The notes under the pieces: generated by a model
What the model saw: the letters and a program-made list of their open reading frames with translations, nothing else
Told to the model about the DNA's origin: nothing
Databases searched by the model: none
Shown here: positions 1 to 64,000 of the stretch, piece after piece
Numbering within the stretch: position 1 is the first letter of the stretch
Layout of the letters: each line of letters starts with the position of its first letter
Program-made: the position numbers and the translations under genes
Virus record (IMG/VR): IMGVR_UViG_3300005529_000008
Location: 1,739 to 65,738 of that record
Source of the DNA: a virus
Lineage: Duplodnaviria > Caudoviricetes
Direction: 5' to 3' (one strand)
DNA length: 64,000 nt

Positions 1-21
1 CGTCGCAAGTCGCGCAATCTC

Positions 22-51
22 TTGACAAATCGCCCGTGCCACCTCTACAAT
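22..51 (+). promoter_or_regulatory. sigma70-type promoter
   Basis: TTGACA (22-27), 18-nt spacer, TACAAT (46-51); AGGAG RBS and TTG start at 92 downstream. Confidence 0.6.
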
Positions 52-91
52 AAAATCTGCCCAATTTCAACCTCAAAAAGGAGAACAAACT

Positions 92-646
92 TTGAAGAAA
101 CTTTTAGCTTTTTTCTTTCTGACACTTACCGCCGCATTGACTTTCGCACAGACTGTACCGGCCTCCCGCGAACCCAACGATGCCACGAAGGTTGCGATTG
201 CTGAGACATACTCGGCATCGGTCAACGGCGGCGTAGGTTCTGCGACCGTTACATCAATTGTGGTGCCCTTCCACCCCCGTTGGGCCGTGGAAGCCAACGC
301 CTTCCTACTCCCCGGCGCGGACTCGAAAATCATCACCCTCGGACCGCGTTACGCCAGGAACCTTGGCAACTTCGTAAAACGCGGCAAGCTATTTTTCGAC
401 CCAAATAATCTCGACATATTCTTCCACATTGGGCTGGGCGGGAAGCAACAGCAGCTTCCAGCGGGTTTCAACGCGTCCGCCTTTTCAGCATATGGCGAGG
501 CGGGGGTTGTGTATCATAAAGGCCCAATCGATATTGTCCCGCTCAAAGTCGGCTTTCTGCGCACCAGCTTCGGCCACAACGGCACGAACGCCTTTCTCTC
601 GCCCAACGTGTCCGAGATTGGCGCCGCAGTGGGATTTCACTTCTGA
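92..646 (+). CDS. small outer-membrane beta-barrel-like protein with Sec signal peptide
   Basis: MKKLLAFFFLTLTAALTFA|Q signal peptide; alternating amphipathic strands; C-terminal AAVGFHF ending in Phe (BAM beta-signal-like). Confidence 0.7.
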   Translation: MKKLLAFFFLTLTAALTFAQTVPASREPNDATKVAIAETYSASVNGGVGSATVTSIVVPFHPRWAVEANAFLLPGADSKIITLGPRYARNLGNFVKRGKLFFDPNNLDIFFHIGLGGKQQQLPAGFNASAFSAYGEAGVVYHKGPIDIVPLKVGFLRTSFGHNGTNAFLSPNVSEIGAAVGFHF

Positions 647-694
647 TACCTCCCCACTAACTCCCACCTTCCCTCCCGCCACAACCTACGCAAT

Positions 695-721
695 AAAAAC
701 GGGGTAGTCTGAGCTACCCCG
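695..721. terminator. intrinsic terminator between convergent genes
   Basis: CGGGGTAG-tctgag-CTACCCCG hairpin preceded by AAAAA (U-tract on the minus strand). Confidence 0.7.
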
Positions 722-761
722 CACCTCCCGGTAAAACGTCTCCGTTAGTACCGAAAGACAC

Positions 762-1526
762 CTAATTTACGTGGAACCGTTCCAACAGCTTCTCAAACAC
801 CTCACACGATCGGCGTTCGAGTTGTGCCAGGTCGCCATCGTTCACGATATCGAACGTCGCCACATGTCCCGCGAGTTCCGTTTCACTCACATGCTGCGAG
901 ATGGTCGGGTCGGCAGCAGGGACGGGCCGAATGACTTTTATCGTGGCGTGGCAGATGTCGGTTTCGTTGAGGAATCGCACATCAGGTACCAAAACGACCT
1001 GCGCACCGAGCCTATCGACCTCTTCAAGAAGCCTATCCGTCCAATAGCGCGGATCTTCACTGCGACGAAATTCTGTCCCGTGAAGTTGAAGAAAGTGGCG
1101 TAGCTCGTTTTTATTCTCGTTTATCCACGCAATCTTATCGGGCGTGGGGATATTTTGGTGGTGATCTGGGATAGTGATGGGATTGAATATCGGAAAACCG
1201 TGCGTACCTCGGTTGATATGAAAGCAATACGTGCGAAGCCAATCATACACCTCACACTTCAACGCATCCGCCAGCGCGACCCGTTTGATACGCAGCGTCG
1301 GAGTGAAGTTGTCGAGAATATATTGCGCCGCGCAGTCTTTACCGGCCCGTGCTGACCCCACCACCTTCCCGGACGGGTCGCGCAGTTCCCCGACAATTCC
1401 CACGATGAGGGTACCGTTACGTGTCGCCACGTCTTCCTGGCGCATGGCGCGTTTTATGGTATCGTAGGTTGATGCGCCTAGCGGAAATGTGCCGGTTTCT
1501 GTTCCCTTACTAAATCGCAATTCCAT
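762..1526 (-). CDS. deoxynucleoside monophosphate kinase (phage dNMP kinase family)
   Basis: IVGI.G...ARAGKD P-loop (with an insertion), ALADALK, LQLHGTEFRR..W, VPDVRFLNE, HVSET motifs. Confidence 0.85.
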   Translation of the reverse strand: MELRFSKGTETGTFPLGASTYDTIKRAMRQEDVATRNGTLIVGIVGELRDPSGKVVGSARAGKDCAAQYILDNFTPTLRIKRVALADALKCEVYDWLRTYCFHINRGTHGFPIFNPITIPDHHQNIPTPDKIAWINENKNELRHFLQLHGTEFRRSEDPRYWTDRLLEEVDRLGAQVVLVPDVRFLNETDICHATIKVIRPVPAADPTISQHVSETELAGHVATFDIVNDGDLAQLERRSCEVFEKLLERFHVN

Positions 1527-1941
1527 TCTTCCTCTCCTTCTTTCGCTCGTCTTTCAAGTTTTGCGCCGCGCCGGTTTCAAAAGCGCGTAAGTTGCGCAAC
1601 AACACCGGCGTCTCTAACTTCACTAAATCCACAATATGCTGCGCCGACAATCCCACTAACCCCGCAACCTCATACAAATCGGGATCGGGGCGGTAAAGGT
1701 AGTCTTGCGCCGCCTTTTTTACCAACTCCCTCGCGCCCAAATCTTCCACGTCCTCCATAGCCTCCCCCTCCGCTTCCGCCGCGCATTGCAACAGCACATT
1801 CAACCACAACCTTCTACACGCCCACGCCGACGCAACCTCATGCTGGCAACGGTCGGTCCACTGGCGCGTGGTGCCCAACATACCCGCCTCTGCCTCGGTG
1901 CGGAATGAGCAAATTTCTCCCTGACCTTCAACGAGATCCAT
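1510..1941 (-). CDS. hypothetical protein
   Basis: ORF in operon; start chosen at MDLVEG behind a GAGGAAGG RBS. Confidence 0.6.
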   Translation of the reverse strand: MDLVEGQGEICSFRTEAEAGMLGTTRQWTDRCQHEVASAWACRRLWLNVLLQCAAEAEGEAMEDVEDLGARELVKKAAQDYLYRPDPDLYEVAGLVGLSAQHIVDLVKLETPVLLRNLRAFETGAAQNLKDERKKERKNGIAI

Positions 1942-1943
1942 TT

Positions 1944-2822
1944 TTATATCCCTTCCTCGTCCACGAGCTGCCACCCACTCATAAGTTGCACTCGCCCATC
2001 TGATCGCTGCCATTTAAATTTTACTGAACGCACCTTACTACTTTCTCGCAGTTTATTAATCTGCTTATGAGCTGCTTCAATACCCACCCCGTTCTCCCGC
2101 GCATATTCAGATGCGGTGAAAGAGCGGGGGGGACGGTCGGTGAGAGGTGCAGTGATAATACTTGCCGCAGCTTGTGCGGGGGATTTTAACACGGCCAGCA
2201 ATGCGGGATCGGGCGCGGGAACGTTACCGAATAACTTATGAGGCTGTACCGCCCTAACTCGCTCCCCCGTTAACTCTTCATACCGTGCCAGGAAACGGTG
2301 CTCGGCTTCGTCGGGGGGCCACAGGCGCGATTGATCGATAGTCAGATTAAGTAATCTCTCGCCCTTTCTCAACTCTCGCCCGAAGAGAATTTTCTGTTCG
2401 GTGCGGAACATAGCATTGTCAATTTCGTGAATGATCGGCGGGAAAGGGTATAGTAAATCAAACTTCTTACTCACGCACTTTTGTAGATTCTCTCCAAACT
2501 TTACATACGCTTTCAAACGTCGATCGTGCTTTACGGGCCGCGCTAAGTCTGGCAAACCAAGCGCCTCATCGGCATCGTGGAAGAGAAATGTGAGCCGAAG
2601 ACGGTTGTCCTGAAAACATATGGCAACAACTGCGGGATCGATAAAATACGACCCCACCACGCAATGCTGGGCGACCGTAAGGCGAGAATATCCCACGTAA
2701 CGGTACTGACCCGCGAGCGAATATGCAATATCGCGCACGTCGATATCTTGCGGGCGGGGGTCGAGCGGCCAGAACTTCCCGTACCGAGTTCGAATATACG
2801 TTGTGCTATCACCGTGCGCCAT
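1944..2822 (-). CDS. HD-domain phosphohydrolase (YfdR/5'-deoxynucleotidase-like) with C-terminal HTH-like extension
   Basis: PLDPRPQDIDVRDIA.SL...R..G, TVAQHC, LFHDADEA, DL.RPVK motifs; AAGGAG RBS before MAHGD. Confidence 0.8.
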   Translation of the reverse strand: MAHGDSTTYIRTRYGKFWPLDPRPQDIDVRDIAYSLAGQYRYVGYSRLTVAQHCVVGSYFIDPAVVAICFQDNRLRLTFLFHDADEALGLPDLARPVKHDRRLKAYVKFGENLQKCVSKKFDLLYPFPPIIHEIDNAMFRTEQKILFGRELRKGERLLNLTIDQSRLWPPDEAEHRFLARYEELTGERVRAVQPHKLFGNVPAPDPALLAVLKSPAQAAASIITAPLTDRPPRSFTASEYARENGVGIEAAHKQINKLRESSKVRSVKFKWQRSDGRVQLMSGWQLVDEEGI

Positions 2823-2951
2823 TACGCCACTCCTTAAATTCGACAAATCTCAGCTCAGCCCGCCGTGAGAGGGGCCACCACACGTAGTATTTCATAAAAC
2901 GCGGTGTATCAAGTTGCCACCAGGTTTCTAAGTCAAGCTGGGCGGGGAGGT

Positions 2952-4058
2952 TCATTTTCGTCTCGCGTCCGTCTCGTCCTGTTCAATCTTAAACCGCCAC
3001 GGCACGTATCCAAATGCGCCCCATCTTGGATGTACGAGGTAGGATATTTGTGCTGGTTTCGCGTGCCGACCCGCCGAATGGTCATACTCATCCGTTCCCG
3101 AAAGCGACCCGTTGATAAAGCAATTTTCACTAACCCAATTCGGCACGTGGAAATGTCCGATATTAATGTAATCGAATTCCTTACCTCCTCCGCCCATACG
3201 CCGAGTAGCTTCGCGCCCCCGGTCGCGTTCAATTCCATAGAAAGGTATTCCGAGAACACATTTTATTGTATCGCCGTGATGGACGAGAAAACGATGTCCG
3301 CCAACTTCGATAAGGGGCTTCATATCCTCATGCGCGATCATCTTGAAGTTCGAGTGATTACTGAGATAGGCCTCTATTAATGCGTGAACAAGGTACGACA
3401 TGTTATTCGCGGCTTTCTGCTTTGCCTGTGGCTTCTTTTGTAACCGCCCGTGATTATCAGCTCCCACACCATGAAATGTAATGCGCCGGAAATGCGGGGC
3501 CAGCCTCTTAATCGACTCCGCAATGAGATAACCGGCTCGTGCAACTTGTACAGGCGAAGGACAGTCGTTAGTTACTAAAAGTTCCTGATGAATATCGCCG
3601 GAAATGTAGTCACCGATGCCAAAAATTGTGAGATCGGGAATGTTATAAGCGTGACGTTGGGTGGCGGCGAAGTCGATTAGGTTCTCGGTATAGCTTGCCA
3701 TCCGCTTTTGTTCAATCTCCCAATTGAACGCGCCAAAACCGCCTGTCTCAGCGGGCCGATTTAATACACCAGTGTGAATGTCGGAGAGGTTCGCCACGAA
3801 TGCGATTTCAGATTTCGATTTATCTTTAGTCCGGTATGGTATGGTCGGTGCGTGTTCCAACGCCTTCACCGCTTGGCAAATTTCCTTCGCTAGCTCGATT
3901 AAACCGCCGCGCGATTTCTGGTACTTACGAATCGTACTATCGCGCTCGGCAACCTGCGCACGAAGGTGTTCGATCGTCGCCTGTAAGTCCTGTTCTTTTT
4001 GCTTTTCGCTGGTTTCTTTTACAGCTAACTGTGCGTCACGAGCGGCAGAGTTTGGCAT
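2952..4058 (-). CDS. calcineurin-like metallophosphoesterase with N-terminal coiled coil
   Basis: SDIH.G, GDYISGDIH, DNHGR, HHGD, GHFH, NGSL.G motifs; TTGACA/TACAAT promoter at about 4066-4094 on the minus strand. Confidence 0.85.
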   Translation of the reverse strand: MPNSAARDAQLAVKETSEKQKEQDLQATIEHLRAQVAERDSTIRKYQKSRGGLIELAKEICQAVKALEHAPTIPYRTKDKSKSEIAFVANLSDIHTGVLNRPAETGGFGAFNWEIEQKRMASYTENLIDFAATQRHAYNIPDLTIFGIGDYISGDIHQELLVTNDCPSPVQVARAGYLIAESIKRLAPHFRRITFHGVGADNHGRLQKKPQAKQKAANNMSYLVHALIEAYLSNHSNFKMIAHEDMKPLIEVGGHRFLVHHGDTIKCVLGIPFYGIERDRGREATRRMGGGGKEFDYINIGHFHVPNWVSENCFINGSLSGTDEYDHSAGRHAKPAQISYLVHPRWGAFGYVPWRFKIEQDETDARRK

Positions 4059-4090
4059 GTGAGGATTGTAAAGGAAAGGAGCGGTGCGTG

Positions 4091-4618
4091 TCAAGTGTTT
4101 TCAACAATATTTGTCAAATTGACAAGCGGCGCGGAGTCGGGCGAAGGTTGTACAATCTCCTCGGACTTTTTACGCGGTTTCCGCGCCTTCTTCCCACTCT
4201 CTCGCGGGTGGATCATTAAAATACTAGGCTGCGGTTCCCACCAACTCACTGCCGTTTTAAATTTCCCTGGTTTCCCGTCCTCTTTCCAGATGGTCATAAT
4301 TCCGAAGATATGCTCGCCAAATTTAAACGCGTCTTCCCAATCCTGCGGGGAGGGGGAAGGGTCGTACATGTTGCAGTGCGTGTGTAGTGAGCCAAGTAAT
4401 ATCTCCCCCTGTCCCGCACGATTCACAGTGTCAGCACGGTCGAACCTAAGTGCGTCCTCCGACGCTTCCTGCGGCATCTTACCGAGCGCTGACACAATCA
4501 CCGTCCCACCCTCAATCCGGCCCCAGAGCGTTTCCATGTACTCAACGGGAAACTTGCACACCGCTTCGTCCCGAAAAGCTTTAAGCATCGGACGAGGGAG
4601 GATGATACGCGTTATCAC
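4091..4618 (-). CDS. JAB/MPN (JAMM) metalloprotease-domain protein
   Basis: P.E....LWG and GSLHTH......SPSPQD match the E...HxH-x7-SxxD JAMM motif; GTG start overlaps the upstream stop. Confidence 0.8.
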   Translation of the reverse strand: MITRIILPRPMLKAFRDEAVCKFPVEYMETLWGRIEGGTVIVSALGKMPQEASEDALRFDRADTVNRAGQGEILLGSLHTHCNMYDPSPSPQDWEDAFKFGEHIFGIMTIWKEDGKPGKFKTAVSWWEPQPSILMIHPRESGKKARKPRKKSEEIVQPSPDSAPLVNLTNIVENT

Positions 4619-4986
4619 GGTTTTACTCCCAACGCCGCGCACCGTATGCGCCACAGCTCGTTAACTTGGCAACAATGCCCCGGTTGTCCGAACATATCAC
4701 TTAGTCCCGTCGTTTTCTTCAACACTTCCAGTAAGTCAGGTCGGCTCGCGATATACCTGTCCCATAATCGCGAATATATCTCCGCGCACGCTTTCTGATT
4801 CACCGCTTTGCGACCCTTAGCCTGTCGCCAGTGCAGCCCCGGACCGTATGGCGGGTCTGCGAATATCTTCGCTCCCTGATACCACTCTTCGATACTACGA
4901 CAATTCACAATTGCTTGAAACGCGGAAAAACGCGCATCCCCAGCGGAGGAGCATTCGAGGAAGGGCGGGGTGCCGTGTTGGATCAT
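4615..4986 (-). CDS. NADAR-like protein (resembles the DarT1-associated NADAR antitoxin family)
   Basis: LECSS.GD.RFSAF, SIEE.YQ.AKIF, GP, LSDMF, CQ motifs recognised from memory of the family. Confidence 0.6.
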   Translation of the reverse strand: MIQHGTPPFLECSSAGDARFSAFQAIVNCRSIEEWYQGAKIFADPPYGPGLHWRQAKGRKAVNQKACAEIYSRLWDRYIASRPDLLEVLKKTTGLSDMFGQPGHCCQVNELWRIRCAALGVKP

Positions 4987-5252
4987 TGCGCCGCTCCCAC
5001 CGCCGCATATTCCTCCAAACCGAAGAAGCGTTCGAGTTGCGCCACATCGCGCCAGGACTCACAACGGGTGAATTTACGCCCGTGTATTTTAATTTCGGCC
5101 TGTCCGCCGTTCCCATGCACCCACACGTACCAAATTTCGCCCGCTATTTGACCGACCCGAACCCACGTACAGCCTGTTTCGCGAGTAAAGCCGTGTTCGT
5201 GGAGCCACGCCAGAGTCGTAGGTGCGGTTTTTGGATACGACTTACTCACCAT
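4983..5252 (-). CDS. hypothetical protein
   Basis: ORF with GGGAGG RBS, translationally coupled to its neighbour. Confidence 0.6.
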   Translation of the reverse strand: MVSKSYPKTAPTTLAWLHEHGFTRETGCTWVRVGQIAGEIWYVWVHGNGGQAEIKIHGRKFTRCESWRDVAQLERFFGLEEYAAVGAAQ

Positions 5253-5330
5253 TCCCTCCCCTACCGGGCCAACAAACCACGATCAATAAAATCACCGCTC
5301 CCGCCACAATCAATGTCGCCGCCGTTCCCA

Positions 5331-5654
5331 TCATTTCTCCGCCCCTTTATCCACCACTACCGTATCGCGTAGTACTTGACATTCGGGCGTATTGCGCACC
5401 GCCAAGTGAACCTTCTCGCACGTCCACCCACCACCACGAGCCGGTTTGCATACGCCGGAGAAGTTATCCACGATCAGACACCGCGACGGGATTGGTAAAG
5501 GAACGAGCTTGGCGCGTTTAGGAGAGGCCGCTGCACAACCGGAGAAAGTTAATAGTGCGAAGAGTAAAAGCGCGGTTAAAATAAACGCCAAAACTAACCA
5601 CGCAACCACATCAAATAACGTTACCGGCTCCCACCGTCTTGGAAAAATGCTCAT
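5331..5654 (-). CDS. putative membrane/lipoprotein
   Basis: hydrophobic stretch ending in FSG|C (lipobox-like); four further Cys. Confidence 0.55.
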   Translation of the reverse strand: MSIFPRRWEPVTLFDVVAWLVLAFILTALLLFALLTFSGCAAASPKRAKLVPLPIPSRCLIVDNFSGVCKPARGGGWTCEKVHLAVRNTPECQVLRDTVVVDKGAEK

Positions 5655-6038
5655 GGAAATCTCCTCTCGCGCTCTCTCACATTCCGCTCATCTCGAAACC
5701 TCTCCACAATATCGGGCCGGTCGCACATGATTATCGCACGCTCATCCCCGCACTCTGGGCACCCTTTTGTGCGCTTGGCCGATTTAAACTGGCCACAATT
5801 CGGACAGTAAACTTCACACATCTTGTGCCTCTCGTGCATGGCGCGGGTATTTTGGCTACGTGACATCGGGCCGATGATGTTATCGGGGTCCACGTTCAAA
5901 CCGTTCCCGTCCTTGTGCTTCGCAGTTTCGTCCGCGCGTAGTTTACGGCCCAGCTTCGCTTCGAGTATAAATCATGTACGTAACGACCGGCTTGCGGTCC
6001 GGTGCGGATACGTAGATACTTTCTGCCGGGTTGGGCAT
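5651..6038 (-). pseudogene. HNH endonuclease with C-terminal Zn ribbon, broken by two 1-nt deletions (or assembly errors)
   Basis: joining frames at about 6027 and 5970 gives MPNPGRKYLRIRTGPQAGRYVHD.ILEAKLGRKLRADETAKHKDGNGLNVDPDN...SQN, then CPNC...CPEC. Confidence 0.7.
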
Positions 6039-6042
6039 AGCT

Positions 6043-6207
6043 TTAATCCGTTGACGCCAGAAGTTCTACGCTCTCAACTCGTACATGTGCCGGCTCGCCT
6101 TTCTTCGCTTTACGAATAGCGACCTCGCAAGTTGACGCCGCTACTTTTTTACACGACCAATTCGAACCCCATTTCTTGCTTTCGAAATTTACTTTATATA
6201 TTCGCAT
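6043..6207 (-). CDS. small hypothetical protein (54 aa)
   Basis: MRIYKVNFESKKW...LLASTD with GAGGT RBS; below the ORF-track cutoff. Confidence 0.5.
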   Translation of the reverse strand: MRIYKVNFESKKWGSNWSCKKVAASTCEVAIRKAKKGEPAHVRVESVELLASTD

Positions 6208-6421
6208 CTCTACCTCACCGGAAGTACAACCATCGGATTTAGAAAAAGGCCTAACGTTTAGTTGTTCTGCCCACGAAACACCACGATAAGACCATCCGCA
6301 TCGAATTTATATCCCATCTTCGCGGCGGACACGGTAAATTCTTTATCATGAAAAGCTACCCGATAATTCTTCATCTTCTCTCCTCCAACACAATGAAATT
6401 CTACACAAAACGCGGGGGAAG

Positions 6422-9400
6422 TCAAGCCCCTTTTACCTCGATCATATCGCGCCAGTTTGAGGGTGTACCGTCTTCGGGGAGGCTGTATTTGAAATCCGTG
6501 GGAATGACAAAACCGGGCATTTCAGGTGTCTCAACTTCCATCGCCTCTCTCGTCCACACTCTTGCTTGTTCCCACGGCACATCATTACGAACTTCGCACA
6601 AAATCGAATCATGAACTTGTAATATGGGACGCATTGGACGGCCCTTGCGAAACGCGCGCAACAAATTTATGAGGGCGAGCTTTGTGAAATGCGCTACGGG
6701 ATTCGAGCCGAACATCGCTGCGCAGGTTTTCATACGCCCCTCCGCATCCCCGAGAGCTTGGAGGAAATAACCGTGAGGTGTAACTATTGCGCGTTCCCTC
6801 TCCATACGAGCGCATATTTCTTGTTGAAACTTACGCGCACCCGGATACGCCCCAAACAACTTTCCAAGAATCTGCAACGCCTTTGCTCGATTTACCCACG
6901 ACTTGTCACCAAACGCCCTCTGCGCTAAATTTGCCCCGGTGAAAGTCACAACTTTCCCCTCAAACATCCAATTCGGCCATACCTCTCTCGCGCCCGCCGC
7001 AATCTCTTTCCGTATTCTATCCTGGCGCAACTCGCTTGGGTATTTAAGCTGTAACCCCTCCAAGTACATACTGTTGCCTGTGACATGAATTGTGTCTTTA
7101 TATCGCACCAAAAAAAAGCCTGCTGGTACGGTGAAGCAGTAAACTTTACCCTCATAAAATTCCCGTTCACATTTCATAGTTTCTATCGAAGAATACTTAC
7201 GCCGATTGAAACTTAACCTCCAACTTCTTTTTATTGATGGGTATCCCGCTTTGAAATGTGATGTTTCGCGCATGAGAGATTGCTTACCGCTTAAATGCGC
7301 TACCGTTTGCACCCAAACAAGCGAAACATAGTCTGTATTGAAATAGGAATAGTTAACCACTTTCTTTCCAATCGAGCCGTACCAAAACAATATCTCCTCA
7401 AGAAAAATTTCACGCTGCCGTTGTGAAAGCAAAAGAACATTTGCGTTGAATTGTTTTTTCTCGTTTAATAGTGGATATTTTACATCCATCTTAACGCCCA
7501 ATCTCATTCCTGTGGGATGGCACCCGCAAGGTACACCGGGCAAAGAGAATAGTTTTCTCAACCTTTCCTTTTTTCTTTCTTTTACAACATGAAAACAGAC
7601 GCCTCCAGCTTTTCTCATCGTGGCGTCCGCTTGAACAGCAACGCACCGCCGAATACTGTCGTCCGAGATATCCCAATCATCTCCTACAAGGATACCAGCA
7701 ATTGCAATGCGACCTGCGTTGGTTAATTCCGCAAAAGTTTTTCTTTGTGTTTTTGAATATTTGATCTTGTTCCACGTTCCGCTTATATTAACAGGCCACG
7801 CATGATTGTCGGTGGCGAGCGCTTGCAAGCCAGTAGAATCAAGGCGCGCAAGAAACCCTTTAAAATCGTATTCGTGAAATTTTTGAGTTTTGACAAATGA
7901 GATACTACTATTTGACATATCCCACTGCGCCAACACCGTGCTGTCATCACAGGTATCAATTTTCTTCCAACCCTGCGGTGTAAGAATTTCATGATCACCC
8001 GTTAGACAGCCATGTGAGGCCGACTTCGCCGCTTGCCTTATCTTTCCTCCGCCCGTCTTCTTCACAAATTCCATATCCGAAGTAAGACCCATAAACTCCG
8101 CCGTCTGTGTATGACCGTCCACATCAAGCGGAATGGTGTGACCGGACTGATGAAGGAAGGTTCTATTCTCAGCATTGTTCTCATCTGCCTCTACGAGATA
8201 GAAACCGGGTGAAGCGATAATGGCGCGACGTACCAGCTTGCCTAAAGATATACCGCTAAACTTTTCGCACCCACATTGCGAACACTTCTTTTGCTCTACA
8301 TGTTGTTCTATCTTATGTCCGCAGTCACAATTGTGTCTATCTGCGCGGCGAGTACTAACATTTTGAAGGTTTGGTGAAACGCAATTGCACCGATTTGTAC
8401 TAGTAAAAAATCCCAACCTCGGGTGAATCTTCCCATCCGAATCCATATACCCCGTCCAATTTCCGCTCTTATCTTTCCCTATCGGCGCGAACCACCTATC
8501 GGTTCCGTTTCCCAGCTCTTTGTAATCTAGACACAAATGAAGCTCATCATCTTCATACTCCTTACACACATCTCGAATCGTACTTTCCTGCCAATCTTTC
8601 AGCACGATACCCTTGTTCTTGAAATATACAAGAGCGGCTTTGTTTGATTTCGGATTGAAAGACAGGGTCTGTTCAATAAGAGCTTTTTGGCGCTCAAACT
8701 CCACTTGCAAGCCGTCTTTCTCATCGAATAGGTACTTGCGGTCGGCTTGAACACCAAAACGCGTCATCTCAGCCATCCCGTAAGCCAGCTCGCGGTGCAT
8801 ATCGTATAACTTATCTACCCGGCGCAACCTAGCCTGGCGCACCACATTCGGCAACGCTAAAACCGGCCCCACGCTATCCACTCCGTTATACCCCTGGAAA
8901 TTATGCGTCCAACACGGGCGCTTTCCATTGCAACCGTTTTCCTCCCCAATACATTCCTTCCAGTTTGCGAGAGATGTGTAGAGAGAGATAAAGGTCCATA
9001 GATTCATATAACCCTTACCACGTTTTATCCCATCCCCATCCTCAGTCTTCGAGATGGTTTTATTGAGATGAGAATTTGTGAGTGTATGCCAGATAATCGT
9101 ATCCTGTACATTACGAATATCAATCTCTATCCCGATTTGCTTGAAGGCGAAAACATCGGCGCTCGTGAAGGCGTGGCCCACATAAAGCACGTTCGGAACG
9201 CGCCGTACAAGCTGTTCAAAATATGAAAGACCTTCATCAAAAGGCACACTTACTGTTAGTGCGCCGTCCGATACTCCGAGTATGGTCGGAACTTCCTTAT
9301 ACCGCTCGGGTTCGTTGTATTCTAAATCACAACCCAGAATAGGTTGGTTTACTTGGAGTATGGTCTGTGCGGCTTTTTGGAAAGGTTCAGACGCGAGGCC

Positions 9401-9487
9401 GAAGAGGTTGAGTATATCGGCGGCGTTGTAAGATATCGCCGGCCAATTTCGCTGCGCAGTGTATCGCACCTTATCGCGCCGCCCCAT
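6422..9487 (-). CDS. polA: family A DNA polymerase with 3'-5' exonuclease and an intein
   Basis: Exo I CDLEY; SPNLQN; motif A ADENNAENR; motif B RQAAKSASHG/SMY; motif C LQVHDS. Confidence 0.92.
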   Translation of the reverse strand: MGRRDKVRYTAQRNWPAISYNAADILNLFGLASEPFQKAAQTILQVNQPILGCDLEYNEPERYKEVPTILGVSDGALTVSVPFDEGLSYFEQLVRRVPNVLYVGHAFTSADVFAFKQIGIEIDIRNVQDTIIWHTLTNSHLNKTISKTEDGDGIKRGKGYMNLWTFISLYTSLANWKECIGEENGCNGKRPCWTHNFQGYNGVDSVGPVLALPNVVRQARLRRVDKLYDMHRELAYGMAEMTRFGVQADRKYLFDEKDGLQVEFERQKALIEQTLSFNPKSNKAALVYFKNKGIVLKDWQESTIRDVCKEYEDDELHLCLDYKELGNGTDRWFAPIGKDKSGNWTGYMDSDGKIHPRLGFFTSTNRCNCVSPNLQNVSTRRADRHNCDCGHKIEQHVEQKKCSQCGCEKFSGISLGKLVRRAIIASPGFYLVEADENNAENRTFLHQSGHTIPLDVDGHTQTAEFMGLTSDMEFVKKTGGGKIRQAAKSASHGCLTGDHEILTPQGWKKIDTCDDSTVLAQWDMSNSSISFVKTQKFHEYDFKGFLARLDSTGLQALATDNHAWPVNISGTWNKIKYSKTQRKTFAELTNAGRIAIAGILVGDDWDISDDSIRRCVAVQADATMRKAGGVCFHVVKERKKERLRKLFSLPGVPCGCHPTGMRLGVKMDVKYPLLNEKKQFNANVLLLSQRQREIFLEEILFWYGSIGKKVVNYSYFNTDYVSLVWVQTVAHLSGKQSLMRETSHFKAGYPSIKRSWRLSFNRRKYSSIETMKCEREFYEGKVYCFTVPAGFFLVRYKDTIHVTGNSMYLEGLQLKYPSELRQDRIRKEIAAGAREVWPNWMFEGKVVTFTGANLAQRAFGDKSWVNRAKALQILGKLFGAYPGARKFQQEICARMERERAIVTPHGYFLQALGDAEGRMKTCAAMFGSNPVAHFTKLALINLLRAFRKGRPMRPILQVHDSILCEVRNDVPWEQARVWTREAMEVETPEMPGFVIPTDFKYSLPEDGTPSNWRDMIEVKGA
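7073..8008 (-). mobile_element. intein (312 aa) with probable LAGLIDADG homing-endonuclease region
   Basis: N-terminal CLTGDHEILTPQGW, block B ATDNH, C-terminal VYCFTVP.GFFLVR...TGN|S; AT-richer than its flanks; inserted in PolA motif B. Confidence 0.9.
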
Positions 9488-9818
9488 TTGTCAATTCGAC
9501 AAATTCCATTTGCGAGAGCGTATGCGCGGAAATATGCGTGACGCTAAATTTCGGCAAATAGAACCAATACGTGCGCAATGACTGCGCGGGACTTTCTTTA
9601 TAATCGCGCTGGTCATCTTTGCGTAGCCACTGCGTCATACGTCGCTGCCACGTAAACTTGGCCCACGTCTGTTTCGCAAGTTTTTCCGCACGCAGCTCGT
9701 TGCAGAGGCTTACTAAATCGTGTAGTTCGCTTTTCGGCGCAGCGGTGGCAACTTTCGCGCCAAGACCTATCGCGTTTAAAATCTTCGTGAATAAATTTTG
9801 CGTTTGTTGCTGTTTCAC
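9471..9818 (-). CDS. hypothetical protein
   Basis: ORF coupled between the sigma factor and polA. Confidence 0.55.
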   Translation of the reverse strand: MKQQQTQNLFTKILNAIGLGAKVATAAPKSELHDLVSLCNELRAEKLAKQTWAKFTWQRRMTQWLRKDDQRDYKESPAQSLRTYWFYLPKFSVTHISAHTLSQMEFVELTNGAAR

Positions 9819-10453
9819 ACTACCTTCCTCCTCCTTGTAACCCGTGCCTTCTCTCCCGGCTTGCGTTCCAAAATCTCCCGCATCGCCTTGCGCGCTTTAA
9901 AAAGTTGTGATTTCGAATTTCCAATATGTCTACCGGCAATCCGCGCAATTTCCTTATGCTGTAAACCCGCGAGATCGTGCCACACGACTTCCTTGCAATA
10001 TCCGGGGGCCAGTTGCGAGATCGTGCGCTCAATATCGACCTTCGCGAGTGCGGCGCGTTGGTGCGTGTCTTCACGGCCCAGTAGATGTTCAATCTTCCTT
10101 ACTTGGCTGGGAAATATAAGTTCCTGCGCCAGGAAGGTATCTAGGTCTATTAGTCGTGCGCGGTCACTTTTACTACTGCGTAACTTCATCAAACAGCAAT
10201 TTGCCGCGAGTCGAAAGAGCCATGTTGTGAACGCTGACTCTCCGCGAAATAGGTGTAACTTGAGCCGTAATCGTAGGAAAGTATCTTGCGACGCATCTTC
10301 GCGGTCCTCCTGCGATACGGGGAAGAATTTCCAACAAACGCCGCGTATTAATGGGGCATATTTAGCGTGAAACGTACGCCACGCATCTTCTTCCCCCGCT
10401 ACGCAGCGTTTTAATAGCGCGGTGGTTTCGGCAGCTTTCGCGTTGCGCTTCAC
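9815..10453 (-). CDS. ECF (group 4) sigma-70 family sigma factor
   Basis: region 2 EDASQDTFL...FRGESAFTTWLFRLAAN; region 4 LAPGY....HDLAGL.HKEIA....IGNSKSQL.KAR. Confidence 0.9.
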   Translation of the reverse strand: MKRNAKAAETTALLKRCVAGEEDAWRTFHAKYAPLIRGVCWKFFPVSQEDREDASQDTFLRLRLKLHLFRGESAFTTWLFRLAANCCLMKLRSSKSDRARLIDLDTFLAQELIFPSQVRKIEHLLGREDTHQRAALAKVDIERTISQLAPGYCKEVVWHDLAGLQHKEIARIAGRHIGNSKSQLFKARKAMREILERKPGEKARVTRRRKVV

Positions 10454-10713
10454 AGGCCCAGCTCTCTTCGAAGGCGTTGGACGGTACTTTTACGGAGGAG
10501 TGTACAGCCGATTTGAATTGCGCCGGTTTTGAGAAAAGTTACCTTACTAAAGTTGCAAGTCATATTTGGAGAGAAATAACCGTAACCCAATCGCACCTTC
10601 GTATCGCAACCGTTCTTCAAAATTCTCCTCGCAGTGCGGCAGAGAATCCAATAGCCGAGATCGTCACAGTCATATCTCGTCTCTCCTATCCTCCCGCTAA
10701 CTATCTTAATCAT
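10450..10713 (-). CDS. hypothetical protein
   Basis: GGGGAGGGG RBS; TTGACT/TAAAGT promoter upstream at about 10735-10763. Confidence 0.6.
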   Translation of the reverse strand: MIKIVSGRIGETRYDCDDLGYWILCRTARRILKNGCDTKVRLGYGYFSPNMTCNFSKVTFLKTGAIQIGCTLLRKSTVQRLRRELGL

Positions 10714-10902
10714 ATCCCCTCCCCCTCGTAGCGACTTTACCCGTTTTGTTCTGGGTAGTCAAGTGTATTTTTTCCCGCACAGCGCATTGTCGTTAGAGAA
10801 TTAACTTCCCGTGAGCACGAAACGGGAGAAACAGTAAAAACCCCGCTTGTATAGCTTTATAACCACAATACGCTCACTGTTCGCCTTCGGACGCGAGAAA
10901 AG

Positions 10903-11172
10903 TTACTTTGCGTTCCCGAAGTGTAAATCGCCGTCAAGATATGCAATACATACCGCAGCGAGTTGTAACACTTCTTTGCGCTTTTCTTCGGAGGATAGTG
11001 CTTGGCACACAGCTCGGCAAATCTCCCCAAACTCTTCTCCCATTATCGCGACGGCCTCCGAGTCGGTTGCGAGAGGTTCGTGTCCGAATTTCTGGCGCTG
11101 GCGAAAACGCTCATCGTCTAGAGCTTCCGCCGTTTCATGCTGGATCGTTGATAACATCAGTGGGTATCCCAT
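10903..11172 (-). CDS. MazG-like all-alpha NTP pyrophosphatase
   Basis: IMGEEFGEIC.A...KEVLQLAAV pattern. Confidence 0.6.
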   Translation of the reverse strand: MGYPLMLSTIQHETAEALDDERFRQRQKFGHEPLATDSEAVAIMGEEFGEICRAVCQALSSEEKRKEVLQLAAVCIAYLDGDLHFGNAK

Positions 11173-12184
11173 TTTCGTTCTCCTTTTCTTGAACTACTTT
11201 CGCCTTGCGCTCTTTCTTGGGCGGGGTAAGTTTCGCAAGTATCTCACGCATCAGTGAATTTTTTACCGCCAAGCCAAACCGAGGCATTCCTTGCCGCTCA
11301 ATCTCATCGTCCACGGCATTAAAAATACTCTCCGCAAGAAATTCCCTCGCAACCTCCGCTTTCGTTTTCTTCTTCTCCTTCGGCACCTTCGGCATCGCAG
11401 CTCTCCTCGCCTTTTCGGCTTTCGCGTTTAATTTCCCGATACGGTTCTCGTACCAGTTGTAGAACTCTTTACTAGTCCATTCATAGTGACCACGCCATCT
11501 CGACACATTATTCGCAAATCCCAAAAACGTCTCACACGCGTGCCCACCCATTAGTAACAACACGCGCAAACCTTGCTTGGCGAAACACGCCACTTTTTCC
11601 AAGTCGGCTAAAATCAACGGTTCCCCGGAACTCGCGCCTTCTTTGAACAGCGAGGCGGGGTGCAACGTCACAACTATCACATCGGGCGCAAATTTGCCCA
11701 GCCCATCGCCAAGCCGATCATACTGGCGACACGCGGCCTGCGCGATATTCTTCTCGTTGCCGGTGGGATAGTTGTCGCCTTTTGCGGATTTAGGCGGGAA
11801 ACATCGAATTGAATTGCCGATAAAGCAATGCTCGCGCACAATTCCAGCTTGTTTCAATAAACGATTTAACACAGCGCCCGTCCGACCAACGACTGGCACG
11901 CCCCGGCTGCGCAATGGGCCAGGTATATCAGGAAACGCCGCGCTGCGCCGTAAAGCTTCCTCTTGCGCCTCCCGCACCGTACCTAGCACCTGGCGCGTTC
12001 CTAAATGCGCGGGCGGAGGTATCACAGAGAAATTCACCTCTTCCGCTGCGGGCGTTTCGAGCATAATTGCGATACGCGCCGTACTGGGATCGCCCACGTC
12101 CAGCGCAAAACCACGTCCCGTTTCGCACAAGGAACATGAGCTACAGGAATTAGGTCTTTGCAAGATCGGTAGAGAGGCGCTCAT
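11135..12184 (-). CDS. uracil-DNA glycosylase family 4-like protein (SPO1 polymerase-associated type)
   Basis: CxxCxL, GD..A.I....E.P..EE, G.PVVG.TG..L, N..RC.PP, TLHPA motifs. Confidence 0.8.
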   Translation of the reverse strand: MSASLPILQRPNSCSSCSLCETGRGFALDVGDPSTARIAIMLETPAAEEVNFSVIPPPAHLGTRQVLGTVREAQEEALRRSAAFPDIPGPLRSRGVPVVGRTGAVLNRLLKQAGIVREHCFIGNSIRCFPPKSAKGDNYPTGNEKNIAQAACRQYDRLGDGLGKFAPDVIVVTLHPASLFKEGASSGEPLILADLEKVACFAKQGLRVLLLMGGHACETFLGFANNVSRWRGHYEWTSKEFYNWYENRIGKLNAKAEKARRAAMPKVPKEKKKTKAEVAREFLAESIFNAVDDEIERQGMPRFGLAVKNSLMREILAKLTPPKKERKAKVVQEKENENGIPTDVINDPA

Positions 12185-12683
12185 TTCTCTAACCACCTTG
12201 CCAGCTTGGGATTATCCGATAAAATGCGCAACAACACCGGCGCGGACGGTTTAATAAACGCATCCTCGGTGTTATCTTGCGATATTGCCCGCCACCCTCT
12301 CGCGAGGCGATGTGCATCAGCTCGTGTAGTAGGCTAGTGCGCGTGCTCTCCTCACCATACTCCTCTCGCGGTAGCCACACTTGAAAAGTCTCGAAGCCCG
12401 TATATGCTAGACAGCGATTCGTATCTAAATACGCCTGCGTGGTGTAGTGGGTTGTCCAACCAAACTTACCTGCGGCGAAGTAAAGGGGAGTATGGTCACG
12501 GGGAGGGGTGACTTCGGGCGCGGCCCAAGTGAAGCGAGGTAAGGTGAGGGTGAGTGTTGACAAAGACTCGTTGCTTGTTCCGACCGCTAAACGAGAATTC
12601 CCGTAACGTAGCTGATACGCGACATTAAATGAACCGAATAGAAGTAAAATTGCGAAAATCCAAACGCCATTATTTCGATTCAT
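12181..12683 (-). CDS. membrane-anchored HEXXH metallopeptidase-like protein, frameshifted near the 3' end
   Basis: N-terminal TM; TSLLHELMH; a shift at about 12283 restores EDAFIKPSAPVLLRILSDNPKLARWLEK* with an ATGA overlap into the next gene. Confidence 0.6.
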
Positions 12684-12697
12684 CTCAATCTCCCCCT

Positions 12698-12727
12698 AAA
12701 AACTCGGCCCCCAGTTACGAGGGCCGC
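12698..12727 (-). terminator. intrinsic terminator
   Basis: CGGCCC...GGGCCG hairpin with an AAAA run (U-tract on the minus strand) after the SSB-like gene. Confidence 0.5.
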
Positions 12728-12761
12728 GTGGTTTCATATTGCGTACCGAACGGCGCCGAAC

Positions 12762-13490
12762 TTACTCCCACTTCAACAACACACCGCCTTTTCTCAACCG
12801 CGCCAGGAACTTCTCATCGTTGAGGGACGAGATAGGGTACAACGCGTTCACCTTCAACTGCCCGTCGAACTTCGGGTCGTCGTTCGCCTCCGGCTTACGG
12901 ACGATCACCACCTGCGTCCCGGCCAGAACGGCGTTCAAATTCGAAACGTACTCCTCGGGGTTCTTTGGAGAGGATAGGCCCAGCGAGGCCAGGGTGCGCC
13001 CCTCTTCTGCCGCCGCCTGCACCGCGACCTGTACAAGACCATTTTTCTTCGAATTGAAGAAATTCCGCGCATACGCCTGGTCGGCGCTCTGCTTCTTACC
13101 GGGCGGCGGTTCCTTGCTCAGCTTGGTGTTGTCGAAATGTCCCCCGGCCCAGCACGGTGCGTCGGACGAGAAAATATCCTGTGGTCCCCAGATGATTTGT
13201 TGAAAGCCCCGGTTTTCTACCCCAGTGTCGTGCGACTTACATTGGATCACCAGTCCCACGGTCCCGGTCTGCGCGGTGGTGGTGGCGACACTGACTATCT
13301 CGCCCCGGTGTGCGTCGGCCTGTTGCGGGTCGAGCTTACCCTCCCCGCCAAACCCAGTGTCGTCGGTTGTTGTTGTGGACGCGTCGCCACCGTCGCCCTC
13401 GAACGTCGCGCCCGTTTCAGCCGGTGTGTTGCCTAAAACCTCCTCAACGCTCCCGACTTCGTTCTGATCGATCGTAAAAGTCTCTTCCAT
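12762..13490 (-). CDS. putative single-stranded DNA-binding protein
   Basis: acidic disordered N-terminus; OB-fold-like pattern (GEIVSV..TTAQTGTVGLVI); located in the AAA/exonuclease recombination module. Confidence 0.45.
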   Translation of the reverse strand: MEETFTIDQNEVGSVEEVLGNTPAETGATFEGDGGDASTTTTDDTGFGGEGKLDPQQADAHRGEIVSVATTTAQTGTVGLVIQCKSHDTGVENRGFQQIIWGPQDIFSSDAPCWAGGHFDNTKLSKEPPPGKKQSADQAYARNFFNSKKNGLVQVAVQAAAEEGRTLASLGLSSPKNPEEYVSNLNAVLAGTQVVIVRKPEANDDPKFDGQLKVNALYPISSLNDEKFLARLRKGGVLLKWE

Positions 13491-13561
13491 ATTTCTCCTT
13501 TTGAACTACGCCACTATCGGGGGCGAGGCCGGTTGATTTTGTGTAGTGAGATCGTGCCGCG

Positions 13562-13747
13562 TTAGTATCCGTGCGCTGCGTCGATATCCTCCGAGGTGCC
13601 GGCGCAGGTTCCGGGGGTGATTGTTGGCGCGGTTGTGCTGGTCGTCGTCGTGGTATTACGCCGCGTATACTTCCGTTTCATCTTCGCGCCCGCCGCCACC
13701 TTCATCGCGCTTTTCTTTCCCTTCGTCGCTTTCTTTTTCGTTGCCAT
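13562..13747 (-). CDS. small Lys-rich (histone-like) protein
   Basis: MATKKKATKGKKSAMK; AAGGAG RBS; TTGACA promoter at about 13770-13798. Confidence 0.55.
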   Translation of the reverse strand: MATKKKATKGKKSAMKVAAGAKMKRKYTRRNTTTTTSTTAPTITPGTCAGTSEDIDAAHGY

Positions 13748-14003
13748 GTTGCGTTTTCTCCTTATTTGAATTTACGTGCGTGTTTCGAAAATGTCAAGTT
13801 TTATTACAGAAATTGTGCTAAATACCCCGCACACGCTCCCACCACAGCACATCCGTCCCCGGCACTAAATTCCGATTGACCGAGGTACTTTGGCCATGCC
13901 TTTTCCCGCGCCGCAGTCAATGGAGTGAATCGCGTACATATTTTATCGGGAACGCTCCATCCGATCGCTACCTTTTAACGCCGAACTACGTAAAATTAAA
14001 ACT

Positions 14004-14123
14004 AAAAAGGGCCGAGCCGTGGCAGGCCGTTGGCTGTTTATCCTAACGTCCCACCCATTAGACACCGCACCCTACACGGCGTAATTTTGCTCTCACGAGT
14101 CCTGGTAAAAGTCGCTGGCCCTT
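14004..14123 (-). ncRNA. candidate structured non-coding RNA
   Basis: closing stem 14007-14013/14117-14123; inner stem 14016-14021/14075-14080; further hairpins; 3' U-tract; no ORF. Confidence 0.4.
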
Positions 14124-14146
14124 GGTCGTGGTTCTCTCCGGCGTAA

Positions 14147-14491
14147 CTAAAACGGTAGATCCTCTTCAATTTCCTTGATCGACGCGCCCTCGACCGTGTA
14201 CTCGTTTTTTAGCTCTTCCATGCGCGCATGGACTTCGTACTTCTCTTTGAACGTCTCACGACGCTCCCCGATAAGAGGTAAAGTATAAATTAACTCTTGT
14301 TTCTTCACCTTCTCAGGCGGTGCGATGGTTTCAGCGGCGAGGTCGCTATAACCATTTTTACGAACACGAAGGATATTTCCCTTGGCATCGGTAATGGTCA
14401 CAGAGATAAGGTACTTATCGACGACATCGAACGTGACCGCCACACCTTCCAAGGTAATTTCCGTGGGCGATTTTATCGTTTGAAATTTCAT
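14147..14491 (-). CDS. hypothetical protein
   Basis: GGAG RBS; own TTGACA promoter; ends EEDLPF (SSB-tail-like). Confidence 0.65.
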   Translation of the reverse strand: MKFQTIKSPTEITLEGVAVTFDVVDKYLISVTITDAKGNILRVRKNGYSDLAAETIAPPEKVKKQELIYTLPLIGERRETFKEKYEVHARMEELKNEYTVEGASIKEIEEDLPF

Positions 14492-15013
14492 TTTTGGTTC
14501 TCTCCAGAACGTTGTAATGTTGTGCTACCGCTAATCTACTTCCACAATACGAACCTTGTCAAGTCTTTTTTGCGCGGTTTGAGAACTATTTTTACCGGGC
14601 GCGGTAACCAGGCTATGAAGTTGGCGCTCGCCCCGCGCAAGGTGCGCCGCGACCGGCTTGAGCACATCTCGCGTTACGATCACGCCGGCTTCGTATATTG
14701 CGGTGATAAGTGCGCCTGTCATACGAGCTGCCCCACATAGCGCCACCAACGCCAACCTACACGCTACCACCAACGGCGTGGGCGTATCCAACCAACTACC
14801 GCGCGGCAACCCACCCTCCGTTTCCCCTTCTCTCCGTACTGTCATACGTCTCTCCTTCCTTCGACTTATGCCACATGGTTGCAGAATTTACACTGGTACG
14901 CGGTTAGCGGGAAGAGGCTGGGCGTTCGTGCAATGCTGATCTCACACGCCGCTTGTGTGTCGAACCGCCGCTTTCGTAAACATGCCACATCGCGTTCGGT
15001 CACCAGCGGCCCC

Positions 15014-15997
15014 CTATTTCTTCACCGAACCCTGCGACATCCGCACTTTTTTCCAAATCGCGGCCAGATCCAAATTTTCCTCTTTTTCTAGCACGCCCTT
15101 CCCGATGTCCAGAAAGTCAATCTTCGTCTTTCCGTACACGGTGCGTTTCTTGCTGCGCATATCCTTTGGGCCACCAGGGCCTTCGTACTGATATGTGAAT
15201 TCCGTATCCTGCGTGATGAGCTTGAGTTTCTTCTTATCGATGTAGAAAACGAACTCGAAATCGGACATGATCATTTCTAGCATCGCCGGAGGCAGCCACG
15301 GGCCGTAAATTTCCTCATCCGGTGCGCGGGGAGAGTCTTTCGACTTCGCCAGGGCTGTGAGTCCGAAATTATACGGCTTCCACAGTGTATTTTTCAACAA
15401 TACCTCGCGCAACTCTTTCCCCGCGTTCCCATACGTTTTCATCTGGTTCGTATGTTCGTTGGAATCGAGCAGCATATTCACTGCTTCCGTCCCGTCGTCA
15501 AGTATCAATGTCCTACGGCGCTCGGGATCGGGCATCGCGCCCCAATCCGGCCACTCCGCTTCAGGATATTTCAACAACCACACAAGTTGCTCGGCGTTTT
15601 GAGCCACCGCGTAGTTATACCCGAGCTTCTTCAATGTGACCATCTGCTCGGGGTGACGGGTGCCGATGATGCGCACGTACTTCGGTTCGTCGAAACGAGC
15701 GGCGGTGGTGGTTTTCGTGGCGTTTGTTTCGCTGTACAGCACGAAACGGAAAAACCCGCTTTCCAAATCCCGCGTATTGCCCGAGATAATGCCTTTGGGA
15801 CGCGGTGGGACTTTCGCGACTGGCGCGGGGGGCGCAGCGGCCTTTACGAGCTGGGCGACCGTTTTGGGCGGGGTGGCTATTTGAGGCGCGGGAAGTTTGA
15901 CGGAACCGGCAACCGGCGCACCCGGCCCGCTCACCGGATTTGCCGAAACCGTACCGCCATTCACCACAACCTGCGGACCTTCTGGAACTTGGCTCAT
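15014..15997 (-). CDS. AAA_24/Sak4-like ATPase (recombinase module)
   Basis: VLYSETNATKTT (degenerate Walker A), TLILDD Walker B; next to SSB-like and exonuclease genes. Confidence 0.65.
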   Translation of the reverse strand: MSQVPEGPQVVVNGGTVSANPVSGPGAPVAGSVKLPAPQIATPPKTVAQLVKAAAPPAPVAKVPPRPKGIISGNTRDLESGFFRFVLYSETNATKTTTAARFDEPKYVRIIGTRHPEQMVTLKKLGYNYAVAQNAEQLVWLLKYPEAEWPDWGAMPDPERRRTLILDDGTEAVNMLLDSNEHTNQMKTYGNAGKELREVLLKNTLWKPYNFGLTALAKSKDSPRAPDEEIYGPWLPPAMLEMIMSDFEFVFYIDKKKLKLITQDTEFTYQYEGPGGPKDMRSKKRTVYGKTKIDFLDIGKGVLEKEENLDLAAIWKKVRMSQGSVKK

Positions 15998-16560
15998 TTG
16001 CTCTCCTTTTCCTTCAAACTTTCAACTCTCGCACGTTCGCGTTTCAGCCAGTTCTCAAAGCCGATTTCGGCATCTCCGACTGGCGGGTGATTGTTGATAT
16101 GCACCGCCGCCGTAAACAGCATCATCAACCACTCCCTGGCGTCGGAATGTAGTTCAAGGTTCGATAGCTGGTACACGCCCGCTCGCCCTTCAAACTCTCC
16201 CTCATACACCAACACCATATGACCAAGTTTGAATTTAGCGGAGATATCGCGCAGAAAGCTGACGAAAGATTCAACGCGCTCCTGTTGAGGGCGGGAGAGA
16301 TCAGGAACCGACCACGGCACGGTAGACGCCTCCTCATTCGGCAATCCCTGCTCCTCCTCCGCCTCCTTCACCGCCTTTTCCACACACGGCAGATCGTCGG
16401 GGTAGGTAGTTGGTATGGGTCGTGCGGTGGGACGATAGAAACTCGGATCAAGTTGGCTCTCGCGCTGTTCCGCCCGGCTTGGATACAACGGTAACTCACT
16501 CCCACCAGGATCGCCCTGTCGCTGTGCCGCTTTACGCTCTTGTTCATCATACTTGCTCAC
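15994..16560 (-). CDS. hypothetical protein
   Basis: AAGGAG RBS; coupled to the AAA gene. Confidence 0.6.
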   Translation of the reverse strand: MSKYDEQERKAAQRQGDPGGSELPLYPSRAEQRESQLDPSFYRPTARPIPTTYPDDLPCVEKAVKEAEEEQGLPNEEASTVPWSVPDLSRPQQERVESFVSFLRDISAKFKLGHMVLVYEGEFEGRAGVYQLSNLELHSDAREWLMMLFTAAVHINNHPPVGDAEIGFENWLKRERARVESLKEKESK

Positions 16561-16924
16561 GGTTTCTCTCCTTTATCTTTCAACACCCAAAACAATCCTC
16601 ACAACACTCATCATGACAATGCGAAGCCGAATATGCGCCCGCCAAACGCGCCTTCGCATCTGCTGCATCACAATCATCGTGACGGTTGCAGCTACGCACG
16701 CTCTCATCTGGCGTCTCCTGTGTTGGCGATTCTAACTGCCTCGCCTCGCTGTGCCACACCCAATCGCGGTTTATGTTGGAAAGGGTCATTTTGCGCACCC
16801 AATTAAAGCAGCGGCAATAGTAAAACCAATCGCGAAAGCTAAACCGGCCCAAAACCAAATGTCCGCAGATGTATACCGCACGGGCCGTTTTTCTTCTTCA
16901 TGCCCGCCACAATTCCACATCGCG

Positions 16925-17605
16925 CTACCTCCTCGCCAACGGCGCTAGCCCCGCCGCCACTTTCACAATACTCCACGCCGCGCCGAAGATCAAGGATTTT
17001 TTCGTGGGGTTGAGGGTGTGGTGGAGGGACTTGTCCGCGTCTGCTGACATCGCTTCGAGATGCGTCGCCACGCCGTCCACATGCGCTAGGGTCTTATTGG
17101 CGTTTTCCGTCGCATCAGCTAGCGCGGTCAAGGCGCGCGGAATATCAGGATTATCGGCAAGCTTTCCCGTTTTATCAACGGTCTCACGCAGGCTGGTAAG
17201 TAGTGCGGGAACGGGCGCGAGAGACGTTTGTAAACTCTGTACAACGCCGTGCAAATCATCGGACACCCGCACTATCTGTCCCTGCGCGACTGGTACCGCC
17301 GCGAGAACTTGCTTGTCCAACCGCAATAAAAAATCATGCTGCTCTTGCGAAACGCGCCGTGCTTGGTCGGCCGCGAGACCGGTTTGCAATAAAATTGCGT
17401 TCACGTTCTGCAACGTGCCATCCACTTTCTCCTGGTTATGTTTGACGACAGCAGCGAGAGAATTCGATAATTCTACCCGCGCCGCCGTCACTCCTAACTG
17501 GGCGCGATTTGTCAAATTGACAACTTGGCGATATGTGAGAATCGCCAACACGATCAACGTGACGTACCAAGCGGCGCGCAGGCATTGAACGATTTTCTCT
17601 GACAT
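16925..17605 (-). CDS. membrane-anchored coiled-coil protein
   Basis: N-terminal TM, long heptad helix, hydrophobic C-terminus; GAGGAGG RBS. Confidence 0.65.
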   Translation of the reverse strand: MSEKIVQCLRAAWYVTLIVLAILTYRQVVNLTNRAQLGVTAARVELSNSLAAVVKHNQEKVDGTLQNVNAILLQTGLAADQARRVSQEQHDFLLRLDKQVLAAVPVAQGQIVRVSDDLHGVVQSLQTSLAPVPALLTSLRETVDKTGKLADNPDIPRALTALADATENANKTLAHVDGVATHLEAMSADADKSLHHTLNPTKKSLIFGAAWSIVKVAAGLAPLARR

Positions 17606-17625
17606 GTTCCCTCCTCTAAAAACTC

Positions 17626-17934
17626 GGGGGTCGGCGCGGGCTATGGTGAACTTTTACCCGCGCCTTATGCTTAACCGGACTTCGCTCCACTCCGCGCACT
17701 CACCAACAGCGCGGCTAGATTATCATGACGAATTGACCGGTGTTTACCCCCACGCAACTCGAAAATTAAGAGGCATATCCGGGCGCTAGTCAGCGGGGCT
17801 AATACCCTCCCAGCCACTTTTCGGTCCATCGCGCAGGTCTCGCGACCCTTCGCAACTTCAACCCTAGACTAACGTTCCGCGCTAAAACGGGCCGGATATG
17901 CCCGGAGGGCCGTACACACCCACACTTGCGGCCC
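17626..17934 (-). ncRNA. candidate structured ncRNA(s) downstream of a tRNA-like element
   Basis: perfect 11-bp stem 17772-17782/17892-17902; nested stems in 17626-17751 with complementary loops TGGTGA/TCACCA. Confidence 0.55.
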
Positions 17935-17939
17935 AAAGT

Positions 17940-18057
17940 TGGCCCCCGGACTTGGAGTCGAACCAAGCTATTCTCTTTCGAGTGAGCTGACCGTAGCTCT
18001 TATTTACACGAAAATCTTAAAGGTGCGACCTTCACTCGTAATCGTGCGTAACCGGGG
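17940..18057 (-). tRNA. tRNA-like RNA (118 nt, non-canonical)
   Basis: CCCCGG/CCGGGG acceptor, G discriminator + CCA; CTTGG-TTCGACT-CCAAG T-arm; greatly enlarged D region; 6-nt loop in the anticodon-position hairpin. Confidence 0.55.
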
Positions 18058-18067
18058 AAACTTTTAT

Positions 18068-19114
18068 CTAAAAACCCTGCTCTTGAAGCTGGGCGTGATA
18101 TTCCAACGCGCCTGTGTGAAAAATATGTCCCACATCAAACGCTTCCTTCTCCTCTCGCGTCTCGCCCTCGCTCAACCGTCTCCACAGCTCGGGGCACTGT
18201 TGTAAATTCTCAAATGAACTTGCTGAAAGTATCACATGGTCACGATACTCGTCAAGCGCGATTCGTCCCGATTTAATAAGAAATTGCACCACTGCGTTCG
18301 AACCGGGTGAAAGTCCCGCGCCGGGGGCCGCGCATTCAGTCAACGCAACCTCGCCCGTTTGACATGCGCGTAAAAACTGGCACGGAAATTCCTTGAAACC
18401 AAATTTTTTAATACACTGTTGGCCAACTAACTGCCACGGCACTAGTTGCGTGGCGCGTCTTGCCCGAATCGCAGCGGCCTCATTCCGATACGCATTCAGC
18501 GCCGCATCAATACGGCGGTCGAGTACCGTAACGAACGCGCCGGCGGGCGTGGGCCAGATTTGGGGAGGCTTGGATTTTGAAACGGCGCGGAGGAGGATGC
18601 GCGGCGAGGTAACGTTTGGCGTCCACACCAAACCACCCTTTTCGTACCCAATCGCGAAACGTGTGATATCTCTTTCGCTAGGAGGGGCAGGACCGTCACA
18701 ATCAACCACGGCCCAATTCGGTAACCGCTCCTGCGCGATAATAAATGACCCGCGCTGCAACGCCGCCGCATACGTCGCCACCTGATGACCCCCGGCGAGT
18801 TGATCGTACCACCGCTCGGGCGTCCACGTTTTAGACCCCGCGCTCGTAGTTTTCATCTCTTCAAGCAAAACACCTTCCTCATCTAACATCACCCGATCGC
18901 ACGCCCCCACCACCCACGTTTTCGGGCCGAGCGGGATGTAGAAACCAGCTTCGAGTAGGAGGGTGCGGTAGGCTTGGTCGTGTGCTACGCACTGCTCCAC
19001 CCATGCATCTACTAACTCCGCGCCCAATTCGGTCGCGGCGGCAGGTAAGCGCTGCGAGGTGATTGCATTGAAGATTTTTTCCGAATTTATTTGAGGTGTT
19101 ATCATCACGCCCAT
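18068..19114 (-). CDS. PD-(D/E)xK Cas4/RecB-like exonuclease, apparently circularly permuted
   Basis: E..F, G..DR, EMKTT, Q..TY and three Cys; the normally N-terminal LSASS.....CP...G..FH segment lies at the C-terminus. Confidence 0.75.
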   Translation of the reverse strand: MGVMITPQINSEKIFNAITSQRLPAAATELGAELVDAWVEQCVAHDQAYRTLLLEAGFYIPLGPKTWVVGACDRVMLDEEGVLLEEMKTTSAGSKTWTPERWYDQLAGGHQVATYAAALQRGSFIIAQERLPNWAVVDCDGPAPPSERDITRFAIGYEKGGLVWTPNVTSPRILLRAVSKSKPPQIWPTPAGAFVTVLDRRIDAALNAYRNEAAAIRARRATQLVPWQLVGQQCIKKFGFKEFPCQFLRACQTGEVALTECAAPGAGLSPGSNAVVQFLIKSGRIALDEYRDHVILSASSFENLQQCPELWRRLSEGETREEKEAFDVGHIFHTGALEYHAQLQEQGF

Positions 19115-19325
19115 TCCTCAAGGATGGTCGCCGCAAACACTTCCCGGAAGCGCGGGTCATCGTACTCAATTAATTCGCCATTTTCTGTCCTAATTGCGCC
19201 CACATTCGCGTAATCTCTTTGCGCTATAACCTTAGCTGTGTTTTTATCCATCTACTTCTCCTTCCAGCCGCAAGTGCGACACTTCTTACCGTTCCATAAC
19301 TCACCACACATGGGACAATTTACTC

Positions 19326-21119
19326 TCACCCTTGCACCGCCTTTTTAACTTTCTCCTTCAAATCGTTGTATAGACCGTAATTGCGTAGCGAATCGGCGCG
19401 GTAACTATCTCGCTCTTTCCGCACCGCTGCGCACTGCCCCTGCCAACTCTTCACGTCGTTTTCGAGTTTCTTGACCTTCTCCTTAAACTCAACTTGTTTT
19501 TTATCATCTTCAATCGATCTTCTCGAAGCTTCTTCTAAAAGTAAACGAAGCGCCGCAACACTCGCGCCTACTTCGCGCAACTTCCTCTCCGCCTCGTCCT
19601 GGCGGACCCACGGGGTTTCTTGTTGGATGAGGCGCGCGGCCCACGAGAAATTGGCAGAGGATAAAACTTCTTGTGGCGCAACACGCAATCGCACGATATA
19701 GCGCGAGTCAGGCGGACGGCAGCTTTTCGCGGATAAAACGTAACTTCGTCTATCTTCGCCCACATAATATTCCCCTTCCTGCGGAGGGCGGAATTCGCCG
19801 GTGAGTACATACTTGTCCGAAATCTTCGGCGCGACATTGGAGGTGTCGCAGGGGTGTTGGCCGGGGAAGGCGGGGGTTTTTGCGGGCGTGTTGTAACACG
19901 AGCGCGGGTCGAAGCTTGAAACTTGTGGCGCGTATTTCTGCGCGGTCTCTCCACAATCGCACTGCTCTGACCAGCCGCGAGAACATATACAGTTTTTATT
20001 TGATACGGTGCGGCGCAAGATCCACCTTTTTAACGGAGTCTCACAGTTACCCTCGCAAGGTCCACACAAATAAGGCGGATTGTCGGGCGAACCGTCCATT
20101 TTCGAACGTAGCCAATACTCACCTTTCTGCACGACTCGCCACTCCCCCGTCGATTCCCACCCGTCCGGCACCGTGACGCCGAAGGGTTTGAGCACATCAC
20201 ATTCAATAACGGACTCCTCCGATGCCCACTGTGACGCACCGACTTCCGCGTTCCAATCGCGGGAATCCTTCACCCACTCCCCCCTTCTCGCGCGCCGCTT
20301 TTCGCCCGTCCGCACAAACAACTGTCCCTCCGGCGCCAGATGTTCAAAGCCGGATAGCGGGGGGAAAGCTTCGATGAGTATGGAACGCGCCGCGTTTGAA
20401 CTCATAAAATCCGTCCACTCTCCCCAAACATCGCCCGCAGGCGAAAGCCAATAATCACCTTTACTCAACTTACGAAACTCGCCCGATTCCACAAATAGCT
20501 TCCCATCGTAGCGGTAAGTTTTAGACACGGCTGTCTCGGCAACTTTCCTCGCCACATTTGTGGCCGGAGACGTTACACCCTTCACAACATCATCAATCTC
20601 GCGTACAATTCGACACGGCTGATTACCGGTTTCGCGTTCACTTTGAGCTTTAACAATATAGCCGGGAGTTGTAACATACCAACCGCGTGCTATATAAAAC
20701 TCCCCGACTCTCGGCACCCTCCACTCCCCCGTCGCCTCATACTTCGCGGGGGGCGTGGGTGGTGTAAGCGGCTCGACATACTCGCGCAGGATTTCGCGCA
20801 GGAGAGATAATTTACTTGTGACGCAGCGTGCGGGCCCGCACACTACCCCGCCGGGATCGCTTAACCAAAAATCGCCTTCCTGCAATAACCGGCGAGTGCC
20901 CGTACTCACATACTTCTTATCGCCACGCGTGTAAATCTGTTCGAAAGGCCGCAAAATTACCCTCTCAAACGAAGTCGCCCACGGCCCGTGTTTCTGCGCG
21001 AACCCACTCTCCGCAACGAACCACTCGTTGTATTGGGGAATACGATACTCGCCTGTCGCGACGAATCTGTACGGCCCCGCACCATCATTCGCAAAATATG
21101 TGTAAATTTTCTCTGACAT
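19326..21119 (-). CDS. protein with seven TGE(W/F/Y)R...G(E/D)-aromatic repeats and a C-terminal coiled coil
   Basis: seven copies of a ~40-45 aa module; start at MSEKIY behind a GGAGAG RBS. Confidence 0.75.
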   Translation of the reverse strand: MSEKIYTYFANDGAGPYRFVATGEYRIPQYNEWFVAESGFAQKHGPWATSFERVILRPFEQIYTRGDKKYVSTGTRRLLQEGDFWLSDPGGVVCGPARCVTSKLSLLREILREYVEPLTPPTPPAKYEATGEWRVPRVGEFYIARGWYVTTPGYIVKAQSERETGNQPCRIVREIDDVVKGVTSPATNVARKVAETAVSKTYRYDGKLFVESGEFRKLSKGDYWLSPAGDVWGEWTDFMSSNAARSILIEAFPPLSGFEHLAPEGQLFVRTGEKRRARRGEWVKDSRDWNAEVGASQWASEESVIECDVLKPFGVTVPDGWESTGEWRVVQKGEYWLRSKMDGSPDNPPYLCGPCEGNCETPLKRWILRRTVSNKNCICSRGWSEQCDCGETAQKYAPQVSSFDPRSCYNTPAKTPAFPGQHPCDTSNVAPKISDKYVLTGEFRPPQEGEYYVGEDRRSYVLSAKSCRPPDSRYIVRLRVAPQEVLSSANFSWAARLIQQETPWVRQDEAERKLREVGASVAALRLLLEEASRRSIEDDKKQVEFKEKVKKLENDVKSWQGQCAAVRKERDSYRADSLRNYGLYNDLKEKVKKAVQG

Positions 21120-21144
21120 TTTTTCTCTCCAGAAAGTTGTTTTG

Positions 21145-21375
21145 TTATTTTGAGGAGGCGCTACTCGAACTCTTAAACAACGCAGCACACAACACCGCCA
21201 ATCCCCACGCTTGCCACACCGTCACATGCGCATGACCGAATATGAGGGTACGGAAGGATTCACTTAGTAGCCTATTTAACAACCACATCACGGGGAGCGA
21301 GAAGATAAGACCGAGCATGATAATACTCGCACCAAACACCACCGCCGCGCCCACGATTTTCAAAAAAGTGTCCAT
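21145..21375 (-). CDS. small membrane protein
   Basis: two hydrophobic segments; GGAG RBS; TTGACA promoter upstream. Confidence 0.6.
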   Translation of the reverse strand: MDTFLKIVGAAVVFGASIIMLGLIFSLPVMWLLNRLLSESFRTLIFGHAHVTVWQAWGLAVLCAALFKSSSSASSK

Positions 21376-21433
21376 TACGATTTCCTCCGATAAAGTTGTG
21401 ATAGGGGAAGGGTATCAGGATGGTGGGAGGGTG

Positions 21434-21775
21434 TCAAGTAATATTTTCAAATTTTTTACAGAGCTTAGCCGCAATAGATTTCGGCCCGAGAATCCGTGTT
21501 AACGTCATCACGCTTAAAATATCTTCCCGTTCGGGTTTCCAACCTAAACCCAAAGCCTTACTCATACACCGAAGACACTTATCTTGAATAAATAAATCCA
21601 GCGACCAACCATGCGGGGGACGTAGACCGCAAAGGGCTGTCGAACCTTTTAACTCGTGAAACTGAGATTTATCTGTGAAAAACGTGTGAAGCTTCCAGCC
21701 TGTTTGTCCGGCATCGTAACCCGTTGCCGGTCTGCGCGGATTAGCTTGGGTGGTAAACCATTGTAACGATTTCAT
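21434..21775 (-). CDS. hypothetical protein (ALCG...C..C Zn-binding pattern)
   Basis: ATGA-coupled to the helicase gene. Confidence 0.55.
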   Translation of the reverse strand: MKSLQWFTTQANPRRPATGYDAGQTGWKLHTFFTDKSQFHELKGSTALCGLRPPHGWSLDLFIQDKCLRCMSKALGLGWKPEREDILSVMTLTRILGPKSIAAKLCKKFENIT

Positions 21776-23037
21776 TTCAAAATACTACCATACCCCGCCG
21801 ACCGATTCAACCCCAAAAAGTCTTCACGAAGTCGCCACTCGCAATCGTCCCCGCCAAAACTGGGCGACGCGACACGCTCCACCGCTCCCAACGCTTCCAA
21901 CTCTTCAAGATTGTACCTAACCGTCCCCTGCGGCACCTTATTACGTTTCGCCAGATCCGCAACCGATATTGTCTCCCCCGCGACCATATGTTCCAATACC
22001 ACCAACCTGCGCAGCGGCACCGAGTCCCTGGCGACACGTTTCGCAAGTCGCAGGTCATCGTCACATACCTCTCCATTCCACACCGAGGCGTGTGCGCGGA
22101 CGATGAGCGATAACGACTTGTGAACGCGCCCTGGCTCCTCACATCCCGGCACCTCCACGATCTCCCCGCCCTTCGCGCGGGAGACTTGTGGCCGTAGTGT
22201 CGCCACCAGCTCGGCCAACGCCGCAAGTTGCTTGAGTTGCGCCACATTTAAACTGGGGAGAGAAAGTCGCACGCCGGGGGCTGCCACCCTCGAACATACA
22301 ACCTCCCTCCCCAGTGCTGCGGTCGTCTTCGCAATTTCTTCCTCGTGCCCCTGTTGCTCGCCGGCTTTTACCGCCAGTGCTTCACCGCCCGAACGGGGCC
22401 AACGCACCGTGAGAAACCTCTCCCCCATATCTCGTTGCACCGACCACGCCTTTTCCAGCGCCGGGGTACACGCCGCAAGCACAGTAACTTTACCCTTCCA
22501 ATGGTACTCACCCACACCCGTGCGACGTTTGAACTCCCCATCGTACACCTCGCGCAGTTGCCCCACGATTTCAGCACGGCTTTGGTCGTTCATTGTGAGT
22601 ATGGTCGTAAAATCCTTGAACATTACAATCCCGTCGCCGCCTTTTGCAATTGCGTCCACAAGCAAGCCTTGTGGCACTGCGGAGTAAAACGAGAGCAAGC
22701 TGTGTTGAGTTAACGCGCCTTCAACGAAGGTCTTAGGCACAGCGCTAGCAGATTTGATTAAAAGTGCAGTTTTCCCAGAGCCGGACGGACCTACAAAAAA
22801 GCACCAACAGGGTTCTGGTTGATTGGAACGATGCGCGATGACGCACGACAACAGAATTTCCACCGCTTCCAGATCGGGCCGGTAGAACCATTTCTCCGCA
22901 TGGGCGCAGAACTTGCGCCAGGTTTCGCGGGCGGTTTGTATATGGGAAGGTAAAACGAAATCTTCAATAACGAAGTTGTCAATTTGACAAATGGGAGGCG
23001 CGACTATAACGTCCGTGGCAGCGGAGAGATCGGGCAT
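21772..23037 (-). CDS. AAA+ (MCM/SF3-like) replicative helicase with C-terminal winged HTH
   Basis: GPSGSGKT Walker A, FKDFTT, LREVYDG, ERF arginine finger; C-terminal SVADLA....QGTVRYNLEEL. Confidence 0.75.
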   Translation of the reverse strand: MPDLSAATDVIVAPPICQIDNFVIEDFVLPSHIQTARETWRKFCAHAEKWFYRPDLEAVEILLSCVIAHRSNQPEPCWCFFVGPSGSGKTALLIKSASAVPKTFVEGALTQHSLLSFYSAVPQGLLVDAIAKGGDGIVMFKDFTTILTMNDQSRAEIVGQLREVYDGEFKRRTGVGEYHWKGKVTVLAACTPALEKAWSVQRDMGERFLTVRWPRSGGEALAVKAGEQQGHEEEIAKTTAALGREVVCSRVAAPGVRLSLPSLNVAQLKQLAALAELVATLRPQVSRAKGGEIVEVPGCEEPGRVHKSLSLIVRAHASVWNGEVCDDDLRLAKRVARDSVPLRRLVVLEHMVAGETISVADLAKRNKVPQGTVRYNLEELEALGAVERVASPSFGGDDCEWRLREDFLGLNRSAGYGSILK

Positions 23038-23132
23038 GTTATATAGATGCTGAAAACGGAAGCCGAGTTACTCTACCGGCAAAGCGCTCTCATTTAACTT
23101 GCTCCAAAACCACCCTCGCAACTTCCCACATC

Positions 23133-23258
23133 TCACGTTGCGCACTCCATCGTGACACGCCCACCGCTTACAATCGTAATGGGGCCAGTCCATAATGGTG
23201 TAACCTGTTGCGCCCACACACCCACGCAACTCAACAGGACGAATAGAAGGGTTTTCAT
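23133..23258 (-). CDS. small secreted peptide (possibly truncated by an indel)
   Basis: MKTLLFVLLSCVGVWA|QQ signal peptide; GGAGAG RBS. Confidence 0.4.
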   Translation of the reverse strand: MKTLLFVLLSCVGVWAQQVTPLWTGPITIVSGGRVTMECAT

Positions 23259-23364
23259 AGTCTCTCCGTAAGGGCCATATTTCGTTTACAAACTCTTTTC
23301 ACCGCTTTACAAAGTCCGCGCAGCACCTTGGGAGGCACTGCGCGTTTTTGCTGCGCTGTGTTTT

Positions 23365-24093
23365 CTACTGCGCGGACAGTTCGATTATTGGCGCGGCGCT
23401 CATTAGCTCAATTAGTTTATCCGCTTGGGCCTCGCGCCATTCTTTTCTCGCTGCGGCTGCGTCTGCGGCTGCGAATGCGGCTGCGGCTGCGTCTGCGGCT
23501 GCGAATGCGGCTGCGGCTGCGTCTGCGGCTGCGAATGCGGCTGCGGATGCGGCTGCGGATGCGGATGCGTCTGCGAATGCGGCTGCGGATGCGGATGCGT
23601 CTACGCGCAACTTGTTCCAACCTTCATATTCGAGTGGATTAATTCCGGTTGCGGCCCACTCTACATACTTGTCAGCGATATCTTGAATTGCCTTTCGCGG
23701 TTTTTTCTTTTTGGCAAATTGCAAAACGCCATGTTTCGGATCGGCGAGCATCCACACTGCGAATTGTGGCCATACCATCGAAAGATCGGCGCTGGGTTGA
23801 ATCGCACCTAAGAATCGCTCCGGCCATTCTTGAGACTTGCCGTTTGAGAGTGACTCGAAAATGCCGTCTTCTAACCGTGCAAGGATTCGCGGGATTCCGA
23901 GTTCTACTTCGTAGGCCGCATGGTCGTACTTATGCAACGTGCAGCCGACTGCACAGCCTTTGCCATTCTCCCATCCCGTTCCGTGAATGAGTTCATCCGC
24001 GAGACGGTGAGCGCGGATGCGAGCAATGTAAAAATCCTTCGTCTCCTGTTTGCCGTGAAATGCGATTAGTTTTTCCATTTTTGTGCCTCCCAA
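23365..24093 (-). CDS. phage protein with Ala-rich repeat tract
   Basis: globular N-terminus (GCAVGC, LGIP..LA.LED.IFE.L) followed by AAFAAADAAA repeats. Confidence 0.75.
   Translation of the reverse strand: MGGTKMEKLIAFHGKQETKDFYIARIRAHRLADELIHGTGWENGKGCAVGCTLHKYDHAAYEVELGIPRILARLEDGIFESLSNGKSQEWPERFLGAIQPSADLSMVWPQFAVWMLADPKHGVLQFAKKKKPRKAIQDIADKYVEWAATGINPLEYEGWNKLRVDASASAAAFADASASAAASAAAFAAADAAAAAFAAADAAAAAFAAADAAAARKEWREAQADKLIELMSAAPIIELSAQ
23452..23601. repeat. 30-bp tandem repeat within a GCN-rich tract encoding poly-Ala
   Basis: GTCTGCGGCTGCGAATGCGGCTGCGGCTGC repeated about three times plus degenerate copies. Confidence 0.85.
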
Positions 24094-24158
24094 GCACTTT
24101 CATTTTCACTTTCTCACAACTTCAAAAACCTGTCAAGCAAATTCATAACGCACCGCTT

Positions 24159-24320
24159 AAATCTTAAAATTTTCTAACCGCCGCAGGAAGTCACACGGAT
24201 ATCATATATACCTTGACCTGCATAGGATTATATATAAAACAAACCACTTATCTTAGAATTTGAATTTCGCACTATATATGATATCCTGGTGAAAACCTGT
24301 GCGGATTTGTAAAGTTTAAT
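24159..24320. repeat. palindromic element A (origin- or recombination-site-like)
   Basis: arms CCGCAGGAAGTCACAC / GTGAAAACCTGTGCGG; inner 14-bp IR GGATATCATATATA; AT-rich core; homologous to 32118-32278. Confidence 0.7.
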
Positions 24321-24321
24321 C

Positions 24322-24774
24322 TTACACGTCCAATTCGGAGCTTTCGAAAAGCTCCTTCTCGAACGCATTTTTATCCACGCACGGGCCGCAAGTACAATCA
24401 AGCGAGTGTGGCGATTCGCGTAATTCTTCCCTCGGAAGATCATCTAACAAATCCACCGCCTCACGAAACCCCGGCACTAACCAGCAAGATGCGGACTCGG
24501 GCACGCCAAACCACGCGCCATTAAGAAGTGACATGAGTGTGTCAGCATCGCCCCTCGACACCGCACGATCCCATCTTTCAACGGGGTTTTCTTTCTCCCG
24601 CTGCGCAATTTCCTCCCGTATAGCCTGACACGCCTGTTCAGCCCTCGGCGCGGTGATGGTCATGGGTGTGGTGTGATGTGACGATCTACTTGCGAATGGG
24701 TACCAACTCACCACAAAGTCACGCAGCACTTCTTGAACCTCTCCAACCTTCTCTAACCACTCTTTTGTTGTCAT
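24322..24774 (-). CDS. hypothetical protein
   Basis: AAGGAG RBS; plausible composition. Confidence 0.65.
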   Translation of the reverse strand: MTTKEWLEKVGEVQEVLRDFVVSWYPFASRSSHHTTPMTITAPRAEQACQAIREEIAQREKENPVERWDRAVSRGDADTLMSLLNGAWFGVPESASCWLVPGFREAVDLLDDLPREELRESPHSLDCTCGPCVDKNAFEKELFESSELDV

Positions 24775-24897
24775 AGCGGCTCTCCTTTTCCAGATTTGAA
24801 CTTACTTAAAACTAACCCGCCAAGCTCTCTCAAACCCGGCGGGCCGTGTGATGAACGTCGCCCGAATATCTCGCAACATCCGCGCGCGTTTTGTAGG

Positions 24898-25317
24898 TTA
24901 TTTGTCGATAGGCGTGGCCCCCTTCGTGTAAAGTGTGTTCAGATACTTCTCCAACTCGCGAACCTTCATGGCGCCTTCTTCAAATGCGCCCTTTCGGCCT
25001 AAATAATATTCCAACTCATCGCATGCATCGTCAGCATTTTTCGCGCAACAATCGAAATACCGCGCCAGATCGTCAAGAGTTTTAATTTCGCGTTTCATCG
25101 TCCCACCTCGATCCACATATGGCTCGTTGCAAGTGTAATCGGTCTGGCATACCACGCGACTCTGTTCGCAAGTATGACATGTGCCCCCGTAAGTCACGCA
25201 ACCATCCGTTCGTACATCGTCGCAACCGCTTTCGGTTGAGCATGTACTTGACGTTCCCGCGTATAGTCTGGGCATCGGCGCGATTATTTCTTGTTTCAAG
25301 GTTAATTTTCTCAGCAT
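24898..25317 (-). CDS. lanthipeptide-precursor-like Cys/Ser/Thr-rich peptide read in frame into a downstream small protein (second start at 25098)
   Basis: leader MLRKLTLKQEIIA; core with 7 Cys and about 14 Ser/Thr; GAGGAG RBS; internal GAGGTG RBS + ATG for MKREIK. Confidence 0.55.
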   Translation of the reverse strand: MLRKLTLKQEIIAPMPRLYAGTSSTCSTESGCDDVRTDGCVTYGGTCHTCEQSRVVCQTDYTCNEPYVDRGGTMKREIKTLDDLARYFDCCAKNADDACDELEYYLGRKGAFEEGAMKVRELEKYLNTLYTKGATPIDK

Positions 25318-25349
25318 GAAATCTCTCCTCTCTCATCACCACGAAAATA

Positions 25350-26093
25350 CTACGCCGCTTTCCCAACCCCCGCAACACTTTTCTTCAACAGCGCGATAGT
25401 GGGGATGGTAGCGCCCAGCAGCTTGATAGCTCGTAACGTCACCTCTCGCACATACTGGGCCTGTGCGTCGGGTGTGTCGCCATGCACCTCCGCCTTGCGG
25501 ACCAAAATCTGCGCATCCCGCTCGACCGGCGCGACCTTCTCCGCTCGATTCCGAATACGCTTCAACTCTGCCACACGGGCCGTAACGACCTGCGCGACCC
25601 AGCTCCGCGCACGTTCCAACTCGCGCACGGGATCTTTCCCACCGTCGCGAGGTGGCGGGCCGACCTTGCGCGCCGCTTTAGTAAATTTACCGTACGGCGC
25701 ATCCTCGGACTCGCCGGCCAGCGCCACGCCGCCCGCCAACGCCACAGCAAGCACTAACTCGGGCAGCACCTTCCGCGCCATCTCGTACCGTTTGATGAGA
25801 CGGTCGGCGGTCTTTGCGGACAAACCAGGCACGCGGCGCAAGAATGCCATCCACAGCCCGACCGGCTTGAAGAGTTCGCGCGCTTCCAGTAACACCTCGC
25901 CCAGCGCCAACCCTGCGCGGCCAAATTTGTGCATCGCATCGCAGGTGCGTTTGAGTATCGCGGTGGCGCGCAGCTCAAACGCCGGGGGGAGCTTGGCGGG
26001 ATCTAACACAACCGCGCCTCCCTCATCTTTTGGCAACTCAACCTGCGCGGCACGCCTCTCAACATTGGTCAATTTGACAAGTTCGTTTTTCAT
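25350..26093 (-). CDS. DUF3102-like DNA-binding protein
   Basis: LGEVLLEARE....GLWMAFL....LSAKTADRLI motif; GGAGG RBS. Confidence 0.55.
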   Translation of the reverse strand: MKNELVKLTNVERRAAQVELPKDEGGAVVLDPAKLPPAFELRATAILKRTCDAMHKFGRAGLALGEVLLEARELFKPVGLWMAFLRRVPGLSAKTADRLIKRYEMARKVLPELVLAVALAGGVALAGESEDAPYGKFTKAARKVGPPPRDGGKDPVRELERARSWVAQVVTARVAELKRIRNRAEKVAPVERDAQILVRKAEVHGDTPDAQAQYVREVTLRAIKLLGATIPTIALLKKSVAGVGKAA

Positions 26094-26520
26094 AGTGGTA
26101 AAACCTCCTATTTACACACCTTGCAATTTACCTGCCGCGTGATTTTAGGGAGAAGTACCTAGGGCTAGTGGTACGTGCGTGCCAAACTTGGCGCGAAACG
26201 TGCGCAACTTATCTCCCGGCGTGCTCACCACTTTTAAAAGTAACATTCCAATCACCTCTCGCTTCAGCGCACATACCATTAGGTTTTACGTGGAACCAGT
26301 AAACCTTATTATGGTCTACCGATGTATAAGGCGATATATACGGCACGGTAGCTAAACCGCAATTTTCACATGTGAATTGTTTTGTCATACCGTCACCGCC
26401 TCCCCCTACTATGCGCACCCCACACGACCGTCGCGCGGTTGACTTTCCCCGATAGCGTGGCGCACAGCGAAAAGTATACGGCTAGCGCCAGGAGGATAAT
26501 AATGATTTTTGTTCTCGTTT

Positions 26521-26754
26521 TCATTTCGCACCTCGTTTGTGAGTCGCCTCAAATTCAGCATCGGTTTGTTCAATAAAACGTGTATTTGAATAGCCGTCCA
26601 GAGATACTTTACATTCCCCGGCATAATTATTTGGAATAGTGCTAATTGATTCGACTCTTGCACCACGTTCATCGCGTAAACCAACAGTGATATTTACAAT
26701 ACCTAGCGGTGTCTCGATATGTAAAACACCCGATTTTAAAGATATCCTCTTCAT
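26521..26754 (-). CDS. early hypothetical protein
   Basis: AAGGAG RBS; coupled ORF. Confidence 0.55.
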   Translation of the reverse strand: MKRISLKSGVLHIETPLGIVNITVGLRDERGARVESISTIPNNYAGECKVSLDGYSNTRFIEQTDAEFEATHKRGAK

Positions 26755-27245
26755 TTTATTTCTCCTTTCGAATTTATACTACCGACAAACTTCCTCGCGC
26801 CGTTCGGGTGCGCCACATCCAACGCACGTGTCATACCACTGAGAAAATACCACACCTCCGTCGTGTTGGCATCAGTAAGCAACGTCACATCCTCCAACCG
26901 GCACGAACATGTCGCGCTTTCGTATACACGCGCCGCGCACCTCTCCCCATGCGTCACATGCCGGGACCACACAACCCACGACTGGCGGCGCGGCTTGGCG
27001 GCGTGTAACTTCAAATCCACGCACCAATGCTTGCACCCGCACCCGCACACCCTGCCCCAACTCGCGCCTCTCCCACCCTCGCGCACGATCTTGTGCTCCC
27101 GGCGCTCGTGCCCGCAACTCGCACACTTGAAATAATCCTGCTCGGCTTTGGCAACTGGGGCGTGTTGTGGCGTAAGACGTAACACTAGCTCGTGCCGGAT
27201 ATTCAAGTAGGAAATTTGCGCGAGGAGAGTATTTTTGGTGATCAT
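26751..27245 (-). CDS. early hypothetical protein (Cys/His-rich)
   Basis: C..CGH...EH...C.CGC pattern; ATGA-coupled. Confidence 0.5.
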   Translation of the reverse strand: MITKNTLLAQISYLNIRHELVLRLTPQHAPVAKAEQDYFKCASCGHERREHKIVREGGRGASWGRVCGCGCKHWCVDLKLHAAKPRRQSWVVWSRHVTHGERCAARVYESATCSCRLEDVTLLTDANTTEVWYFLSGMTRALDVAHPNGARKFVGSINSKGEIK

Positions 27246-27460
27246 ATTTTCCTGCGTTTCTTCTTGTTAATCTCTGACATCAATAGCTCAACCTCCCGCC
27301 GTTGTTCCAGCGTTAAAAGTTCATTCGCCTGATAGACAGAAATTGATAGATCTTTCTCAATGACCTTAATTATCCTTTTCAAATCGCGCGCAGATGCATT
27401 TTTAATCTGCTGCGCGTATTTCTTAAAACGTTCTATATCAGCAACCGTTGAAATTTTCAC
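27242..27460 (-). CDS. early hypothetical protein
   Basis: AGGAGGAG RBS. Confidence 0.55.
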   Translation of the reverse strand: MKISTVADIERFKKYAQQIKNASARDLKRIIKVIEKDLSISVYQANELLTLEQRREVELLMSEINKKKRRKI

Positions 27461-27763
27461 CTCTCCTCCTTTTTAGTAATCATACTTCTCAAAAACCCCT
27501 TTTCTTCGTTGGTAAAGCTTGTTGCTTCATCGCTCGCGCCGTGAAGACCCTTATGCCCATCTTGCGCGCCTCTTGTTACACTCGCGGTTATTTTAAAAGG
27601 ATTATCCTCTGCATTGACCTCAACATCCCATACCCGCACCTCCAACACCTCTGGCGCATCATATAAACACGCTTCTGCCAGCACCTCACATACTGGCGCG
27701 CAACGTCCCGCGCTACTCTCTCACCGCACAAAAATTCTGAGTCAGAGAGTAGGAATGGGGATA

Positions 27764-27964
27764 CTACGCCGCGTTTAATTTCTCGCAAAGACTATCAATA
27801 TCTTCCGTGCCCAACGGAGCCACATCTTGGAAGTGCATGGGCCAGATCGCACGTATCGTGTCCGCGTCCACATCTTCGTAGCGGCTCTGCCACATTCGTA
27901 ATGCCGCTAACACCGTCGCCCGCTCCTCCGCGTCCAGTTGTAAAGTTTTCATTGTGGTTGTCAT
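27764..27964 (-). CDS. early hypothetical protein
   Basis: AGGAG RBS; ATVLAALR.WQ...IDSLCEKLN pattern. Confidence 0.6.
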   Translation of the reverse strand: MTTTMKTLQLDAEERATVLAALRMWQSRYEDVDADTIRAIWPMHFQDVAPLGTEDIDSLCEKLNAA

Positions 27965-27990
27965 GGTAAAAATCTCCTATTTTTGAATTT

Positions 27991-28593
27991 TTAACACAGC
28001 CATTTCTGCACTAACGCATACCCGCCATCGCTATGCGGCTCACCCTTCTGCACATCCAACTTGGGATTTGGCCATCCGCCTTTGCCCTTGCACGTTGGGC
28101 ATTGGCGTTTTTTATCTTCCCCGGAATCAATCGACTCTTGTTCATATACAACATGCGTCCGAAGCTCCCTGTCCCAAAAACACGATGATCCGGTATTGGG
28201 ACCATTGGGATTGTACACGCGCGTACCCTCGCACCGCACCGTGCGCCGGTAATTGCGATGATCATTACTCGGGCAGTTCTCGCCCAAGCAACGGAAATCT
28301 GGAAACAACACTCGCCCGAGCAAGTACACGGCCTGAAAACCCATATCCATCCCGCACCCACCCATGACCACTCCTTCATGCTTGCGCGAATACCTTGCGC
28401 CAATGGCTTCCGCCACGCGCCGAGTGATCCGTAGCGGAGTGTTATCTTTAATCAGGTACACGTCTAACACCCGCGACATACCACTCCGCGAGACGTGGAT
28501 CATTTTCGTATACACGGTGTCGCCAGGTTGTACGATCTTGCGCAGCTCGTTAATACTCTCTTGTTTCTTGTCATTTTTACTTGTCATGGTCAC
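27991..28593 (-). CDS. early hypothetical protein with Zn-ribbon insertion
   Basis: PGDTVYT...VSRSGMSR, GCGMDMGF, CPTCKG motifs; AAGGAGG RBS. Confidence 0.7.
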   Translation of the reverse strand: MTMTSKNDKKQESINELRKIVQPGDTVYTKMIHVSRSGMSRVLDVYLIKDNTPLRITRRVAEAIGARYSRKHEGVVMGGCGMDMGFQAVYLLGRVLFPDFRCLGENCPSNDHRNYRRTVRCEGTRVYNPNGPNTGSSCFWDRELRTHVVYEQESIDSGEDKKRQCPTCKGKGGWPNPKLDVQKGEPHSDGGYALVQKWLC

Positions 28594-28635
28594 TCGCCTC
28601 CTTTGGCGGACTCACGTTGTTTTTGAAAACTCAAA

Positions 28636-29020
28636 CTACTCCCGCACATCTACCGGCATCACTTCCAATACCAGCTCTGCTTCTACCACCCTCCGGTAAT
28701 TCGCGTCTGGTTCACAAATACTCCCCAGCGACGCCAGTACTTTACTTTGCTGGGCATCCCACAACAAGCAACACAGCGACTCGTGCCCCCATTTGCCATT
28801 CGTAAATGAGCGAGTTATCTGCCGCGTATCTCTCTGCTTTCGCCAGCATCTCCGCGCATCTCTTCCGACCTTGTTCACGCGTTTCGGCACTGGGCTTCCA
28901 CGAATACCCCGCGTGATCGTAGAAGAATTGTACTTGCGCATCCCGCACCACGACACGGTGCGCTTTGCGTGATTGTTTCTTAATCGCGGCTTTGCGAGAA
29001 CGGCCAATATTATTTTTCAT
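28636..29020 (-). CDS. early hypothetical protein split by a frameshift at a G5 run (about 28786-28790)
   Basis: FFYDHAGYS...EQGR.RCA..LA.AE in one frame continues as VLASLGSI....YRRVVEAEL in another. Confidence 0.55.
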
Positions 29021-29315
29021 CGGACACCTCCGCATAGGCCGATTCGATGCGTTTATTGCAATGCGCGCAATAAAGATCAGGATCTTCCCAATTGATATCG
29101 CGCCCAGCAAGTTCCCAACCGTCGTGTGATCCTGTAAGGGTGGATTCTTTGATTTGAACATATTCCTTAGTCACGCAGGACGGGCAGAGCACCTCTCCAT
29201 CGTTACAAACATAATAAATCGGGTATCCACCCGGCCATGCGTAGGAATCCGCTGTTCCATTCGGAACAATTGCTTCTAACTCTCTGAGTGTCATAAGCGT
29301 TACCTCGTTTTTCAA
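29010..29315 (-). CDS. early hypothetical protein (YAWPGGYP...C..C type)
   Basis: YAWPGGYPIYY, LCPSC, INWED..LYC.HC...IESAY. Confidence 0.65.
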   Translation of the reverse strand: MKNEVTLMTLRELEAIVPNGTADSYAWPGGYPIYYVCNDGEVLCPSCVTKEYVQIKESTLTGSHDGWELAGRDINWEDPDLYCAHCNKRIESAYAEVSDEK

Positions 29316-29674
29316 TCCAGCAGTAGGGTGCTAGCCAAGTTTTATAGCGTCACTTTCCCGGCAAGCTCCGAGCTGATCTGCCCACACTTCGAAAGCGAAT
29401 CGACAAAATCACAAAATGCCGTGCGTGTATCTGTGTTGTGCATCTTACCATTCTTCACTTCACTATCGTATCGAGCAAAAATACTCCCGCGTTATCCTTA
29501 TGGTCCTCGCCTTGCGAATCGCGCAAGATCGTGACCACGCACGAGACGTTCTTAACTTTCTCCGCAAAGGCCACCGCGTAACCACGTGCGGGGAAAATTG
29601 GGCTTTCGAGCTGTACCTGGGTACGCTTGCGCCAGTAGACCACTTTGAATAGCGGCATGGTTCTCTCCTCAAAA

Positions 29675-30190
29675 TTACGCGACCAAACTCTCCCAAAGCC
29701 TATCCGGCAAGGCACTGTTACGTCTCGCTGCAAAGATCGACACGCCACAATCGCGGCACATATCGACCTTGTCAGATAACGAAAGACCGCTCCAAAACTC
29801 CATCGCGCGTTCATATTCGAGGTTGGAAAAATGCGATTCGTTCAAAATCGGGTAGCTATTCGCGCGTTCACACAGTTCCTTCGCCAGTTCAATTGCCGCC
29901 ACGTTGGAATCGTGTATAGCAATCCACTCTACCCAACCAACCGCCCAGTGATTTTCGCACACAATCTGAACGCTCAAGCAATCATCTAGCTGCTCAAGCA
30001 TCTCAACCGACAATTCATGACGCGGCGCATCTTCGGCAAGTTTTAACAATGCCGCCGATGCGACTTGAAAGTTACTCTCCTCTAACACGTCGCTATCTCG
30101 TGACCGTCCAAACCCCGCGCTATGCCAGCCTTCCCAAGTCAAGCCGGCGTAATTTTGTGGAACTCGATATGGTTTGCACTCGTGTGACAT
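29675..30190 (-). CDS. early hypothetical protein
   Basis: RDSD.LEESNF, HWAVGWVE, YPILNE motifs; GGAGG RBS. Confidence 0.7.
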   Translation of the reverse strand: MSHECKPYRVPQNYAGLTWEGWHSAGFGRSRDSDVLEESNFQVASAALLKLAEDAPRHELSVEMLEQLDDCLSVQIVCENHWAVGWVEWIAIHDSNVAAIELAKELCERANSYPILNESHFSNLEYERAMEFWSGLSLSDKVDMCRDCGVSIFAARRNSALPDRLWESLVA

Positions 30191-30842
30191 ATATTTCCTC
30201 TCCTCCGCTAAAACTCAATAAACAAACTATCAAACTCAATCACAGCAGGAATTTTCCTCCGCCACTGTTTCGCAATATATGCACCGTCACGCGCCGGCAC
30301 GACTTCCAGATACTTACAACCCCCACCTTTCGGGAGCTGATCGACGTTGCGAATTACAAGGTCGGGAGTGTATTTGATGATTGTCATTTCGCTATTTCCT
30401 CCGCGACCATAATTCTCATGCAAACTTGCGCTAGGAAATTGCGGCAGGTTAAGAAAAATCCCGTTTCATCATAATCTGTCGCGGGATCTAGCGCGAACTG
30501 TAAATCATTCGAGGTGAAGATTTGGTCAGTTTGCAAGTGTTCAAGCTGCTCGTGTGTTGACATAAAATTTCTCTCCTCTAACTCTCTGGCGTGTAACTTG
30601 CATTAACCACGAAAAACGGCTCTGACCTACGCGATTCCCGCCACTCGCGCAACGTTACCGGGCGCAACTCTGGCCGTTGCTCATCGTACTTTGCGCCGGC
30701 ATCTCGTAAATAGCCGATCCATTGCTAAGGGTGTAAAAATATGGCTTGCGGTTCGCTAGGCAATACCCGCAAGTGAAATTATACGTGCATTTACACTCGA
30801 TATTTTTAGCCATTTGATTCTCCTTTGAAATCACTCGAAAAA

Positions 30843-31109
30843 CTAGTCGTACATCGAACGTGTTGACGGCACATGACCATCTGCCCACTCTTGTGCCTCT
30901 TCGCGTGTCTTCCACGGAACGCGACAAATACCCACCTCGCCAGTGTGAGGATTGCGCACGGTCCAGCCTTGCGAGACTATCTGCCAGCCGTCTGCGAGAC
31001 GTTCTGCCTCGCTACGCCACGGCAATGCCCCGTATATACTCACCTTGCGCCCGGACGCACTCTGCCAAACTCGCGATTCGATTACTTCGTATTTCTGCGT
31101 GTTAGTCAT
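30843..31109 (-). CDS. early hypothetical protein
   Basis: GGAGG RBS before MTNTQK. Confidence 0.6.
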   Translation of the reverse strand: MTNTQKYEVIESRVWQSASGRKVSIYGALPWRSEAERLADGWQIVSQGWTVRNPHTGEVGICRVPWKTREEAQEWADGHVPSTRSMYD

Positions 31110-31239
31110 TGCCAGTCTCCTCCGCGCAAGAGTTACACAGATAATAATCGGGATTCTCATTGTGTGTCGGCACATTAGCACTGCATACGACGTGCGTAAT
31201 CTCCGCACCGCAATTCTCACAGTTAACAATATCTTCATG

Positions 31240-32370
31240 AATCATAGTGGTCTCTCTTCTAACTCCTCTGATTATCCAGCTAACTAACTAACTAACTAAC
31301 CATACTATCGCACAACACCAAAATCCTGTCAAGGGAAATCGTAACGCTAGTGAAAGAAAGTATTTCCATGAATTTTGCGCGTGTAAGTTGTTGAGAAATA
31401 TACTATGTATTTTTCACACACTCGCGCATTTCCCAAACTAACCGAACGCTCGTTCGGTAGTACTAGTTAGTTAGTAGTGTCGCTACTAACTGAACGGTTA
31501 ATTAACTTGCTAAGCTTGTCAAAATGACAAACTTCAGGTCCGTCAGGTCCGTCGGTGATGCGCGAGACCGTTCGACCGTTCGAGCCAGGTTCGAGCTAAC
31601 CGCCCCGCGCAACTCCCCGCGTCTCAGTCACTTACGCCATCACTCCCTGCTCCCCCGATCTGGTTTGGCCGGCGCAATTTTCCTGGCGCCCCTAACCAGG
31701 TCGGCATGGCGGGGGGAGGTCGCGCAACGCGGGGGTGGTTTTTGGGGGAAGAGTCTAAGTTAGTTGCGCGGGAGCGGTAAGTTTTGGAGGGTGGTTAGTT
31801 AAGATTATTAAGTAGAATGTCGAGTCAACCAACGTGTCATAAAGCGGTCGCGCCTAGCCCAATTTTCTAACTCGTTGAAAATAAATAGCGGCTAAACCTG
31901 GCTACCCGCGTGGCTAATGGCTAGGAGTAGTAGTGCTATCGGTGGGGGCTATATGACGGCTACATGTATTATTTCTCGCGCAGGCTCCGCACGATTTTAG
32001 CGAAGGAAATACGTTAGTTTAGTTATGTGTAGAAGTGTAAAGTTAGGTTAAGGCGGTGATACTCAAAATTCCCTTCGTAAAGCTTTGTAAAGACCGCTCG
32101 AAAATACTACGACTTTTATTAAACTTTACAATACTTAACCGCAGGAAATCACACTGAGGAGTTATATCGTCAAGCATAGCAATATTATATAAACAAACAC
32201 TTTATTTCTCTTTTCTTCTCTTACGTGTATTATGTCTTCAGTGTGAAATCCTGTGCGGATTAGTAGATTTTAAGATTTCGTAGTGTCTAGCACTTACATT
32301 TCTTTACGATTTGTCAAAATGACAAATTCCGTCACGAAAATTACCTTGACGCACATATTTACACTATGCT
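31240..32370. other. non-coding strand-switch region (divergent promoters, short repeats; possible genome end or origin)
   Basis: no credible ORF; (CTAA)5 at about 31280-31300; short tandem duplications; TTGACA promoter leftward at about 31304-31332 and TTGACG/TACACT rightward at about 32346. Confidence 0.6.
32118..32278. repeat. palindromic element B
   Basis: arms CCGCAGGAAATCACACTGA / TCAGTGTGAAATCCTGTGCGG around an AT-rich core; homologous to 24159-24320. Confidence 0.7.
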
Positions 32371-32373
32371 ACC

Positions 32374-32931
32374 GTGGTATTTATGTCCCCGCAATATTGG
32401 AAAGTCGCCCAGTACCGCCCGCTTGATCTCGAAACGTTCAAGCGCCGTTTTGAGCAGAAGTATGCGGTGGATGAGGCGACGGGGTGTTGGGTGTGGCAGG
32501 GGACGCGGAATAAACGCGGGCAAGGGTTGATGAGTGATGGGGTGCGGCAGCAGAAGGCGCATAAGTTGGCGTATTTATATTTCGTGTGTGGTGAGATACC
32601 ACCGATGCACTACGTCGCTCAAACGTGTAAAAACGTGGCGTGCGTGAATCCGGCGCATTTGACCGTGCGGAGGGCTGGCGCGGCGTCGAAGGAGGGTAAT
32701 TCACCGTTTGCGCAGAATGCTCGTAAGACGCATTGTATTCACGGGCATGAATTCACAGAGGCGAATACGATTGTGTATCGGGGTCGGCGGCGGTGCGGGA
32801 CGTGTCAGGATAGGCGGCGTAAGAGGCCCAAGCATACCGACGAGCGCAAGTTGCTGGAAGATGTAAGACGACGCTTTTCGGATGTCGAAATTGCGAAGAG
32901 GGTGTGGGAGGAGAGAGACGATGATTTATAA
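32374..32931 (+). CDS. HNH homing endonuclease
   Basis: GCWVWQG, AHKLAY, C.N.ACVNP.HL, KTHCIHGHEFTEANT...C..C. Confidence 0.85.
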   Translation: MVFMSPQYWKVAQYRPLDLETFKRRFEQKYAVDEATGCWVWQGTRNKRGQGLMSDGVRQQKAHKLAYLYFVCGEIPPMHYVAQTCKNVACVNPAHLTVRRAGAASKEGNSPFAQNARKTHCIHGHEFTEANTIVYRGRRRCGTCQDRRRKRPKHTDERKLLEDVRRRFSDVEIAKRVWEERDDDL

Positions 32932-33196
32932 ACCCCCGAAGTGGTCGGAGATAATTACCGTTACACCAGTTGCGAAGAATAATATTTGTCGGTCTATGGC
33001 GATTTGGTTGGAGGTGCTGGGGCCGGGGTTAGAGGCGCTAGATCCATACCAACGCCACCATGTATTGAGGCTCACGATGGAAGTGATGCTCGACACGTAT
33101 CTTGGCGCGTTGCAATCCATCGCGGACTCGGCGCAGAGAAGTGCGCAAGAGACGTTGATGATGTCAACGGCGGTGAGATTGGTGGTGACGGAGTGA
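32921..33196 (+). CDS. hypothetical protein
   Basis: GGAGGAG RBS; coupled to the MTase gene by GTGA. Confidence 0.55.
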   Translation: MIYKPPKWSEIITVTPVAKNNICRSMAIWLEVLGPGLEALDPYQRHHVLRLTMEVMLDTYLGALQSIADSAQRSAQETLMMSTAVRLVVTE

Positions 33197-34638
33197 GTAA
33201 AGGCGTATGGTATAACGAAAACGATCCCTTCGCGGCGGCGTGGTTGAGCGAGCTTATCAAAGAGGGTGTAATTGCAAAAGGAGATGTGGATGAGCGAGAT
33301 ATTCAAGATGTCAGACCCGATGAGTTGCGAGACTACACACAATGGCACCTCTTTGCTGGAATCGGGTGCTGGAGCTATGCCTTGCGATGCGAAGGTTGGT
33401 CAGACGATCGACCCGTCCTCACCGTCTCCTGTCCTTGCCAACCTTACAGCGCGGCAGGCAAAGGAGCAGGGTTTACTGACGAGCGACACCTATGGCCGGC
33501 AGCCTTCCACATTATCAGCGGACTTCGCGACAAGGTGCCATGCGTTTTTGGCGAGCAGGTTAGCAAAGCTGTCGGATTCGGCTGGAGCGATCTTGTGGAA
33601 AATGACTTGGAAGGAATCGGTTACGCCTTCTGGAAGGAAGTTTTTCCGGCTTGCAGCGTCGGCGCGTGGCACAAGAGGGAGAGGCTGTACTTCGTGGCTC
33701 ACGACCAAGGTACAGAATCACAAGGCCAGCGGGCCGAGCAGGACGGGCGACAAAGTAGACCTGCAAACGGCTGCGGAACTATCCGGCTGGCCCACTCCGA
33801 ACGCCTTACCGCCGAACCGGGGCGGACTCCAATCGAGTCCAGAGAAAGCGATGGAGCGGCGGGCGCAGGGTCATCAATTGAATCTGGACGATGCGGCGAC
33901 ACTGGCCAGTTGGTGCAGCCCCACAGCCCAAGACCACAGCCTGGGAGGACAGCCACCGAGGGAATGGGATACGGGAGTGCCGTTGACGCAACAGGCGGCG
34001 ATGACAAGTTGGGCGACTCCAGCCCAGCGCGACTTCAAGAGCGAGAGCGCCACGGACGAATTCAACGAGAAGAGGTTCAGTCATCCGAGAGGCAAGCCGT
34101 TGAGTGCGGAAGCGACGCTGGCCGGGTGGATGACGCCAGTGGTCCCGAACGGCGGCCGCAAACCCAAGGGCGGAACGATGACGGCAACTGGCCAGACTAC
34201 GGACGGCAAGAAAAGACAAGTGGACAACGACTTCTTAGCGCAACTAGCGAATTGGACGACTCCGAGCGCATCCGAGCGGAGCGGGCAGGGAGAGAAGAAC
34301 AAGTCGCTGATGCAAGATGCTCGATTGACAACCCCTGGTCCGACCCCCTCTGGCTCCCATGCAGAGACGGAAAGTACCGGCCAGTCGAACGCGTCATTCC
34401 GAGGACAGTTGAATCCAGCGTTGAGCCGCTGGCTTCAGGGACTGCCAGAGATTTGGGATATCACTGCGTTACGGGTGAAACTGGAGAAGAAGCGTGGATC
34501 ATCGGGCCGCTCATTGAGAAAGGCAAAGCAAGGGTCGGGAGATTGAGGGGGTATGGGAATTCTCTCTGTGCCCCGCAGGCGCAAATTTTCATCGAATCCT
34601 ATCTCGCGGCGCTTGACACCGGCCCGCCCGTTGTGTAG
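33193..34638 (+). CDS. DNA cytosine-5 methyltransferase, catalytic (alpha) polypeptide
   Basis: FAGIG (I), SCPCQPYS (IV), DERHLWP, GEQV (VI), H.RERLYFV (VIII), LRGYGNS (X); GTG start overlaps the upstream stop. Confidence 0.9.
   Translation: MSKGVWYNENDPFAAAWLSELIKEGVIAKGDVDERDIQDVRPDELRDYTQWHLFAGIGCWSYALRCEGWSDDRPVLTVSCPCQPYSAAGKGAGFTDERHLWPAAFHIISGLRDKVPCVFGEQVSKAVGFGWSDLVENDLEGIGYAFWKEVFPACSVGAWHKRERLYFVAHDQGTESQGQRAEQDGRQSRPANGCGTIRLAHSERLTAEPGRTPIESRESDGAAGAGSSIESGRCGDTGQLVQPHSPRPQPGRTATEGMGYGSAVDATGGDDKLGDSSPARLQERERHGRIQREEVQSSERQAVECGSDAGRVDDASGPERRPQTQGRNDDGNWPDYGRQEKTSGQRLLSATSELDDSERIRAERAGREEQVADARCSIDNPWSDPLWLPCRDGKYRPVERVIPRTVESSVEPLASGTARDLGYHCVTGETGEEAWIIGPLIEKGKARVGRLRGYGNSLCAPQAQIFIESYLAALDTGPPVV
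33290..34546 (+). CDS. nested alternative-frame MTase (beta) polypeptide with six WxTP TRD-like modules and motif IX
   Basis: open 419 codons inside the alpha gene; AAAGGAG RBS 6 nt before ATG 33290; LNPALSRWLQGLP..W motif. Confidence 0.8.
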   Translation: MSEIFKMSDPMSCETTHNGTSLLESGAGAMPCDAKVGQTIDPSSPSPVLANLTARQAKEQGLLTSDTYGRQPSTLSADFATRCHAFLASRLAKLSDSAGAILWKMTWKESVTPSGRKFFRLAASARGTRGRGCTSWLTTKVQNHKASGPSRTGDKVDLQTAAELSGWPTPNALPPNRGGLQSSPEKAMERRAQGHQLNLDDAATLASWCSPTAQDHSLGGQPPREWDTGVPLTQQAAMTSWATPAQRDFKSESATDEFNEKRFSHPRGKPLSAEATLAGWMTPVVPNGGRKPKGGTMTATGQTTDGKKRQVDNDFLAQLANWTTPSASERSGQGEKNKSLMQDARLTTPGPTPSGSHAETESTGQSNASFRGQLNPALSRWLQGLPEIWDITALRVKLEKKRGSSGRSLRKAKQGSGD

Positions 34639-34669
34639 AATGTGCAAGTCGGTCGGTCGAGGAGAGAAA

Positions 34670-34966
34670 ATGACACACGAGGAATTTTACTTCTTAAAGC
34701 TCGCGGAGGAGTGCGCGGAGGTGGCGCAGCGCGCGTCGAAGCTGTTGCAGTTTGGGCCGGACGAGGTGCAGGAGGGGCAGGGAGAGAATAACCTACAACG
34801 GCTTCGCGGTGAGCTAAACGATCTGCTTTCGATTGTTGAGATTCTGGAGAGTGAGTACGATTTGCCCCGCCCTTCCGAAGAAGAGATGGTCGTGCATTAT
34901 CTTGCGAAACGCGAGAAGCTGGCGAAGTACTTGGCGCTGTCTGAGAAACTTGGAAGGGTGAAATAA
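34670..34966 (+). CDS. MazG-like NTP pyrophosphatase
   Basis: LAEECAEV.Q..SK...FG...L.GELNDL. Confidence 0.65.
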   Translation: MTHEEFYFLKLAEECAEVAQRASKLLQFGPDEVQEGQGENNLQRLRGELNDLLSIVEILESEYDLPRPSEEEMVVHYLAKREKLAKYLALSEKLGRVK

Positions 34967-35110
34967 CGTGCCACGCATCGCGTTAGAAACGTGCAAGGCG
35001 TGCGGAGGGAAGTATGAGGGGAGCGGCGTGGGGAATTTGTGCGAGAAATGCTATGCTAAGACTGTGCCGGCGCAATTTCGCGTATCGGTGAAAAAGGAGA
35101 CGAAAATAAA

Positions 35111-35560
35111 ATGAGCTTCGATTTTATGAAATCTTACGACGGCCCGGTGGTGGAGGGCGCGGAGGAGTTGGAGGTCGTGTATGCGGCGGATCAACCACAG
35201 TATAATCCGCTGCGAGTGTTGCGCACAAATACTGCGGAGGGTGCGGTGCTATCGCGGTGGACGTTGACGGATGTGCAGCGCGATATGGTGGCGGGCGGCG
35301 GGGATATTTATTTGGAGTTATTAACGTTCGGCGCACCTTTACAACCGATACGAATGGCGGTGGGGAGGGATGTGAGTTTTTCTGACCTTGCGCGAGCGAG
35401 ATTTCCCGAGTTGTGGAGGAAGCGCATGGATGGTATAACTGTGCCCGATGCTACGGGAGATTCACAGTTTCATGAAATGTCAGATTCGTTACTTACGCCG
35501 GGATCGTCAGAAGTCGAAGATCGCGCGGTCGGTAACAACCACGAACAGGATGGTGCGTGA
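35111..35560 (+). CDS. hypothetical protein
   Basis: YA.DQPQY.PL, SRW.LT..R, TFG.PLQP; AAGGAG RBS. Confidence 0.7.
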   Translation: MSFDFMKSYDGPVVEGAEELEVVYAADQPQYNPLRVLRTNTAEGAVLSRWTLTDVQRDMVAGGGDIYLELLTFGAPLQPIRMAVGRDVSFSDLARARFPELWRKRMDGITVPDATGDSQFHEMSDSLLTPGSSEVEDRAVGNNHEQDGA

Positions 35561-35805
35561 TGGCGTTTTATTATGCGATAGCCGCGATTTGGGCAGTGGT
35601 TTTCTATATCCTCTGGTGGTCCCTCGCCGGTCGCGAGTGGTGGGAGTTGAAGTATCGCGAGAGCGGCCTGGTCGCGCCACATGTTATCGCATGGCGTTTG
35701 TTGTGGTTCGTGCCCGTATACACCGTGGTGGGTTTATTCGTCGCATTGTTATTCTTACAAGGCGGTTTGGAACCTGCGAGGAGAATGGCGAGGGAAATAT
35801 GGTGA
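35557..35805 (+). CDS. small membrane protein
   Basis: two TM segments; coupled ORF. Confidence 0.5.
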   Translation: MMAFYYAIAAIWAVVFYILWWSLAGREWWELKYRESGLVAPHVIAWRLLWFVPVYTVVGLFVALLFLQGGLEPARRMAREIW

Positions 35806-36014
35806 TTTTGAGAATTTGGCATGGCGTGCGGCATGATGATGCGATGGTGACGGAGGTGAGTGAGGGGATTGAGTCGCGCGAGGCTGCGTTAGCGGTGATC
35901 GATCGGATGGTAAAGACGGGATTTTTTGTCCACCGCGAGGACGATAAAACGGTGGTTGTGCCGTGGGCGAAGGTGAATTATTTAGAGATAATCGAAACGG
36001 ACGATGAAAGATAA
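35799..36014 (+). CDS. hypothetical protein
   Basis: GAGGG RBS before MVILRIW. Confidence 0.55.
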   Translation: MVILRIWHGVRHDDAMVTEVSEGIESREAALAVIDRMVKTGFFVHREDDKTVVVPWAKVNYLEIIETDDER

Positions 36015-36332
36015 CCCTCCCGTTTAACTGGCATCTAAACTAACACCGGCCCGTTTTACTTACGACGCGCCAGGATAAGTTCGCGGCATCTCTCCCCGCG
36101 AGCAGAGTGGGCGGTTGAGCGGTGACGTTCCCGCCCACAAGTTTTCGTAGTTTAAGTTACTGAGAGGAGACGGTAAAAGCTTGAGTGTTTCAATAAGGAG
36201 TAGCGGTAGTGACGCGATTCGTAGAAATACTGTCGGGCCTGTTCACAGCTTAACACGCTATGCGCATAGTGAAGCTCCTTTAAATTTTTAAAAGAAACGC
36301 CCGACTATGAACCCTCGGGAGTGTGTCGGGCG

Positions 36333-36403
36333 GGACGTTTAGTGTAACGGAAGCACACGCCCGATGGAGGGTGGAGAGCGGTTCGACTCCGTAACGTCTA
36401 CCA
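36333..36403 (+). tRNA. tRNA-like RNA with 6-nt anticodon loop (identity unassignable)
   Basis: GGACGTT/AACGTCT acceptor + ACCA; GTGT/GCAC D-arm; CGCCC-GATGGA-GGGTG; GCGG-TTCGACT-CCGT. Confidence 0.65.
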
Positions 36404-36531
36404 AGTTTTTTAACGAGCACTTGCCTATCTCGTTAAAATAGGCCAACGGCGATATGGCCAAAGTCCGGTATGGCGTCGGTAAATTTCTCTTAGGTCTTTA
36501 GGGATGATGAGAAAAAGTCGCCTCGATTTTT

Positions 36532-36717
36532 ATGTCGCAAAACTTGACACTACTACGTATTACCACTAAAAACTTCTGCTGCGGCGCATTCGTGGACTCG
36601 CACGGTACGATTCGTAAGACCGCGCCGTTGTTGTGGAAATTTCGCGGACAGCCCCGGCGTAATTTAGAGCGGTGGATCGCCACGCTGGGCGGTACAATCG
36701 AAACCCTCCCCGACTAA
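36532..36717 (+). CDS. small hypothetical protein
   Basis: FCCG......I...AP.L.KF.G pattern. Confidence 0.5.
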   Translation: MSQNLTLLRITTKNFCCGAFVDSHGTIRKTAPLLWKFRGQPRRNLERWIATLGGTIETLPD

Positions 36718-36768
36718 AAACCTCCCGCTGATAAAATAGTGTTAGGCCACGCTTCGCGCCGTTTTATA

Positions 36769-37299
36769 ATGCCCGGTACTGCTCTTATCGAAACACTTAA
36801 AAATGTCGTCTATGCGACGGATTGCGAGCATCCCGACCGTTCGCACTATGCGAACGGTAAGTGCCGCCCATGTTATCGTGCCGGTCGGAAAGCGGAGCAG
36901 CTTGCGAAGGAATTGGAGCGCACAAAGTCGGGCGAGGCTAGCGAAGAGAAAGCTGCCGCGAAATTGAAATTAACTTGGGACCAAGATCCCGAGTTGAAGG
37001 AGAAGTTTGGGCGGATAATGTGGGGATGGTTGGAAGGCGCGGAGGTTGAGGAGATTTGGGTAGAGAAGGATGGGGAGAGAAGGCGGGATTTTCAGACCGA
37101 GGCGCGGCTGGCTGAGATTAACCAGCGTAAGGCCGATAAAGCTGCCACGGTACTCGCGAAAGGCTATGTGACGGAGAAGGTCGAGGAGGTCAAACCCCAG
37201 CCTCTCCCGATTGGGGCGAGTGTGGATATGAGCGGGTGGGGGTTGGTTGGCGGGGAGGAAAATTTTAACGAGGACGGTGACGGTGATGACGAAGAATAG
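36769..37299 (+). CDS. hypothetical protein, possible terminase small subunit
   Basis: first late-promoter gene; N-terminal CEH...H...C..C; helical middle; acidic tail; assignment by position only. Confidence 0.4.
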   Translation: MPGTALIETLKNVVYATDCEHPDRSHYANGKCRPCYRAGRKAEQLAKELERTKSGEASEEKAAAKLKLTWDQDPELKEKFGRIMWGWLEGAEVEEIWVEKDGERRRDFQTEARLAEINQRKADKAATVLAKGYVTEKVEEVKPQPLPIGASVDMSGWGLVGGEENFNEDGDGDDEE

Positions 37300-37726
37300 T
37301 TTTAGGCCGCGAGGTGGTGGGGGTGCGCAGGGAACGTTGGGAGTTGGAGCGGGTGCGCCAAAGCCTCCCACGGGTGATGAAGGAGGGGGAAATATTTTGG
37401 GTGGGTTAGGAAGTGGTGGTGGGTTGACTTTACCCGGCCCGAATCTTATGGGGCTGCCGGCGTTGAGTGGTGGTGGCGGCGCAACTACCGCGTCTGGCAT
37501 TATGCCTCCGTTACAAAAACCGCCCGAGGGTGCGCCGGGTGTGATGCCGCCGTTGGGTGCGCCGCCCGCGCCATCGTTAACTGGTGGTTCAGCGCAAGAT
37601 CAAGTTAACGCGGCTTTTAACCCCCCGCAGTTCGATGTGAATCAGTCTGGTATACCTGGCTTACAGGGTCTCGCGGGTGGTGGGGTGTTGAGGCAAAAAG
37701 GCGTGCCGCAGATTCCGTCGTTGTGA
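37286..37726 (+). CDS. Gly/Pro-rich low-complexity protein
   Basis: coupled ORF in the late region. Confidence 0.5.
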   Translation: MTKNSFRPRGGGGAQGTLGVGAGAPKPPTGDEGGGNILGGLGSGGGLTLPGPNLMGLPALSGGGGATTASGIMPPLQKPPEGAPGVMPPLGAPPAPSLTGGSAQDQVNAAFNPPQFDVNQSGIPGLQGLAGGGVLRQKGVPQIPSL

Positions 37727-37835
37727 GTTTAGTGCGCCGTAAGACCTCCAACATCACTGCGATAAAATAAAAGAGACGAAATACTTCACGCGGCGACGGT
37801 CGCAGGGTTTAATGCCCGAAAGGAATTCGAATTTC

Positions 37836-39089
37836 ATGAAAAATTTTCTCAGCAAGTTTCTCCTGATCGTTGCCGGGTTGTTCGGCGCGACAACGTTCGG
37901 TCATGCACAAGGTAGCTGTATATTCTTCCCACTCCCTGGCGAGTATCAGAACCAGCCTAATGCGACGAACGTGTATCGGGTGGCGAGCGGTATCAATGCT
38001 AGCGGCACACCCGTCACAACCACGCCTATCTCAACCGACTCCACGCTTGCGACGACCGTGACACAACCCGCGAACGTTCCTCAGTCCGGTTCCGCGTTGC
38101 AAATCTGCGCCCCAGCCGGCCCGTATACGATTCAGTTTAATACTTCGAACGTAGGTGGGGGATTTTTTAACTATAACTTCATCATCCCCGCAGACGCGAC
38201 GAAGACTGTGGCGAGCGTATTTAAGGTGGTGGATGGCACCGATAACACAAAAGTTATCGTATTTCAAAGCTCTGGCGCCACGACCGCGACAACTCTCACC
38301 CTCGCGGATAGCTCCACTGTCAATCGCACGCTGACCTTCCCCGATGCGACCGACACGTTGGTAGGTAAGGCCACGACCGATACGTTGACGAATAAGACTC
38401 TGACTTCGCCCGTTATCGCGACGGGACTTACTGCGTCTGGCTCGGCTGCCAACGATTTTAGCGGCTCGACTGGCGCGTTTAAGCCTAGCACCGGCACCTT
38501 TACCTTCCAAGCTACTGCGGTGGCTGCGTCGGCTGGCGCGAATAACTTTGATCTTTCCGCTAGCTCGGGAACGTTTAAGACGACAACTGGCGTGGGTACG
38601 TTTGGTGGATCGTCTAACTCCTTCTCCGGAGCGGTGACAATTACTCCGACCGCCTCGTTGACGTTAGGCACGGCTGGCTCAGCCGTGGGACAGGCAATTT
38701 TCAACAACGCCACCTCTGGCACTATTACCCTCGCCCCGCCCACCGGCGCGTTGGGCAGCGTGACTGCGCAGCTCCCCGACACTACGGGTGGAATGCCGGT
38801 TGTGATTAACTGCGGTGCGGTGGCTGCGGCTGGTGCGTGTGCCAATACGAATACCAACGGCACGGCGCATATTTTCTACGGGCTATTCACGTTGTCCGGT
38901 AACTCCTCGCTGGCAACCGGACTCTCCCCCGCCTTTACCTCTACCACCTCCTTCGCGTGTAACGGAACTACATCCACCGGCACTGCCGCGACGATCAAAA
39001 TCGCCAACACCTCCGCTTCTACGATCACCATCACTAATCCGGGTGGCGGTGCGACGGATACGGTGAGTGTTATCTGCATCGGGAATTAA
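37836..39089 (+). CDS. fibre-like virion protein with Sec signal peptide
   Basis: MKNFLSKFLLIVAGLFGATTFGHA|Q; fibre motif RTLTFPDATDTLVGKATTDTLTNKTLTSP; Thr/Gly/Ser-rich; 6 Cys. Confidence 0.75.
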   Translation: MKNFLSKFLLIVAGLFGATTFGHAQGSCIFFPLPGEYQNQPNATNVYRVASGINASGTPVTTTPISTDSTLATTVTQPANVPQSGSALQICAPAGPYTIQFNTSNVGGGFFNYNFIIPADATKTVASVFKVVDGTDNTKVIVFQSSGATTATTLTLADSSTVNRTLTFPDATDTLVGKATTDTLTNKTLTSPVIATGLTASGSAANDFSGSTGAFKPSTGTFTFQATAVAASAGANNFDLSASSGTFKTTTGVGTFGGSSNSFSGAVTITPTASLTLGTAGSAVGQAIFNNATSGTITLAPPTGALGSVTAQLPDTTGGMPVVINCGAVAAAGACANTNTNGTAHIFYGLFTLSGNSSLATGLSPAFTSTTSFACNGTTSTGTAATIKIANTSASTITITNPGGGATDTVSVICIGN

Positions 39090-39120
39090 GACACGCCACC
39101 CAAAAGAGTGTGTAGAAGAA

Positions 39121-39146
39121 GGGCCGTTTGAAACGCGGCCCTTTTT
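39121..39146 (+). terminator. intrinsic terminator
   Basis: GGGCCG...CGGCCC followed by TTTTT. Confidence 0.75.
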
Positions 39147-39183
39147 CATTTCCCCACACCACCTCGCGATAAAATAGAGCTAG

Positions 39184-40761
39184 ATGCCCGCAACGTCTTC
39201 CAAATTAAAACTCACCGGCTCTCAAAGCGTCTTCCTCGACTTTCCTCGACCTGGCCAGTGCGATAAGCAATATAACGTTTATCAGCAGATGGTGGTGGGA
39301 GGATGGGCGAGCGGTAAGTCTTGGTCGGGTATTCAGAAGATTCTCTACCTCTCCGCGCTATTCCCCGGCAACGAATGTATGATCTGCCGCTTGCACGGCG
39401 CGGATCTTGAGAAGACCGTGATACCGGAGTTTTTTAAGCAATGTCCTCCGGGGTGGGTGCGGAAGATTCGTAATCGCGATCGTTCAAATATGATCGTGCA
39501 TTTCGTGAACGGCAGTATCTTATACTTCCAGCATATTCGAGACGCAGCACAGAAAGGCACTAAGACACGTATCACGGGACATAACTTGGGCGCGTTTCTT
39601 GTTGAGCAGGCGGAGGAAATATCCCGCGAAGAGTGGATGGCGCTTTGCGGTCGGTTGCGCAATACACGGGCGAAGGTGCGGTTCGCGCTTGGCAATGCTA
39701 ACCCTGCGGGGCGAGATTGGATTCAGCAGGATTTTTTCCCGAATTGGAAGGCGCTTGATCCCCGGCGCGGTGTGTATTTCCGCACGTATGTGAAGGGGAA
39801 CCGAATCGGGATACACGTTGATTCCGAAGAAAATCGCGTTTCCAATGGCGGTTTCGTAGACGATGCATTTTACGATAACGTAATCGCGAATTCCACGCAG
39901 GAATTTGTGGACCGTTATGTACATGCGAGCTTTGCCGATTTTACTGGGAAAGTTTATAAAGAATTTTCTGAAACCTCGGTACATAATATTGAGCCTCTGC
40001 CGCGCATACCGGACGGGTGGGAGTGTATTGGCGGGATTGATGTGGGCGGGGCGTGCGCGTGGTCGGTGTTGAAGGTGTACGTTGATAATGCGAAGAATTT
40101 AATCGTGGCAGGGGAGTTTGATAAGGCAACGCCGCTCGTAACGGATGTGGCGATGTGGATTAAGGCGAATATGCCGTGGGACGATCCCCGGACGACGTTT
40201 ATAATTGACCCGGAGAATAAAGTCGCAAGCGCCGATCTTGCTGAATTTGGAATCTATACGCGACCGGCGTGGAAGGGCGTGATTACGAATATCCAGCGCG
40301 TTTCGGGGTATTTGCATTGTGTGAAAGGCCGGCGCGCGCCACAATGGTTACACGATTACGATCCTGAACACGCGGCGAGGTGCGAGCGCGATGGCACGCC
40401 GCGTTTATTCGTGTATAGCGCCTGTACAACCTTCCGTAAAGAACACGACTCGGTGGTGTGGGACGATAAGCGCGTTAATCAGATTAAGAAAACGAAGACG
40501 GAACGCTACGATTCGGTGGATTGTGCGCAGTATATCGTGGCCACCCGGCCCGAGGCAAGGGAGTTGGCCGCGACGGAAGACCCCCGTATTGTGGAGATGC
40601 GCAAGGTGTCACCCCTCGCAGCACGGGAAATGCTAGAGGAACAACGTCTTATCGCGCAAATTAAAGCGCGGCAGGAGGGGCGTGGCACGGCGGAGATGTT
40701 TTGCGATTTTGACGATGGTGGGGGCGCGAGACAGTACGCAGAGGTGCCGTATTATGATTAG
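39184..40761 (+). CDS. terL: terminase large subunit
   Basis: GGWASGKS Walker A, LVEQAEE Walker B, ANP, GIDVG nuclease motif, DSVDCAQY. Confidence 0.9.
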   Translation: MPATSSKLKLTGSQSVFLDFPRPGQCDKQYNVYQQMVVGGWASGKSWSGIQKILYLSALFPGNECMICRLHGADLEKTVIPEFFKQCPPGWVRKIRNRDRSNMIVHFVNGSILYFQHIRDAAQKGTKTRITGHNLGAFLVEQAEEISREEWMALCGRLRNTRAKVRFALGNANPAGRDWIQQDFFPNWKALDPRRGVYFRTYVKGNRIGIHVDSEENRVSNGGFVDDAFYDNVIANSTQEFVDRYVHASFADFTGKVYKEFSETSVHNIEPLPRIPDGWECIGGIDVGGACAWSVLKVYVDNAKNLIVAGEFDKATPLVTDVAMWIKANMPWDDPRTTFIIDPENKVASADLAEFGIYTRPAWKGVITNIQRVSGYLHCVKGRRAPQWLHDYDPEHAARCERDGTPRLFVYSACTTFRKEHDSVVWDDKRVNQIKKTKTERYDSVDCAQYIVATRPEARELAATEDPRIVEMRKVSPLAAREMLEEQRLIAQIKARQEGRGTAEMFCDFDDGGGARQYAEVPYYD

Positions 40762-40807
40762 CGCGTTTTTACTGCGATAAAATATATCTAGTAGCGAGTT
40801 TCGAATT

Positions 40808-41179
40808 ATGGCGAAAAAATCGGCAAAATTGGGTAAAAATCGCACCAAGCGGGGAAGACCACGTAAAGAAGTGTTCTTACAGGTCTCCCAGCGCGAATAC
40901 GACTCGTGGCTCGCGCAAATCGAGCACTGGCAGGGGATGTTTGAGCGTGAGCAGCGCCGTGCTGATGCGCTGGTGGATCAGGTTTTAGTGGAGGGTGGGC
41001 GTGCGCCGGTTTCACACGTTGAGAATCGTGCTGGTACGGTCGATATGCAAAAAGCGGCGCGGGAAATGTTCGAGCAGATGAACGTGGCGATGTCGGATGG
41101 GGATGGGAGTGATTTTATCGATGAGAACGATATGGTGCGGATTGCGCCGGATGCCGTAGCGGCCCTTGGGGGTAAGTGA
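40808..41179 (+). CDS. hypothetical protein between terminase and portal
   Basis: coupled ORF with its own TAAAAT element. Confidence 0.65.
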   Translation: MAKKSAKLGKNRTKRGRPRKEVFLQVSQREYDSWLAQIEHWQGMFEREQRRADALVDQVLVEGGRAPVSHVENRAGTVDMQKAAREMFEQMNVAMSDGDGSDFIDENDMVRIAPDAVAALGGK

Positions 41180-43671
41180 TGGCGGATATGATGAGTGCGG
41201 CGCTTGGGGCGTTGAGCGGTGGAGTAGGCGGTGCGGATAGCGGCGTGCCGGGGATTTCTGGCAGCACGGTCAAACCTCCCGCACCCGACCCGTATGAACT
41301 TTCGAAGGACAATAAGAAAGCCGCGTCGGATTTAATTGACAAGTATTTGAAAGTCAACGCTGCGACTCGCACGTCTTTCGAGTGGGGGTGGTTTCGAAAT
41401 TTATGTTTACTCGCGGGCGCGCACGATATTGTGAAGTTGCAGGGCCAGGTAAAAGTGCGCCCGATGCCCCGATATTACTCTCGCGTCTATACGAATAAAA
41501 TCGCTGAGAAACACTCGCAACTTCTCTCCGCATTAATGACGGGCCGCGTACCGATCAAACACTCCCCCGCGACCGATGATGATAAGGCGCGTGGCACGGC
41601 GGAGGTGGCGGAGCGCGTACGCGAGGTAATTTACGCCGAAGCAAAACTCGATTATAAGGAAAATGAAGCGGGAAGTTGGTTCTGGGCCACGGGTAATGTA
41701 TTTATGCACCCGTATTATTCGTATGATGAGCGGCATGGCACTACGGAAGTTCCAAAGTTAGAGTGTCCGACGTGTAAGGAGACGTTTAGCACAAGTGAAG
41801 TTGAAGAACCGGGTGTTGAGGATGAACAGGACGAGCAAGCCGCGTCTCCTCCCGCGCCAAACTGCCCAACTTGTGCCGCGCAGGGCGTAGCCTCACCGCT
41901 CGGTCCGTCCGAAGAAGTAGATCTTCTTCCAATCGGCGCACTATGCGCGGATGTGCTTTCGCCGTTCGAAATACGTGGTGATTTGCGGATTCGTGACGTG
42001 CGAGATTGGAACTGGTTTATCCGTGTGAGACGGTACGATTTATCTTACGCACAGGAGACGCTGGGTTATAAGGGTGGCGAGGAGGATAATGTCGATACCG
42101 GTAACACGCTTTCGCAACACTACCTTGATGTGATTGCGGCGCTTAACGAGCAATTCAATCCGCAAGGAGGTTTTGGCGGGTTAGGAAGCACGAATCAGGG
42201 TTCGCAGAAAGTGCCGAAAGTTACCGCATATGAGCTTTATATGCTGCCGAACGCGCAGTTTCCGCAGGGACTTTGCGTGGTACGAATTGGCAAGGAAGCG
42301 TCGAACGTTACACAAATAGTGCCGTTAGATTCTGAATATGGCGCGGGTGTGAAGAAGGGTAAGAAATTTCTCCCGCTCGTGCATGGTCGCGCCGAGACAT
42401 TATGCGGGCGGATGTGGGGGAAGACTCCGCTTGATGATGTGGTGCCGTTACAGTATTTTCGCAATCGTGTGGAACGTGCGCTTGATACTGAATATAAGCG
42501 GATGGTCAATTCACTGTGGATGAATCCCAAGGGATCGGGCGTTGATAACTTCACCGGCGAAGGCGGCCAAGTAATGACGTATAACCCGATGGTGTTGGGA
42601 GGTACGGCGGTTGCGAAGCCCGAGAGATTAGTGCCGCAACTTCAATATCTTCAGTATTACATTGAGTTTCTAAAATATCTTGACGATCAGATTGAACGAG
42701 TATCACTCACATATTTTCTTGCTGGGGGCCAAGCGCCGGCTGGGGTAGACGCCGCTAGCGCGTTGAATTTACTCGATCAGCGTAGTAAGCGCGCACTCTC
42801 ACCAGCTACCCGCGAATGGGCGAAGATGTGGTTGCAGCTTGATGAGATGATGTTGGAGCTGGCGAGAAAGCACTGGGGCGATCGTCGTATCAATGTAGCG
42901 ACTGGTAAAAATACGGCGTGGGAAGTCCAGTCGTTTATGGCGTCCGATTTAGTGGGCGCAATTACGATGGAGATTGATTATGAGGCGCTATTTCCCAAGT
43001 CTGAAGCCACCACGCACGCGATGATTACGCAACTCATTCAGGGCGGCGTTATTAATCCGCAAGACCCCGAACAGAAGTATGAAGTATTACGAGTGTTCGG
43101 ATTCTTAAAAATGCAGGGCGATGTGAACGATCATACGAAGGTGGCGCAGCGCGAGAACGATGAGTATATGAAGTCGATTCAGACAGGCGCGCCTAAGTTA
43201 CCCCAGATGATACCGATGGTTGATAATTCAATGATTCACATTAAGGAGCATATCAAGCTGGGCACAACACAGGAGTTTCGCGCGTTGCCGCCACAGCTAC
43301 AACAGCCGATGTTGGAGCACATACAGGCGCATTTTGTGGAGGAGGGACAGAAGCGTGCGTTGTTGGCAGAGATGCAAGTCAACCCTGATGCGCCAGGAGC
43401 GACCGATATTACAGGAGCGGATGCACAGGCCGCGTTGGGTGGTGCGAGCCAGGTGATACAGGCGGCGCAGCAAGGTGGCGCAAGTGCGCAACAGTCTCCA
43501 AATGGGTCGGGGCGGGTGGGGAATCAAGTGGGGAGTCGGACGCCGAAGGGTACGACAGGAAACGGGCCGAATCAAGCTGCGGCGACACAAGCGCGGCAGA
43601 AACAGGTTATGACACAGCCGATACCAGACCCAGCGCAAGAAGCCGCGAAGTCGATATTTGGGAGCGGGTAA
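41176..43671 (+). CDS. portal protein with Zn-ribbon insertion
   Basis: 831 aa following terL; SPFE, WG...DD..PLQ...N, SA.AL..L motifs; CPTC...CPTC insert. Confidence 0.85.
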   Translation: MMADMMSAALGALSGGVGGADSGVPGISGSTVKPPAPDPYELSKDNKKAASDLIDKYLKVNAATRTSFEWGWFRNLCLLAGAHDIVKLQGQVKVRPMPRYYSRVYTNKIAEKHSQLLSALMTGRVPIKHSPATDDDKARGTAEVAERVREVIYAEAKLDYKENEAGSWFWATGNVFMHPYYSYDERHGTTEVPKLECPTCKETFSTSEVEEPGVEDEQDEQAASPPAPNCPTCAAQGVASPLGPSEEVDLLPIGALCADVLSPFEIRGDLRIRDVRDWNWFIRVRRYDLSYAQETLGYKGGEEDNVDTGNTLSQHYLDVIAALNEQFNPQGGFGGLGSTNQGSQKVPKVTAYELYMLPNAQFPQGLCVVRIGKEASNVTQIVPLDSEYGAGVKKGKKFLPLVHGRAETLCGRMWGKTPLDDVVPLQYFRNRVERALDTEYKRMVNSLWMNPKGSGVDNFTGEGGQVMTYNPMVLGGTAVAKPERLVPQLQYLQYYIEFLKYLDDQIERVSLTYFLAGGQAPAGVDAASALNLLDQRSKRALSPATREWAKMWLQLDEMMLELARKHWGDRRINVATGKNTAWEVQSFMASDLVGAITMEIDYEALFPKSEATTHAMITQLIQGGVINPQDPEQKYEVLRVFGFLKMQGDVNDHTKVAQRENDEYMKSIQTGAPKLPQMIPMVDNSMIHIKEHIKLGTTQEFRALPPQLQQPMLEHIQAHFVEEGQKRALLAEMQVNPDAPGATDITGADAQAALGGASQVIQAAQQGGASAQQSPNGSGRVGNQVGSRTPKGTTGNGPNQAAATQARQKQVMTQPIPDPAQEAAKSIFGSG

Positions 43672-43690
43672 AATAAATTTAGTGAGGTGA

Positions 43691-43879
43691 GTGGTGCCAG
43701 CGGTATCGGAAGCGCAAAGAAAACTGTTCGCAATTGCCGAACATGAGCCGGGGAAGTTGCACAGTGAGAATAAAGGCTTAGCGAAGCTGGGGCATAAGAC
43801 TCTGCACGATTTCGCTGCCACGCCTGAGAAAAATCTCCCCGAGCGCAAGAATATATTGTCGAAACTAGGAAGGAAATAA
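43691..43879 (+). CDS. DUF3008-like small protein
   Basis: PAVSEAQRK...LHDFAAT.EK.LPE. Confidence 0.6.
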   Translation: MVPAVSEAQRKLFAIAEHEPGKLHSENKGLAKLGHKTLHDFAATPEKNLPERKNILSKLGRK

Positions 43880-43882
43880 CGG

Positions 43883-44131
43883 ATGAAACTTGATACGAAA
43901 TCCCGCAATGCGATTGACGATAAAGACTTCGCCCTTCCCGGTCGTCGCTATCCGGTGGAGGACGAGAGTCACGCCAGAAATGCTCTCTCACGTATCGGTC
44001 AATTCGGATCGCCCGAGGAAAAGTCGAAGGTCCGTGCGAAGGTTCATTCAAAATATCCCGATATTGGCGCGAACGACCACGATGAAGACGATAAGCCAAA
44101 GAATATGCTCGCGAAACTGGGCCGTAAGTAA
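43883..44131 (+). CDS. DUF6582-like small protein
   Basis: L....RN...DFALP.RRYP..D..HARNALSR. Confidence 0.65.
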   Translation: MKLDTKSRNAIDDKDFALPGRRYPVEDESHARNALSRIGQFGSPEEKSKVRAKVHSKYPDIGANDHDEDDKPKNMLAKLGRK

Positions 44132-44140
44132 GGTACGACA

Positions 44141-44746
44141 ATGCTAGAAAATCTCGGACGTTCGCGCACCGCGTCAACTTCGCAACTCGTCACGATAACT
44201 TTCGCGCCCAAGCTTGGCGCGGATGGTCTTTATGAAGATACCGGCACGTATGATGAGGTGTTGGAAGCGCATATACGGGAGGGCATTGCGAATGCCTTCC
44301 ACTATGCGGAGCCGGGAGTGGGGAATGGACGCACGTTCGATCCGAAAGGTACGTATTTATGTCGCGATTGTAATAAGTTCAAACGCGATGCGGCGGGATG
44401 CACGCTCGTACAGGGTAAAGTCTCCCCCGACCACGGCAGTTCGGAACACTGGGAGAATAAATTCCTCGGAGATCACGAGCAGGATTATCCAGAGTCTTTA
44501 AAGCTCAATAAAGAGGACGCATCTTATGGCGAGCGTCCCGACGGACATTTCGGATGTGGGGGCGGGTGTGAGTATGCGGTGCGCGCCAGGAAAGCCGACT
44601 CACAAGGCCGTGCGTTATTCTGCCGGCGCCACGCCACGCGTGTTATGGCGCTCGCGTGTTGTAAGGCGAATTCGCGCGATGGTGATGTGGCGTTTGAAGA
44701 GAATGAGCCGGTGACGGTGGGCGAGGAGGGCAAGGAGGAGTCGTGA
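44141..44746 (+). CDS. Cys-rich protein with two HiPIP-like Fe-S motifs
   Basis: C..C..F.....C.LV.G.VSP..G...W and K.DA.Y...P....C...C......C......CC. Confidence 0.5.
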   Translation: MLENLGRSRTASTSQLVTITFAPKLGADGLYEDTGTYDEVLEAHIREGIANAFHYAEPGVGNGRTFDPKGTYLCRDCNKFKRDAAGCTLVQGKVSPDHGSSEHWENKFLGDHEQDYPESLKLNKEDASYGERPDGHFGCGGGCEYAVRARKADSQGRALFCRRHATRVMALACCKANSRDGDVAFEENEPVTVGEEGKEES

Positions 44747-44824
44747 AATATACACAAACGAGTTTTACGCTGCCAGTGTGCTCGCGCCCGATTTCGGATG
44801 AAGAGTATAAGAAGGCGGTGGGTG

Positions 44825-45031
44825 CTATCGAACCCGACTCAGCGCCACATGATAAACCTCGCCGTAATCTCTCCGCTCGGCGGCGGTTCCGATCGAAACG
44901 ACCTCTCTCGCCTCAACTCCGAAAAGTTTCTCTACACGATTCGCTTCGATAAGTTTCGTGTCGGGATGTTGGGCTTTATATCGTAGAAATTGGCCGTGAT
45001 CTCCTGCAATTACGATGGTTGGTTTATTCAT
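44825..45031 (-). CDS. small antisense hypothetical protein
   Basis: AGAGAGGT RBS; IVIAGD..QF..Y pattern. Confidence 0.5.
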   Translation of the reverse strand: MNKPTIVIAGDHGQFLRYKAQHPDTKLIEANRVEKLFGVEAREVVSIGTAAERRDYGEVYHVALSRVR

Positions 45032-45166
45032 TTAGAAATTTTACCTCTCTTTTTCTTAATTTGTCAAATCGACAATTCTCGTCCTGCCTAACTTTCCCCT
45101 TGACACCTTCCTCCCTACCATGCTACCTCGCCGGGTGCGATACAATAAATACAGAGGGACGAGACG

Positions 45167-45598
45167 ATGGCGATTGTAATTCACGAACAGAATGAAAAGA
45201 TGCTGCGGTTGACAGTGCCCGGTACGCAGGCTGTTGCGGATCACTTGGATGTGTGCGTGATACCGTTCGACGGCGTTATTCGCGGGATTTTGGCGCGACT
45301 TGATACGGCAGGCACTACCGGCACTCAAACCACCGATATTCTGCTCAACGGCGTGAGTATATTCTCCGGCGCGACCCTCGTGAATTTTGCCAGTACCTCT
45401 CGCGTGCCTACGTATGGCGCTCTGACAACCAACCCGCCCAAGGTGAAGAAGGGCGATACGGTTCGATTGAATACGACTGCGGTACATAGCGGTACGGCTG
45501 GAAAGTCCCTGGCGATCGATATCACGATCCGGCGCGGACGGGCATCGCAGGAGGGGACGGATTTTGATAGCGTTTCAGCGCGGTCTGATGCGATTTAA
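45167..45598 (+). CDS. probable head decoration/cement protein
   Basis: beta-rich; PFDG.I, T.DI..NG, GD...L pattern; upstream of scaffold and capsid. Confidence 0.5.
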   Translation: MAIVIHEQNEKMLRLTVPGTQAVADHLDVCVIPFDGVIRGILARLDTAGTTGTQTTDILLNGVSIFSGATLVNFASTSRVPTYGALTTNPPKVKKGDTVRLNTTAVHSGTAGKSLAIDITIRRGRASQEGTDFDSVSARSDAI

Positions 45599-45715
45599 GT
45601 TTTGTAAGATTCGTGAGACGTTGTTCTCATAAAGTTTTGTAAGATGTGCGAACCCCAGTGCTACTCACGCGGGGGATTTTGAAGTAAGTTGCGGGCTACT
45701 CCCGCAGAGGTGATT

Positions 45716-46696
45716 GTGGAAGATAATGTGGATCTGAATCTTGCTACTCAGGATGACGGCCAGGGCAATGTTGGGGCCAATGACAACAACAATGGTGGGA
45801 GCGGCGACGGCTCTCAACAACAGCAATACTTTCTCGATATCAACGAACGAACGCGGTATAAGACGGCAGATGACGCGAAGCGAGGCTACTCCCAGCTTCA
45901 AGAAAAAGTCACCTCCTTCTCGCCAATCGAGCGCACGTTAAAGCAGTACTATGGGGACAAGTTCACTCCCGAGGTGCTGTCGGCTCACTTGGCGGATTAT
46001 GTGCGGCGTTTGGAAGCGGATAGCGCGAAAGAGGCCGAAGAAGCGAAGGCGAAGTTGTCGAAAGACGATGCTGCGCGCTTCGAAGGCAAGTCGGCGGAAG
46101 AGATTAAGCAGATTCGCGCCGCTGAGAAGTGGTTCCAGTCCGAGGCCGAACGCCTCGGGTACGTGTCGAAAGACGCGTTGAAAAAGCTGGAAGATAAGCT
46201 CGCGAAGATCGAAAACGCGCCCGTTGAGCAGAGTAAGTCTGCGAACGACGCGATGACTTCCGCAGGGACAGCAGAGTTACAGAAGTGGCTGGGCGAGTCG
46301 AAGGTGGTGTTAAACGACACCGAGATGGCTCGACTTGGGAAGCGAATTGTCGCTTATATCGATGGCGATGATGAGCTGACCCAGAAGTGGGTAGACGCCG
46401 CACAAAGCCGCAACAAGGCCGAGTGTTTCGCGTTGATTCGCGAGGCGGCGAATTTTGCGTTGCCTCTTGTAAAGTCGGGCGCGAAGCTTATCGATCCCGC
46501 TGCCACGCAACGTTCTGCTGTCGCAACGAAAACCAAGCTGATCGCAACCACGCCTAAGCCGCTGCCGAAACCCGGCGCCGGTAAGGAAGTGCAAGTTGAA
46601 CCTCCCCCGCCCCGTCCGACACAACGCGGTCTGCGTAAGCCGAACCTGACCCAAGCAGCGATGGCGTTGATGGAGGAGATGGAAGCGCAGGGGTAG
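45716..46696 (+). CDS. capsid scaffolding protein
   Basis: charged helical protein just upstream of the MCP; YKT.DDA..GY..LQ; AGAGGTGA RBS before GTG 45716. Confidence 0.7.
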   Translation: MEDNVDLNLATQDDGQGNVGANDNNNGGSGDGSQQQQYFLDINERTRYKTADDAKRGYSQLQEKVTSFSPIERTLKQYYGDKFTPEVLSAHLADYVRRLEADSAKEAEEAKAKLSKDDAARFEGKSAEEIKQIRAAEKWFQSEAERLGYVSKDALKKLEDKLAKIENAPVEQSKSANDAMTSAGTAELQKWLGESKVVLNDTEMARLGKRIVAYIDGDDELTQKWVDAAQSRNKAECFALIREAANFALPLVKSGAKLIDPAATQRSAVATKTKLIATTPKPLPKPGAGKEVQVEPPPPRPTQRGLRKPNLTQAAMALMEEMEAQG

Positions 46697-46740
46697 TGAG
46701 GTCGATCAGCGACACACGATTTTGGAAAAGGAAAACGACA

Positions 46741-48132
46741 ATGAGTAGCACATTTTATAGCAAGTTTTACAGTACGCACGTTGAGATTGATATCGCGAGT
46801 GGCGCGATTATGTCTCGTGATATCGTGCCGTATGAAGGGCCGTGGGAGGGCGCGATGGGGCTGGAAACGGCCACCGCGACCGCCATTCTGAAAACCGTGT
46901 ATGAGGGAGATTTGAAAGAACAGATCAACCAAGATACCACGGCGTTGAAATATATCGTTGACGGTGATATGACCGGGAAGAAATGGGAAGGCGCGAAGGT
47001 CGTGGTTGCGTTGCACACAAAGCGCAACTCCGGCGTGAAGGCGATCGCGCTCAACACTGGCCAGATCCCCCAAGCCGGCAACCAGGGTACGGCCAACGCA
47101 GAAATCAACATGAAGAAGTGGTTCGGGCATATCCAGCTCACCGCAGATATCATGGCGCAGGCCAAGACCAATAAGGGCGCGTTTGTCAACGCCCTCACGA
47201 TGGAGCAGGAGGGGATGGTCAATGACATCTCCCGCCAGCGAAATCGCGGGTTGAATTATTTCGGCCAGGGTACGTTGGCGGTTGTATCGGCGGGCGCAAA
47301 TTCCGCGACACAGGCCATTAAAGACCCCGGCAATGTGGTCGGTACGGTCAATCCCGAGCGTTTTATTAAGGTCGGAGATGTGATTGCTATTACCTCCAGC
47401 GACGGTACCGTGCTGCGCGGCGTTCAGACCGTGTTGTCGATTACCACGCCGAACGTCGTGTTCGATGCGGCAATTAACACCACCACCGGCGACTTGCTCT
47501 CGTTCGGTTCCAATAGCGTGGCCCCGGGTGAGTCGAGCTTCAATGCCGAGCCAATTGGACTGTTGGGTTTGATCGATTCCACCACCTACGTGTCGAATGC
47601 TTATACCATCGACCGCTCCTTGGCCGCGAATGCCTTCTGGCGCTCGAACGTTCTAACCAGCGTGGGAAGTTTGAATCCCGACTTACTCAACCGTGCTATT
47701 CAGAATAATCACGAAATCTCGGGGAAGAAGATCAAGAAAATGTACACGCACTATGGCGTGGCCCGCGAAATCTTGAAACTGACCGAGCAGGACAAGCGGT
47801 ACAATGTTCAGCCCGGTAATAAAGGCTCGTCCTTCCAAGCCGGTCCCGAGGATGAGGAATTTGGATTTGGCGGGAAAGACGGCACCGCAGACCGCGACGC
47901 CCCCTACGGTACGCTATTCATGTTCCCCGAGGACGGGTATCTTGAGCGGTACGAGCTGGGCGAGAGCGGCTGGGCAGAGGAAGATGGGAATCTCTTCCTG
48001 CGCGCACAGTTCTACGACCAGTATGAGGCAAGGTATCGGTTGCGTGAGCAGTTTTTCAATTCGCGACCGAATGCTTTTACGAGGCTTGACGGGATCACGA
48101 ATACTGTAAGTTCGGGCGCGTTCGGGCTGTAA
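46741..48132 (+). CDS. major capsid protein (with ~38-aa N-terminal leader; alternative start at 46855)
   Basis: AILK.VY...L.EQ.N, GL.GLI, YEA.......RPNA..RL.GI; strong terminator downstream. Confidence 0.85.
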   Translation: MSSTFYSKFYSTHVEIDIASGAIMSRDIVPYEGPWEGAMGLETATATAILKTVYEGDLKEQINQDTTALKYIVDGDMTGKKWEGAKVVVALHTKRNSGVKAIALNTGQIPQAGNQGTANAEINMKKWFGHIQLTADIMAQAKTNKGAFVNALTMEQEGMVNDISRQRNRGLNYFGQGTLAVVSAGANSATQAIKDPGNVVGTVNPERFIKVGDVIAITSSDGTVLRGVQTVLSITTPNVVFDAAINTTTGDLLSFGSNSVAPGESSFNAEPIGLLGLIDSTTYVSNAYTIDRSLAANAFWRSNVLTSVGSLNPDLLNRAIQNNHEISGKKIKKMYTHYGVAREILKLTEQDKRYNVQPGNKGSSFQAGPEDEEFGFGGKDGTADRDAPYGTLFMFPEDGYLERYELGESGWAEEDGNLFLRAQFYDQYEARYRLREQFFNSRPNAFTRLDGITNTVSSGAFGL

Positions 48133-48153
48133 GGCTTGACGGGATCACGAATA
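48082..48153 (+). repeat. 22-bp direct repeat at the capsid gene 3' end
   Basis: AGGCTTGACGGGATCACGAATA at 48082-48103 and 48132-48153. Confidence 0.9.
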
Positions 48154-48157
48154 TTTT

Positions 48158-48184
48158 GGGCACTTAGAAATAAGTGCCCTTTTT
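48158..48184 (+). terminator. intrinsic terminator
   Basis: GGGCACTTA-GAAA-TAAGTGCCC followed by TTTTT. Confidence 0.85.
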
Positions 48185-48290
48185 ATTTGCGCAAAGTAAA
48201 TTTACGTGCCCCCGCTGATAAAATACAACTAGGGGCGCAACTTGCGTCTCAATTCTGCGGGCTACTCCCGCGTAAAATGGGGCGTGTGAG

Positions 48291-48797
48291 ATGGATGGAA
48301 AAATTGTCGCGTTGAGGCTTACCGATAATCCGAAGATTTTGGAAGTGTTGCGCGAGAGAGGCGCATTGAGGCCCGATCCCAATAATGAGGAGAAAGAGAC
48401 TTACTGGGCCATGTTTAACGGGCGACCGTTCGGCTTCTGCGCCGGGAAAGTTATCAGTCTACCGGAGAATGTGGCGACGTGTTTGCGCAATTTACAACCC
48501 CTTATGGGGGGCACGCCGACTAAGCGTAAGAATGCGTTGGGCGAAGATTACGTATATCGAAGCTCCTACGACGCCCAGTGGACGCCAGTATTGGACGTGG
48601 TGGAAAGCTGGGGCGTTGGTGACGAGGCTCCAAGCGTTAAGGCACTACGAAAGACCCAGTGCGGCGTGTGCGAGAAGTCATTCGCATCCGTACGAGAGCT
48701 GGCCGCGCATCTTAACGAACATATCGACGATGAGCAGGGTACGCCAGCCATCTCGAAATCCAACGGTAAATCCCACCTTCTCGGAGCGCCAAAATAA
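48291..48797 (+). CDS. hypothetical protein with C2H2 zinc finger
   Basis: CGVCEKSF.....L..HLNEH. Confidence 0.7.
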   Translation: MDGKIVALRLTDNPKILEVLRERGALRPDPNNEEKETYWAMFNGRPFGFCAGKVISLPENVATCLRNLQPLMGGTPTKRKNALGEDYVYRSSYDAQWTPVLDVVESWGVGDEAPSVKALRKTQCGVCEKSFASVRELAAHLNEHIDDEQGTPAISKSNGKSHLLGAPK

Positions 48798-49405
48798 TGC
48801 GTCCGCCACAGGGATTTCTTAACACGCTACAAATCATGGACGCCCTACTTGACTTGCGGTGGGGCGACTATGTTGGGAAGTGGGTGGTGGAACGCAAGGC
48901 CGTGACGCCCCCGCACGAGTTGGTGTGGTTGATACGGCGGCGTGAGAGAGAAGCGCAAGATATTCGCGCAGGTCTCGCCACACCGCAAGACATACTTGAC
49001 TTCGCGGGTTTGAATGAGGAAATTCTCTCTCTCCAGCGCGGGAAGCGGGTGATCGTATTCGCGGACCAGCTCACGCCGGAACTTTACAATAAACTCTGCT
49101 ACTCCGATATCAAGCGATATGGCGGGTATTCGCGCTATGCCGATGCGATGCAGGCGAGGAAGGATGCGAAGAAGGCGGCGCGCGTGAAAGACCGGCGCGA
49201 GTTTCTGCGCGACCTGAATATCGAAGCGTTTGGCACGGAACATTCGCGGGGGATATATGATTTTCTTACTGATAAGCGCCGCACGGGGTTGATGGAGGAC
49301 GTGAAGAGGGGATCGCGCACGTTACATGATGTGCTTGGCGTGAAACCTGGCGAGAAGCTTGTCGGACGTGGTGGAGATCGGCGCATTCAAGTTGTGGGAG
49401 GGTAA
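48797..49405 (+). CDS. hypothetical protein
   Basis: coupled ORF in the structural operon. Confidence 0.65.
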   Translation: MRPPQGFLNTLQIMDALLDLRWGDYVGKWVVERKAVTPPHELVWLIRRREREAQDIRAGLATPQDILDFAGLNEEILSLQRGKRVIVFADQLTPELYNKLCYSDIKRYGGYSRYADAMQARKDAKKAARVKDRREFLRDLNIEAFGTEHSRGIYDFLTDKRRTGLMEDVKRGSRTLHDVLGVKPGEKLVGRGGDRRIQVVGG

Positions 49406-49410
49406 ATTAC

Positions 49411-50121
49411 GTGGCCGTTCAATACTCCGAACTTCTCTCGCAAGTCCTGGCGCGTGTGTCGGGCAAGGGCAACGCATTCACGACCGATCAGTACCGTTCG
49501 TTTATCAACGAGGGTAAGGATGAGCTGTGGAAGGCTCTGGTTGCGACCACGGACGATTATTTTTTACAATCCACCGTCACCACGCCCTCGAACGCCGTCA
49601 ATCTCTTCGCGCCGCTGTCATTAACGGTGCGCGAGTACGTCCTACCCGGCGACTGTCTTAAGCCTCGCTTTATCGAAGTGCTCGGCCCCGCTGGGTACGA
49701 GATGACCCAGTTTATATACCGCAAAATCCACCACCCCGACTTTCAAGACCAGCGGAATCTATCCACGCAAAACGGGCCGCAGGGAGCGTCGGATGCGTTT
49801 CTCACCGCTGACGCGTATTATTACACGATTGTGGGAAAGAATACGTTGATGTTGGCGCGATATCCCGAGGTCGCGTTCACGTTAAAAGTGTGGTACGTGC
49901 GCGCCCTACCGGATATGGATGTGGGAAGTTCGATCGACGAGACTGTGGTTCCGTTTAAGTCCGATATAGTGAACTTCGCGGTGAAGCGATGTGAGCTGGT
50001 CGCGGACGCGGACGGCTTCGCGGGGTGGTTAGAAAGTTGGAAGGCGAGTATCGTGGAGACGGTGCAAGCGGCGGGGCCGCGTAGCGAGGGGGCGATTTTT
50101 GTACAGGATGCGGAATATTAA
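49411..50121 (+). CDS. head-tail adaptor / tail tubular protein A-like
   Basis: FINEG..EL, EY.LP.D, P.....L.VWY patterns; position after the MCP. Confidence 0.6.
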   Translation: MAVQYSELLSQVLARVSGKGNAFTTDQYRSFINEGKDELWKALVATTDDYFLQSTVTTPSNAVNLFAPLSLTVREYVLPGDCLKPRFIEVLGPAGYEMTQFIYRKIHHPDFQDQRNLSTQNGPQGASDAFLTADAYYYTIVGKNTLMLARYPEVAFTLKVWYVRALPDMDVGSSIDETVVPFKSDIVNFAVKRCELVADADGFAGWLESWKASIVETVQAAGPRSEGAIFVQDAEY

Positions 50122-50124
50122 ATT

Positions 50125-50466
50125 TTACTTAAAAAGACTCTCTACTCTTTTAATCGCCTCGTCCCGTCTCTCATAACTTTCGCGTGTCGTTGGAGAAGTT
50201 TCTATCGAAAACACGCTCCAAGTATCGCCCTCGCCACAATTAAAAACATGCGCGACTTCACGGTGAGATTGGTCTTCGATATAGAAATCTTCCTCGCCCG
50301 AAGTACACACTCTCTGTGTTTTCCAATGATAAGTTTTTAGTGCTTTTGGCGGGCAAAATCGCGCCGCTATTTCATTCCAAGGTTGATAGCGTATTGTGAG
50401 AATTACTATAACAATAATTAAAATCGTTCTCAACGGAAATCGTGATTTTTCAAACGCCGTTTTCAT
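50125..50466 (-). CDS. antisense membrane-anchored hypothetical protein
   Basis: N-terminal TM; directly follows the deaminase gene. Confidence 0.5.
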   Translation of the reverse strand: MKTAFEKSRFPLRTILIIVIVILTIRYQPWNEIAARFCPPKALKTYHWKTQRVCTSGEEDFYIEDQSHREVAHVFNCGEGDTWSVFSIETSPTTRESYERRDEAIKRVESLFK

Positions 50467-50468
50467 AA

Positions 50469-50927
50469 TTATTTCGCTTCTCCAATACTTCCTTCGAGAA
50501 AAATAACTTTTACTTTCGCTTCGAATAACATCACTCCAACCACGGTAAAATCCGCGCCCCATTTCGGGTCGTTGAAATCCGGTTTGAATGCGACGAGTGT
50601 TTTAATCCCGCTTTGGATTAAGGCTCGTGCGCAATCGGCGCATGGATACCAGGGGATATATGCGGCACAGCCTTCTAGCGATACACCAATTCGTGCGGCG
50701 TTATAAATCGCATTCCGTTCTGCGTGTTCTGTCCAAGCGTATTTATCGGGACGTTGGTTGCGTAAGGCTACACTGTCATTACAACCTCTTGGAAAACCAT
50801 TAAATCCAGTTGTTCGAATCTCCCCTGCGCTCCCAACGATCACACAACCGGTTTTTCGCGAGGCGTCTTTGCTCCATTGTGAAATATGTACCGCGAGATC
50901 CATGAATCTTTTGTGCCAGTCGGCCAT
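50469..50927 (-). CDS. dCMP deaminase
   Basis: SKD...K.GC.I, GFNG.PRG, HAERNAI, PC.DC..ALIQ.GI; AGGAGG RBS. Confidence 0.92.
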   Translation of the reverse strand: MADWHKRFMDLAVHISQWSKDASRKTGCVIVGSAGEIRTTGFNGFPRGCNDSVALRNQRPDKYAWTEHAERNAIYNAARIGVSLEGCAAYIPWYPCADCARALIQSGIKTLVAFKPDFNDPKWGADFTVVGVMLFEAKVKVIFLEGSIGEAK

Positions 50928-50962
50928 AACTTCCTCCTAGTAAAATAAGTATAGACACAACT

Positions 50963-53182
50963 ATGCCAAAAAAGCAAGCTAGCTCGAAAGAAACTTCCGG
51001 CACGTTTAACCTGTCCACGGCCTCTGAAAATACTTATGCCGGCCAAGACGCACAGGAAGCGGCTGGAGCGCGGCGTGTATTGTCGATGATCCCCAAAATC
51101 TCCGGCGAGATGGTGCGCGAGTTGGGACAGGCGAAGTATTTACCGACGCAGCTTCCCACGAAAATCGGCGCGTTGATGGATTATCCGTACAACGATTCTA
51201 ACGGTGTGCGCCAGTCTGTGCGCTTCGCCGTCGCCACGTCCGATAATATCGTGTTTGCGTTATATAAAGAAGTCGCCGGTGCGTGGGTTGTGCAGACCCT
51301 TCCGCTCAATAACGGGCTAACTTCGAATGCGCCATTTAACGACTTCCCCCAGTTCGTAGTATTGAATAATCTTCTCCATATCACAGACGGCACCACGTCT
51401 TGGATCTACGACGGGCCGAACGCCCAGTTCGTAATTGAAGGCTTCATCATCCCGCCCGTCCCGCCGAATATTGAAAATACGGGATTTGCGGGCACGTTTA
51501 GTTGCTCGGTGGGACGTTTCTACTGGATCACCTACGCCGACCATACCGTGGGTCGCGTGCATGAATCCAGCTCGTCGCCTATTTCCACTTCGCCTGTCAA
51601 CTCCCAAGGCTCCACCGGCCCCGTGGCGAATAAGTCAATTCAAGTACAAGCGTGTCGCACGCTCGTTACCACCACGATAGGTCTCACCGCGATCACCACT
51701 GGCGCAGGCGGATTCTTCCCCCAATTCGTGGGGATGAATTTGTATATCGGCGCGGTAAATTACGGTCGTATTGCCACATTTACCGATTCCGCACATATGA
51801 TACTCGATACTCCCGCGCCTGCAAGTAACGCCGGGGTAAATTGCATCATCGCCCCGCCCCGCGCCACGCATATTCATTTCTACTGTTCTGAGACCGATGG
51901 ATCGCGGTTGGGTAAGTTTCTCACCAGTATCTCGGTGCTTGATCCGAACGACTTTATAATGGACCAGGTTCCGTTTATTACTGATCCCACGAGTACGATT
52001 TCAACAGTGGATCGCCCAATCCGCAACGACCCTCCTGCGCCCAGTAAAATCGCGGAAGTCCATAAATATCGCATCTTCCGGCGTCGCGAGGCCAAGCCAA
52101 ATTTCTTCCACTTTTCGGGAAACGAAGAAATCTCGGCGGGGAACGGGAACGGCAGTCCTCAAGAATCCTACCCTGGCGCGGCAGGCACGGTTACGATGTC
52201 CGATATCGTGGATGAACAATCTTACCCACAATCTGCCAATCGTCTTCGCGGCTTGAAATCCCACGCCGACGCGCTATGGCTCGGCACGGAAAAAGGAATC
52301 GTGCCGTTATACGGTAATTCGATCGATGACTTCGGTCTAATGCAAGTCGTGACAATTACGGGCGGCGTAATATCGCGGTGGGGGATGGAGACGACGCCGC
52401 ACGGGTTGACGATTTTCGGGTACGATCGTCTATTGAAGCTCTACCCGCCCATTTCACCAATTTACTCCATACTCCCCCAAGATCTCAATGTCACCGACCA
52501 ACTTCTCGAAATTGGTCGCCCGATGCGCAAGAAATTTCTCACGATTAAGAATGTGGACCAGGACAATGTGCGCACGCTTCATTACCAGTACAACGAACGC
52601 GACTGGTTGGTGGTGTGTTACCAAGACAATACCTCAACCTACCACACTTACATCTACGACTTTGCGATCAAAGGGTGGTTCGAGTCGCAGCGCGGTTTTG
52701 CGAGCGTGGCGGTTTTCGAACCGATAGCCGGTAATGTCATTCTTGTCGGGGGCGGCACAGACGGCTTTGTGTACGTTATTGACGATCTCTCCGGCACATT
52801 CTCCAATGCGACTTGTCCCGCCGCGATATTTCGACCCGCGCTTATCAACTTCGGTCGCCCTGATATTATGCACCAGCTTTATTCGTTGGAGTATGAGTTA
52901 ACGAACGATGCTCTCTCAGCAGACGTAACGGTGAATTTCTACCTTGACCCGCAAGACGCCGATAATCCTGGTGCACCGTTCGGCCCGTTGAATTTTGCGA
53001 AAGTCCCAAATAGTGCTGCGCGATATCGTGCGTACTTCGCCGCGACGGACGGCGTAGTGGGAACATTGTGTAAGCGTGCGCTCATCGAATTTCAAATCGC
53101 ATCTTCCACAAACACCGGGGGTTTCCGTGGTATTATGCTTAAAGCGTGGCCGGTGGATGCAGAAGTGAATCAGGCGGGTTAG
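50963..53182 (+). CDS. tail tubular protein B / nozzle-like (beta-propeller) protein
   Basis: 739 aa, beta-rich; Y.IT......ES..S, YIYDF...W, GG.DG.VY; podovirus gene order. Confidence 0.65.
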   Translation: MPKKQASSKETSGTFNLSTASENTYAGQDAQEAAGARRVLSMIPKISGEMVRELGQAKYLPTQLPTKIGALMDYPYNDSNGVRQSVRFAVATSDNIVFALYKEVAGAWVVQTLPLNNGLTSNAPFNDFPQFVVLNNLLHITDGTTSWIYDGPNAQFVIEGFIIPPVPPNIENTGFAGTFSCSVGRFYWITYADHTVGRVHESSSSPISTSPVNSQGSTGPVANKSIQVQACRTLVTTTIGLTAITTGAGGFFPQFVGMNLYIGAVNYGRIATFTDSAHMILDTPAPASNAGVNCIIAPPRATHIHFYCSETDGSRLGKFLTSISVLDPNDFIMDQVPFITDPTSTISTVDRPIRNDPPAPSKIAEVHKYRIFRRREAKPNFFHFSGNEEISAGNGNGSPQESYPGAAGTVTMSDIVDEQSYPQSANRLRGLKSHADALWLGTEKGIVPLYGNSIDDFGLMQVVTITGGVISRWGMETTPHGLTIFGYDRLLKLYPPISPIYSILPQDLNVTDQLLEIGRPMRKKFLTIKNVDQDNVRTLHYQYNERDWLVVCYQDNTSTYHTYIYDFAIKGWFESQRGFASVAVFEPIAGNVILVGGGTDGFVYVIDDLSGTFSNATCPAAIFRPALINFGRPDIMHQLYSLEYELTNDALSADVTVNFYLDPQDADNPGAPFGPLNFAKVPNSAARYRAYFAATDGVVGTLCKRALIEFQIASSTNTGGFRGIMLKAWPVDAEVNQAG

Positions 53183-53696
53183 TGCGGCGTTCGGCCATAC
53201 AGATTGTGTCATTATGGTCGGAGCCATGCGCTACAAGCAAGATTTCTTCAATTTCAAATTTATATTTCTTGCCCATCCCATTCGTGTTCCACCCGAAGAA
53301 TAGCGCAACTCCCGTTTCGTTTAAAAGCCGGTCGATTTGAACTTTCATATCGCCGCGAATCTTGCCGAGCGCATCACCCTGTTTCATTTTCACGCCGATT
53401 CCGTCGTAGCATTCTTTGACTTGACGCGGAGAATACGGCGGGTCGATTATTACGAGATCGGCTTTGCCTTCCATGTCGGTATCGGCAAGTTTCTTCATAA
53501 ACTCCGTCGCGTCCATGTGATATTGTGCGGCGGTATTTGGGTTGAGGTCGTTTGTAAATGTTGCGCCGTTGAAATTACGCGCGAAAGGGTCAACGGAAAT
53601 TGGGCACTTCGCAAGATACTTTTCAACGAACGCCCGGATTGGCGGGATGGAAAAGGTTTCGGAATTTGGCATCGACCAGACGCGAGAGATTATCAT
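53139..53696 (-). CDS. amino-DNA methyltransferase (DPPY type)
   Basis: W.MPN..TFSI.PI, DPFA, TNDLN, DPPYS.RQ, HG..HNDTI. Confidence 0.8.
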   Translation of the reverse strand: MIISRVWSMPNSETFSIPPIRAFVEKYLAKCPISVDPFARNFNGATFTNDLNPNTAAQYHMDATEFMKKLADTDMEGKADLVIIDPPYSPRQVKECYDGIGVKMKQGDALGKIRGDMKVQIDRLLNETGVALFFGWNTNGMGKKYKFEIEEILLVAHGSDHNDTICMAERRTNPPDSLLHPPATL

Positions 53697-53746
53697 GCCT
53701 TGCACTCTACCACACTCTCCTATAAAATACAACTAGGCGGTGAAAT

Positions 53747-54262
53747 TTGGCCCAACGCACAATTCCCACGATCAGTACGATTCCTCAACTGGCACAGTGG
53801 CAAGCCGGCCTGCGCGCCAACATCATGCGCGTTCTGGCGCCACCCGTGCCCGCCAATTTATCTGTGACCTCAAAACAGGGTGGGAACTATGTCACATGGT
53901 CCACGGTAAAAGGCGCGGATGGGTTCGAGTTGGACGTGTCGGAAAACGGCGATATGTCCAATGTGCTCTCAACAGTCGCGTTGCCGTCGTCGCAAAATAC
54001 TGCATATTTCGACACCGTGCCAGTGCAAGGTGGTTCGACACCGAAGACCCGCTATTACCGGGTACGCGCGACGGCGGGTACTGTGCAAAATCCCCACAAC
54101 GTTAAAGGCGTATCAAGTTCGGTAGTATCTTCCACCGCCATCGCACCGAACGACACCGTAACCGCCTCCGTCACCACTACCGACAATTCGAATCGTGACA
54201 AGATAAATATCGGGGCTGGAGGAGGCGCGTATCGAGAGCCATCTTTTGTTGACTTACCATAG
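53747..54262 (+). CDS. fibronectin type III-like virion protein
   Basis: P.PANL.V......VTW..V.GA..F, YYRVRA. Confidence 0.65.
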   Translation: MAQRTIPTISTIPQLAQWQAGLRANIMRVLAPPVPANLSVTSKQGGNYVTWSTVKGADGFELDVSENGDMSNVLSTVALPSSQNTAYFDTVPVQGGSTPKTRYYRVRATAGTVQNPHNVKGVSSSVVSSTAIAPNDTVTASVTTTDNSNRDKINIGAGGGAYREPSFVDLP

Positions 54263-54283
54263 TTTTTACGATATACTGCACGT

Positions 54284-54814
54284 ATGAAAAAAGTCTTCAC
54301 CCGCCCCCTCACGCCCGCCGATGTTCGACAACTAGATGCGTGGAGGAGAAATTTTTTGAGTGCGGACCTCGAACTGCCGCACGATTTCGACGCGCCGGGT
54401 GTAAAGACCGTGGGACTACACGAGAACCATAAACTCTTCGGTTCACTCACCGGGACGCGGGCGATAGTGCTTGATCCCTTCATTCATGATCCCTCGTATG
54501 ATGAGCAACAAGGCGCGAAGTTGATTTACGGTCTTGTGAAAGCCGACGCGATTCTTACGCAGTGGGGGCAGGAGGGTGGCGCGGTGGATTCGTATATCGC
54601 AATTCCCCGGAGCATGGAAGCTTACGTGCGGCTTCTTGATCATTACGGTTATAAACCGACTTGTGAAGGGTGCGTGATACTCCGTCGCCCCCTCGCTCCC
54701 GAAACCGTGCCGTTGCTTGGCGCGGAACGCGATGCCGCGCAACGTGCTACAAACTCGGCCACGACTTCCAAGGTTTCTGGCGAGGCACCAAACGATATCG
54801 CCAGCGACGTTTAA
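54284..54814 (+). CDS. GNAT-like acyltransferase-fold protein upstream of the ejection proteins
   Basis: RPLT.AD...L..W; ...RLLDHYGY pattern; position typical of podovirus gp13/gp14-type genes. Confidence 0.5.
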   Translation: MKKVFTRPLTPADVRQLDAWRRNFLSADLELPHDFDAPGVKTVGLHENHKLFGSLTGTRAIVLDPFIHDPSYDEQQGAKLIYGLVKADAILTQWGQEGGAVDSYIAIPRSMEAYVRLLDHYGYKPTCEGCVILRRPLAPETVPLLGAERDAAQRATNSATTSKVSGEAPNDIASDV

Positions 54815-55019
54815 ATTGTTTCGGAACCCCGAGCCAATTTAACACTTTTCCAAACCAAGTCTGTTGCTTGCGAAAACACCACATCGGGCCGTTGATGAGT
54901 AAATCGTATCGCAAACCGCGTTGTTCTTTTTTGAGCGCCGTGACAAACGCACCTTTTTCTGGTACAAGATCCTCGGATGAAAAAGATATTCTACCGCGAT
55001 AATTACGTATCGGAATCAT
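54747..55019 (-). CDS. small antisense hypothetical protein
   Basis: fills the intergenic gap; GGGG/AGGA RBS-like sequence. Confidence 0.4.
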   Translation of the reverse strand: MIPIRNYRGRISFSSEDLVPEKGAFVTALKKEQRGLRYDLLINGPMWCFRKQQTWFGKVLNWLGVPKQFKRRWRYRLVPRQKPWKSWPSL

Positions 55020-55082
55020 CCCCGTATCCTACCATACCCACCCACCTCGCGTAAACTATAATAAACACAGAGGACTTTTTCC

Positions 55083-55964
55083 ATGCCTGTGCCCCTGTAC
55101 GCTCGTTCTGCCACCTACGATATCGAAACGGGGTGGTTGTTGGATATTGATGAAGTGCCGTGGGAGGGTGCATGGGAGTTGGAAAAAAAAGGAAGAGAAA
55201 GCGAACAGCGCGTAACCGACGCTTCCCTACAAAACGCCGCGAATGATGCGCAGCGGCAGGGTGAGCAATATGGCGCGGAGAAGGGTGATCTCGCGCAACT
55301 TGATACAATTGGCGCGAATGGGTTAGGATTGGGTGCGAGTGGATATCTCGCCAATCAATTAAATTCTATCGGGCGATCTTATGGCAATGCGCGCCAGAAT
55401 GCTGCGCGTATCAACGCCTCTCGCGGGTTAGGCTCAACCCCAGAAGGCGCGTTTCAATCCAGTTTAAACGGTGCGAACTTGGGACAAGCGGGGGCGGAAA
55501 ACGAAGCGTATAACAACGCGCAAATGCTCACTCGCGACAATATGCTTCAGGCGCTTGGTGCCCGTGCCGGATTGCAAAACACATATAATCCAAACGGTGC
55601 TTTATCGGTCGGCGCACAATCCGCGTATGATCAAAATCACATGGGTAGTTTGCTTGGCGATATTGGTGCGGGATTATCAAGTGCTGCTGGAATTGTCGGG
55701 AGCGGGTTTGGTCTTGCAAATCAGGTTAAAGGCGGCGTGTGCTGGATCGCAGAGGCACTGTGGGGCGTGGATGATTTACGCACTCATATTGTGCGCGGGT
55801 GGTTAAATTATTCGCGGTTCGCAAATACTGTGTTGGGTCGCGCAATCCTGGTGCTTTACCGCACTTTCGGTCAACGCTTAGCAAAATGCCGCTGGGCGGT
55901 GTTGAAATTACGTCCGCTTTTTAACCTCGCGTTACGGCGCGCAACCACGGAGGCGTGGCAATGA
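55083..55964 (+). CDS. internal virion/ejection protein with N-terminal leader and C-terminal CFI-box-CTERM-like domain
   Basis: Gly/Ala/Asn/Gln-rich body; hydrophobic Gly-rich segment, then GGVCWIAEALWG...VR.WL...LG.....LY..FG.RLA. Confidence 0.7.
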   Translation: MPVPLYARSATYDIETGWLLDIDEVPWEGAWELEKKGRESEQRVTDASLQNAANDAQRQGEQYGAEKGDLAQLDTIGANGLGLGASGYLANQLNSIGRSYGNARQNAARINASRGLGSTPEGAFQSSLNGANLGQAGAENEAYNNAQMLTRDNMLQALGARAGLQNTYNPNGALSVGAQSAYDQNHMGSLLGDIGAGLSSAAGIVGSGFGLANQVKGGVCWIAEALWGVDDLRTHIVRGWLNYSRFANTVLGRAILVLYRTFGQRLAKCRWAVLKLRPLFNLALRRATTEAWQ

Positions 55965-57793
55965 TAGTTGATCCCAGTCTTTTACAGCCGTCGCGCAACC
56001 CTCTCACCGCTGCCGCTGGAATTCCCGATGTGTTGGCGAAGTTGCTCGGAGGCGGTACGGGAGATGGCGCGCAAGGTGATGTGCCGCCACCGGACGTTGT
56101 GCCGCGCTTGCCACAACCGAACGCGTCGAATAGCGCTGTTCCGCCTCCATCAATTGTGCCGCCCCCGTCCGCGCCGAAAGAGGACGACGTAACACCGCCA
56201 AAATCCCTTGCAGACTTGGCGCAACGCACGCAGGAGAATGTAAATGCGCCCGTCCCTCCGCCCGATGTACTAGCGGCGTCAAAAGTGGGCGAGGACGGGA
56301 GTGCGGTGCCAAATTTACCCGGAACGGTGCAAACGGCACAGGCGCCTAAACTCGCGCCGCTCCATCCCTCTCTTCTCTCGCGTATCCTGCCAATTGTAGG
56401 CGCAGTGGGCGCGGGTATGGAAGCGGCGGGAAATCGTGGCGAAGCTCCCAACGCCGCACGGTTACAAGCGACGTTACAAAATCAAGCGCAGCAACGCTTG
56501 CAAGCTGAACGACTGCACAATGTCGAAGAACCGGAAGCCGAAGCACGCGCCGCTTTACAACGCGCACAGGCCCAGTCCACGCAAAATACCGTGCCGGTTG
56601 ATGTGAACGGGCAACGTTACTACGTGCCACAATCACAACTTTCGAAAATTCTCTCACCACAAATCGCGGGGCAGTCGCGGGAGAATGTACAGACATTACG
56701 TAATACTGGAAACGTTGATGTACAGAATTTAAAGAACTCGGGTCGGATGAGTATTGAGCAGATGAAGGCGTTAATTCAACAAGGAAAAGTTGCTCGCGTT
56801 ATTCCCGGCAAAGATCCCGAGACTGGCGAGACAACTATGCTCGCCTATAATGCGCAAAATCAGCTTCTCGGAGCTGCACAGAATTCGCTTGCACCAGCAC
56901 AGTTTTATAATAAACTCACCTCCACCACCCAATATATGGCCGACGCCGCTGGAAATATCCAAGCGTTGCCGAAGAATACGGTGTCGGGGGTGCAGTTGCC
57001 GGGAAGTGTTGGAGGGATTGGGAGTGTTGTGCCGAATGCGCCGGGTAGTAATGGGGCGCGTCCACAACATAACACCGGCGCACAGCCTCCACGAGCCAGT
57101 GGCGCAACTACCGCCGCACCAATCCAAGCTCGGCCTGTCAATGGCGCAAACGGCCAGCCGATGGTTAATGCGGCGAGTACTAAATGGGTTCAGTGGCAAG
57201 ATCCAGTTTCGGGCCGTAATGTTGCCGGTCCCGCATCTATGGCGCCCCCAAATTCAAATCCCGCCCAGCTCCCCGCGCAAGAAGTGCGTGATGTGAACAA
57301 CGCTCGCCATGCGGTAAATTTGATAACAAAAACTGGCGACCTGAATAAGCCCGAAACCCAGGGAGTGTTACAGCTTCTCGATTCGCTTGATAAAGAAGGT
57401 AAGTTGGGGATTGTCGCTTCGCGGTGGAATAAATTTATAACATCGGGCGTCGGCACAAGCCCCAACGATGATCCGCGTATTATCATGCTCATCAATAAAA
57501 ATATGTTAGCTGATACTGCAACAATGCTTGCCCATTTTGGGGCAGCCGGCGGTCGATCGCCACAAATGTTGCAGCATTTTTTAGATCTTGCGAACGCTGG
57601 GAGAATGGATGGAATAACATTGCGCGCCGGTGTGATGGCGATGGCCGATTATATGAAAGACCGTGCAATGATGCCCGAGGCTACACCACAACGCACCGCG
57701 CCGCAACAGAATACTCAACCCACGCATGTCGTAAAAGTAAATGGCGTTCGAACGGGCACAGTTGTGAATAACGTGTACGTACCGGACAAATAA
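55955..57793 (+). CDS. internal virion/ejection protein
   Basis: 612 aa, Pro/Ala/Gln-rich; second of three consecutive ejection-type genes. Confidence 0.6.
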   Translation: MAMIVDPSLLQPSRNPLTAAAGIPDVLAKLLGGGTGDGAQGDVPPPDVVPRLPQPNASNSAVPPPSIVPPPSAPKEDDVTPPKSLADLAQRTQENVNAPVPPPDVLAASKVGEDGSAVPNLPGTVQTAQAPKLAPLHPSLLSRILPIVGAVGAGMEAAGNRGEAPNAARLQATLQNQAQQRLQAERLHNVEEPEAEARAALQRAQAQSTQNTVPVDVNGQRYYVPQSQLSKILSPQIAGQSRENVQTLRNTGNVDVQNLKNSGRMSIEQMKALIQQGKVARVIPGKDPETGETTMLAYNAQNQLLGAAQNSLAPAQFYNKLTSTTQYMADAAGNIQALPKNTVSGVQLPGSVGGIGSVVPNAPGSNGARPQHNTGAQPPRASGATTAAPIQARPVNGANGQPMVNAASTKWVQWQDPVSGRNVAGPASMAPPNSNPAQLPAQEVRDVNNARHAVNLITKTGDLNKPETQGVLQLLDSLDKEGKLGIVASRWNKFITSGVGTSPNDDPRIIMLINKNMLADTATMLAHFGAAGGRSPQMLQHFLDLANAGRMDGITLRAGVMAMADYMKDRAMMPEATPQRTAPQQNTQPTHVVKVNGVRTGTVVNNVYVPDK

Positions 57794-59980
57794 ATGGGAC
57801 AGAACACACAGCAAATTAAAGGTCTACCAGCGGGCGCGACGGTAGAACCGGTTGGTTCGGCGGGTGGTAGTACGGGTACGCCACAAATCAGCGGCCTACC
57901 TCCCGGCGCGTCCGTGGAAGCTATCCCGCAACTCAATAACGCCGACAAGCCCCTTCGGATGTTCCGCTCCGATACGGGCGCGGAGCAAGATGTGCCACGC
58001 AATCAAGTGGGCGATTTTGCGAAACAGGGATGGCAGGCCGGGAGTGCGCCGCAGAAGTCGGGTGCGAGTGGTGAAGGCTTTGGAACGTCCTTCGCTCACG
58101 CAGCCGGTGTTCCGGCTTCGATAAGCGAAGTTACAGATTCGGTAAAAGATAAATCGGTGCCACAACTTCTTGGCGGCGCACTTATGCGTTTCTCCCCCGC
58201 TGGAATGGCAGTGCGCGGATATCAGGCCATTTTTAACGCAGATAAAAAACTCGCGACGGGTCATCCGTTAGAGGCGGTTGAAGCGACTCCGGGCGGCGGC
58301 GCGGTTAAGAAAACGGCAGAACAAGTTGGCGAGGGAAATTATTCTGGCGCAGCGGGAACTTTACTCGGCACAGCCGCTCCGCTACTCGCTACGAAAGCTT
58401 TGGAACGCGCCGGTGTAGGCTCGGTTGATGAACAAGGAATTAAGATAAACGGAAAAGAGCCTGTAACGCGAGAAGCCGCGCGAGATAATTTAGTCAAAGC
58501 CGTCAACCCCGCCGCGTCCGATATGGGCACGATGAACGCGCATGGAGGCGGGACGGGGTTTAAAGGTAACTTGGACGCCACGCTCGATCACGTCGTGGAT
58601 GCAGGACAGAAAGGCGGATTTGCAGATAAAGTTACCGGCGCAAAAACTCCCGGACAGGCTTTGGAAACCGCTGCAATGGCCCCGGAAGCCGCATATAAAA
58701 ACCTCCCCTACTTCAAAGAGGTGATGGAACCGAACCTGGCGAAAACCGCCGACGTTACGTTCAATAACTATCGGGGCGGGAAGACGGGATATAATCAAGC
58801 AACCGTGGCGCAACTCAACGACCGGCTCACCGCGATCAATGCGGAGATGTACGGGAAGTATCAGCAAGGTGGTGCGGGTAGTGCGCGGGCCGATGCGGCG
58901 GTGAATGCCGAGCGCGTGCAATCCCTACAACAAGAAGCGGCGGGGATTCGTGATGCTCTTGATAAGACCCTTGCGCGAGAGACGGGTGTGCCGATTGACC
59001 GTTTAAAAGGGATGCGCCAGCAGTACGGCCAGCTCAAAGATGTCGCGGACACGATGAAGCTGCGCGCAGCAGAATTACAACACGGCGAGAACGCGACGGC
59101 GAACAAGACGCTTTCCGAGCAAGTTCCTTCGCATCTTTCGGTGCCGGCAGTGTTGTTGAAAACTGGCGCGAAAGTCGCGGACAAAGTGCGCGGCAACCCG
59201 GTCATCAACGGAATTCAAGATGCGTTTAAATATAAACCAACACCTCCCGCGCCGTTCAACGTAAATCCGCCCCTCGCACCCACTCCATACCAAGCGCCGA
59301 ATAACTTGCCATTCGGTCGCCCCGGCACGCAGTCATCGCTACCGCCTGAGGTTTTACGCGTGTTACAACAGGCAGAGGAACAAAACGCGTCGCCTAAAAC
59401 GATGACGGGTAAACCACTTACGGAACGCGCTCGGCGCGCCGCCAATGCTAATTTAGAAGCCGAGAGCCGCTTAAAGAACTCTTTGCCTACATCACCACCC
59501 AACGCGCCGCAGGTTGAGCCGCTGGCGCCCTCTGTAGCGGGTCCGCAGACCGGCACGTTGCCGTTGCCGAATAGGGGCGGTACTTTAAATCGGCCCCCGT
59601 TACAGCTACCCCCCGGCCCAACCGCGCCACCACAACTTCCCCAAAACGCCTCACCCATCGCGCTCCCGCCCAGCTCCGTCTCGCAGCTCATGCAGTATAT
59701 TGAGAGCGGGAGCAAGCCAGTGCCGCGCAGTGAGTTGCCGATTACGACCACACCGTCGAAACCGAACGTGGCACGCACTGCTCCACTCGCGCCAAAAAGT
59801 ACCAGCGGCGCGGTTGAGTCCTCGAATCTACCTACCGTGCGCAATATGACCACCGAGGTGAACGTAATCCACCCGGACGGCACGCCCGGTACGGTGCCCT
59901 CTGCGATGTTGCCGGAGTATTTGAGCAAAGGTTACAAGCTCGCCGCGCCGTTAGGTCGGGGCGCGTCGGGAGGGCAGTAA
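57794..59980 (+). CDS. large internal virion/ejection protein
   Basis: 728 aa; N-terminal QI.GLP.GA.VE repeat; Ala/Gly-rich. Confidence 0.6.
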   Translation: MGQNTQQIKGLPAGATVEPVGSAGGSTGTPQISGLPPGASVEAIPQLNNADKPLRMFRSDTGAEQDVPRNQVGDFAKQGWQAGSAPQKSGASGEGFGTSFAHAAGVPASISEVTDSVKDKSVPQLLGGALMRFSPAGMAVRGYQAIFNADKKLATGHPLEAVEATPGGGAVKKTAEQVGEGNYSGAAGTLLGTAAPLLATKALERAGVGSVDEQGIKINGKEPVTREAARDNLVKAVNPAASDMGTMNAHGGGTGFKGNLDATLDHVVDAGQKGGFADKVTGAKTPGQALETAAMAPEAAYKNLPYFKEVMEPNLAKTADVTFNNYRGGKTGYNQATVAQLNDRLTAINAEMYGKYQQGGAGSARADAAVNAERVQSLQQEAAGIRDALDKTLARETGVPIDRLKGMRQQYGQLKDVADTMKLRAAELQHGENATANKTLSEQVPSHLSVPAVLLKTGAKVADKVRGNPVINGIQDAFKYKPTPPAPFNVNPPLAPTPYQAPNNLPFGRPGTQSSLPPEVLRVLQQAEEQNASPKTMTGKPLTERARRAANANLEAESRLKNSLPTSPPNAPQVEPLAPSVAGPQTGTLPLPNRGGTLNRPPLQLPPGPTAPPQLPQNASPIALPPSSVSQLMQYIESGSKPVPRSELPITTTPSKPNVARTAPLAPKSTSGAVESSNLPTVRNMTTEVNVIHPDGTPGTVPSAMLPEYLSKGYKLAAPLGRGASGGQ

Positions 59981-59981
59981 C

Positions 59982-60476
59982 GTGGCGGGGTATAAGGGAG
60001 ATCCGCATTTCACACCGACTGGGCCGGTTAAGATGCCGTTTCAAGGCACCCATTTCTCCGACCAACCAATATCGGGTGGAGTGTTGCGCGGTTCGATGCG
60101 CGGCGCGAGTGGTGCGGAAGAGTCGGCACGGCTTGATGTGCCACCCCAAGCTCCTGCGGGCGTACATGTGGTGCGCCAGGGACATCTCGCGCATCCGCAT
60201 TTACGGTTACGGAAATATTCAAGCGGGGTATCGGGGAACAAAGCCATCGCGGATGTGGAAGGTGCGCAACACGAACTTTGGAACACTTCCGTGCAGCAAG
60301 GTCACGCTGCGGCGTTACAGAATGGGCTTGACCCTAAAACGGCGCAACTCTCCGCGCTCAATGCCGGTGAGCATGGCATAAAAGCGGCGGGTTATGATGG
60401 GATGGAGTTCGGACGTTCGGCTCCCGGATCGGTACTGATGTTCGGAGATGTGGCGGTGGATAAATCGCATGTTTGA
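59982..60476 (+). CDS. hypothetical protein
   Basis: GTHFS...L, IKAAGYDG pattern. Confidence 0.55.
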   Translation: MAGYKGDPHFTPTGPVKMPFQGTHFSDQPISGGVLRGSMRGASGAEESARLDVPPQAPAGVHVVRQGHLAHPHLRLRKYSSGVSGNKAIADVEGAQHELWNTSVQQGHAAALQNGLDPKTAQLSALNAGEHGIKAAGYDGMEFGRSAPGSVLMFGDVAVDKSHV

Positions 60477-60988
60477 ATTTCTCTCCCCCAACTCTCCCAA
60501 CCTTCCGTTTTCGTTCTAGCGAATATTTCCAATCGAGGCGTGGGCGATGCAATTTCAATCAACTTACGCACGTCCTCCGGCTTTGCACTGTGCTTCCTTC
60601 TCGCCCAGGTTCCCCAGCTTCGCAACGAGTGAGATTGGAACGGCGCTTTTCCTCGCAAGCCGAACAGCAGAAATTCATGTGATACGCGCCAGTAATTTCC
60701 CATTCCGATATGCGGTTTGGTCCACACGAAGCAGGATTTGTACGTGAATCCCCACGCTGATATCACTTCGAACGCGCGCGGGAGAAAGGCGTTGGTTGTC
60801 CACAGATGTAAATGCGCGTTGTCTTCGACCAGTGACGATACGGGCAACGACGCAATTTCCTCCACCGACATCGTTTCATAGTGATCGGTTGCCGCACCAC
60901 GCGTCCCATTGTTCCCGTACTGCCACGGCGGGTCAGCATATATTGTGGCGAACTTGCGTCCTGCGATGAAAGTCAATAAATCGGACAT
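60392..60988 (-). CDS. MT-A70 family adenine methyltransferase
   Basis: IYADPPW, HY.TM, LHLWTTN, WGF.YK, GMGNYWR..HE, HS.KP, LEIFAR; TTGACT-17-TATATT promoter ends 6 nt before ATG (leaderless). Confidence 0.9.
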   Translation of the reverse strand: MSDLLTFIAGRKFATIYADPPWQYGNNGTRGAATDHYETMSVEEIASLPVSSLVEDNAHLHLWTTNAFLPRAFEVISAWGFTYKSCFVWTKPHIGMGNYWRVSHEFLLFGLRGKAPFQSHSLRSWGTWARRKHSAKPEDVRKLIEIASPTPRLEIFARTKTEGWESWGREIQTCDLSTATSPNISTDPGAERPNSIPS

Positions 60989-61022
60989 TGATAAAATATA
61001 ACTAGCGAGGACATAAAAGTCA

Positions 61023-62825
61023 ATGAGAATTTTGCGTAATTTTGCGGCGTTTTTGGCGGTTTTTTGTGGCGTGTGTGCGGCACAATCCACCGTGACCGTG
61101 ACTGCCAATGTAAAGACAATCTTCGGTGGCAACTCCACCACTCGCGTGAAGGCGTGTTTTACCTTGCTCACCAGCGACGGGCAGCAGCCCGCTGATCCAC
61201 ACGTTGTTGGAAGCGGTGTGCTGGTACCGACGCAGACGCAGTGTCTTTCACCGGACGGCAATGGTCTCATATCGACCACGCTCATTCCTAACGATCAGAT
61301 AACGGTTGGGGGTATTACGAATACTACTAACTATAGTCTAACGTGGCTATACAACGGCTCCCCGGCGCACGGCGCACTTTACAACTTCCTCCTCGCAGAC
61401 GTGACGGAAGACTTGAACTCGAAATCACCAGTGAATTTATCGGTCTCGCCCAGTGTAACGCCCACCGATCAAATCTACGCGCGTCTTGACGGCGGGAATC
61501 AACCCTTCCTCGGCCCGATTCGAAGTTGTGTGATGAACGGAATGTATGTGGCTGGTTCATCCTGTTACCCTACTATCCACCAGGCAATCACCGCCGTCTG
61601 CACATCTTCTCCCGCAGGTGGCGCGATCTGGATTCCACCTGGTACATACGTTGAGAATTCTTCATTAAGTGTGGCGAACGGGACGTGGTGTAATTCAGTA
61701 GCACTGTTGGGCGCGGGCGCCGGTCAGTGTGATTCCGTTACTCCGCCCGTTACAATCACTAGCACTATTACTTCAGGCCATTTAATTGATGGGCTAAACG
61801 CGAATGACTGGGGCGTGTTTAACGTTTGCTTAAAAAATACTGGCACGGGCAGCACGGGAGCAGCGATAAACTTCGCTTCCTCACAACGCGCTTCGGTCGG
61901 CAACGTCTATGTCTCCGGCCCCTTCGGCCAAGGTGTGCGTTTCTTCTCATCTTCTATCGCCTCTGCCTCGACGATTTGGAATAATATTAACAACATTCAC
62001 TGTACAGGCTTAGCGGCGAATGGTACGGGCATTCTAATGGACTCATCCAACGCCAGTGCGAAAGTTATCAACGGGAATAACATTCTGCAAGATCATTGTA
62101 CAGGCGGGACGGGCGGCAAGGCATTGTGGCTCACAAACTCCGGCGTTCATAATCAGGTCATCAACGACAATGTGATTGAGTGTACAGAGTGCTCCGCAAC
62201 CTCCGGTACCGGCGTGCAAATCGACAACGGTTCCACTAGCCGGTTGACGTTACTCGCGCCGGATATCGAAGGCAGCACGACAGGTTTTGTAAAACAGACC
62301 GCGAACACAGTCTTGATAATCAACGGTTTCATAGGATCGAACGGTAATAACTCGCTCGCCGCAAATGTACAAGACTCCCAACCCGCCTTTACCAGTTTTC
62401 TTAACACTAGTATCGGCGGAGTCGTGCAGCAATTTGCCGTAGATCCCGCTGGTGGAATAATCGTAAACTGCGTGTCGTTTCCCGGCGCGAATTGTAATAG
62501 CCTAACTAATCTTATGAACGGTATCGATGGGTGGGGTTTCGGGGTAGCGGGTACACAACGCTTCCAAGTACATGCGGGATCACTCACTCCCAACGTTGCG
62601 GCGGCGGAAGATTTAGGCACGTCTAGTCTACCTTTCGGCAATATCTTCATGCAAGGCACCCTGACTCTTGCGCCGAATATCTCGTGGAAAAGCGGCGTGG
62701 GTGTGCCTGCGGCAGGAACGTGTGTTGCGGCGAACGGGGGAAGTTTGTACAGTCGCACGGACTCTGACGCTACGCACACGCTGTACGTCTGTGATAATTC
62801 CACCCATACTTGGACGCCCAAATAG
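61023..62825 (+). CDS. tailspike-like beta-helix protein with Sec signal peptide
   Basis: MRILRNFAAFLAVFCGVCAA|Q; TI.QAI.A.....GG.I.IPPGTY pectate-lyase start; C-terminal G.G.P.....GSLY.RTD....LYV...W; many Cys. Confidence 0.8.
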   Translation: MRILRNFAAFLAVFCGVCAAQSTVTVTANVKTIFGGNSTTRVKACFTLLTSDGQQPADPHVVGSGVLVPTQTQCLSPDGNGLISTTLIPNDQITVGGITNTTNYSLTWLYNGSPAHGALYNFLLADVTEDLNSKSPVNLSVSPSVTPTDQIYARLDGGNQPFLGPIRSCVMNGMYVAGSSCYPTIHQAITAVCTSSPAGGAIWIPPGTYVENSSLSVANGTWCNSVALLGAGAGQCDSVTPPVTITSTITSGHLIDGLNANDWGVFNVCLKNTGTGSTGAAINFASSQRASVGNVYVSGPFGQGVRFFSSSIASASTIWNNINNIHCTGLAANGTGILMDSSNASAKVINGNNILQDHCTGGTGGKALWLTNSGVHNQVINDNVIECTECSATSGTGVQIDNGSTSRLTLLAPDIEGSTTGFVKQTANTVLIINGFIGSNGNNSLAANVQDSQPAFTSFLNTSIGGVVQQFAVDPAGGIIVNCVSFPGANCNSLTNLMNGIDGWGFGVAGTQRFQVHAGSLTPNVAAAEDLGTSSLPFGNIFMQGTLTLAPNISWKSGVGVPAAGTCVAANGGSLYSRTDSDATHTLYVCDNSTHTWTPK

Positions 62826-62868
62826 CCCGAAGGTGGCTGATAAAATAGACTTAGGAGCCTTCCCGCGT

Positions 62869-63096
62869 ATGTCTGAGCACGATAACCACGATAACGATGT
62901 CGAACGCACACTTGGACGATTAGAAAGTGCCGTGGCGGCGATTCACGAGAATACAAAAGTCCTGCCCGAGTTGACGCTAAAAGTCGAGCGGCACGACAAT
63001 GAACTACGCGCGGTGAAATACATCGCTGGGGCCGGTTTCCTCGCGATTATTGGCAATATCGTGGGGTGGATCAAATCGCACTTGGGGGTACATTAA
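62869..63096 (+). CDS. holin/XhlA-like membrane protein
   Basis: coiled coil plus one C-terminal TM; AGGAG RBS. Confidence 0.5.
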   Translation: MSEHDNHDNDVERTLGRLESAVAAIHENTKVLPELTLKVERHDNELRAVKYIAGAGFLAIIGNIVGWIKSHLGVH

Positions 63097-63507
63097 ATGG
63101 CAGTTTATGTCAAGGATAAAAGTTCGCGCAGTATCTCTATCGGCCCCACAATCCCCGCCACATCGCCTAAGGAGAACGCGAATACGACGCCACGCAATTC
63201 GGGCGCGGCAACTGGGGCGGGCGACGAATTCATTTACATCCCCCACATAGGACAGGGGTATCAGTATCCGGTAGATATCGCATGGGACGTTGTGGTGAGT
63301 GCAGGGGGTACGCTCGCCGCGCTAGTTGTGAATTTAGAAGTCTCCGACGATGATGGCACGACTTGGAGCACGCTAGACTCCAATGCCTCCCCAACCGGGG
63401 GCCGTCGCGTCGTGTCGAATACTCTTGCAAAACGACTCCGCGCAAATATTGCGACTTTCACCATCAATGCCGGTCTTCCCGTCGTGACCGTTGGAATAAC
63501 CTGCTAG
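63097..63507 (+). CDS. small beta-sandwich virion protein
   Basis: VNLEVSDDDGTTW (Asp-box-like), RLRANI. Confidence 0.6.
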   Translation: MAVYVKDKSSRSISIGPTIPATSPKENANTTPRNSGAATGAGDEFIYIPHIGQGYQYPVDIAWDVVVSAGGTLAALVVNLEVSDDDGTTWSTLDSNASPTGGRRVVSNTLAKRLRANIATFTINAGLPVVTVGITC

Positions 63508-63518
63508 GAAATTCTCTC

Positions 63519-64000
63519 ATGAAAAAACTTCTATTTCTTTTCGCGTTACTTGCCGCGACCCTTACCTCCGCGCAGATGAACAGCTACCAAACCGCGACCC
63601 TTTCGGCAGCGTGTACGAACGCCAACACGACCTGTGCGGGAGTAGCGAATTCGCAGTTGAACGTGAGCACGGTCGGTTTCAATGTGGCCAGCGTGACTGT
63701 TCACGGCACTTATACTGGACTCACATTGAACTTCGATATATCGGACGATGGCGGCACAACTTGGTATGCCGACACCTGCACACGGGGCGATACGCCCACG
63801 CAAGAGTCTTCCGAAGTCGTTACGAACTCCGCCACACGACAATGGGACTGCGGCGTGTCGGGAACGTCGAACTTCCGTGTGCGCAATAACGCCATTTCGA
63901 CCGGCGCAGATATTATCGGGATTACCCTATCGGTCTCGAATATTGAACCCGCGCCCACCGTTTCGTTGTCGGGCAGCGTCACCACAACTCTCGGCGCAGG
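63519..64000 (+). CDS. signal-peptide-bearing virion-like protein (runs off the window)
   Basis: MKKLLFLFALLAATLTSA|Q; LNFDISDDGGTTW, FRVR; paired Cys; open to the window end (absent from the ORF track). Confidence 0.75.
   Translation, partial: MKKLLFLFALLAATLTSAQMNSYQTATLSAACTNANTTCAGVANSQLNVSTVGFNVASVTVHGTYTGLTLNFDISDDGGTTWYADTCTRGDTPTQESSEVVTNSATRQWDCGVSGTSNFRVRNNAISTGADIIGITLSVSNIEPAPTVSLSGSVTTTLGA

What the first reader, a model, noticed from the sequence alone, without database searches (positions are those of the whole stretch)
37836..64000. Virion fibre/spike proteins carry Sec signal peptides: candidate periplasmic virion-maturation system
Seen: three late genes encoding virion-appendage-like proteins start with classic cleavable signal peptides. 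They are 37836-39089 (fibre repeat TLTFPDATDTLVGKATTDTLTNKTLT; ...FGHA|Q), 61023-62825 (beta-helix tailspike with a head/tail-attachment-like N-domain; ...VCAA|Q) and 63519-end (...LTSA|Q). All have Gln at +1 and multiple Cys, often paired. Capsid, portal, adaptor and nozzle have no such peptide, and 63097-63507 is a signal-less relative of 63519 (both have SDDxGTTW). Established: tailed-phage structural proteins normally fold and assemble in the cytoplasm; disulfides form in the periplasm. Inference: these adhesins are exported, oxidised and N-terminally pyroglutamylated, then attach to particles at or after lysis. Alternatively they act as secreted receptor-masking or depolymerase proteins.
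Basis: partly seen in the sequence, partly recalled or inferred. Interest (0 to 1): 0.85.

Follow-up and report, generated by a model that had tools for sequence, protein, structure and literature searches.

The report
Phage tail fibres with export signals
A complete, uncultured short-tailed phage encodes its only candidate host-binding fibres and spike with cleavable secretion signals and paired cysteines, which suggests they mature outside the cytoplasm, where the rest of the particle is built.

Summary
The window is nearly all of a complete 65.7-kb phage record. Genes 37836-39089, 61023-62825 and 63519-end (541 aa, running over the record's end) start with Sec/signal-peptidase-I-type leaders followed by Gln. 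A fourth such gene (92-646) looks like an outer-membrane barrel.

The leaders are conserved. Of 78 relatives of the spike's N-terminal domain, 68 carry a hydrophobic leader and 10 start directly at the domain. A Cys45/Cys74 pair occurs only in leader-bearing relatives (36 of 68 against 0 of 10) and never as a single Cys. Nine of 10 leaderless relatives have Arg plus Asp/Glu there. Leader-bearing relatives of the fibre and third protein have about four times the cysteine density of leaderless relatives sharing the same repeats. Export into an oxidising compartment is therefore well supported.

The spike's mature N-domain (pLDDT 89) best matches N-terminal parts of virion-bound fibres. The gene sits where T7-like phages keep their fibre gene, and I found no leaderless fibre candidate.

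Best reading (about 0.5): virion receptor-binding proteins mature in the periplasm and dock at lysis. Virion incorporation is unproven. Secreted free glycanases or adhesins remain the main rival. The host is unknown. My searches found no precedent.

The parts
37836..39089 (+). Fibre-like protein, 417 aa. It has a 24-aa leader (37836-37907), an N-domain beginning QGSC, one tail-fibre repeat, and a C-terminal domain with four invariant Cys. It lies directly upstream of the large terminase gene.
   Evidence: Translation. Weak phrog_692 virion structural protein hit, E 1.3e-5. Relatives and alignment A2 show invariant C326, C335, C375, C414. The position is the same in G001 and G002.
61023..61082 (+). 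Leader of the spike (20 aa, ...GVCAA|Q)
   Evidence: Relatives in G001 and G002 also have leaders ending FG|Q.
61083..61517 (+). Mature N-terminal beta-sandwich domain of the spike (residues 21-165), carrying the Cys45/Cys74 pair. It is a candidate particle-docking domain.
   Evidence: Model pLDDT 89.1. The four best VIA rows are N-terminal parts of virion-bound fibres, Z 8.0-9.9. 103 relatives in the representative library. Cys pair statistics.
61530..62417 (+). Right-handed beta-helix core of the spike (about residues 170-465)
   Evidence: Blocks of 10 residues have pLDDT mostly 72-95 over residues 170-440. Foldseek matches at E 2e-5 to 3e-3 include GH87 glucanases, AlgE epimerases/lyases, Klebsiella phage depolymerases and phage tailspikes.
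62418..62825 (+). C-terminal part of the spike (residues 466-600), poorly modelled
   Evidence: pLDDT 31-65.
63097..63507 (+).
   Evidence: One 24-residue local match to the N-domain of the next protein. Weak phrog_427 hit, E 0.004.
63519..64000 (+). First 160 codons of the third leader-bearing protein (541 aa in all). It has an 18-aa leader (63519-63572), a beta-sandwich N-domain with an Asp-box-like motif, two copies of a repeat widespread in phages, and a Cys-bearing C-terminal part. The gene continues outside the window at bases 91-1234 of the record.
   Evidence: (P0154).
63911..64000 (.). The 90-base terminal repeat of the record, lying inside the third gene
92..646 (+). Fourth leader-bearing protein (184 aa, ...TFA|QTV), not in the finding. 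It has no Cys and ends ...GFHF, so it looks like an outer-membrane beta-barrel.
   Evidence: Protein-atlas lead to an OMP_b-brl cluster at 0.97. No Pfam, PHROG or NCBIfam hit.
49411..50121 (+). Tail adaptor, no leader
   Evidence: Pfam SU10_adaptor, E 6.4e-8, 33.7 bits against a cut-off of 27.
50963..53182 (+). 739-aa protein following the adaptor, no leader. I read it as the nozzle from its position only.
   Evidence: 60-64% identical in G001 and G002. No family hit.
55083..59980 (+). Three proteins (293, 612 and 728 aa). The two large ones are Cys-free and rich in Pro/Ala/Gln. I read them as internal or ejection proteins from composition and position.
   Evidence: No family hits.
59982..60476 (+). 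164-aa Cys-free protein just upstream of the spike, conserved at the same place in G002

Best explanation
These are the receptor-binding proteins of a virulent, T7-like-organised short-tailed phage, made as Sec precursors.

Proposed steps:
1. The host Sec system exports them.
2. Signal peptidase I cuts before Gln.
3. The proteins fold and form disulfides in the periplasm.
4. Head, portal, adaptor, nozzle and internal proteins assemble in the cytoplasm.
5. The cut exposes, as the new N-terminus, a beta-sandwich of the kind that anchors fibres to phage particles.
6. The spike, and probably the fibre and the third protein, dock onto finished particles only when lysis merges the two compartments.

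Status of each step:
- Shown from sequence and comparison: leaders of signal-peptide form, their conservation, the coupling of leader with paired cysteines, the beta-helix core, the docking-like fold, and the gene order.
- Inferred: actual export and cleavage, disulfides, presence in virions, and the time and place of docking. Pyroglutamate is possible but untested.
For: Leaders are conserved.
- Spike: 7 of 11 relatives have leaders by eye.
- Fibre: 17 of 21 relatives sharing the C-domain.
- Third protein: 12 of 15 relatives sharing the C-terminal part.
- Spike N-domain: 68 of 78 relatives.
- Five further virus contigs also have leaders.

Leaders are coupled to cysteines.
- Fibre set: Cys 1.27% in 26 leader-bearing against 0.29% in 90 leaderless, with none against 36 Cys-free.
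- Third set: 1.20% in 37 against 0.40% in 67. Counts are even in 32 of 37 against 22 of 50.
- Spike N-domain set: counts are even in 59 of 68.
- Cys45+Cys74 occur together in 36 of 68 leader-bearing and 0 of 10 leaderless relatives, and never singly (0 of 78). Nine of 10 leaderless have Arg plus Asp/Glu.

The proteins look like virion parts.
- The beta-helix resembles phage depolymerases and tailspikes.
- The N-domain model has pLDDT 89.1.
- The four best of 48,161 chains are N-terminal parts of virion-bound fibres or neck/tail-tip chains, aligned from their residue 1-2: cyanophage A-1(L) neck fibre Z 9.9, Ur-lambda tail tip Z 9.0, Bxb1 tail tip Z 8.9, XM1 neck Z 8.0.
- BFVD gave 12 hits at E<=1e-3, including tail fibre proteins.
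- The N-domain is joined to C-terminal parts of very different length (131-1206 aa proteins; P0012), as in exchangeable receptor-binding proteins.

Gene order fits. It runs adaptor, 739-aa protein, Cys-free Pro/Gln-rich proteins, then spike, and is the same in G001 and G002. A like order occurs in the unrelated loci L021 and L022. That this matches T7 genes 11-17 is recalled knowledge.

No leaderless fibre candidate turned up in the complete genome.

The repeats of the fibre and the third protein are shared with leaderless proteins. Two of these carry the tail-fibre or depolymerase domains Peptidase_S74 and Phage_depo_C.
Against: - No datum shows these proteins in virions or in the periplasm.
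- SignalP was not available, so leader calls rest on my heuristic and on inspection.
- The docking-like fold is a common beta-sandwich. Pilins, carbohydrate-binding modules and transthyretin-like domains follow at Z 5.7-7.2, and Foldseek against the PDB found nothing at E<=1e-3.
- In the small spike set, cysteine density did not differ (6 against 3 proteins, p 0.36).
- 32 of 68 leader-bearing N-domains lack the Cys pair.
- The counted sequences are related, so the statistics overstate independence.
- No endolysin or holin was recognised. There is only a weak Rz-like hit at 5331-5654, E 0.004. The lysis route that would merge the compartments is therefore unknown.
- The host is unknown.
- I know of no tailed phage shown to assemble this way.
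Confidence: 0.5

Rival explanations
1. The proteins are exported but are not part of the particle. They would be free secreted or surface-bound glycanases and adhesins made late in infection. Possible roles are loosening capsule or exopolysaccharide for release, destroying or masking receptors so progeny are not lost on debris, or changing the infected cell's surface. The particle would bind its host with the nozzle or small unrecognised proteins.
For: - The leaders and paired cysteines fit any exported protein.
- The beta-helix resembles secreted bacterial glycan enzymes (GH87 glucanases, AlgE epimerases) as much as tailspikes.
- A close relative is named as a GH28-related protein in an Acidobacteriota bin on a 100-kb contig.
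- The same genome encodes an outer-membrane-barrel-like protein with the same kind of leader, so the phage does send proteins to the envelope.
- P. gingivalis phages encode Gln+1 signal-peptide proteins of unknown function that their authors propose may modify the host outer membrane (PMC10367356, passages read).
- Halos from free depolymerase are known (PMC6116005, passages).
Against: - The complete genome would then have no recognisable fibre or spike for the particle.
- The spike sits at the fibre position of the tail module in three related phages.
- Its N-domain best matches particle-docking parts of fibres and starts exactly at the mature N-terminus, as the leaderless relatives do at residue 2-5.
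- A conserved N-domain joined to swapped C-terminal parts is the pattern of particle-bound receptor-binding proteins.
Confidence: 0.28
2. Dual fate. Export is incomplete, so precursor left in the cytoplasm is built into particles while the exported share acts as free enzyme.
For: Free and particle-bound depolymerase from one gene is known for other phages (PMC6116005, passage). Nothing here excludes slow export.
Against: - There is no in-frame start just after the leader that would give a leaderless docking domain. The next Met in the spike is near residue 171.
- An uncleaved 20-residue hydrophobic extension would sit on the very end that leaderless relatives and solved fibres use as their N-terminus.
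- The strictly paired cysteines argue that folding depends on oxidation.
Confidence: 0.07
3. The hydrophobic N-termini are not export signals. They would be wrong start calls, uncleaved membrane anchors, or chance.
For: No predictor or experiment was run. The ORF at 37812 has an alternative upstream start. Fibre relatives P0025, P0026 and P0050 have about 90 residues before the hydrophobic segment.
Against: - For 61023 the leader begins at the first start codon after a stop.
- The source's gene calls use the same starts (P0005, P0017, P0154).
- Leaders recur in dozens of clusters that are at most 50% identical, each with a charged start, a hydrophobic run and a small-x-small site followed by a conserved mature end.
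- There is no lipobox Cys at +1.
Confidence: 0.05

Closest known systems
Podophage tailspikes and depolymerases (P22 gp9, Klebsiella phage KP32gp38 and Depo32, CBA120 TSPs)
   Same: A right-handed beta-helix core preceded by an N-terminal domain that, in those phages, binds the particle. The gene lies at the end of the tail module.
   Different: As far as I know, and as one preprint remarks for P22 (10.64898/2026.09.13.751334, legend passage), those have no signal peptide and fold in the cytoplasm. There is no sequence match to any GenBank phage record. This spike has 16 mature cysteines.
N-terminal docking domains of fibres seen in solved virions (cyanophage A-1(L) neck fibre 8keg, Ur-lambda tail tip 9e7m, Bxb1 tail tip 9d93, XM1 neck 7kjk)
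   Same: A beta-sandwich of about 95 aligned residues, Z 8.0-9.9, rmsd 2.4-2.6, starting at residue 1-2 of the solved chains and residue 2-3 of the mature domain.
   Different: Identity is 12-19%, so this is fold-level likeness only. Here the domain is uncovered only by removal of a leader, and in 36 of 68 leader-bearing relatives it carries a Cys pair.
Sec-exported and SAR endolysins (fOg44 Lys44 and others)
   Same: Late proteins of tailed phages that use the host Sec system before lysis (PMC6116005, passages).
   Different: Those are lysis enzymes, not parts of the particle.
Lambda Lom and Bor, and T5 Llp
   Same: Phage proteins with signal peptides encoded among or beside tail fibre genes. 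The 184-aa protein at 92-646 resembles Lom in this respect (Lom: PMC12309495, passage; Bor and Llp recalled).
   Different: They go to the host envelope and are not fibres.
Gln+1 signal-peptide proteins of Porphyromonas gingivalis phages
   Same: Phage genes whose predicted cleavage exposes Gln (PMC10367356, passages).
   Different: Those are five genes of unknown function in temperate phages of a Bacteroidota host. They are not described as fibres or spikes in the passages I read.
Filamentous phage coat proteins (pIII, pVIII)
   Same: Virion proteins that carry signal peptides and are assembled from the membrane or periplasm side (recalled; also the abstract of PMC4823517 in the listing).
   Different: That is a different virus realm, with extrusion and no lysis and no cytoplasmic capsid.

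Membership tests
Sec / signal peptidase I signal peptide | Positively charged n-region, uncharged hydrophobic h-region, and small residues at -3 and -1 | tested here: met
   Met by all four proteins under my heuristic and by inspection.
Sec / signal peptidase I signal peptide | No lipobox Cys at +1 (which would mark signal peptidase II) | tested here: met
   +1 is Gln in all four.
Sec / signal peptidase I signal peptide | Score from a trained predictor, and experimental cleavage | not testable with these tools
   No SignalP here and no proteomics.
Bacteroidetes Q-rule substrates | Gln directly after the cleavage site | tested here: met
   Met by 4 of 4 in the genome. 61 of 71 leader-bearing relatives have Gln after a candidate site, by a permissive count.
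Bacteroidetes Q-rule substrates | Host belongs to Bacteroidota | tested here: inconclusive
   - Shine-Dalgarno-like motifs lie before 35 of 75 starts, against 7-16 of 75 in five control windows. This is unlike Bacteroidota as I recall them.
- A named relative lies in a Candidatus Angelobacter (Acidobacteriota) bin.
- The atlas lead for the barrel-like protein names Bacteroidota for a few members.
- The Q-rule paper surveyed Bacteroidetes, Chlorobi, Spirochaetes, Chlamydiae and Cyanobacteria, and does not mention Acidobacteria.
Bacteroidetes Q-rule substrates | N-terminal pyroglutamate made by a host glutaminyl cyclase | not testable with these tools
   The host is unknown and there is no proteomics.
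Beta-helix tailspike / depolymerase | Right-handed parallel beta-helix | tested here: met
   Model core residues 170-465. 20 Foldseek hits at E<=1e-3, all beta-helix glycan enzymes, adhesins or phage spikes.
Beta-helix tailspike / depolymerase | Sequence family match (Pfam PF12708) | tested here: inconclusive
   No Pfam hit for the window's protein at E<=0.1. Relatives P0007 and P0016 carry PF12708.
Beta-helix tailspike / depolymerase | Homotrimer bound to the particle, with glycan-cleaving activity | not testable with these tools
   A trimer of 600 residues exceeds the complex tool's size limit.
Fibre N-terminal docking domain (lambda-like tail fibre N-terminus and kin) | Fold likeness at the extreme N-terminus of the mature protein | tested here: met
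   Z 8.0-9.9 to four virion chains. BFVD tail fibre proteins. One row named as a lambda-like tail fibre N-terminal domain has only E 0.057.
Fibre N-terminal docking domain (lambda-like tail fibre N-terminus and kin) | Binds a tail or neck protein of its own particle | not testable with these tools
   This needs structures or pull-downs of particles.
Type IX secretion cargo / PEP-CTERM proteins | C-terminal sorting domain recognised by the curated models | tested here: not met
   No NCBIfam or Pfam hit at E<=0.1 for any of the leader-bearing proteins. That the NCBIfam library holds these models is recalled.
Phage tail fibre repeat proteins | Shares the repeat with proteins carrying tail-fibre or depolymerase domains | tested here: met
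   phrog_692, E 1.3e-5. 83 repeat-only relatives, 77 of them leaderless. P0031 has Peptidase_S74 and P0128 has Phage_depo_C.
Outer-membrane beta-barrel (for 92-646) | Signal peptide, C-terminal aromatic residue, and a family match | tested here: inconclusive
   The leader and the terminal ...GFHF are present. No Pfam, PHROG or NCBIfam hit. There is an atlas feature lead to a PF13505 cluster at 0.97.

The most novel reading that the evidence does not exclude
Two-compartment virion assembly. In a widespread group of uncultured short-tailed phages, the receptor-binding fibres and spikes are Sec-exported, trimmed to a Gln (possibly pyroglutamate) N-terminus, and locked by disulfides in the periplasm. 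The DNA-filled, fibreless particle waits in the cytoplasm. Infectivity arises only when lysis merges the compartments. Relatives without leaders, which have a salt bridge in place of the disulfide, show that the same docking domain has moved between the cytoplasmic and periplasmic routes.
Probability: 0.45. Interest if true: 0.9.

Novelty: new variant of a known kind. Interest (0 to 1): 0.8.

Why it matters
Textbook assembly of tailed phages is wholly cytoplasmic. If receptor-binding proteins can be routed through the periplasm, several things follow.
- The last assembly step would be tied to lysis.
- Phage adhesins could use disulfides and blocked N-termini for stability outside the cell.
- Gene annotators would need to stop treating a signal peptide as evidence against a structural role.
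- Host prediction from fibres could use leader features such as Gln at +1.

The paired data set makes this directly testable by expression, fusion reporters and particle proteomics. It comprises leader-bearing and leaderless versions of one docking domain, with a disulfide in one and a salt bridge in the other. If the rival is right instead, these phages secrete a battery of fibre-derived glycanases and adhesins, which would matter for how phages remodel soil biofilms.

Tried and rejected
- **Complex prediction.** Adaptor (3-row alignment) with the spike N-domain (53 rows) gave no answer, score 0.00.
- **Locus scans.**
  - The capsid protein in viral contigs found no relative.
I then used A2, A5 and A6.
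  - The one genome-contig scan gave a single 7.2-kb contig binned to a Pacearchaeota MAG, which says nothing about the host.
- **GenBank phages.**
  - No match for the spike, fibre or third protein.
  - The capsid matches only at 32% identity or less, to uncultured and actinobacterial phages.
- **Family scans.**
  - No Pfam, PHROG or NCBIfam family for the spike, third protein, barrel-like protein or most tail proteins.
  - No type IX or PEP-CTERM sorting domain.
  - No endolysin, holin or integrase recognised.
- **Structure.**
  - The first spike model was poor outside the beta-helix, mean pLDDT 62.3.
  - Foldseek of the N-domain against the PDB gave nothing at E<=1e-3.
- **Leaderless relatives.** A search for their loci in IMG/VR returned only leader-bearing genes.
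- **Literature.** Searches for a precedent found none. I saw listings and the passages cited, not whole papers or supplements. Supplementary Data 4 of PMC10367356 could hold annotations of its signal-peptide genes that I could not see.

Full report
**What the window is.** The window is bases 1739-65738 of a 65,738-base IMG/VR virus record. The record is rated complete and has a 90-base terminal repeat.
- Early and replication genes lie on the minus strand up to about 31 kb. They include a family A DNA polymerase, a sigma-70-type factor, a UDG-like protein, a dNMP kinase and an exonuclease.
- Late genes lie on the plus strand from about 32 kb.
- Recognised late genes are a DNA methyltransferase (32986), large terminase (39184), portal (41176), major head protein (46696) and an SU10-type adaptor (49411).
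- I saw no integrase.
- No GenBank phage is close. The capsid matches at 32% identity or less, and the three proteins of the finding do not match at all.

**The observation.**
- Gene 63519 runs through the terminal repeat to the other end of the record and encodes 541 aa. The database holds the same 541-aa product (P0154).
- A simple heuristic over the chosen ORFs picked these three plus a fourth at 92-646 (...TFA|QTV). It picked none of the head, portal, adaptor or nozzle genes.
- All four have Gln at +1.
- Mature cysteine counts are 6, 16, 8 and 0. Late proteins without a leader hold 47 Cys in 5,982 residues.
- The supposed kinship of 63097-63507 with 63519 is one 24-residue local match.

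**Are the leaders real?** SignalP was not available, so I tested conservation.
- *Spike.* There were 12 hits, one of them a fragment of the same protein with the same start. Of the other 11, seven have leaders by eye, four of these cut before Gln. Two begin with a non-Met residue and look like fragments. One starts at the beta-helix. One (P0010) starts exactly at the mature end.
- *Fibre.* I classed 119 relatives.
  - Of the 21 that share the Cys-bearing C-domain, 17 are leader-bearing. Three of the four exceptions have a hydrophobic segment after an extension of about 90 residues.
  - Of the 83 that share only the fibre repeat, 6 are leader-bearing.
  - A further 15 fell in an 'N only' class (3 leader-bearing), which I did not resolve.
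  - In alignment A2 the leaders differ in sequence, while the mature start QGGC and four cysteines (C326, C335, C375, C414) are invariant or nearly so.
- *Third protein.* I classed 119 relatives. Of the 15 that share the C-terminal part, 12 are leader-bearing. Of the 84 that share only the repeat, 20 are.
- Across the three sets, 61 of 71 leader-bearing proteins have Gln after a candidate site.

**The spike N-domain family.** A full search of 1.84 billion representatives with residues 21-165 gave 103 hits. I examined the 78 whose match begins within the first six residues of the domain. I dropped 24 partial matches and the self hit.
- 68 have a hydrophobic leader of 15 or more residues before the domain.
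- 10 begin at residue 2-5.

**Coupling of leader and cysteines.**
- Fibre set: leader-bearing proteins have 1.27% Cys (n=26, none Cys-free). Leaderless proteins have 0.29% (n=90, 36 Cys-free).
- Third set: 1.20% (n=37) against 0.40% (n=67). Counts are even in 32 of 37 against 22 of 50. Proteins not starting with Met were set aside: 3, 15 and 2 in the three sets.
- The small spike set showed no difference (6 against 3 proteins).
- N-domain set: counts are even in 59 of 68 leader-bearing proteins, and median Cys is 1.58% against 0.45%.
- Most telling are the columns of Cys45 and Cys74.
  - They hold Cys+Cys in 36 of 68 leader-bearing proteins and in 0 of 10 leaderless ones.
  - No protein has a Cys at only one of the two columns (0 of 78).
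  - 9 of 10 leaderless proteins have Arg plus Asp or Glu.
- That pattern looks like a disulfide exchanged for a salt bridge, found only where a leader is present.
- The sequences are related, so the p-values overstate independence. The pattern itself is clear.
- I take export into an oxidising compartment as well supported (about 0.85-0.9).

**Are they virion parts?**
- *Fold of the core.* Residues about 170-465 of the spike model form a beta-helix. It matches GH87 glucanases, AlgE epimerases/lyases, Klebsiella phage depolymerases and several tailspikes.
- *Fold of the N-domain.* With a 53-row alignment the mature N-domain modelled at pLDDT 89.1 as a beta-sandwich.
  - Foldseek against the PDB found nothing at E<=1e-3.
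  - The exhaustive VIA search of 48,161 chains put four phage chains on top: cyanophage A-1(L) neck fibre (Z 9.9), a 94-residue chain of the Ur-lambda tail tip (Z 9.0), a Bxb1 tail-tip chain (Z 8.9) and an XM1 neck chain (Z 8.0). All align from their residue 1-2.
  - Generic sandwiches follow at Z 7.2 and below.
  - BFVD gave 12 hits at E<=1e-3. Named rows further down include tail fibre and minor tail proteins.
  - The margin over common sandwiches is modest, so I count this as support, not proof.
- *Gene order.* It runs adaptor, a 739-aa protein, small genes, then 293-, 612- and 728-aa proteins (the last two Cys-free and Pro/Ala/Gln-rich), a 164-aa protein, and then the spike. As I recall it, this is the T7 order of genes 11 to 17.
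- *Synteny.* The order recurs in the related records G001 and G002. Both also keep the leader-bearing fibre directly upstream of the terminase gene, and their spike leaders are cut before Gln.
- *Other phage contigs.*
  - G003 has a cluster of large leader-bearing proteins (573, 1143 and 605 aa) beside its terminase gene.
  - L021 and L022 show a large protein, then Cys-free Pro/Gln/Ala/Gly-rich proteins, then a leader-bearing spike-like gene.
  - In L027 the spike-like gene lies between terminase and portal.
- *Modularity.* The N-domain is joined to C-terminal parts of many lengths. In P0012 it is joined to a different C-terminal part.
- *No alternative.* I found no large leaderless fibre candidate in the complete genome.

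**Mechanism proposed.** Sec export, cleavage before Gln and oxidative folding would produce stable trimers in the periplasm, while fibreless particles fill in the cytoplasm. Docking would follow when lysis joins the compartments.
- That fibres and tailspikes can attach to finished particles in vitro is classical for T4 and P22 (recalled).
- The lysis genes here are unrecognised, apart from a weak Rz-like hit. The timing is therefore inference.
- I put this reading at about 0.5.

**Rivals.**
- The main rival (0.28) is that the proteins are exported but stay free, or sit on the cell, as glycanases or adhesins.
- Minor rivals are a dual fate (0.07) and leaders that are not export signals (0.05).

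**Host.**
- Gln at +1 is documented as a rule for Bacteroidetes. The survey covered only five groups and did not cover Acidobacteria (PMC5837995, passages; PMC10653852, passages).
- This phage has Shine-Dalgarno-like motifs before 35 of 75 starts, against 7-16 of 75 in control windows.
- A close spike relative is named from a Candidatus Angelobacter (Acidobacteriota) bin.
- The host phylum stays open, and so does pyroglutamate formation.

**Known parallels and novelty.**
- Signal peptides in tailed phages are known for endolysins (PMC6116005, passages) and for Lom (PMC12309495, passage).
- P. gingivalis phages encode Gln+1 proteins of unknown function (PMC10367356, passages).
- Seven literature searches turned up no report of signal peptides on tail fibres or tailspikes. 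[quoted passage not shown]
- These searches cover open-access text only, and supplements were closed.
- I rate the finding a new variant of a known kind. The parts are familiar, but the routing, if confirmed, is a new assembly path.

Noticed in passing
window 92-646 (+): A 184-aa protein with a leader cut before Gln, no cysteine, and a C-terminus ...AAVGFHF. It looks like a small outer-membrane beta-barrel encoded beside the fibre genes, much as lom is in lambda. It has no family hit, only an atlas lead.
   Followed up: partly
window 53139-53732 (-): A 197-aa ORF antisense inside the tail module. It contains ...IIDPPYSPRQ..., which resembles the DPPY motif of DNA methyltransferases (motif recalled; sequence).
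   Followed up: no
window 9815-10453 (-) and 6422-9487 (-): The phage encodes its own sigma-70-type factor (regions 2 and 4) and a family A DNA polymerase. No integrase was seen.
   Followed up: no
window 36332-36402 (+): ARAGORN reports a tRNA-like gene with an undetermined anticodon.
   Followed up: no
window 63911-64000: The 90-base terminal repeat lies inside a coding gene. It is more likely the overlap of a circular or permuted assembly than a physical genome end.
   Followed up: no
L002 6585-6902: A relative of the fibre's Cys-bearing C-domain (39% identity) lies on a 7.2-kb contig binned to a Pacearchaeota MAG. This is probably a phage contig in the bin.
   Followed up: no
G001 2192-2926 (+) and G002 33484-34197 (-): Next to the spike gene, both related phages encode a protein with a lipobox-like leader (MYK...LCIAA..C..AQ) followed by a Pro/Thr-rich linker.
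   Followed up: no
L021 7620-8000 and L022 7671-8000: The reading frame stays open from a Pro/Gln-rich stretch upstream straight into the leader of the spike-like gene. I did not resolve whether this is an overlap, a fusion or chance.
   Followed up: no
proteins P0025, P0026, P0050: These fibre relatives have about 90 residues before the hydrophobic segment. That would make it a membrane anchor or reflect a mis-called start.
   Followed up: no
window 24898-25317 (-), 26751-27245 (-), 44141-44746 (+): Small proteins with unusually many cysteines (10 in 139 aa, 9 in 164 aa, 8 in 201 aa) and no leader. They are possibly metal-binding.
   Followed up: no

Follow-up and report, generated by a model that had tools for sequence, protein, structure and literature searches.

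The window, i.e., the whole 64,000-nucleotide stretch of phage DNA analyzed here, carries a canonical major capsid gene on the plus strand at 46855 to 48132, encoding a 425-aa protein whose homologues begin M-G-(L/F)-D-T. Counted from an upstream in-frame start, the capsid body matches phrog_14242 from residue 39 (1.3e-42) and NF033394 over residues 43-452 (114.2 bits, cutoff 80). The latter is the family capsid_maj_Podo, so the window capsid passes as a podovirus-type major capsid protein of the HK97 fold. The 335-aa protein encoded just upstream (45689 to 46696, plus strand) has no family match and is syntenic in 14 loci; from its position it may be scaffold-like.

Further downstream, a GNAT-fold protein gene (54284 to 54814) directly precedes the gene of a 293-aa protein (55083 to 55964), both on the plus strand. 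The 293-aa protein begins with a hairpin leader, continues with long helices and has CWIAEA...DLRTH as a C-terminal module. It is probably a gp7-like internal (ejection) protein, and relatives match phrog_21132 “DNA ejection”. It had no tblastn match of its own in 50,697 phage records, and a Foldseek search with its model returned coiled-coil look-alikes only. Two large low-complexity proteins of 612 and 728 aa follow (55955 to 59980, plus strand); they have no family match and, judging by gene order, may be further internal virion proteins.

A preliminary description of this DNA had proposed that the capsid and ejection proteins share an N-terminal leader on otherwise unrelated bodies, and both parts of this proposal are borne out. 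The leaders form the N-termini of the long capsid ORF, from ATG 46741, and of the 293-aa protein, from ATG 55083, both matches beginning at most 10 residues from Met. Across all six frames of the window, the pattern VP[YWF]EG.WE has two matches, at exactly these two N-termini. The capsid copy takes up 38 codons in the reading frame of the capsid gene (46741 to 46854, plus strand), contains D-I-x-S-G and P-Y-E-G-P-W and is of the beta-hairpin type. In the ejection-type protein, the leader comprises residues 1-34 (55083 to 55184, plus strand) and is followed by K-K-G-R-E at 55185 to 55199. Behind these leaders lie a phrog_14242/NF033394 capsid protein on one side and, in the 293-aa model, long helices after the hairpin on the other.

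In a pairwise local alignment the two copies agree at just 11 of 27 residues, which would suit two unrelated N-termini that are alike by chance. However, none of 2000 shuffles reached the BLOSUM62 score of 60 (mean 19.4, sd 4.2, max 41). A profile of 22 ejection-protein leaders, from which the capsid copy was left out, found the capsid-upstream frame with 32.3 bits (E 4.8e-9 among 1517 six-frame segments); the best unrelated segment had an E value of 0.3, and the ejection protein’s own leader 6.6e-20. Chance likeness is already contradicted by these values, and we give it practically no weight. The capsid leader is closer to ejection-protein leaders of other phages (18/28 and 19/28 identical) than to the one in its own phage, and so is not the product of a recent internal duplication.

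The leader-coding segment is an in-frame insertion of 114 bases. The bases before it (46697 to 46740, plus strand) align with those just upstream of the capsid ATG in the related loci L002 and L003, which lack the insertion at this spot, and are the ancestral capsid 5′ untranslated region. By sequence comparison, then, a segment homologous to ejection-protein leaders has come to lie precisely where the conserved 5′ region meets the canonical ATG in those loci. An alignment search of viral contigs yielded 21 related capsid loci, and a single-protein query yielded none. None of the capsid genes in these 21 loci has the leader, nor has any of 92 other capsid homologues, leaving the window’s own protein as one carrier among 93; an 88% identical homologue, as its gene was called, lacks it as well. 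The motif is therefore not kept in capsid homologues, though it is in ejection-protein homologues, so that half of an outcome named in the preliminary description as a refutation applies. N-terminal extensions of the P0014-type capsid homologues did not match the leader.

Two starts are plausible for the capsid gene on sequence grounds. ATG 46741 now follows the ancestral capsid 5′ region, with an estimated Shine-Dalgarno (SD) strength of -5.6 kcal/mol. The GGGAGG that had been noted ahead of ATG 46855 is present at 46844 to 46849 (plus strand), an SD-like site that is made by the W-E-G codons of the leader and ends 5 bases before the ATG. At -10.7 kcal/mol it is tied for the strongest of the 16 starts examined. 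The earlier caveat that the capsid may be made in two forms thus holds, and with the stronger SD at the internal start, it may be that the short form alone is abundant.

Several other searches around the capsid gene gave little. The sequence AAACGACATCGAT, which precedes the capsid start in a number of relatives, was considered as a repeated late promoter and rejected for this phage (20 window matches vs 22.5 expected). Promoter and terminator scans around the capsid and ejection genes gave nothing useful. The leader as a mimic of the capsid N-arm was too weak a candidate (hhalign score 14.3, P 0.013, reached by 1 of 200 column shuffles). A complex prediction of the canonical capsid protein with ejection-protein leader residues 1-45 gave no answer (score 0.00) and weighs neither way. 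One DNA sequencing run contains this stretch, probably its source, and it shows no variants or joints; no RNA run was listed.

A leader profile searched against proteins identified 210 cluster representatives as carriers at E<=1e-3. The match starts no more than 10 residues from the N-terminus in 145 of the best 150 of these. The module of about 33 residues consists of a beta-hairpin, then Y-(E/D)-G-P-h-x-(E)-(C) and then K-K/G-G. In the ejection-protein model the hairpin is formed by strands 5-12 and 19-26 (pLDDT block means 79-96), and in the model of a jelly-roll carrier by strands 3-10 and 15-23, with lower confidence. The bodies behind the leader are very diverse, 136 of them falling into 47 BLAST groups, and leaders are more alike than bodies (mean identity 42.6% vs 20.4%; 2390 of 2628 pairs favor the leader). 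In P0095 and P0096 the bodies are 95.6% identical over 248 aa but the leaders differ, the two parts being joined at K-K-G-R-E, which indicates that the module is exchangeable.

The leader has no match in Pfam, PHROGs or NCBIfam, and one of two leader queries (tblastn, 50,697 phage records) found nothing. The literature full texts searched yielded no description of the leader. Taken from sequence, the leader is a genuine, shared and strictly N-terminal module, conserved among ejection-protein homologues and usually found on gp7-like ejection proteins of a large group of mostly uncultured soil phages. This hints at a signal, shared and hitherto undescribed, by which proteins of the phage-head interior are processed or sorted.

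Capsid proteins have acquired the leader more than once. P0258, a 58-aa fragment on a 1.5-kb contig, has it joined to the N-terminus of the same capsid family, with Thr in place of Met at the junction and no internal Met; as a single query, P0258 returned both leader loci and capsid loci. In a capsid-like two-jelly-roll family, 5 of the 120 members listed carry the leader, whose Cys stands where the initiator Met would be. P0282 and P0310 of this family likewise have a junction without Met, and their leaders have diverged while keeping the consensus. Each of three independent fusions places the leader right against the canonical N-terminus, and this begins Met-Gly in both of the families concerned. 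Lacking an internal Met, P0258, P0282 and P0310 must be made with the leader.

The jelly-roll carrier (L025-L027) was modeled with a pTM of 0.78. Foldseek matched it to PR772/PRD1 P3, STIV and PM2 capsid proteins (E 2e-4 to 2e-3, but TM ~0.2), and VIA-align gave Z 5-7 per domain, too low to tell a real arrangement from a common one. No relative of the family was found in viral contigs. The leader explains why gene callers disagree on the capsid (463 vs 425 aa), on the jelly-roll protein (324 vs 294 aa) and on gp23 of the cultured phage Tunturi_3, which was truncated.

These fusions bear on a reading in which the capsid segment is a recombination scar, the 5′ end of an ejection gene having been pasted before a capsid gene that is essentially still translated from ATG 46855, with the upstream frame silent or giving a rare and harmless by-product. 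The canonical ATG is kept behind an SD of the strongest class in this phage, the 21 related loci and 92 other homologues are all leaderless, and chance alone gives 38-codon open frames fairly often. However, the capsid copy fits a broad profile of 145 sequences better than the phage’s own ejection-protein leader does (28.7 vs 22.9 bits), which is unexpected of a decaying scar, and the ancestral capsid initiation region lies ahead of it. Moreover, the leader is obligatory in the capsid fusions without an internal Met. We regard a scar as doubtful.

As the best explanation, to which we give about an even chance, a portable leader was captured in frame by the capsid gene, two capsid forms are made, and the leader serves proteins of the procapsid interior as a propeptide or assembly tag that can be removed. 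The ancestral capsid initiation region would drive a 463-aa precursor from ATG 46741, and the GGGAGG within the leader codons would drive the canonical 425-aa protein from ATG 46855. By analogy, the leader may be removed from proteins bound for the procapsid interior. Clipping at or beside the junction would restore the canonical capsid N-terminus, and this would explain why capsid genes tolerate leader capture. The propeptide or sorting signal of the preliminary description gains from comparison, since the fusions abut Met-Gly N-termini and three carriers have no internal Met; cleavage itself is proposed by analogy with P22 gp7/OpdA and 80alpha/Prp. The leader’s absence from the other capsid genes (21/21 loci and 92/92 homologues) speaks against this explanation, as do its unlikeness to the P22 gp7 leader and the lack of a prohead protease family among the 50 window ORFs scanned against Pfam (small ORFs and 1.7 kb outside the window excluded).

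The sole peptidase-like match among these 50 ORFs is a borderline Prok-JAB domain protein (4091 to 4654, minus strand; E 1.1e-5, 25.7 bits vs a Pfam cutoff of 25). It had been named as a candidate cutter of the leader, but it lies in the early region ~42 kb away, with nothing to connect it with the leader. The GNAT-fold gene directly upstream of the ejection gene, in contrast, was noted correctly. An Atlas model of its product (pLDDT 0.63) aligns over residues 1-149 to ten GNAT clusters (TM 0.63-0.67), the structure matches being GNAT/RimI-like, i.e., of the N-terminal acetyltransferase kind (features 0.97), and its position is kept in 11 related loci. The protein matched nothing in Pfam, PHROGs or NCBIfam, no GNAT was among the PDB sequence matches of its profile, and by eye no acetyl-CoA-binding motif is evident in a 12-sequence alignment.

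A GNAT-fold or gp14-like gene lies directly upstream of the leader gene in the clade of the window, Tunturi_3, L032 and L034-L037, whereas the ORF in this position in L024, L028 and L031 has no detectable likeness to GNAT-type proteins. In Tunturi_3, the leader protein gp23 adjoins a gene annotated as an acetyltransferase. No acetyltransferase was tied to ejection proteins in the literature full texts searched.

The chain first envisaged, in which JAB cuts the leader and the GNAT-fold neighbor acylates the exposed N-terminal Gly, agrees with the Met-Gly start of both leader-capturing capsid families, with the K-K/G-G that follows the leader in ejection proteins and with the RimI-like matches of the neighbor. 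It is nevertheless very improbable given the borderline, distant JAB gene on the other strand, the lack of an evident acetyl-CoA-binding motif and of a Pfam GNAT match, and the unlike upstream ORFs in L024, L028 and L031. Of the preliminary interpretation, the shared N-terminal module, the GNAT-fold neighbor and the two starts thus find support, whereas the JAB link finds none and the leader is not conserved in capsid homologues.

Possible, though with clearly less than an even chance, is that the leader is a portable address and propeptide for the procapsid interior, recognized by a single conserved factor (a host peptidase or the neighboring gp14-like GNAT-fold protein), and that capsid maturation has been borrowed. 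Its users would be tailed soil phages and, it seems, small elements of ~13 kb with a jelly-roll capsid-like protein. Lineages without a recognizable prohead protease would then gain N-terminal capsid maturation through an ejection-protein signal. Capsid genes that capture the leader can become obligate precursors, as indicated by P0258, P0282 and P0310, which have no internal Met.

Alternatively, the hairpin may stay uncut and dock onto a procapsid partner such as the scaffold, core, portal or GNAT-fold neighbor, with a minority of leader-bearing capsid subunits playing a special role, like T7’s two capsid forms. The hairpin is a conserved and confidently modeled fold unit, two starts would yield a mixed capsid population, and the GNAT-fold or gp14-like gene next to many leader genes could supply a partner. 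But no partner is in evidence, the leader stays conserved across carriers whose scaffolds are very unlike, and where an internal Met is lacking, each capsid subunit would bring ~4 kDa extra inside the head. We consider docking unlikely.

How short-tailed phages recruit ejection proteins into procapsids and why some of these proteins have N-terminal leaders are open questions. A conserved and exchangeable 33-residue hairpin on hundreds of otherwise unrelated internal proteins offers a concrete handle on recruitment, and its capture exactly at the N-terminus by capsid or capsid-like proteins of two architectures offers a second. In Tunturi_3, the leader idea can be put to the test in a cultured phage. 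Should the leader prove sufficient as a packaging or processing signal, it would lend itself directly to tagging cargo for phage heads.

Known systems resemble parts of this picture. The capsid targeting sequence of T4 is not a hairpin and is cut by a dedicated prohead protease, gp21; no such protease was found among the 50 window ORFs scanned. Passages of PMC8402733 describe the T4 sequence as an N-terminal tag of ~10 residues common to packaged internal proteins; ten such residues suffice to direct fusion proteins into heads, which is also in line with a docking element.

In Salmonella phage P22, gp7 has a 20-residue leader that the host oligopeptidase OpdA removes to give a mature N-terminus of K-G-G-K-G (PMC8402733; sequence record). 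About 60% of the burst remains when this leader is deleted, according to the same passages, so such leaders may be nearly dispensable. As in P22, the leader here is N-terminal on a small ejection protein and is followed by a Lys/Gly-rich stretch (K-K-G-R-E or K-G-G); the bodies are helical and rich in Gln, Ala and Gly with a Gly-rich C-terminal part, and a small gene lies directly upstream (gene 14 in P22). In L034-L037, the upstream ORFs of 139-141 aa are related to P22 gp14 (BLAST 5e-6 to 2e-5; hhalign probability 51% over 106 columns), whereas the GNAT-fold protein of the window has no similarity to gp14 (hhalign P 0.6). The leaders themselves differ, with ~33 residues and a hairpin here and no detectable sequence similarity to the P22 leader (profile -1.3 bits) or between the bodies (BLASTP E 1.5). 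The P22 leader is not known to occur on a capsid protein.

The host protease Prp processes both the capsid protein and the scaffolding protein of Staphylococcus phage 80alpha at the N-terminus, as described in PMC5744158. A short leader there is common to the major capsid protein and another head protein, and one protease that is not a prohead protease removes it, a precedent that fits a leader which capsid genes may gain or lose. The 80alpha motif and host group are different, the leader is fixed on both proteins whereas here it is sporadic on capsid genes, and its cleavage is known whereas here it is predicted. T7 makes two major capsid forms, 10A and 10B, from one gene, the second by a C-terminal frameshift. 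The window’s phage may likewise make two major capsid forms from one gene, through alternative starts and an N-terminal module.

The major capsid protein and a 293-aa protein of the window share an N-terminal leader, as the preliminary description claimed. Both peptides (46741-46854, ahead of the canonical capsid start, and 55083-55184) were found in the window sequence, and across all six frames of the window these two N-termini are the only matches to a strict motif. The copies are identical at 11 of 27 residues, and their alignment score was reached by 0 of 2000 shuffles. A profile of 22 leaders from homologues of the 293-aa protein, which included the window's own 293-aa copy and excluded the capsid copy, matched the frame that precedes the capsid start with an E value of 4.8e-9, compared to 0.3 for the best unrelated segment (1517 segments).

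The window covers 64 kb of a viral record that is 65.7 kb long and has direct terminal repeats, and a soil metagenome was the one sequencing run containing it. The late genes lie on the plus strand in the order usual for short-tailed phages, and this order was conserved among related viral contigs as assessed via tblastn. A terminase (39184-40761) and a portal-like protein (41176-43671) are followed by a 143-aa protein, a scaffold-like protein (45689-46696) and the major capsid protein. After two small proteins come an SU10-type adaptor (49411-50121), proteins of 739, 171 and 176 aa (the last at 54284-54814), the 293-aa leader protein (55083-55964) and two large low-complexity proteins. A dCMP deaminase (50469-50927) is encoded on the opposite strand within this structural module. 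An MT-A70 methyltransferase (53139-53732), a further weak methylase-like match (60392-61285) and a phage-encoded sigma-70-family factor (9815-10453) are also on the minus strand, and a C-5 cytosine methylase domain is found on the plus strand (32986-34638).

The shared leader extends further than the preliminary description saw. That description had proposed a leader-profile search, and such a search with a profile built from ten leaders identified 210 proteins at E<=1e-3 among 1.84 billion cluster representatives. Of the 150 carriers listed, 145 have a match that starts no later than residue 10, and three of the remaining five are internal repeat matches. The consensus is M-(K/R)-(I/V)-(Y/T)-T-(K/R)-h-h-h-D-(I/M)-(E/A)-(T/S)-G-x-h-L-x(4-5)-(Y/F)-(E/D)-Y-x-G-P-(V/I/L)-A-x-C, with K-G-G, G-G-G or K-K-G-R coming next; homologues of the 293-aa protein retain the module and continue with K-K-G-R-E. 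The leader region had no Pfam or PHROGs match in ten carriers and no NCBIfam match in the six scanned, and no description of it was found in the literature searched.

The bodies behind the leader are 150-460 residues long, mostly Gly/Ala/Gln/Ser-rich and very diverse, with 136 of them falling into 47 BLAST groups. Mean identity is 42.6% among leaders vs 20.4% among bodies. Two carriers, P0095 and P0096, have bodies that are 95.6% identical and different leaders, with the junction at K-K-G-R-E; the leader thus acts as a unit that can be exchanged. In an AlphaFold2 model of the 293-aa protein (73 sequences), residues 5-12 and 19-26 form a hairpin (pLDDT block means 79-96) and long helices run from residue 30 on. 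From gene order, composition, this helical model and the match of one leader-bearing relative's body to a PHROG named "DNA ejection", we infer that the 293-aa protein is an ejection protein.

The 293-aa protein closes with a C-W-I-A-E-A...D-L-R-T-H...W-L-N module (55740-55964) that is missing from most family members and recurs at the C-terminus of the otherwise unrelated proteins P0111-P0114, thus representing a second exchangeable module. Three other leader carriers (P0207, P0242 and P0143) have a C-terminal Hint/intein-like domain (weak matches) or a Peptidase_S74 chaperone domain (3e-9), both of which are self-cleaving modules.

The 176-aa gene upstream of the ejection-type gene was previously described as a GNAT-fold neighbor that could acylate a Gly exposed by leader cleavage. 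The fold and the neighborhood stand, as an Atlas model of the protein resembles GNAT/RimI-like acetyltransferases (TM 0.63-0.67) and the gene is syntenic in 11 related loci; the chemistry is not yet supported. No family match was obtained for this protein in Pfam, PHROGs or NCBIfam. The only cultured phage with a leader match among 50,697 records is Tunturiibacter phage Tunturi_3, in which the leader gene gp23 lies directly 3' of gp22, annotated as an acetyltransferase by the depositors. The Tunturi_3 leader begins 5' of the annotated gp23 start (9028), so that the annotation cuts it off (PP885686, L033:8998-9759). The gp23 frame is open from just past the gp22 stop and the leader match runs from 9001, with a TTG as the probable start codon.

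A gp22-related ORF also precedes the leader gene in locus L032, and a 139-141-aa ORF does so in four further viral contigs. The latter ORFs are related to P22 gp14 (BLAST 5e-6 to 2e-5; hhalign probability 51%, 106 columns), and all nine of their weak PDB sequence matches are GNAT proteins (E 0.03-0.76). This arrangement is similar to that of P22, where gene 14 is directly 5' of gene 7. The window's 176-aa protein had no direct similarity to P22 gp14, and its similarity to Tunturi gp22 is collinear and weak (P 0.0063). In three loci (L024, L028 and L031), the upstream ORF is not recognizably of the GNAT/gp14 kind; the pairing is therefore recurrent, not universal. In L024:4576-7423, a portal gene of the P22 kind (PF16510, 8.7e-31) lies two genes before the leader gene, and a 173-aa ORF of no known kind separates them. 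The gap between the GNAT-fold and ejection-type genes is 268 bases in the window (54815-55082) vs about 20 in L002 and L003, the closest capsid loci, and is overlapped by a 90-aa minus-strand ORF (54747-55019).

Behind its leader, the capsid protein is of the standard podovirus type, and the curated profiles start at residues 39-43 of the 463-aa long frame. Among 93 homologous capsid proteins, only that of the window carries the leader. None of 21 related viral loci has an in-frame leader on the capsid gene, and in the eight that contain a leader-bearing ORF it is always the ejection-type gene. When the window DNA was aligned with that of the two closest loci, the window had about 114 extra bases, which fall exactly between the capsid ATG and a conserved stretch just 5' of the capsid start. 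ATG 46741 therefore occupies the position of the ancestral capsid start relative to the 5' region. A GGGAGG formed by the Trp-Glu-Gly codons of the leader now precedes the canonical ATG 46855 (425 aa). SD estimates against a generic anti-SD sequence place the long start (-5.6 kcal/mol) about in the middle of 16 late-gene starts and the short start (-10.7 kcal/mol) level with the strongest, which agrees with the earlier caveat that the capsid may be made from either; both starts are plausibly usable.

The capsid leader could have arisen by recent duplication of the phage's own ejection-protein leader or be a decaying remnant. It is nearer to ejection-protein leaders of other phages (18/28 for P0232 and 19/28 for P0127) than to that of its own phage (11/27), which argues against the former, and it outscores the phage's own ejection-protein leader on a broad leader profile (28.7 vs 22.9 bits), which argues against the latter.

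Within the 20-60 bases that precede the capsid start, several relatives (L004, L006, L008, L009, L012 and L015) share a conserved motif near AAACGACATCGAT. The window retains only AAACGACA of it, directly 5' of ATG 46741, and the motif was not enriched within the window. The canonical capsid N-arm (46855-46930), which reads D-T-T-T-G-D-A-I-L-K-D-V-Y-E-G-P-L in many homologues, is faintly like the leader's D-I-E-T-G...Y-E-Y-D-G-P-V (hhalign P 0.013; score reached by 1 of 200 column shuffles).

Capsid-type fusions were also seen elsewhere. P0258, one of the 150 listed carriers, is a 58-aa fragment on a 1.5-kb contig in which a typical leader runs directly into the N-terminus of the window's capsid family, with Thr in place of the capsid Met; over its last 23 residues it shares 96% identity with the capsid start in locus L029. 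On three metagenome contigs (L025:30-1001, L026:3001-3975 and L027:3001-3105), the leader stands at the front of an all-beta protein of 294 residues, whose family has 762 matches, mostly on contigs of ~12-14 kb that also bear a ParB-like gene. Among the 120 family members listed, 112 begin with M-(G/P)-R (most listed members with M-G-R-A-L-E), three are truncated and five are leader-bearing. In these five, the leader Cys sits exactly at the Met position, the junction lacks a Met in two of them (P0282 and P0310), and the leaders have diverged from each other with the consensus kept. The model of the all-beta protein consists of two jelly-roll domains (pTM 0.78) and weakly resembles capsid proteins of the PRD1, STIV and PM2 types (Foldseek E 2e-4 to 2e-3 at TM about 0.2; Z 5-7 per domain); because the resemblance is weak, the predicted capsid role is tentative. 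The ~12-14 kb contigs may represent a small viral or other element whose capsid has a jelly-roll fold. In all three fusion cases, the leader is joined directly to the canonical N-terminus, and both capsid families have Met-Gly there.

The leader is thus a hairpin module that is homologous between carriers, strictly N-terminal and exchangeable, and on capsid proteins it lies exactly at the N-terminus. Its interpretation as a propeptide or sorting signal is reasonable but unproven. We propose that leader-bearing proteins would be precursors from which the leader is cut at or next to the junction, restoring the canonical Gly-first N-terminus on capsid proteins and leaving a Lys/Gly-rich N-terminus on ejection proteins. 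Such removal would explain why capture by capsid genes is tolerated, why it is always at the very N-terminus and why the internal Met can be lost in some carriers. The JAB-domain protein (4091-4654, minus strand), previously named as a candidate protease, is a real but borderline match encoded in the early region and found no support in this role; no other peptidase family was found with Pfam among the 50 window ORFs scanned.

N-terminal leaders common to several head proteins are already known; neither this leader family nor its recurrent acquisition by capsid genes was found in the sources searched. The closest precedents, the signals of P22 gp7, 80alpha and T4, have no sequence relation to the leader described here. 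In P22, the host protease OpdA is reported to remove a 20-residue leader from gp7, resulting in a K-G-G-K-G N-terminus, and about 60% of the burst is retained upon leader deletion (PMC8402733), a source that also provides the T4 targeting sequence as a third precedent. In 80alpha, host Prp is described as processing both the capsid and scaffolding proteins, and pre-cleaved as well as uncleavable capsid mutants are viable (PMC5744158).
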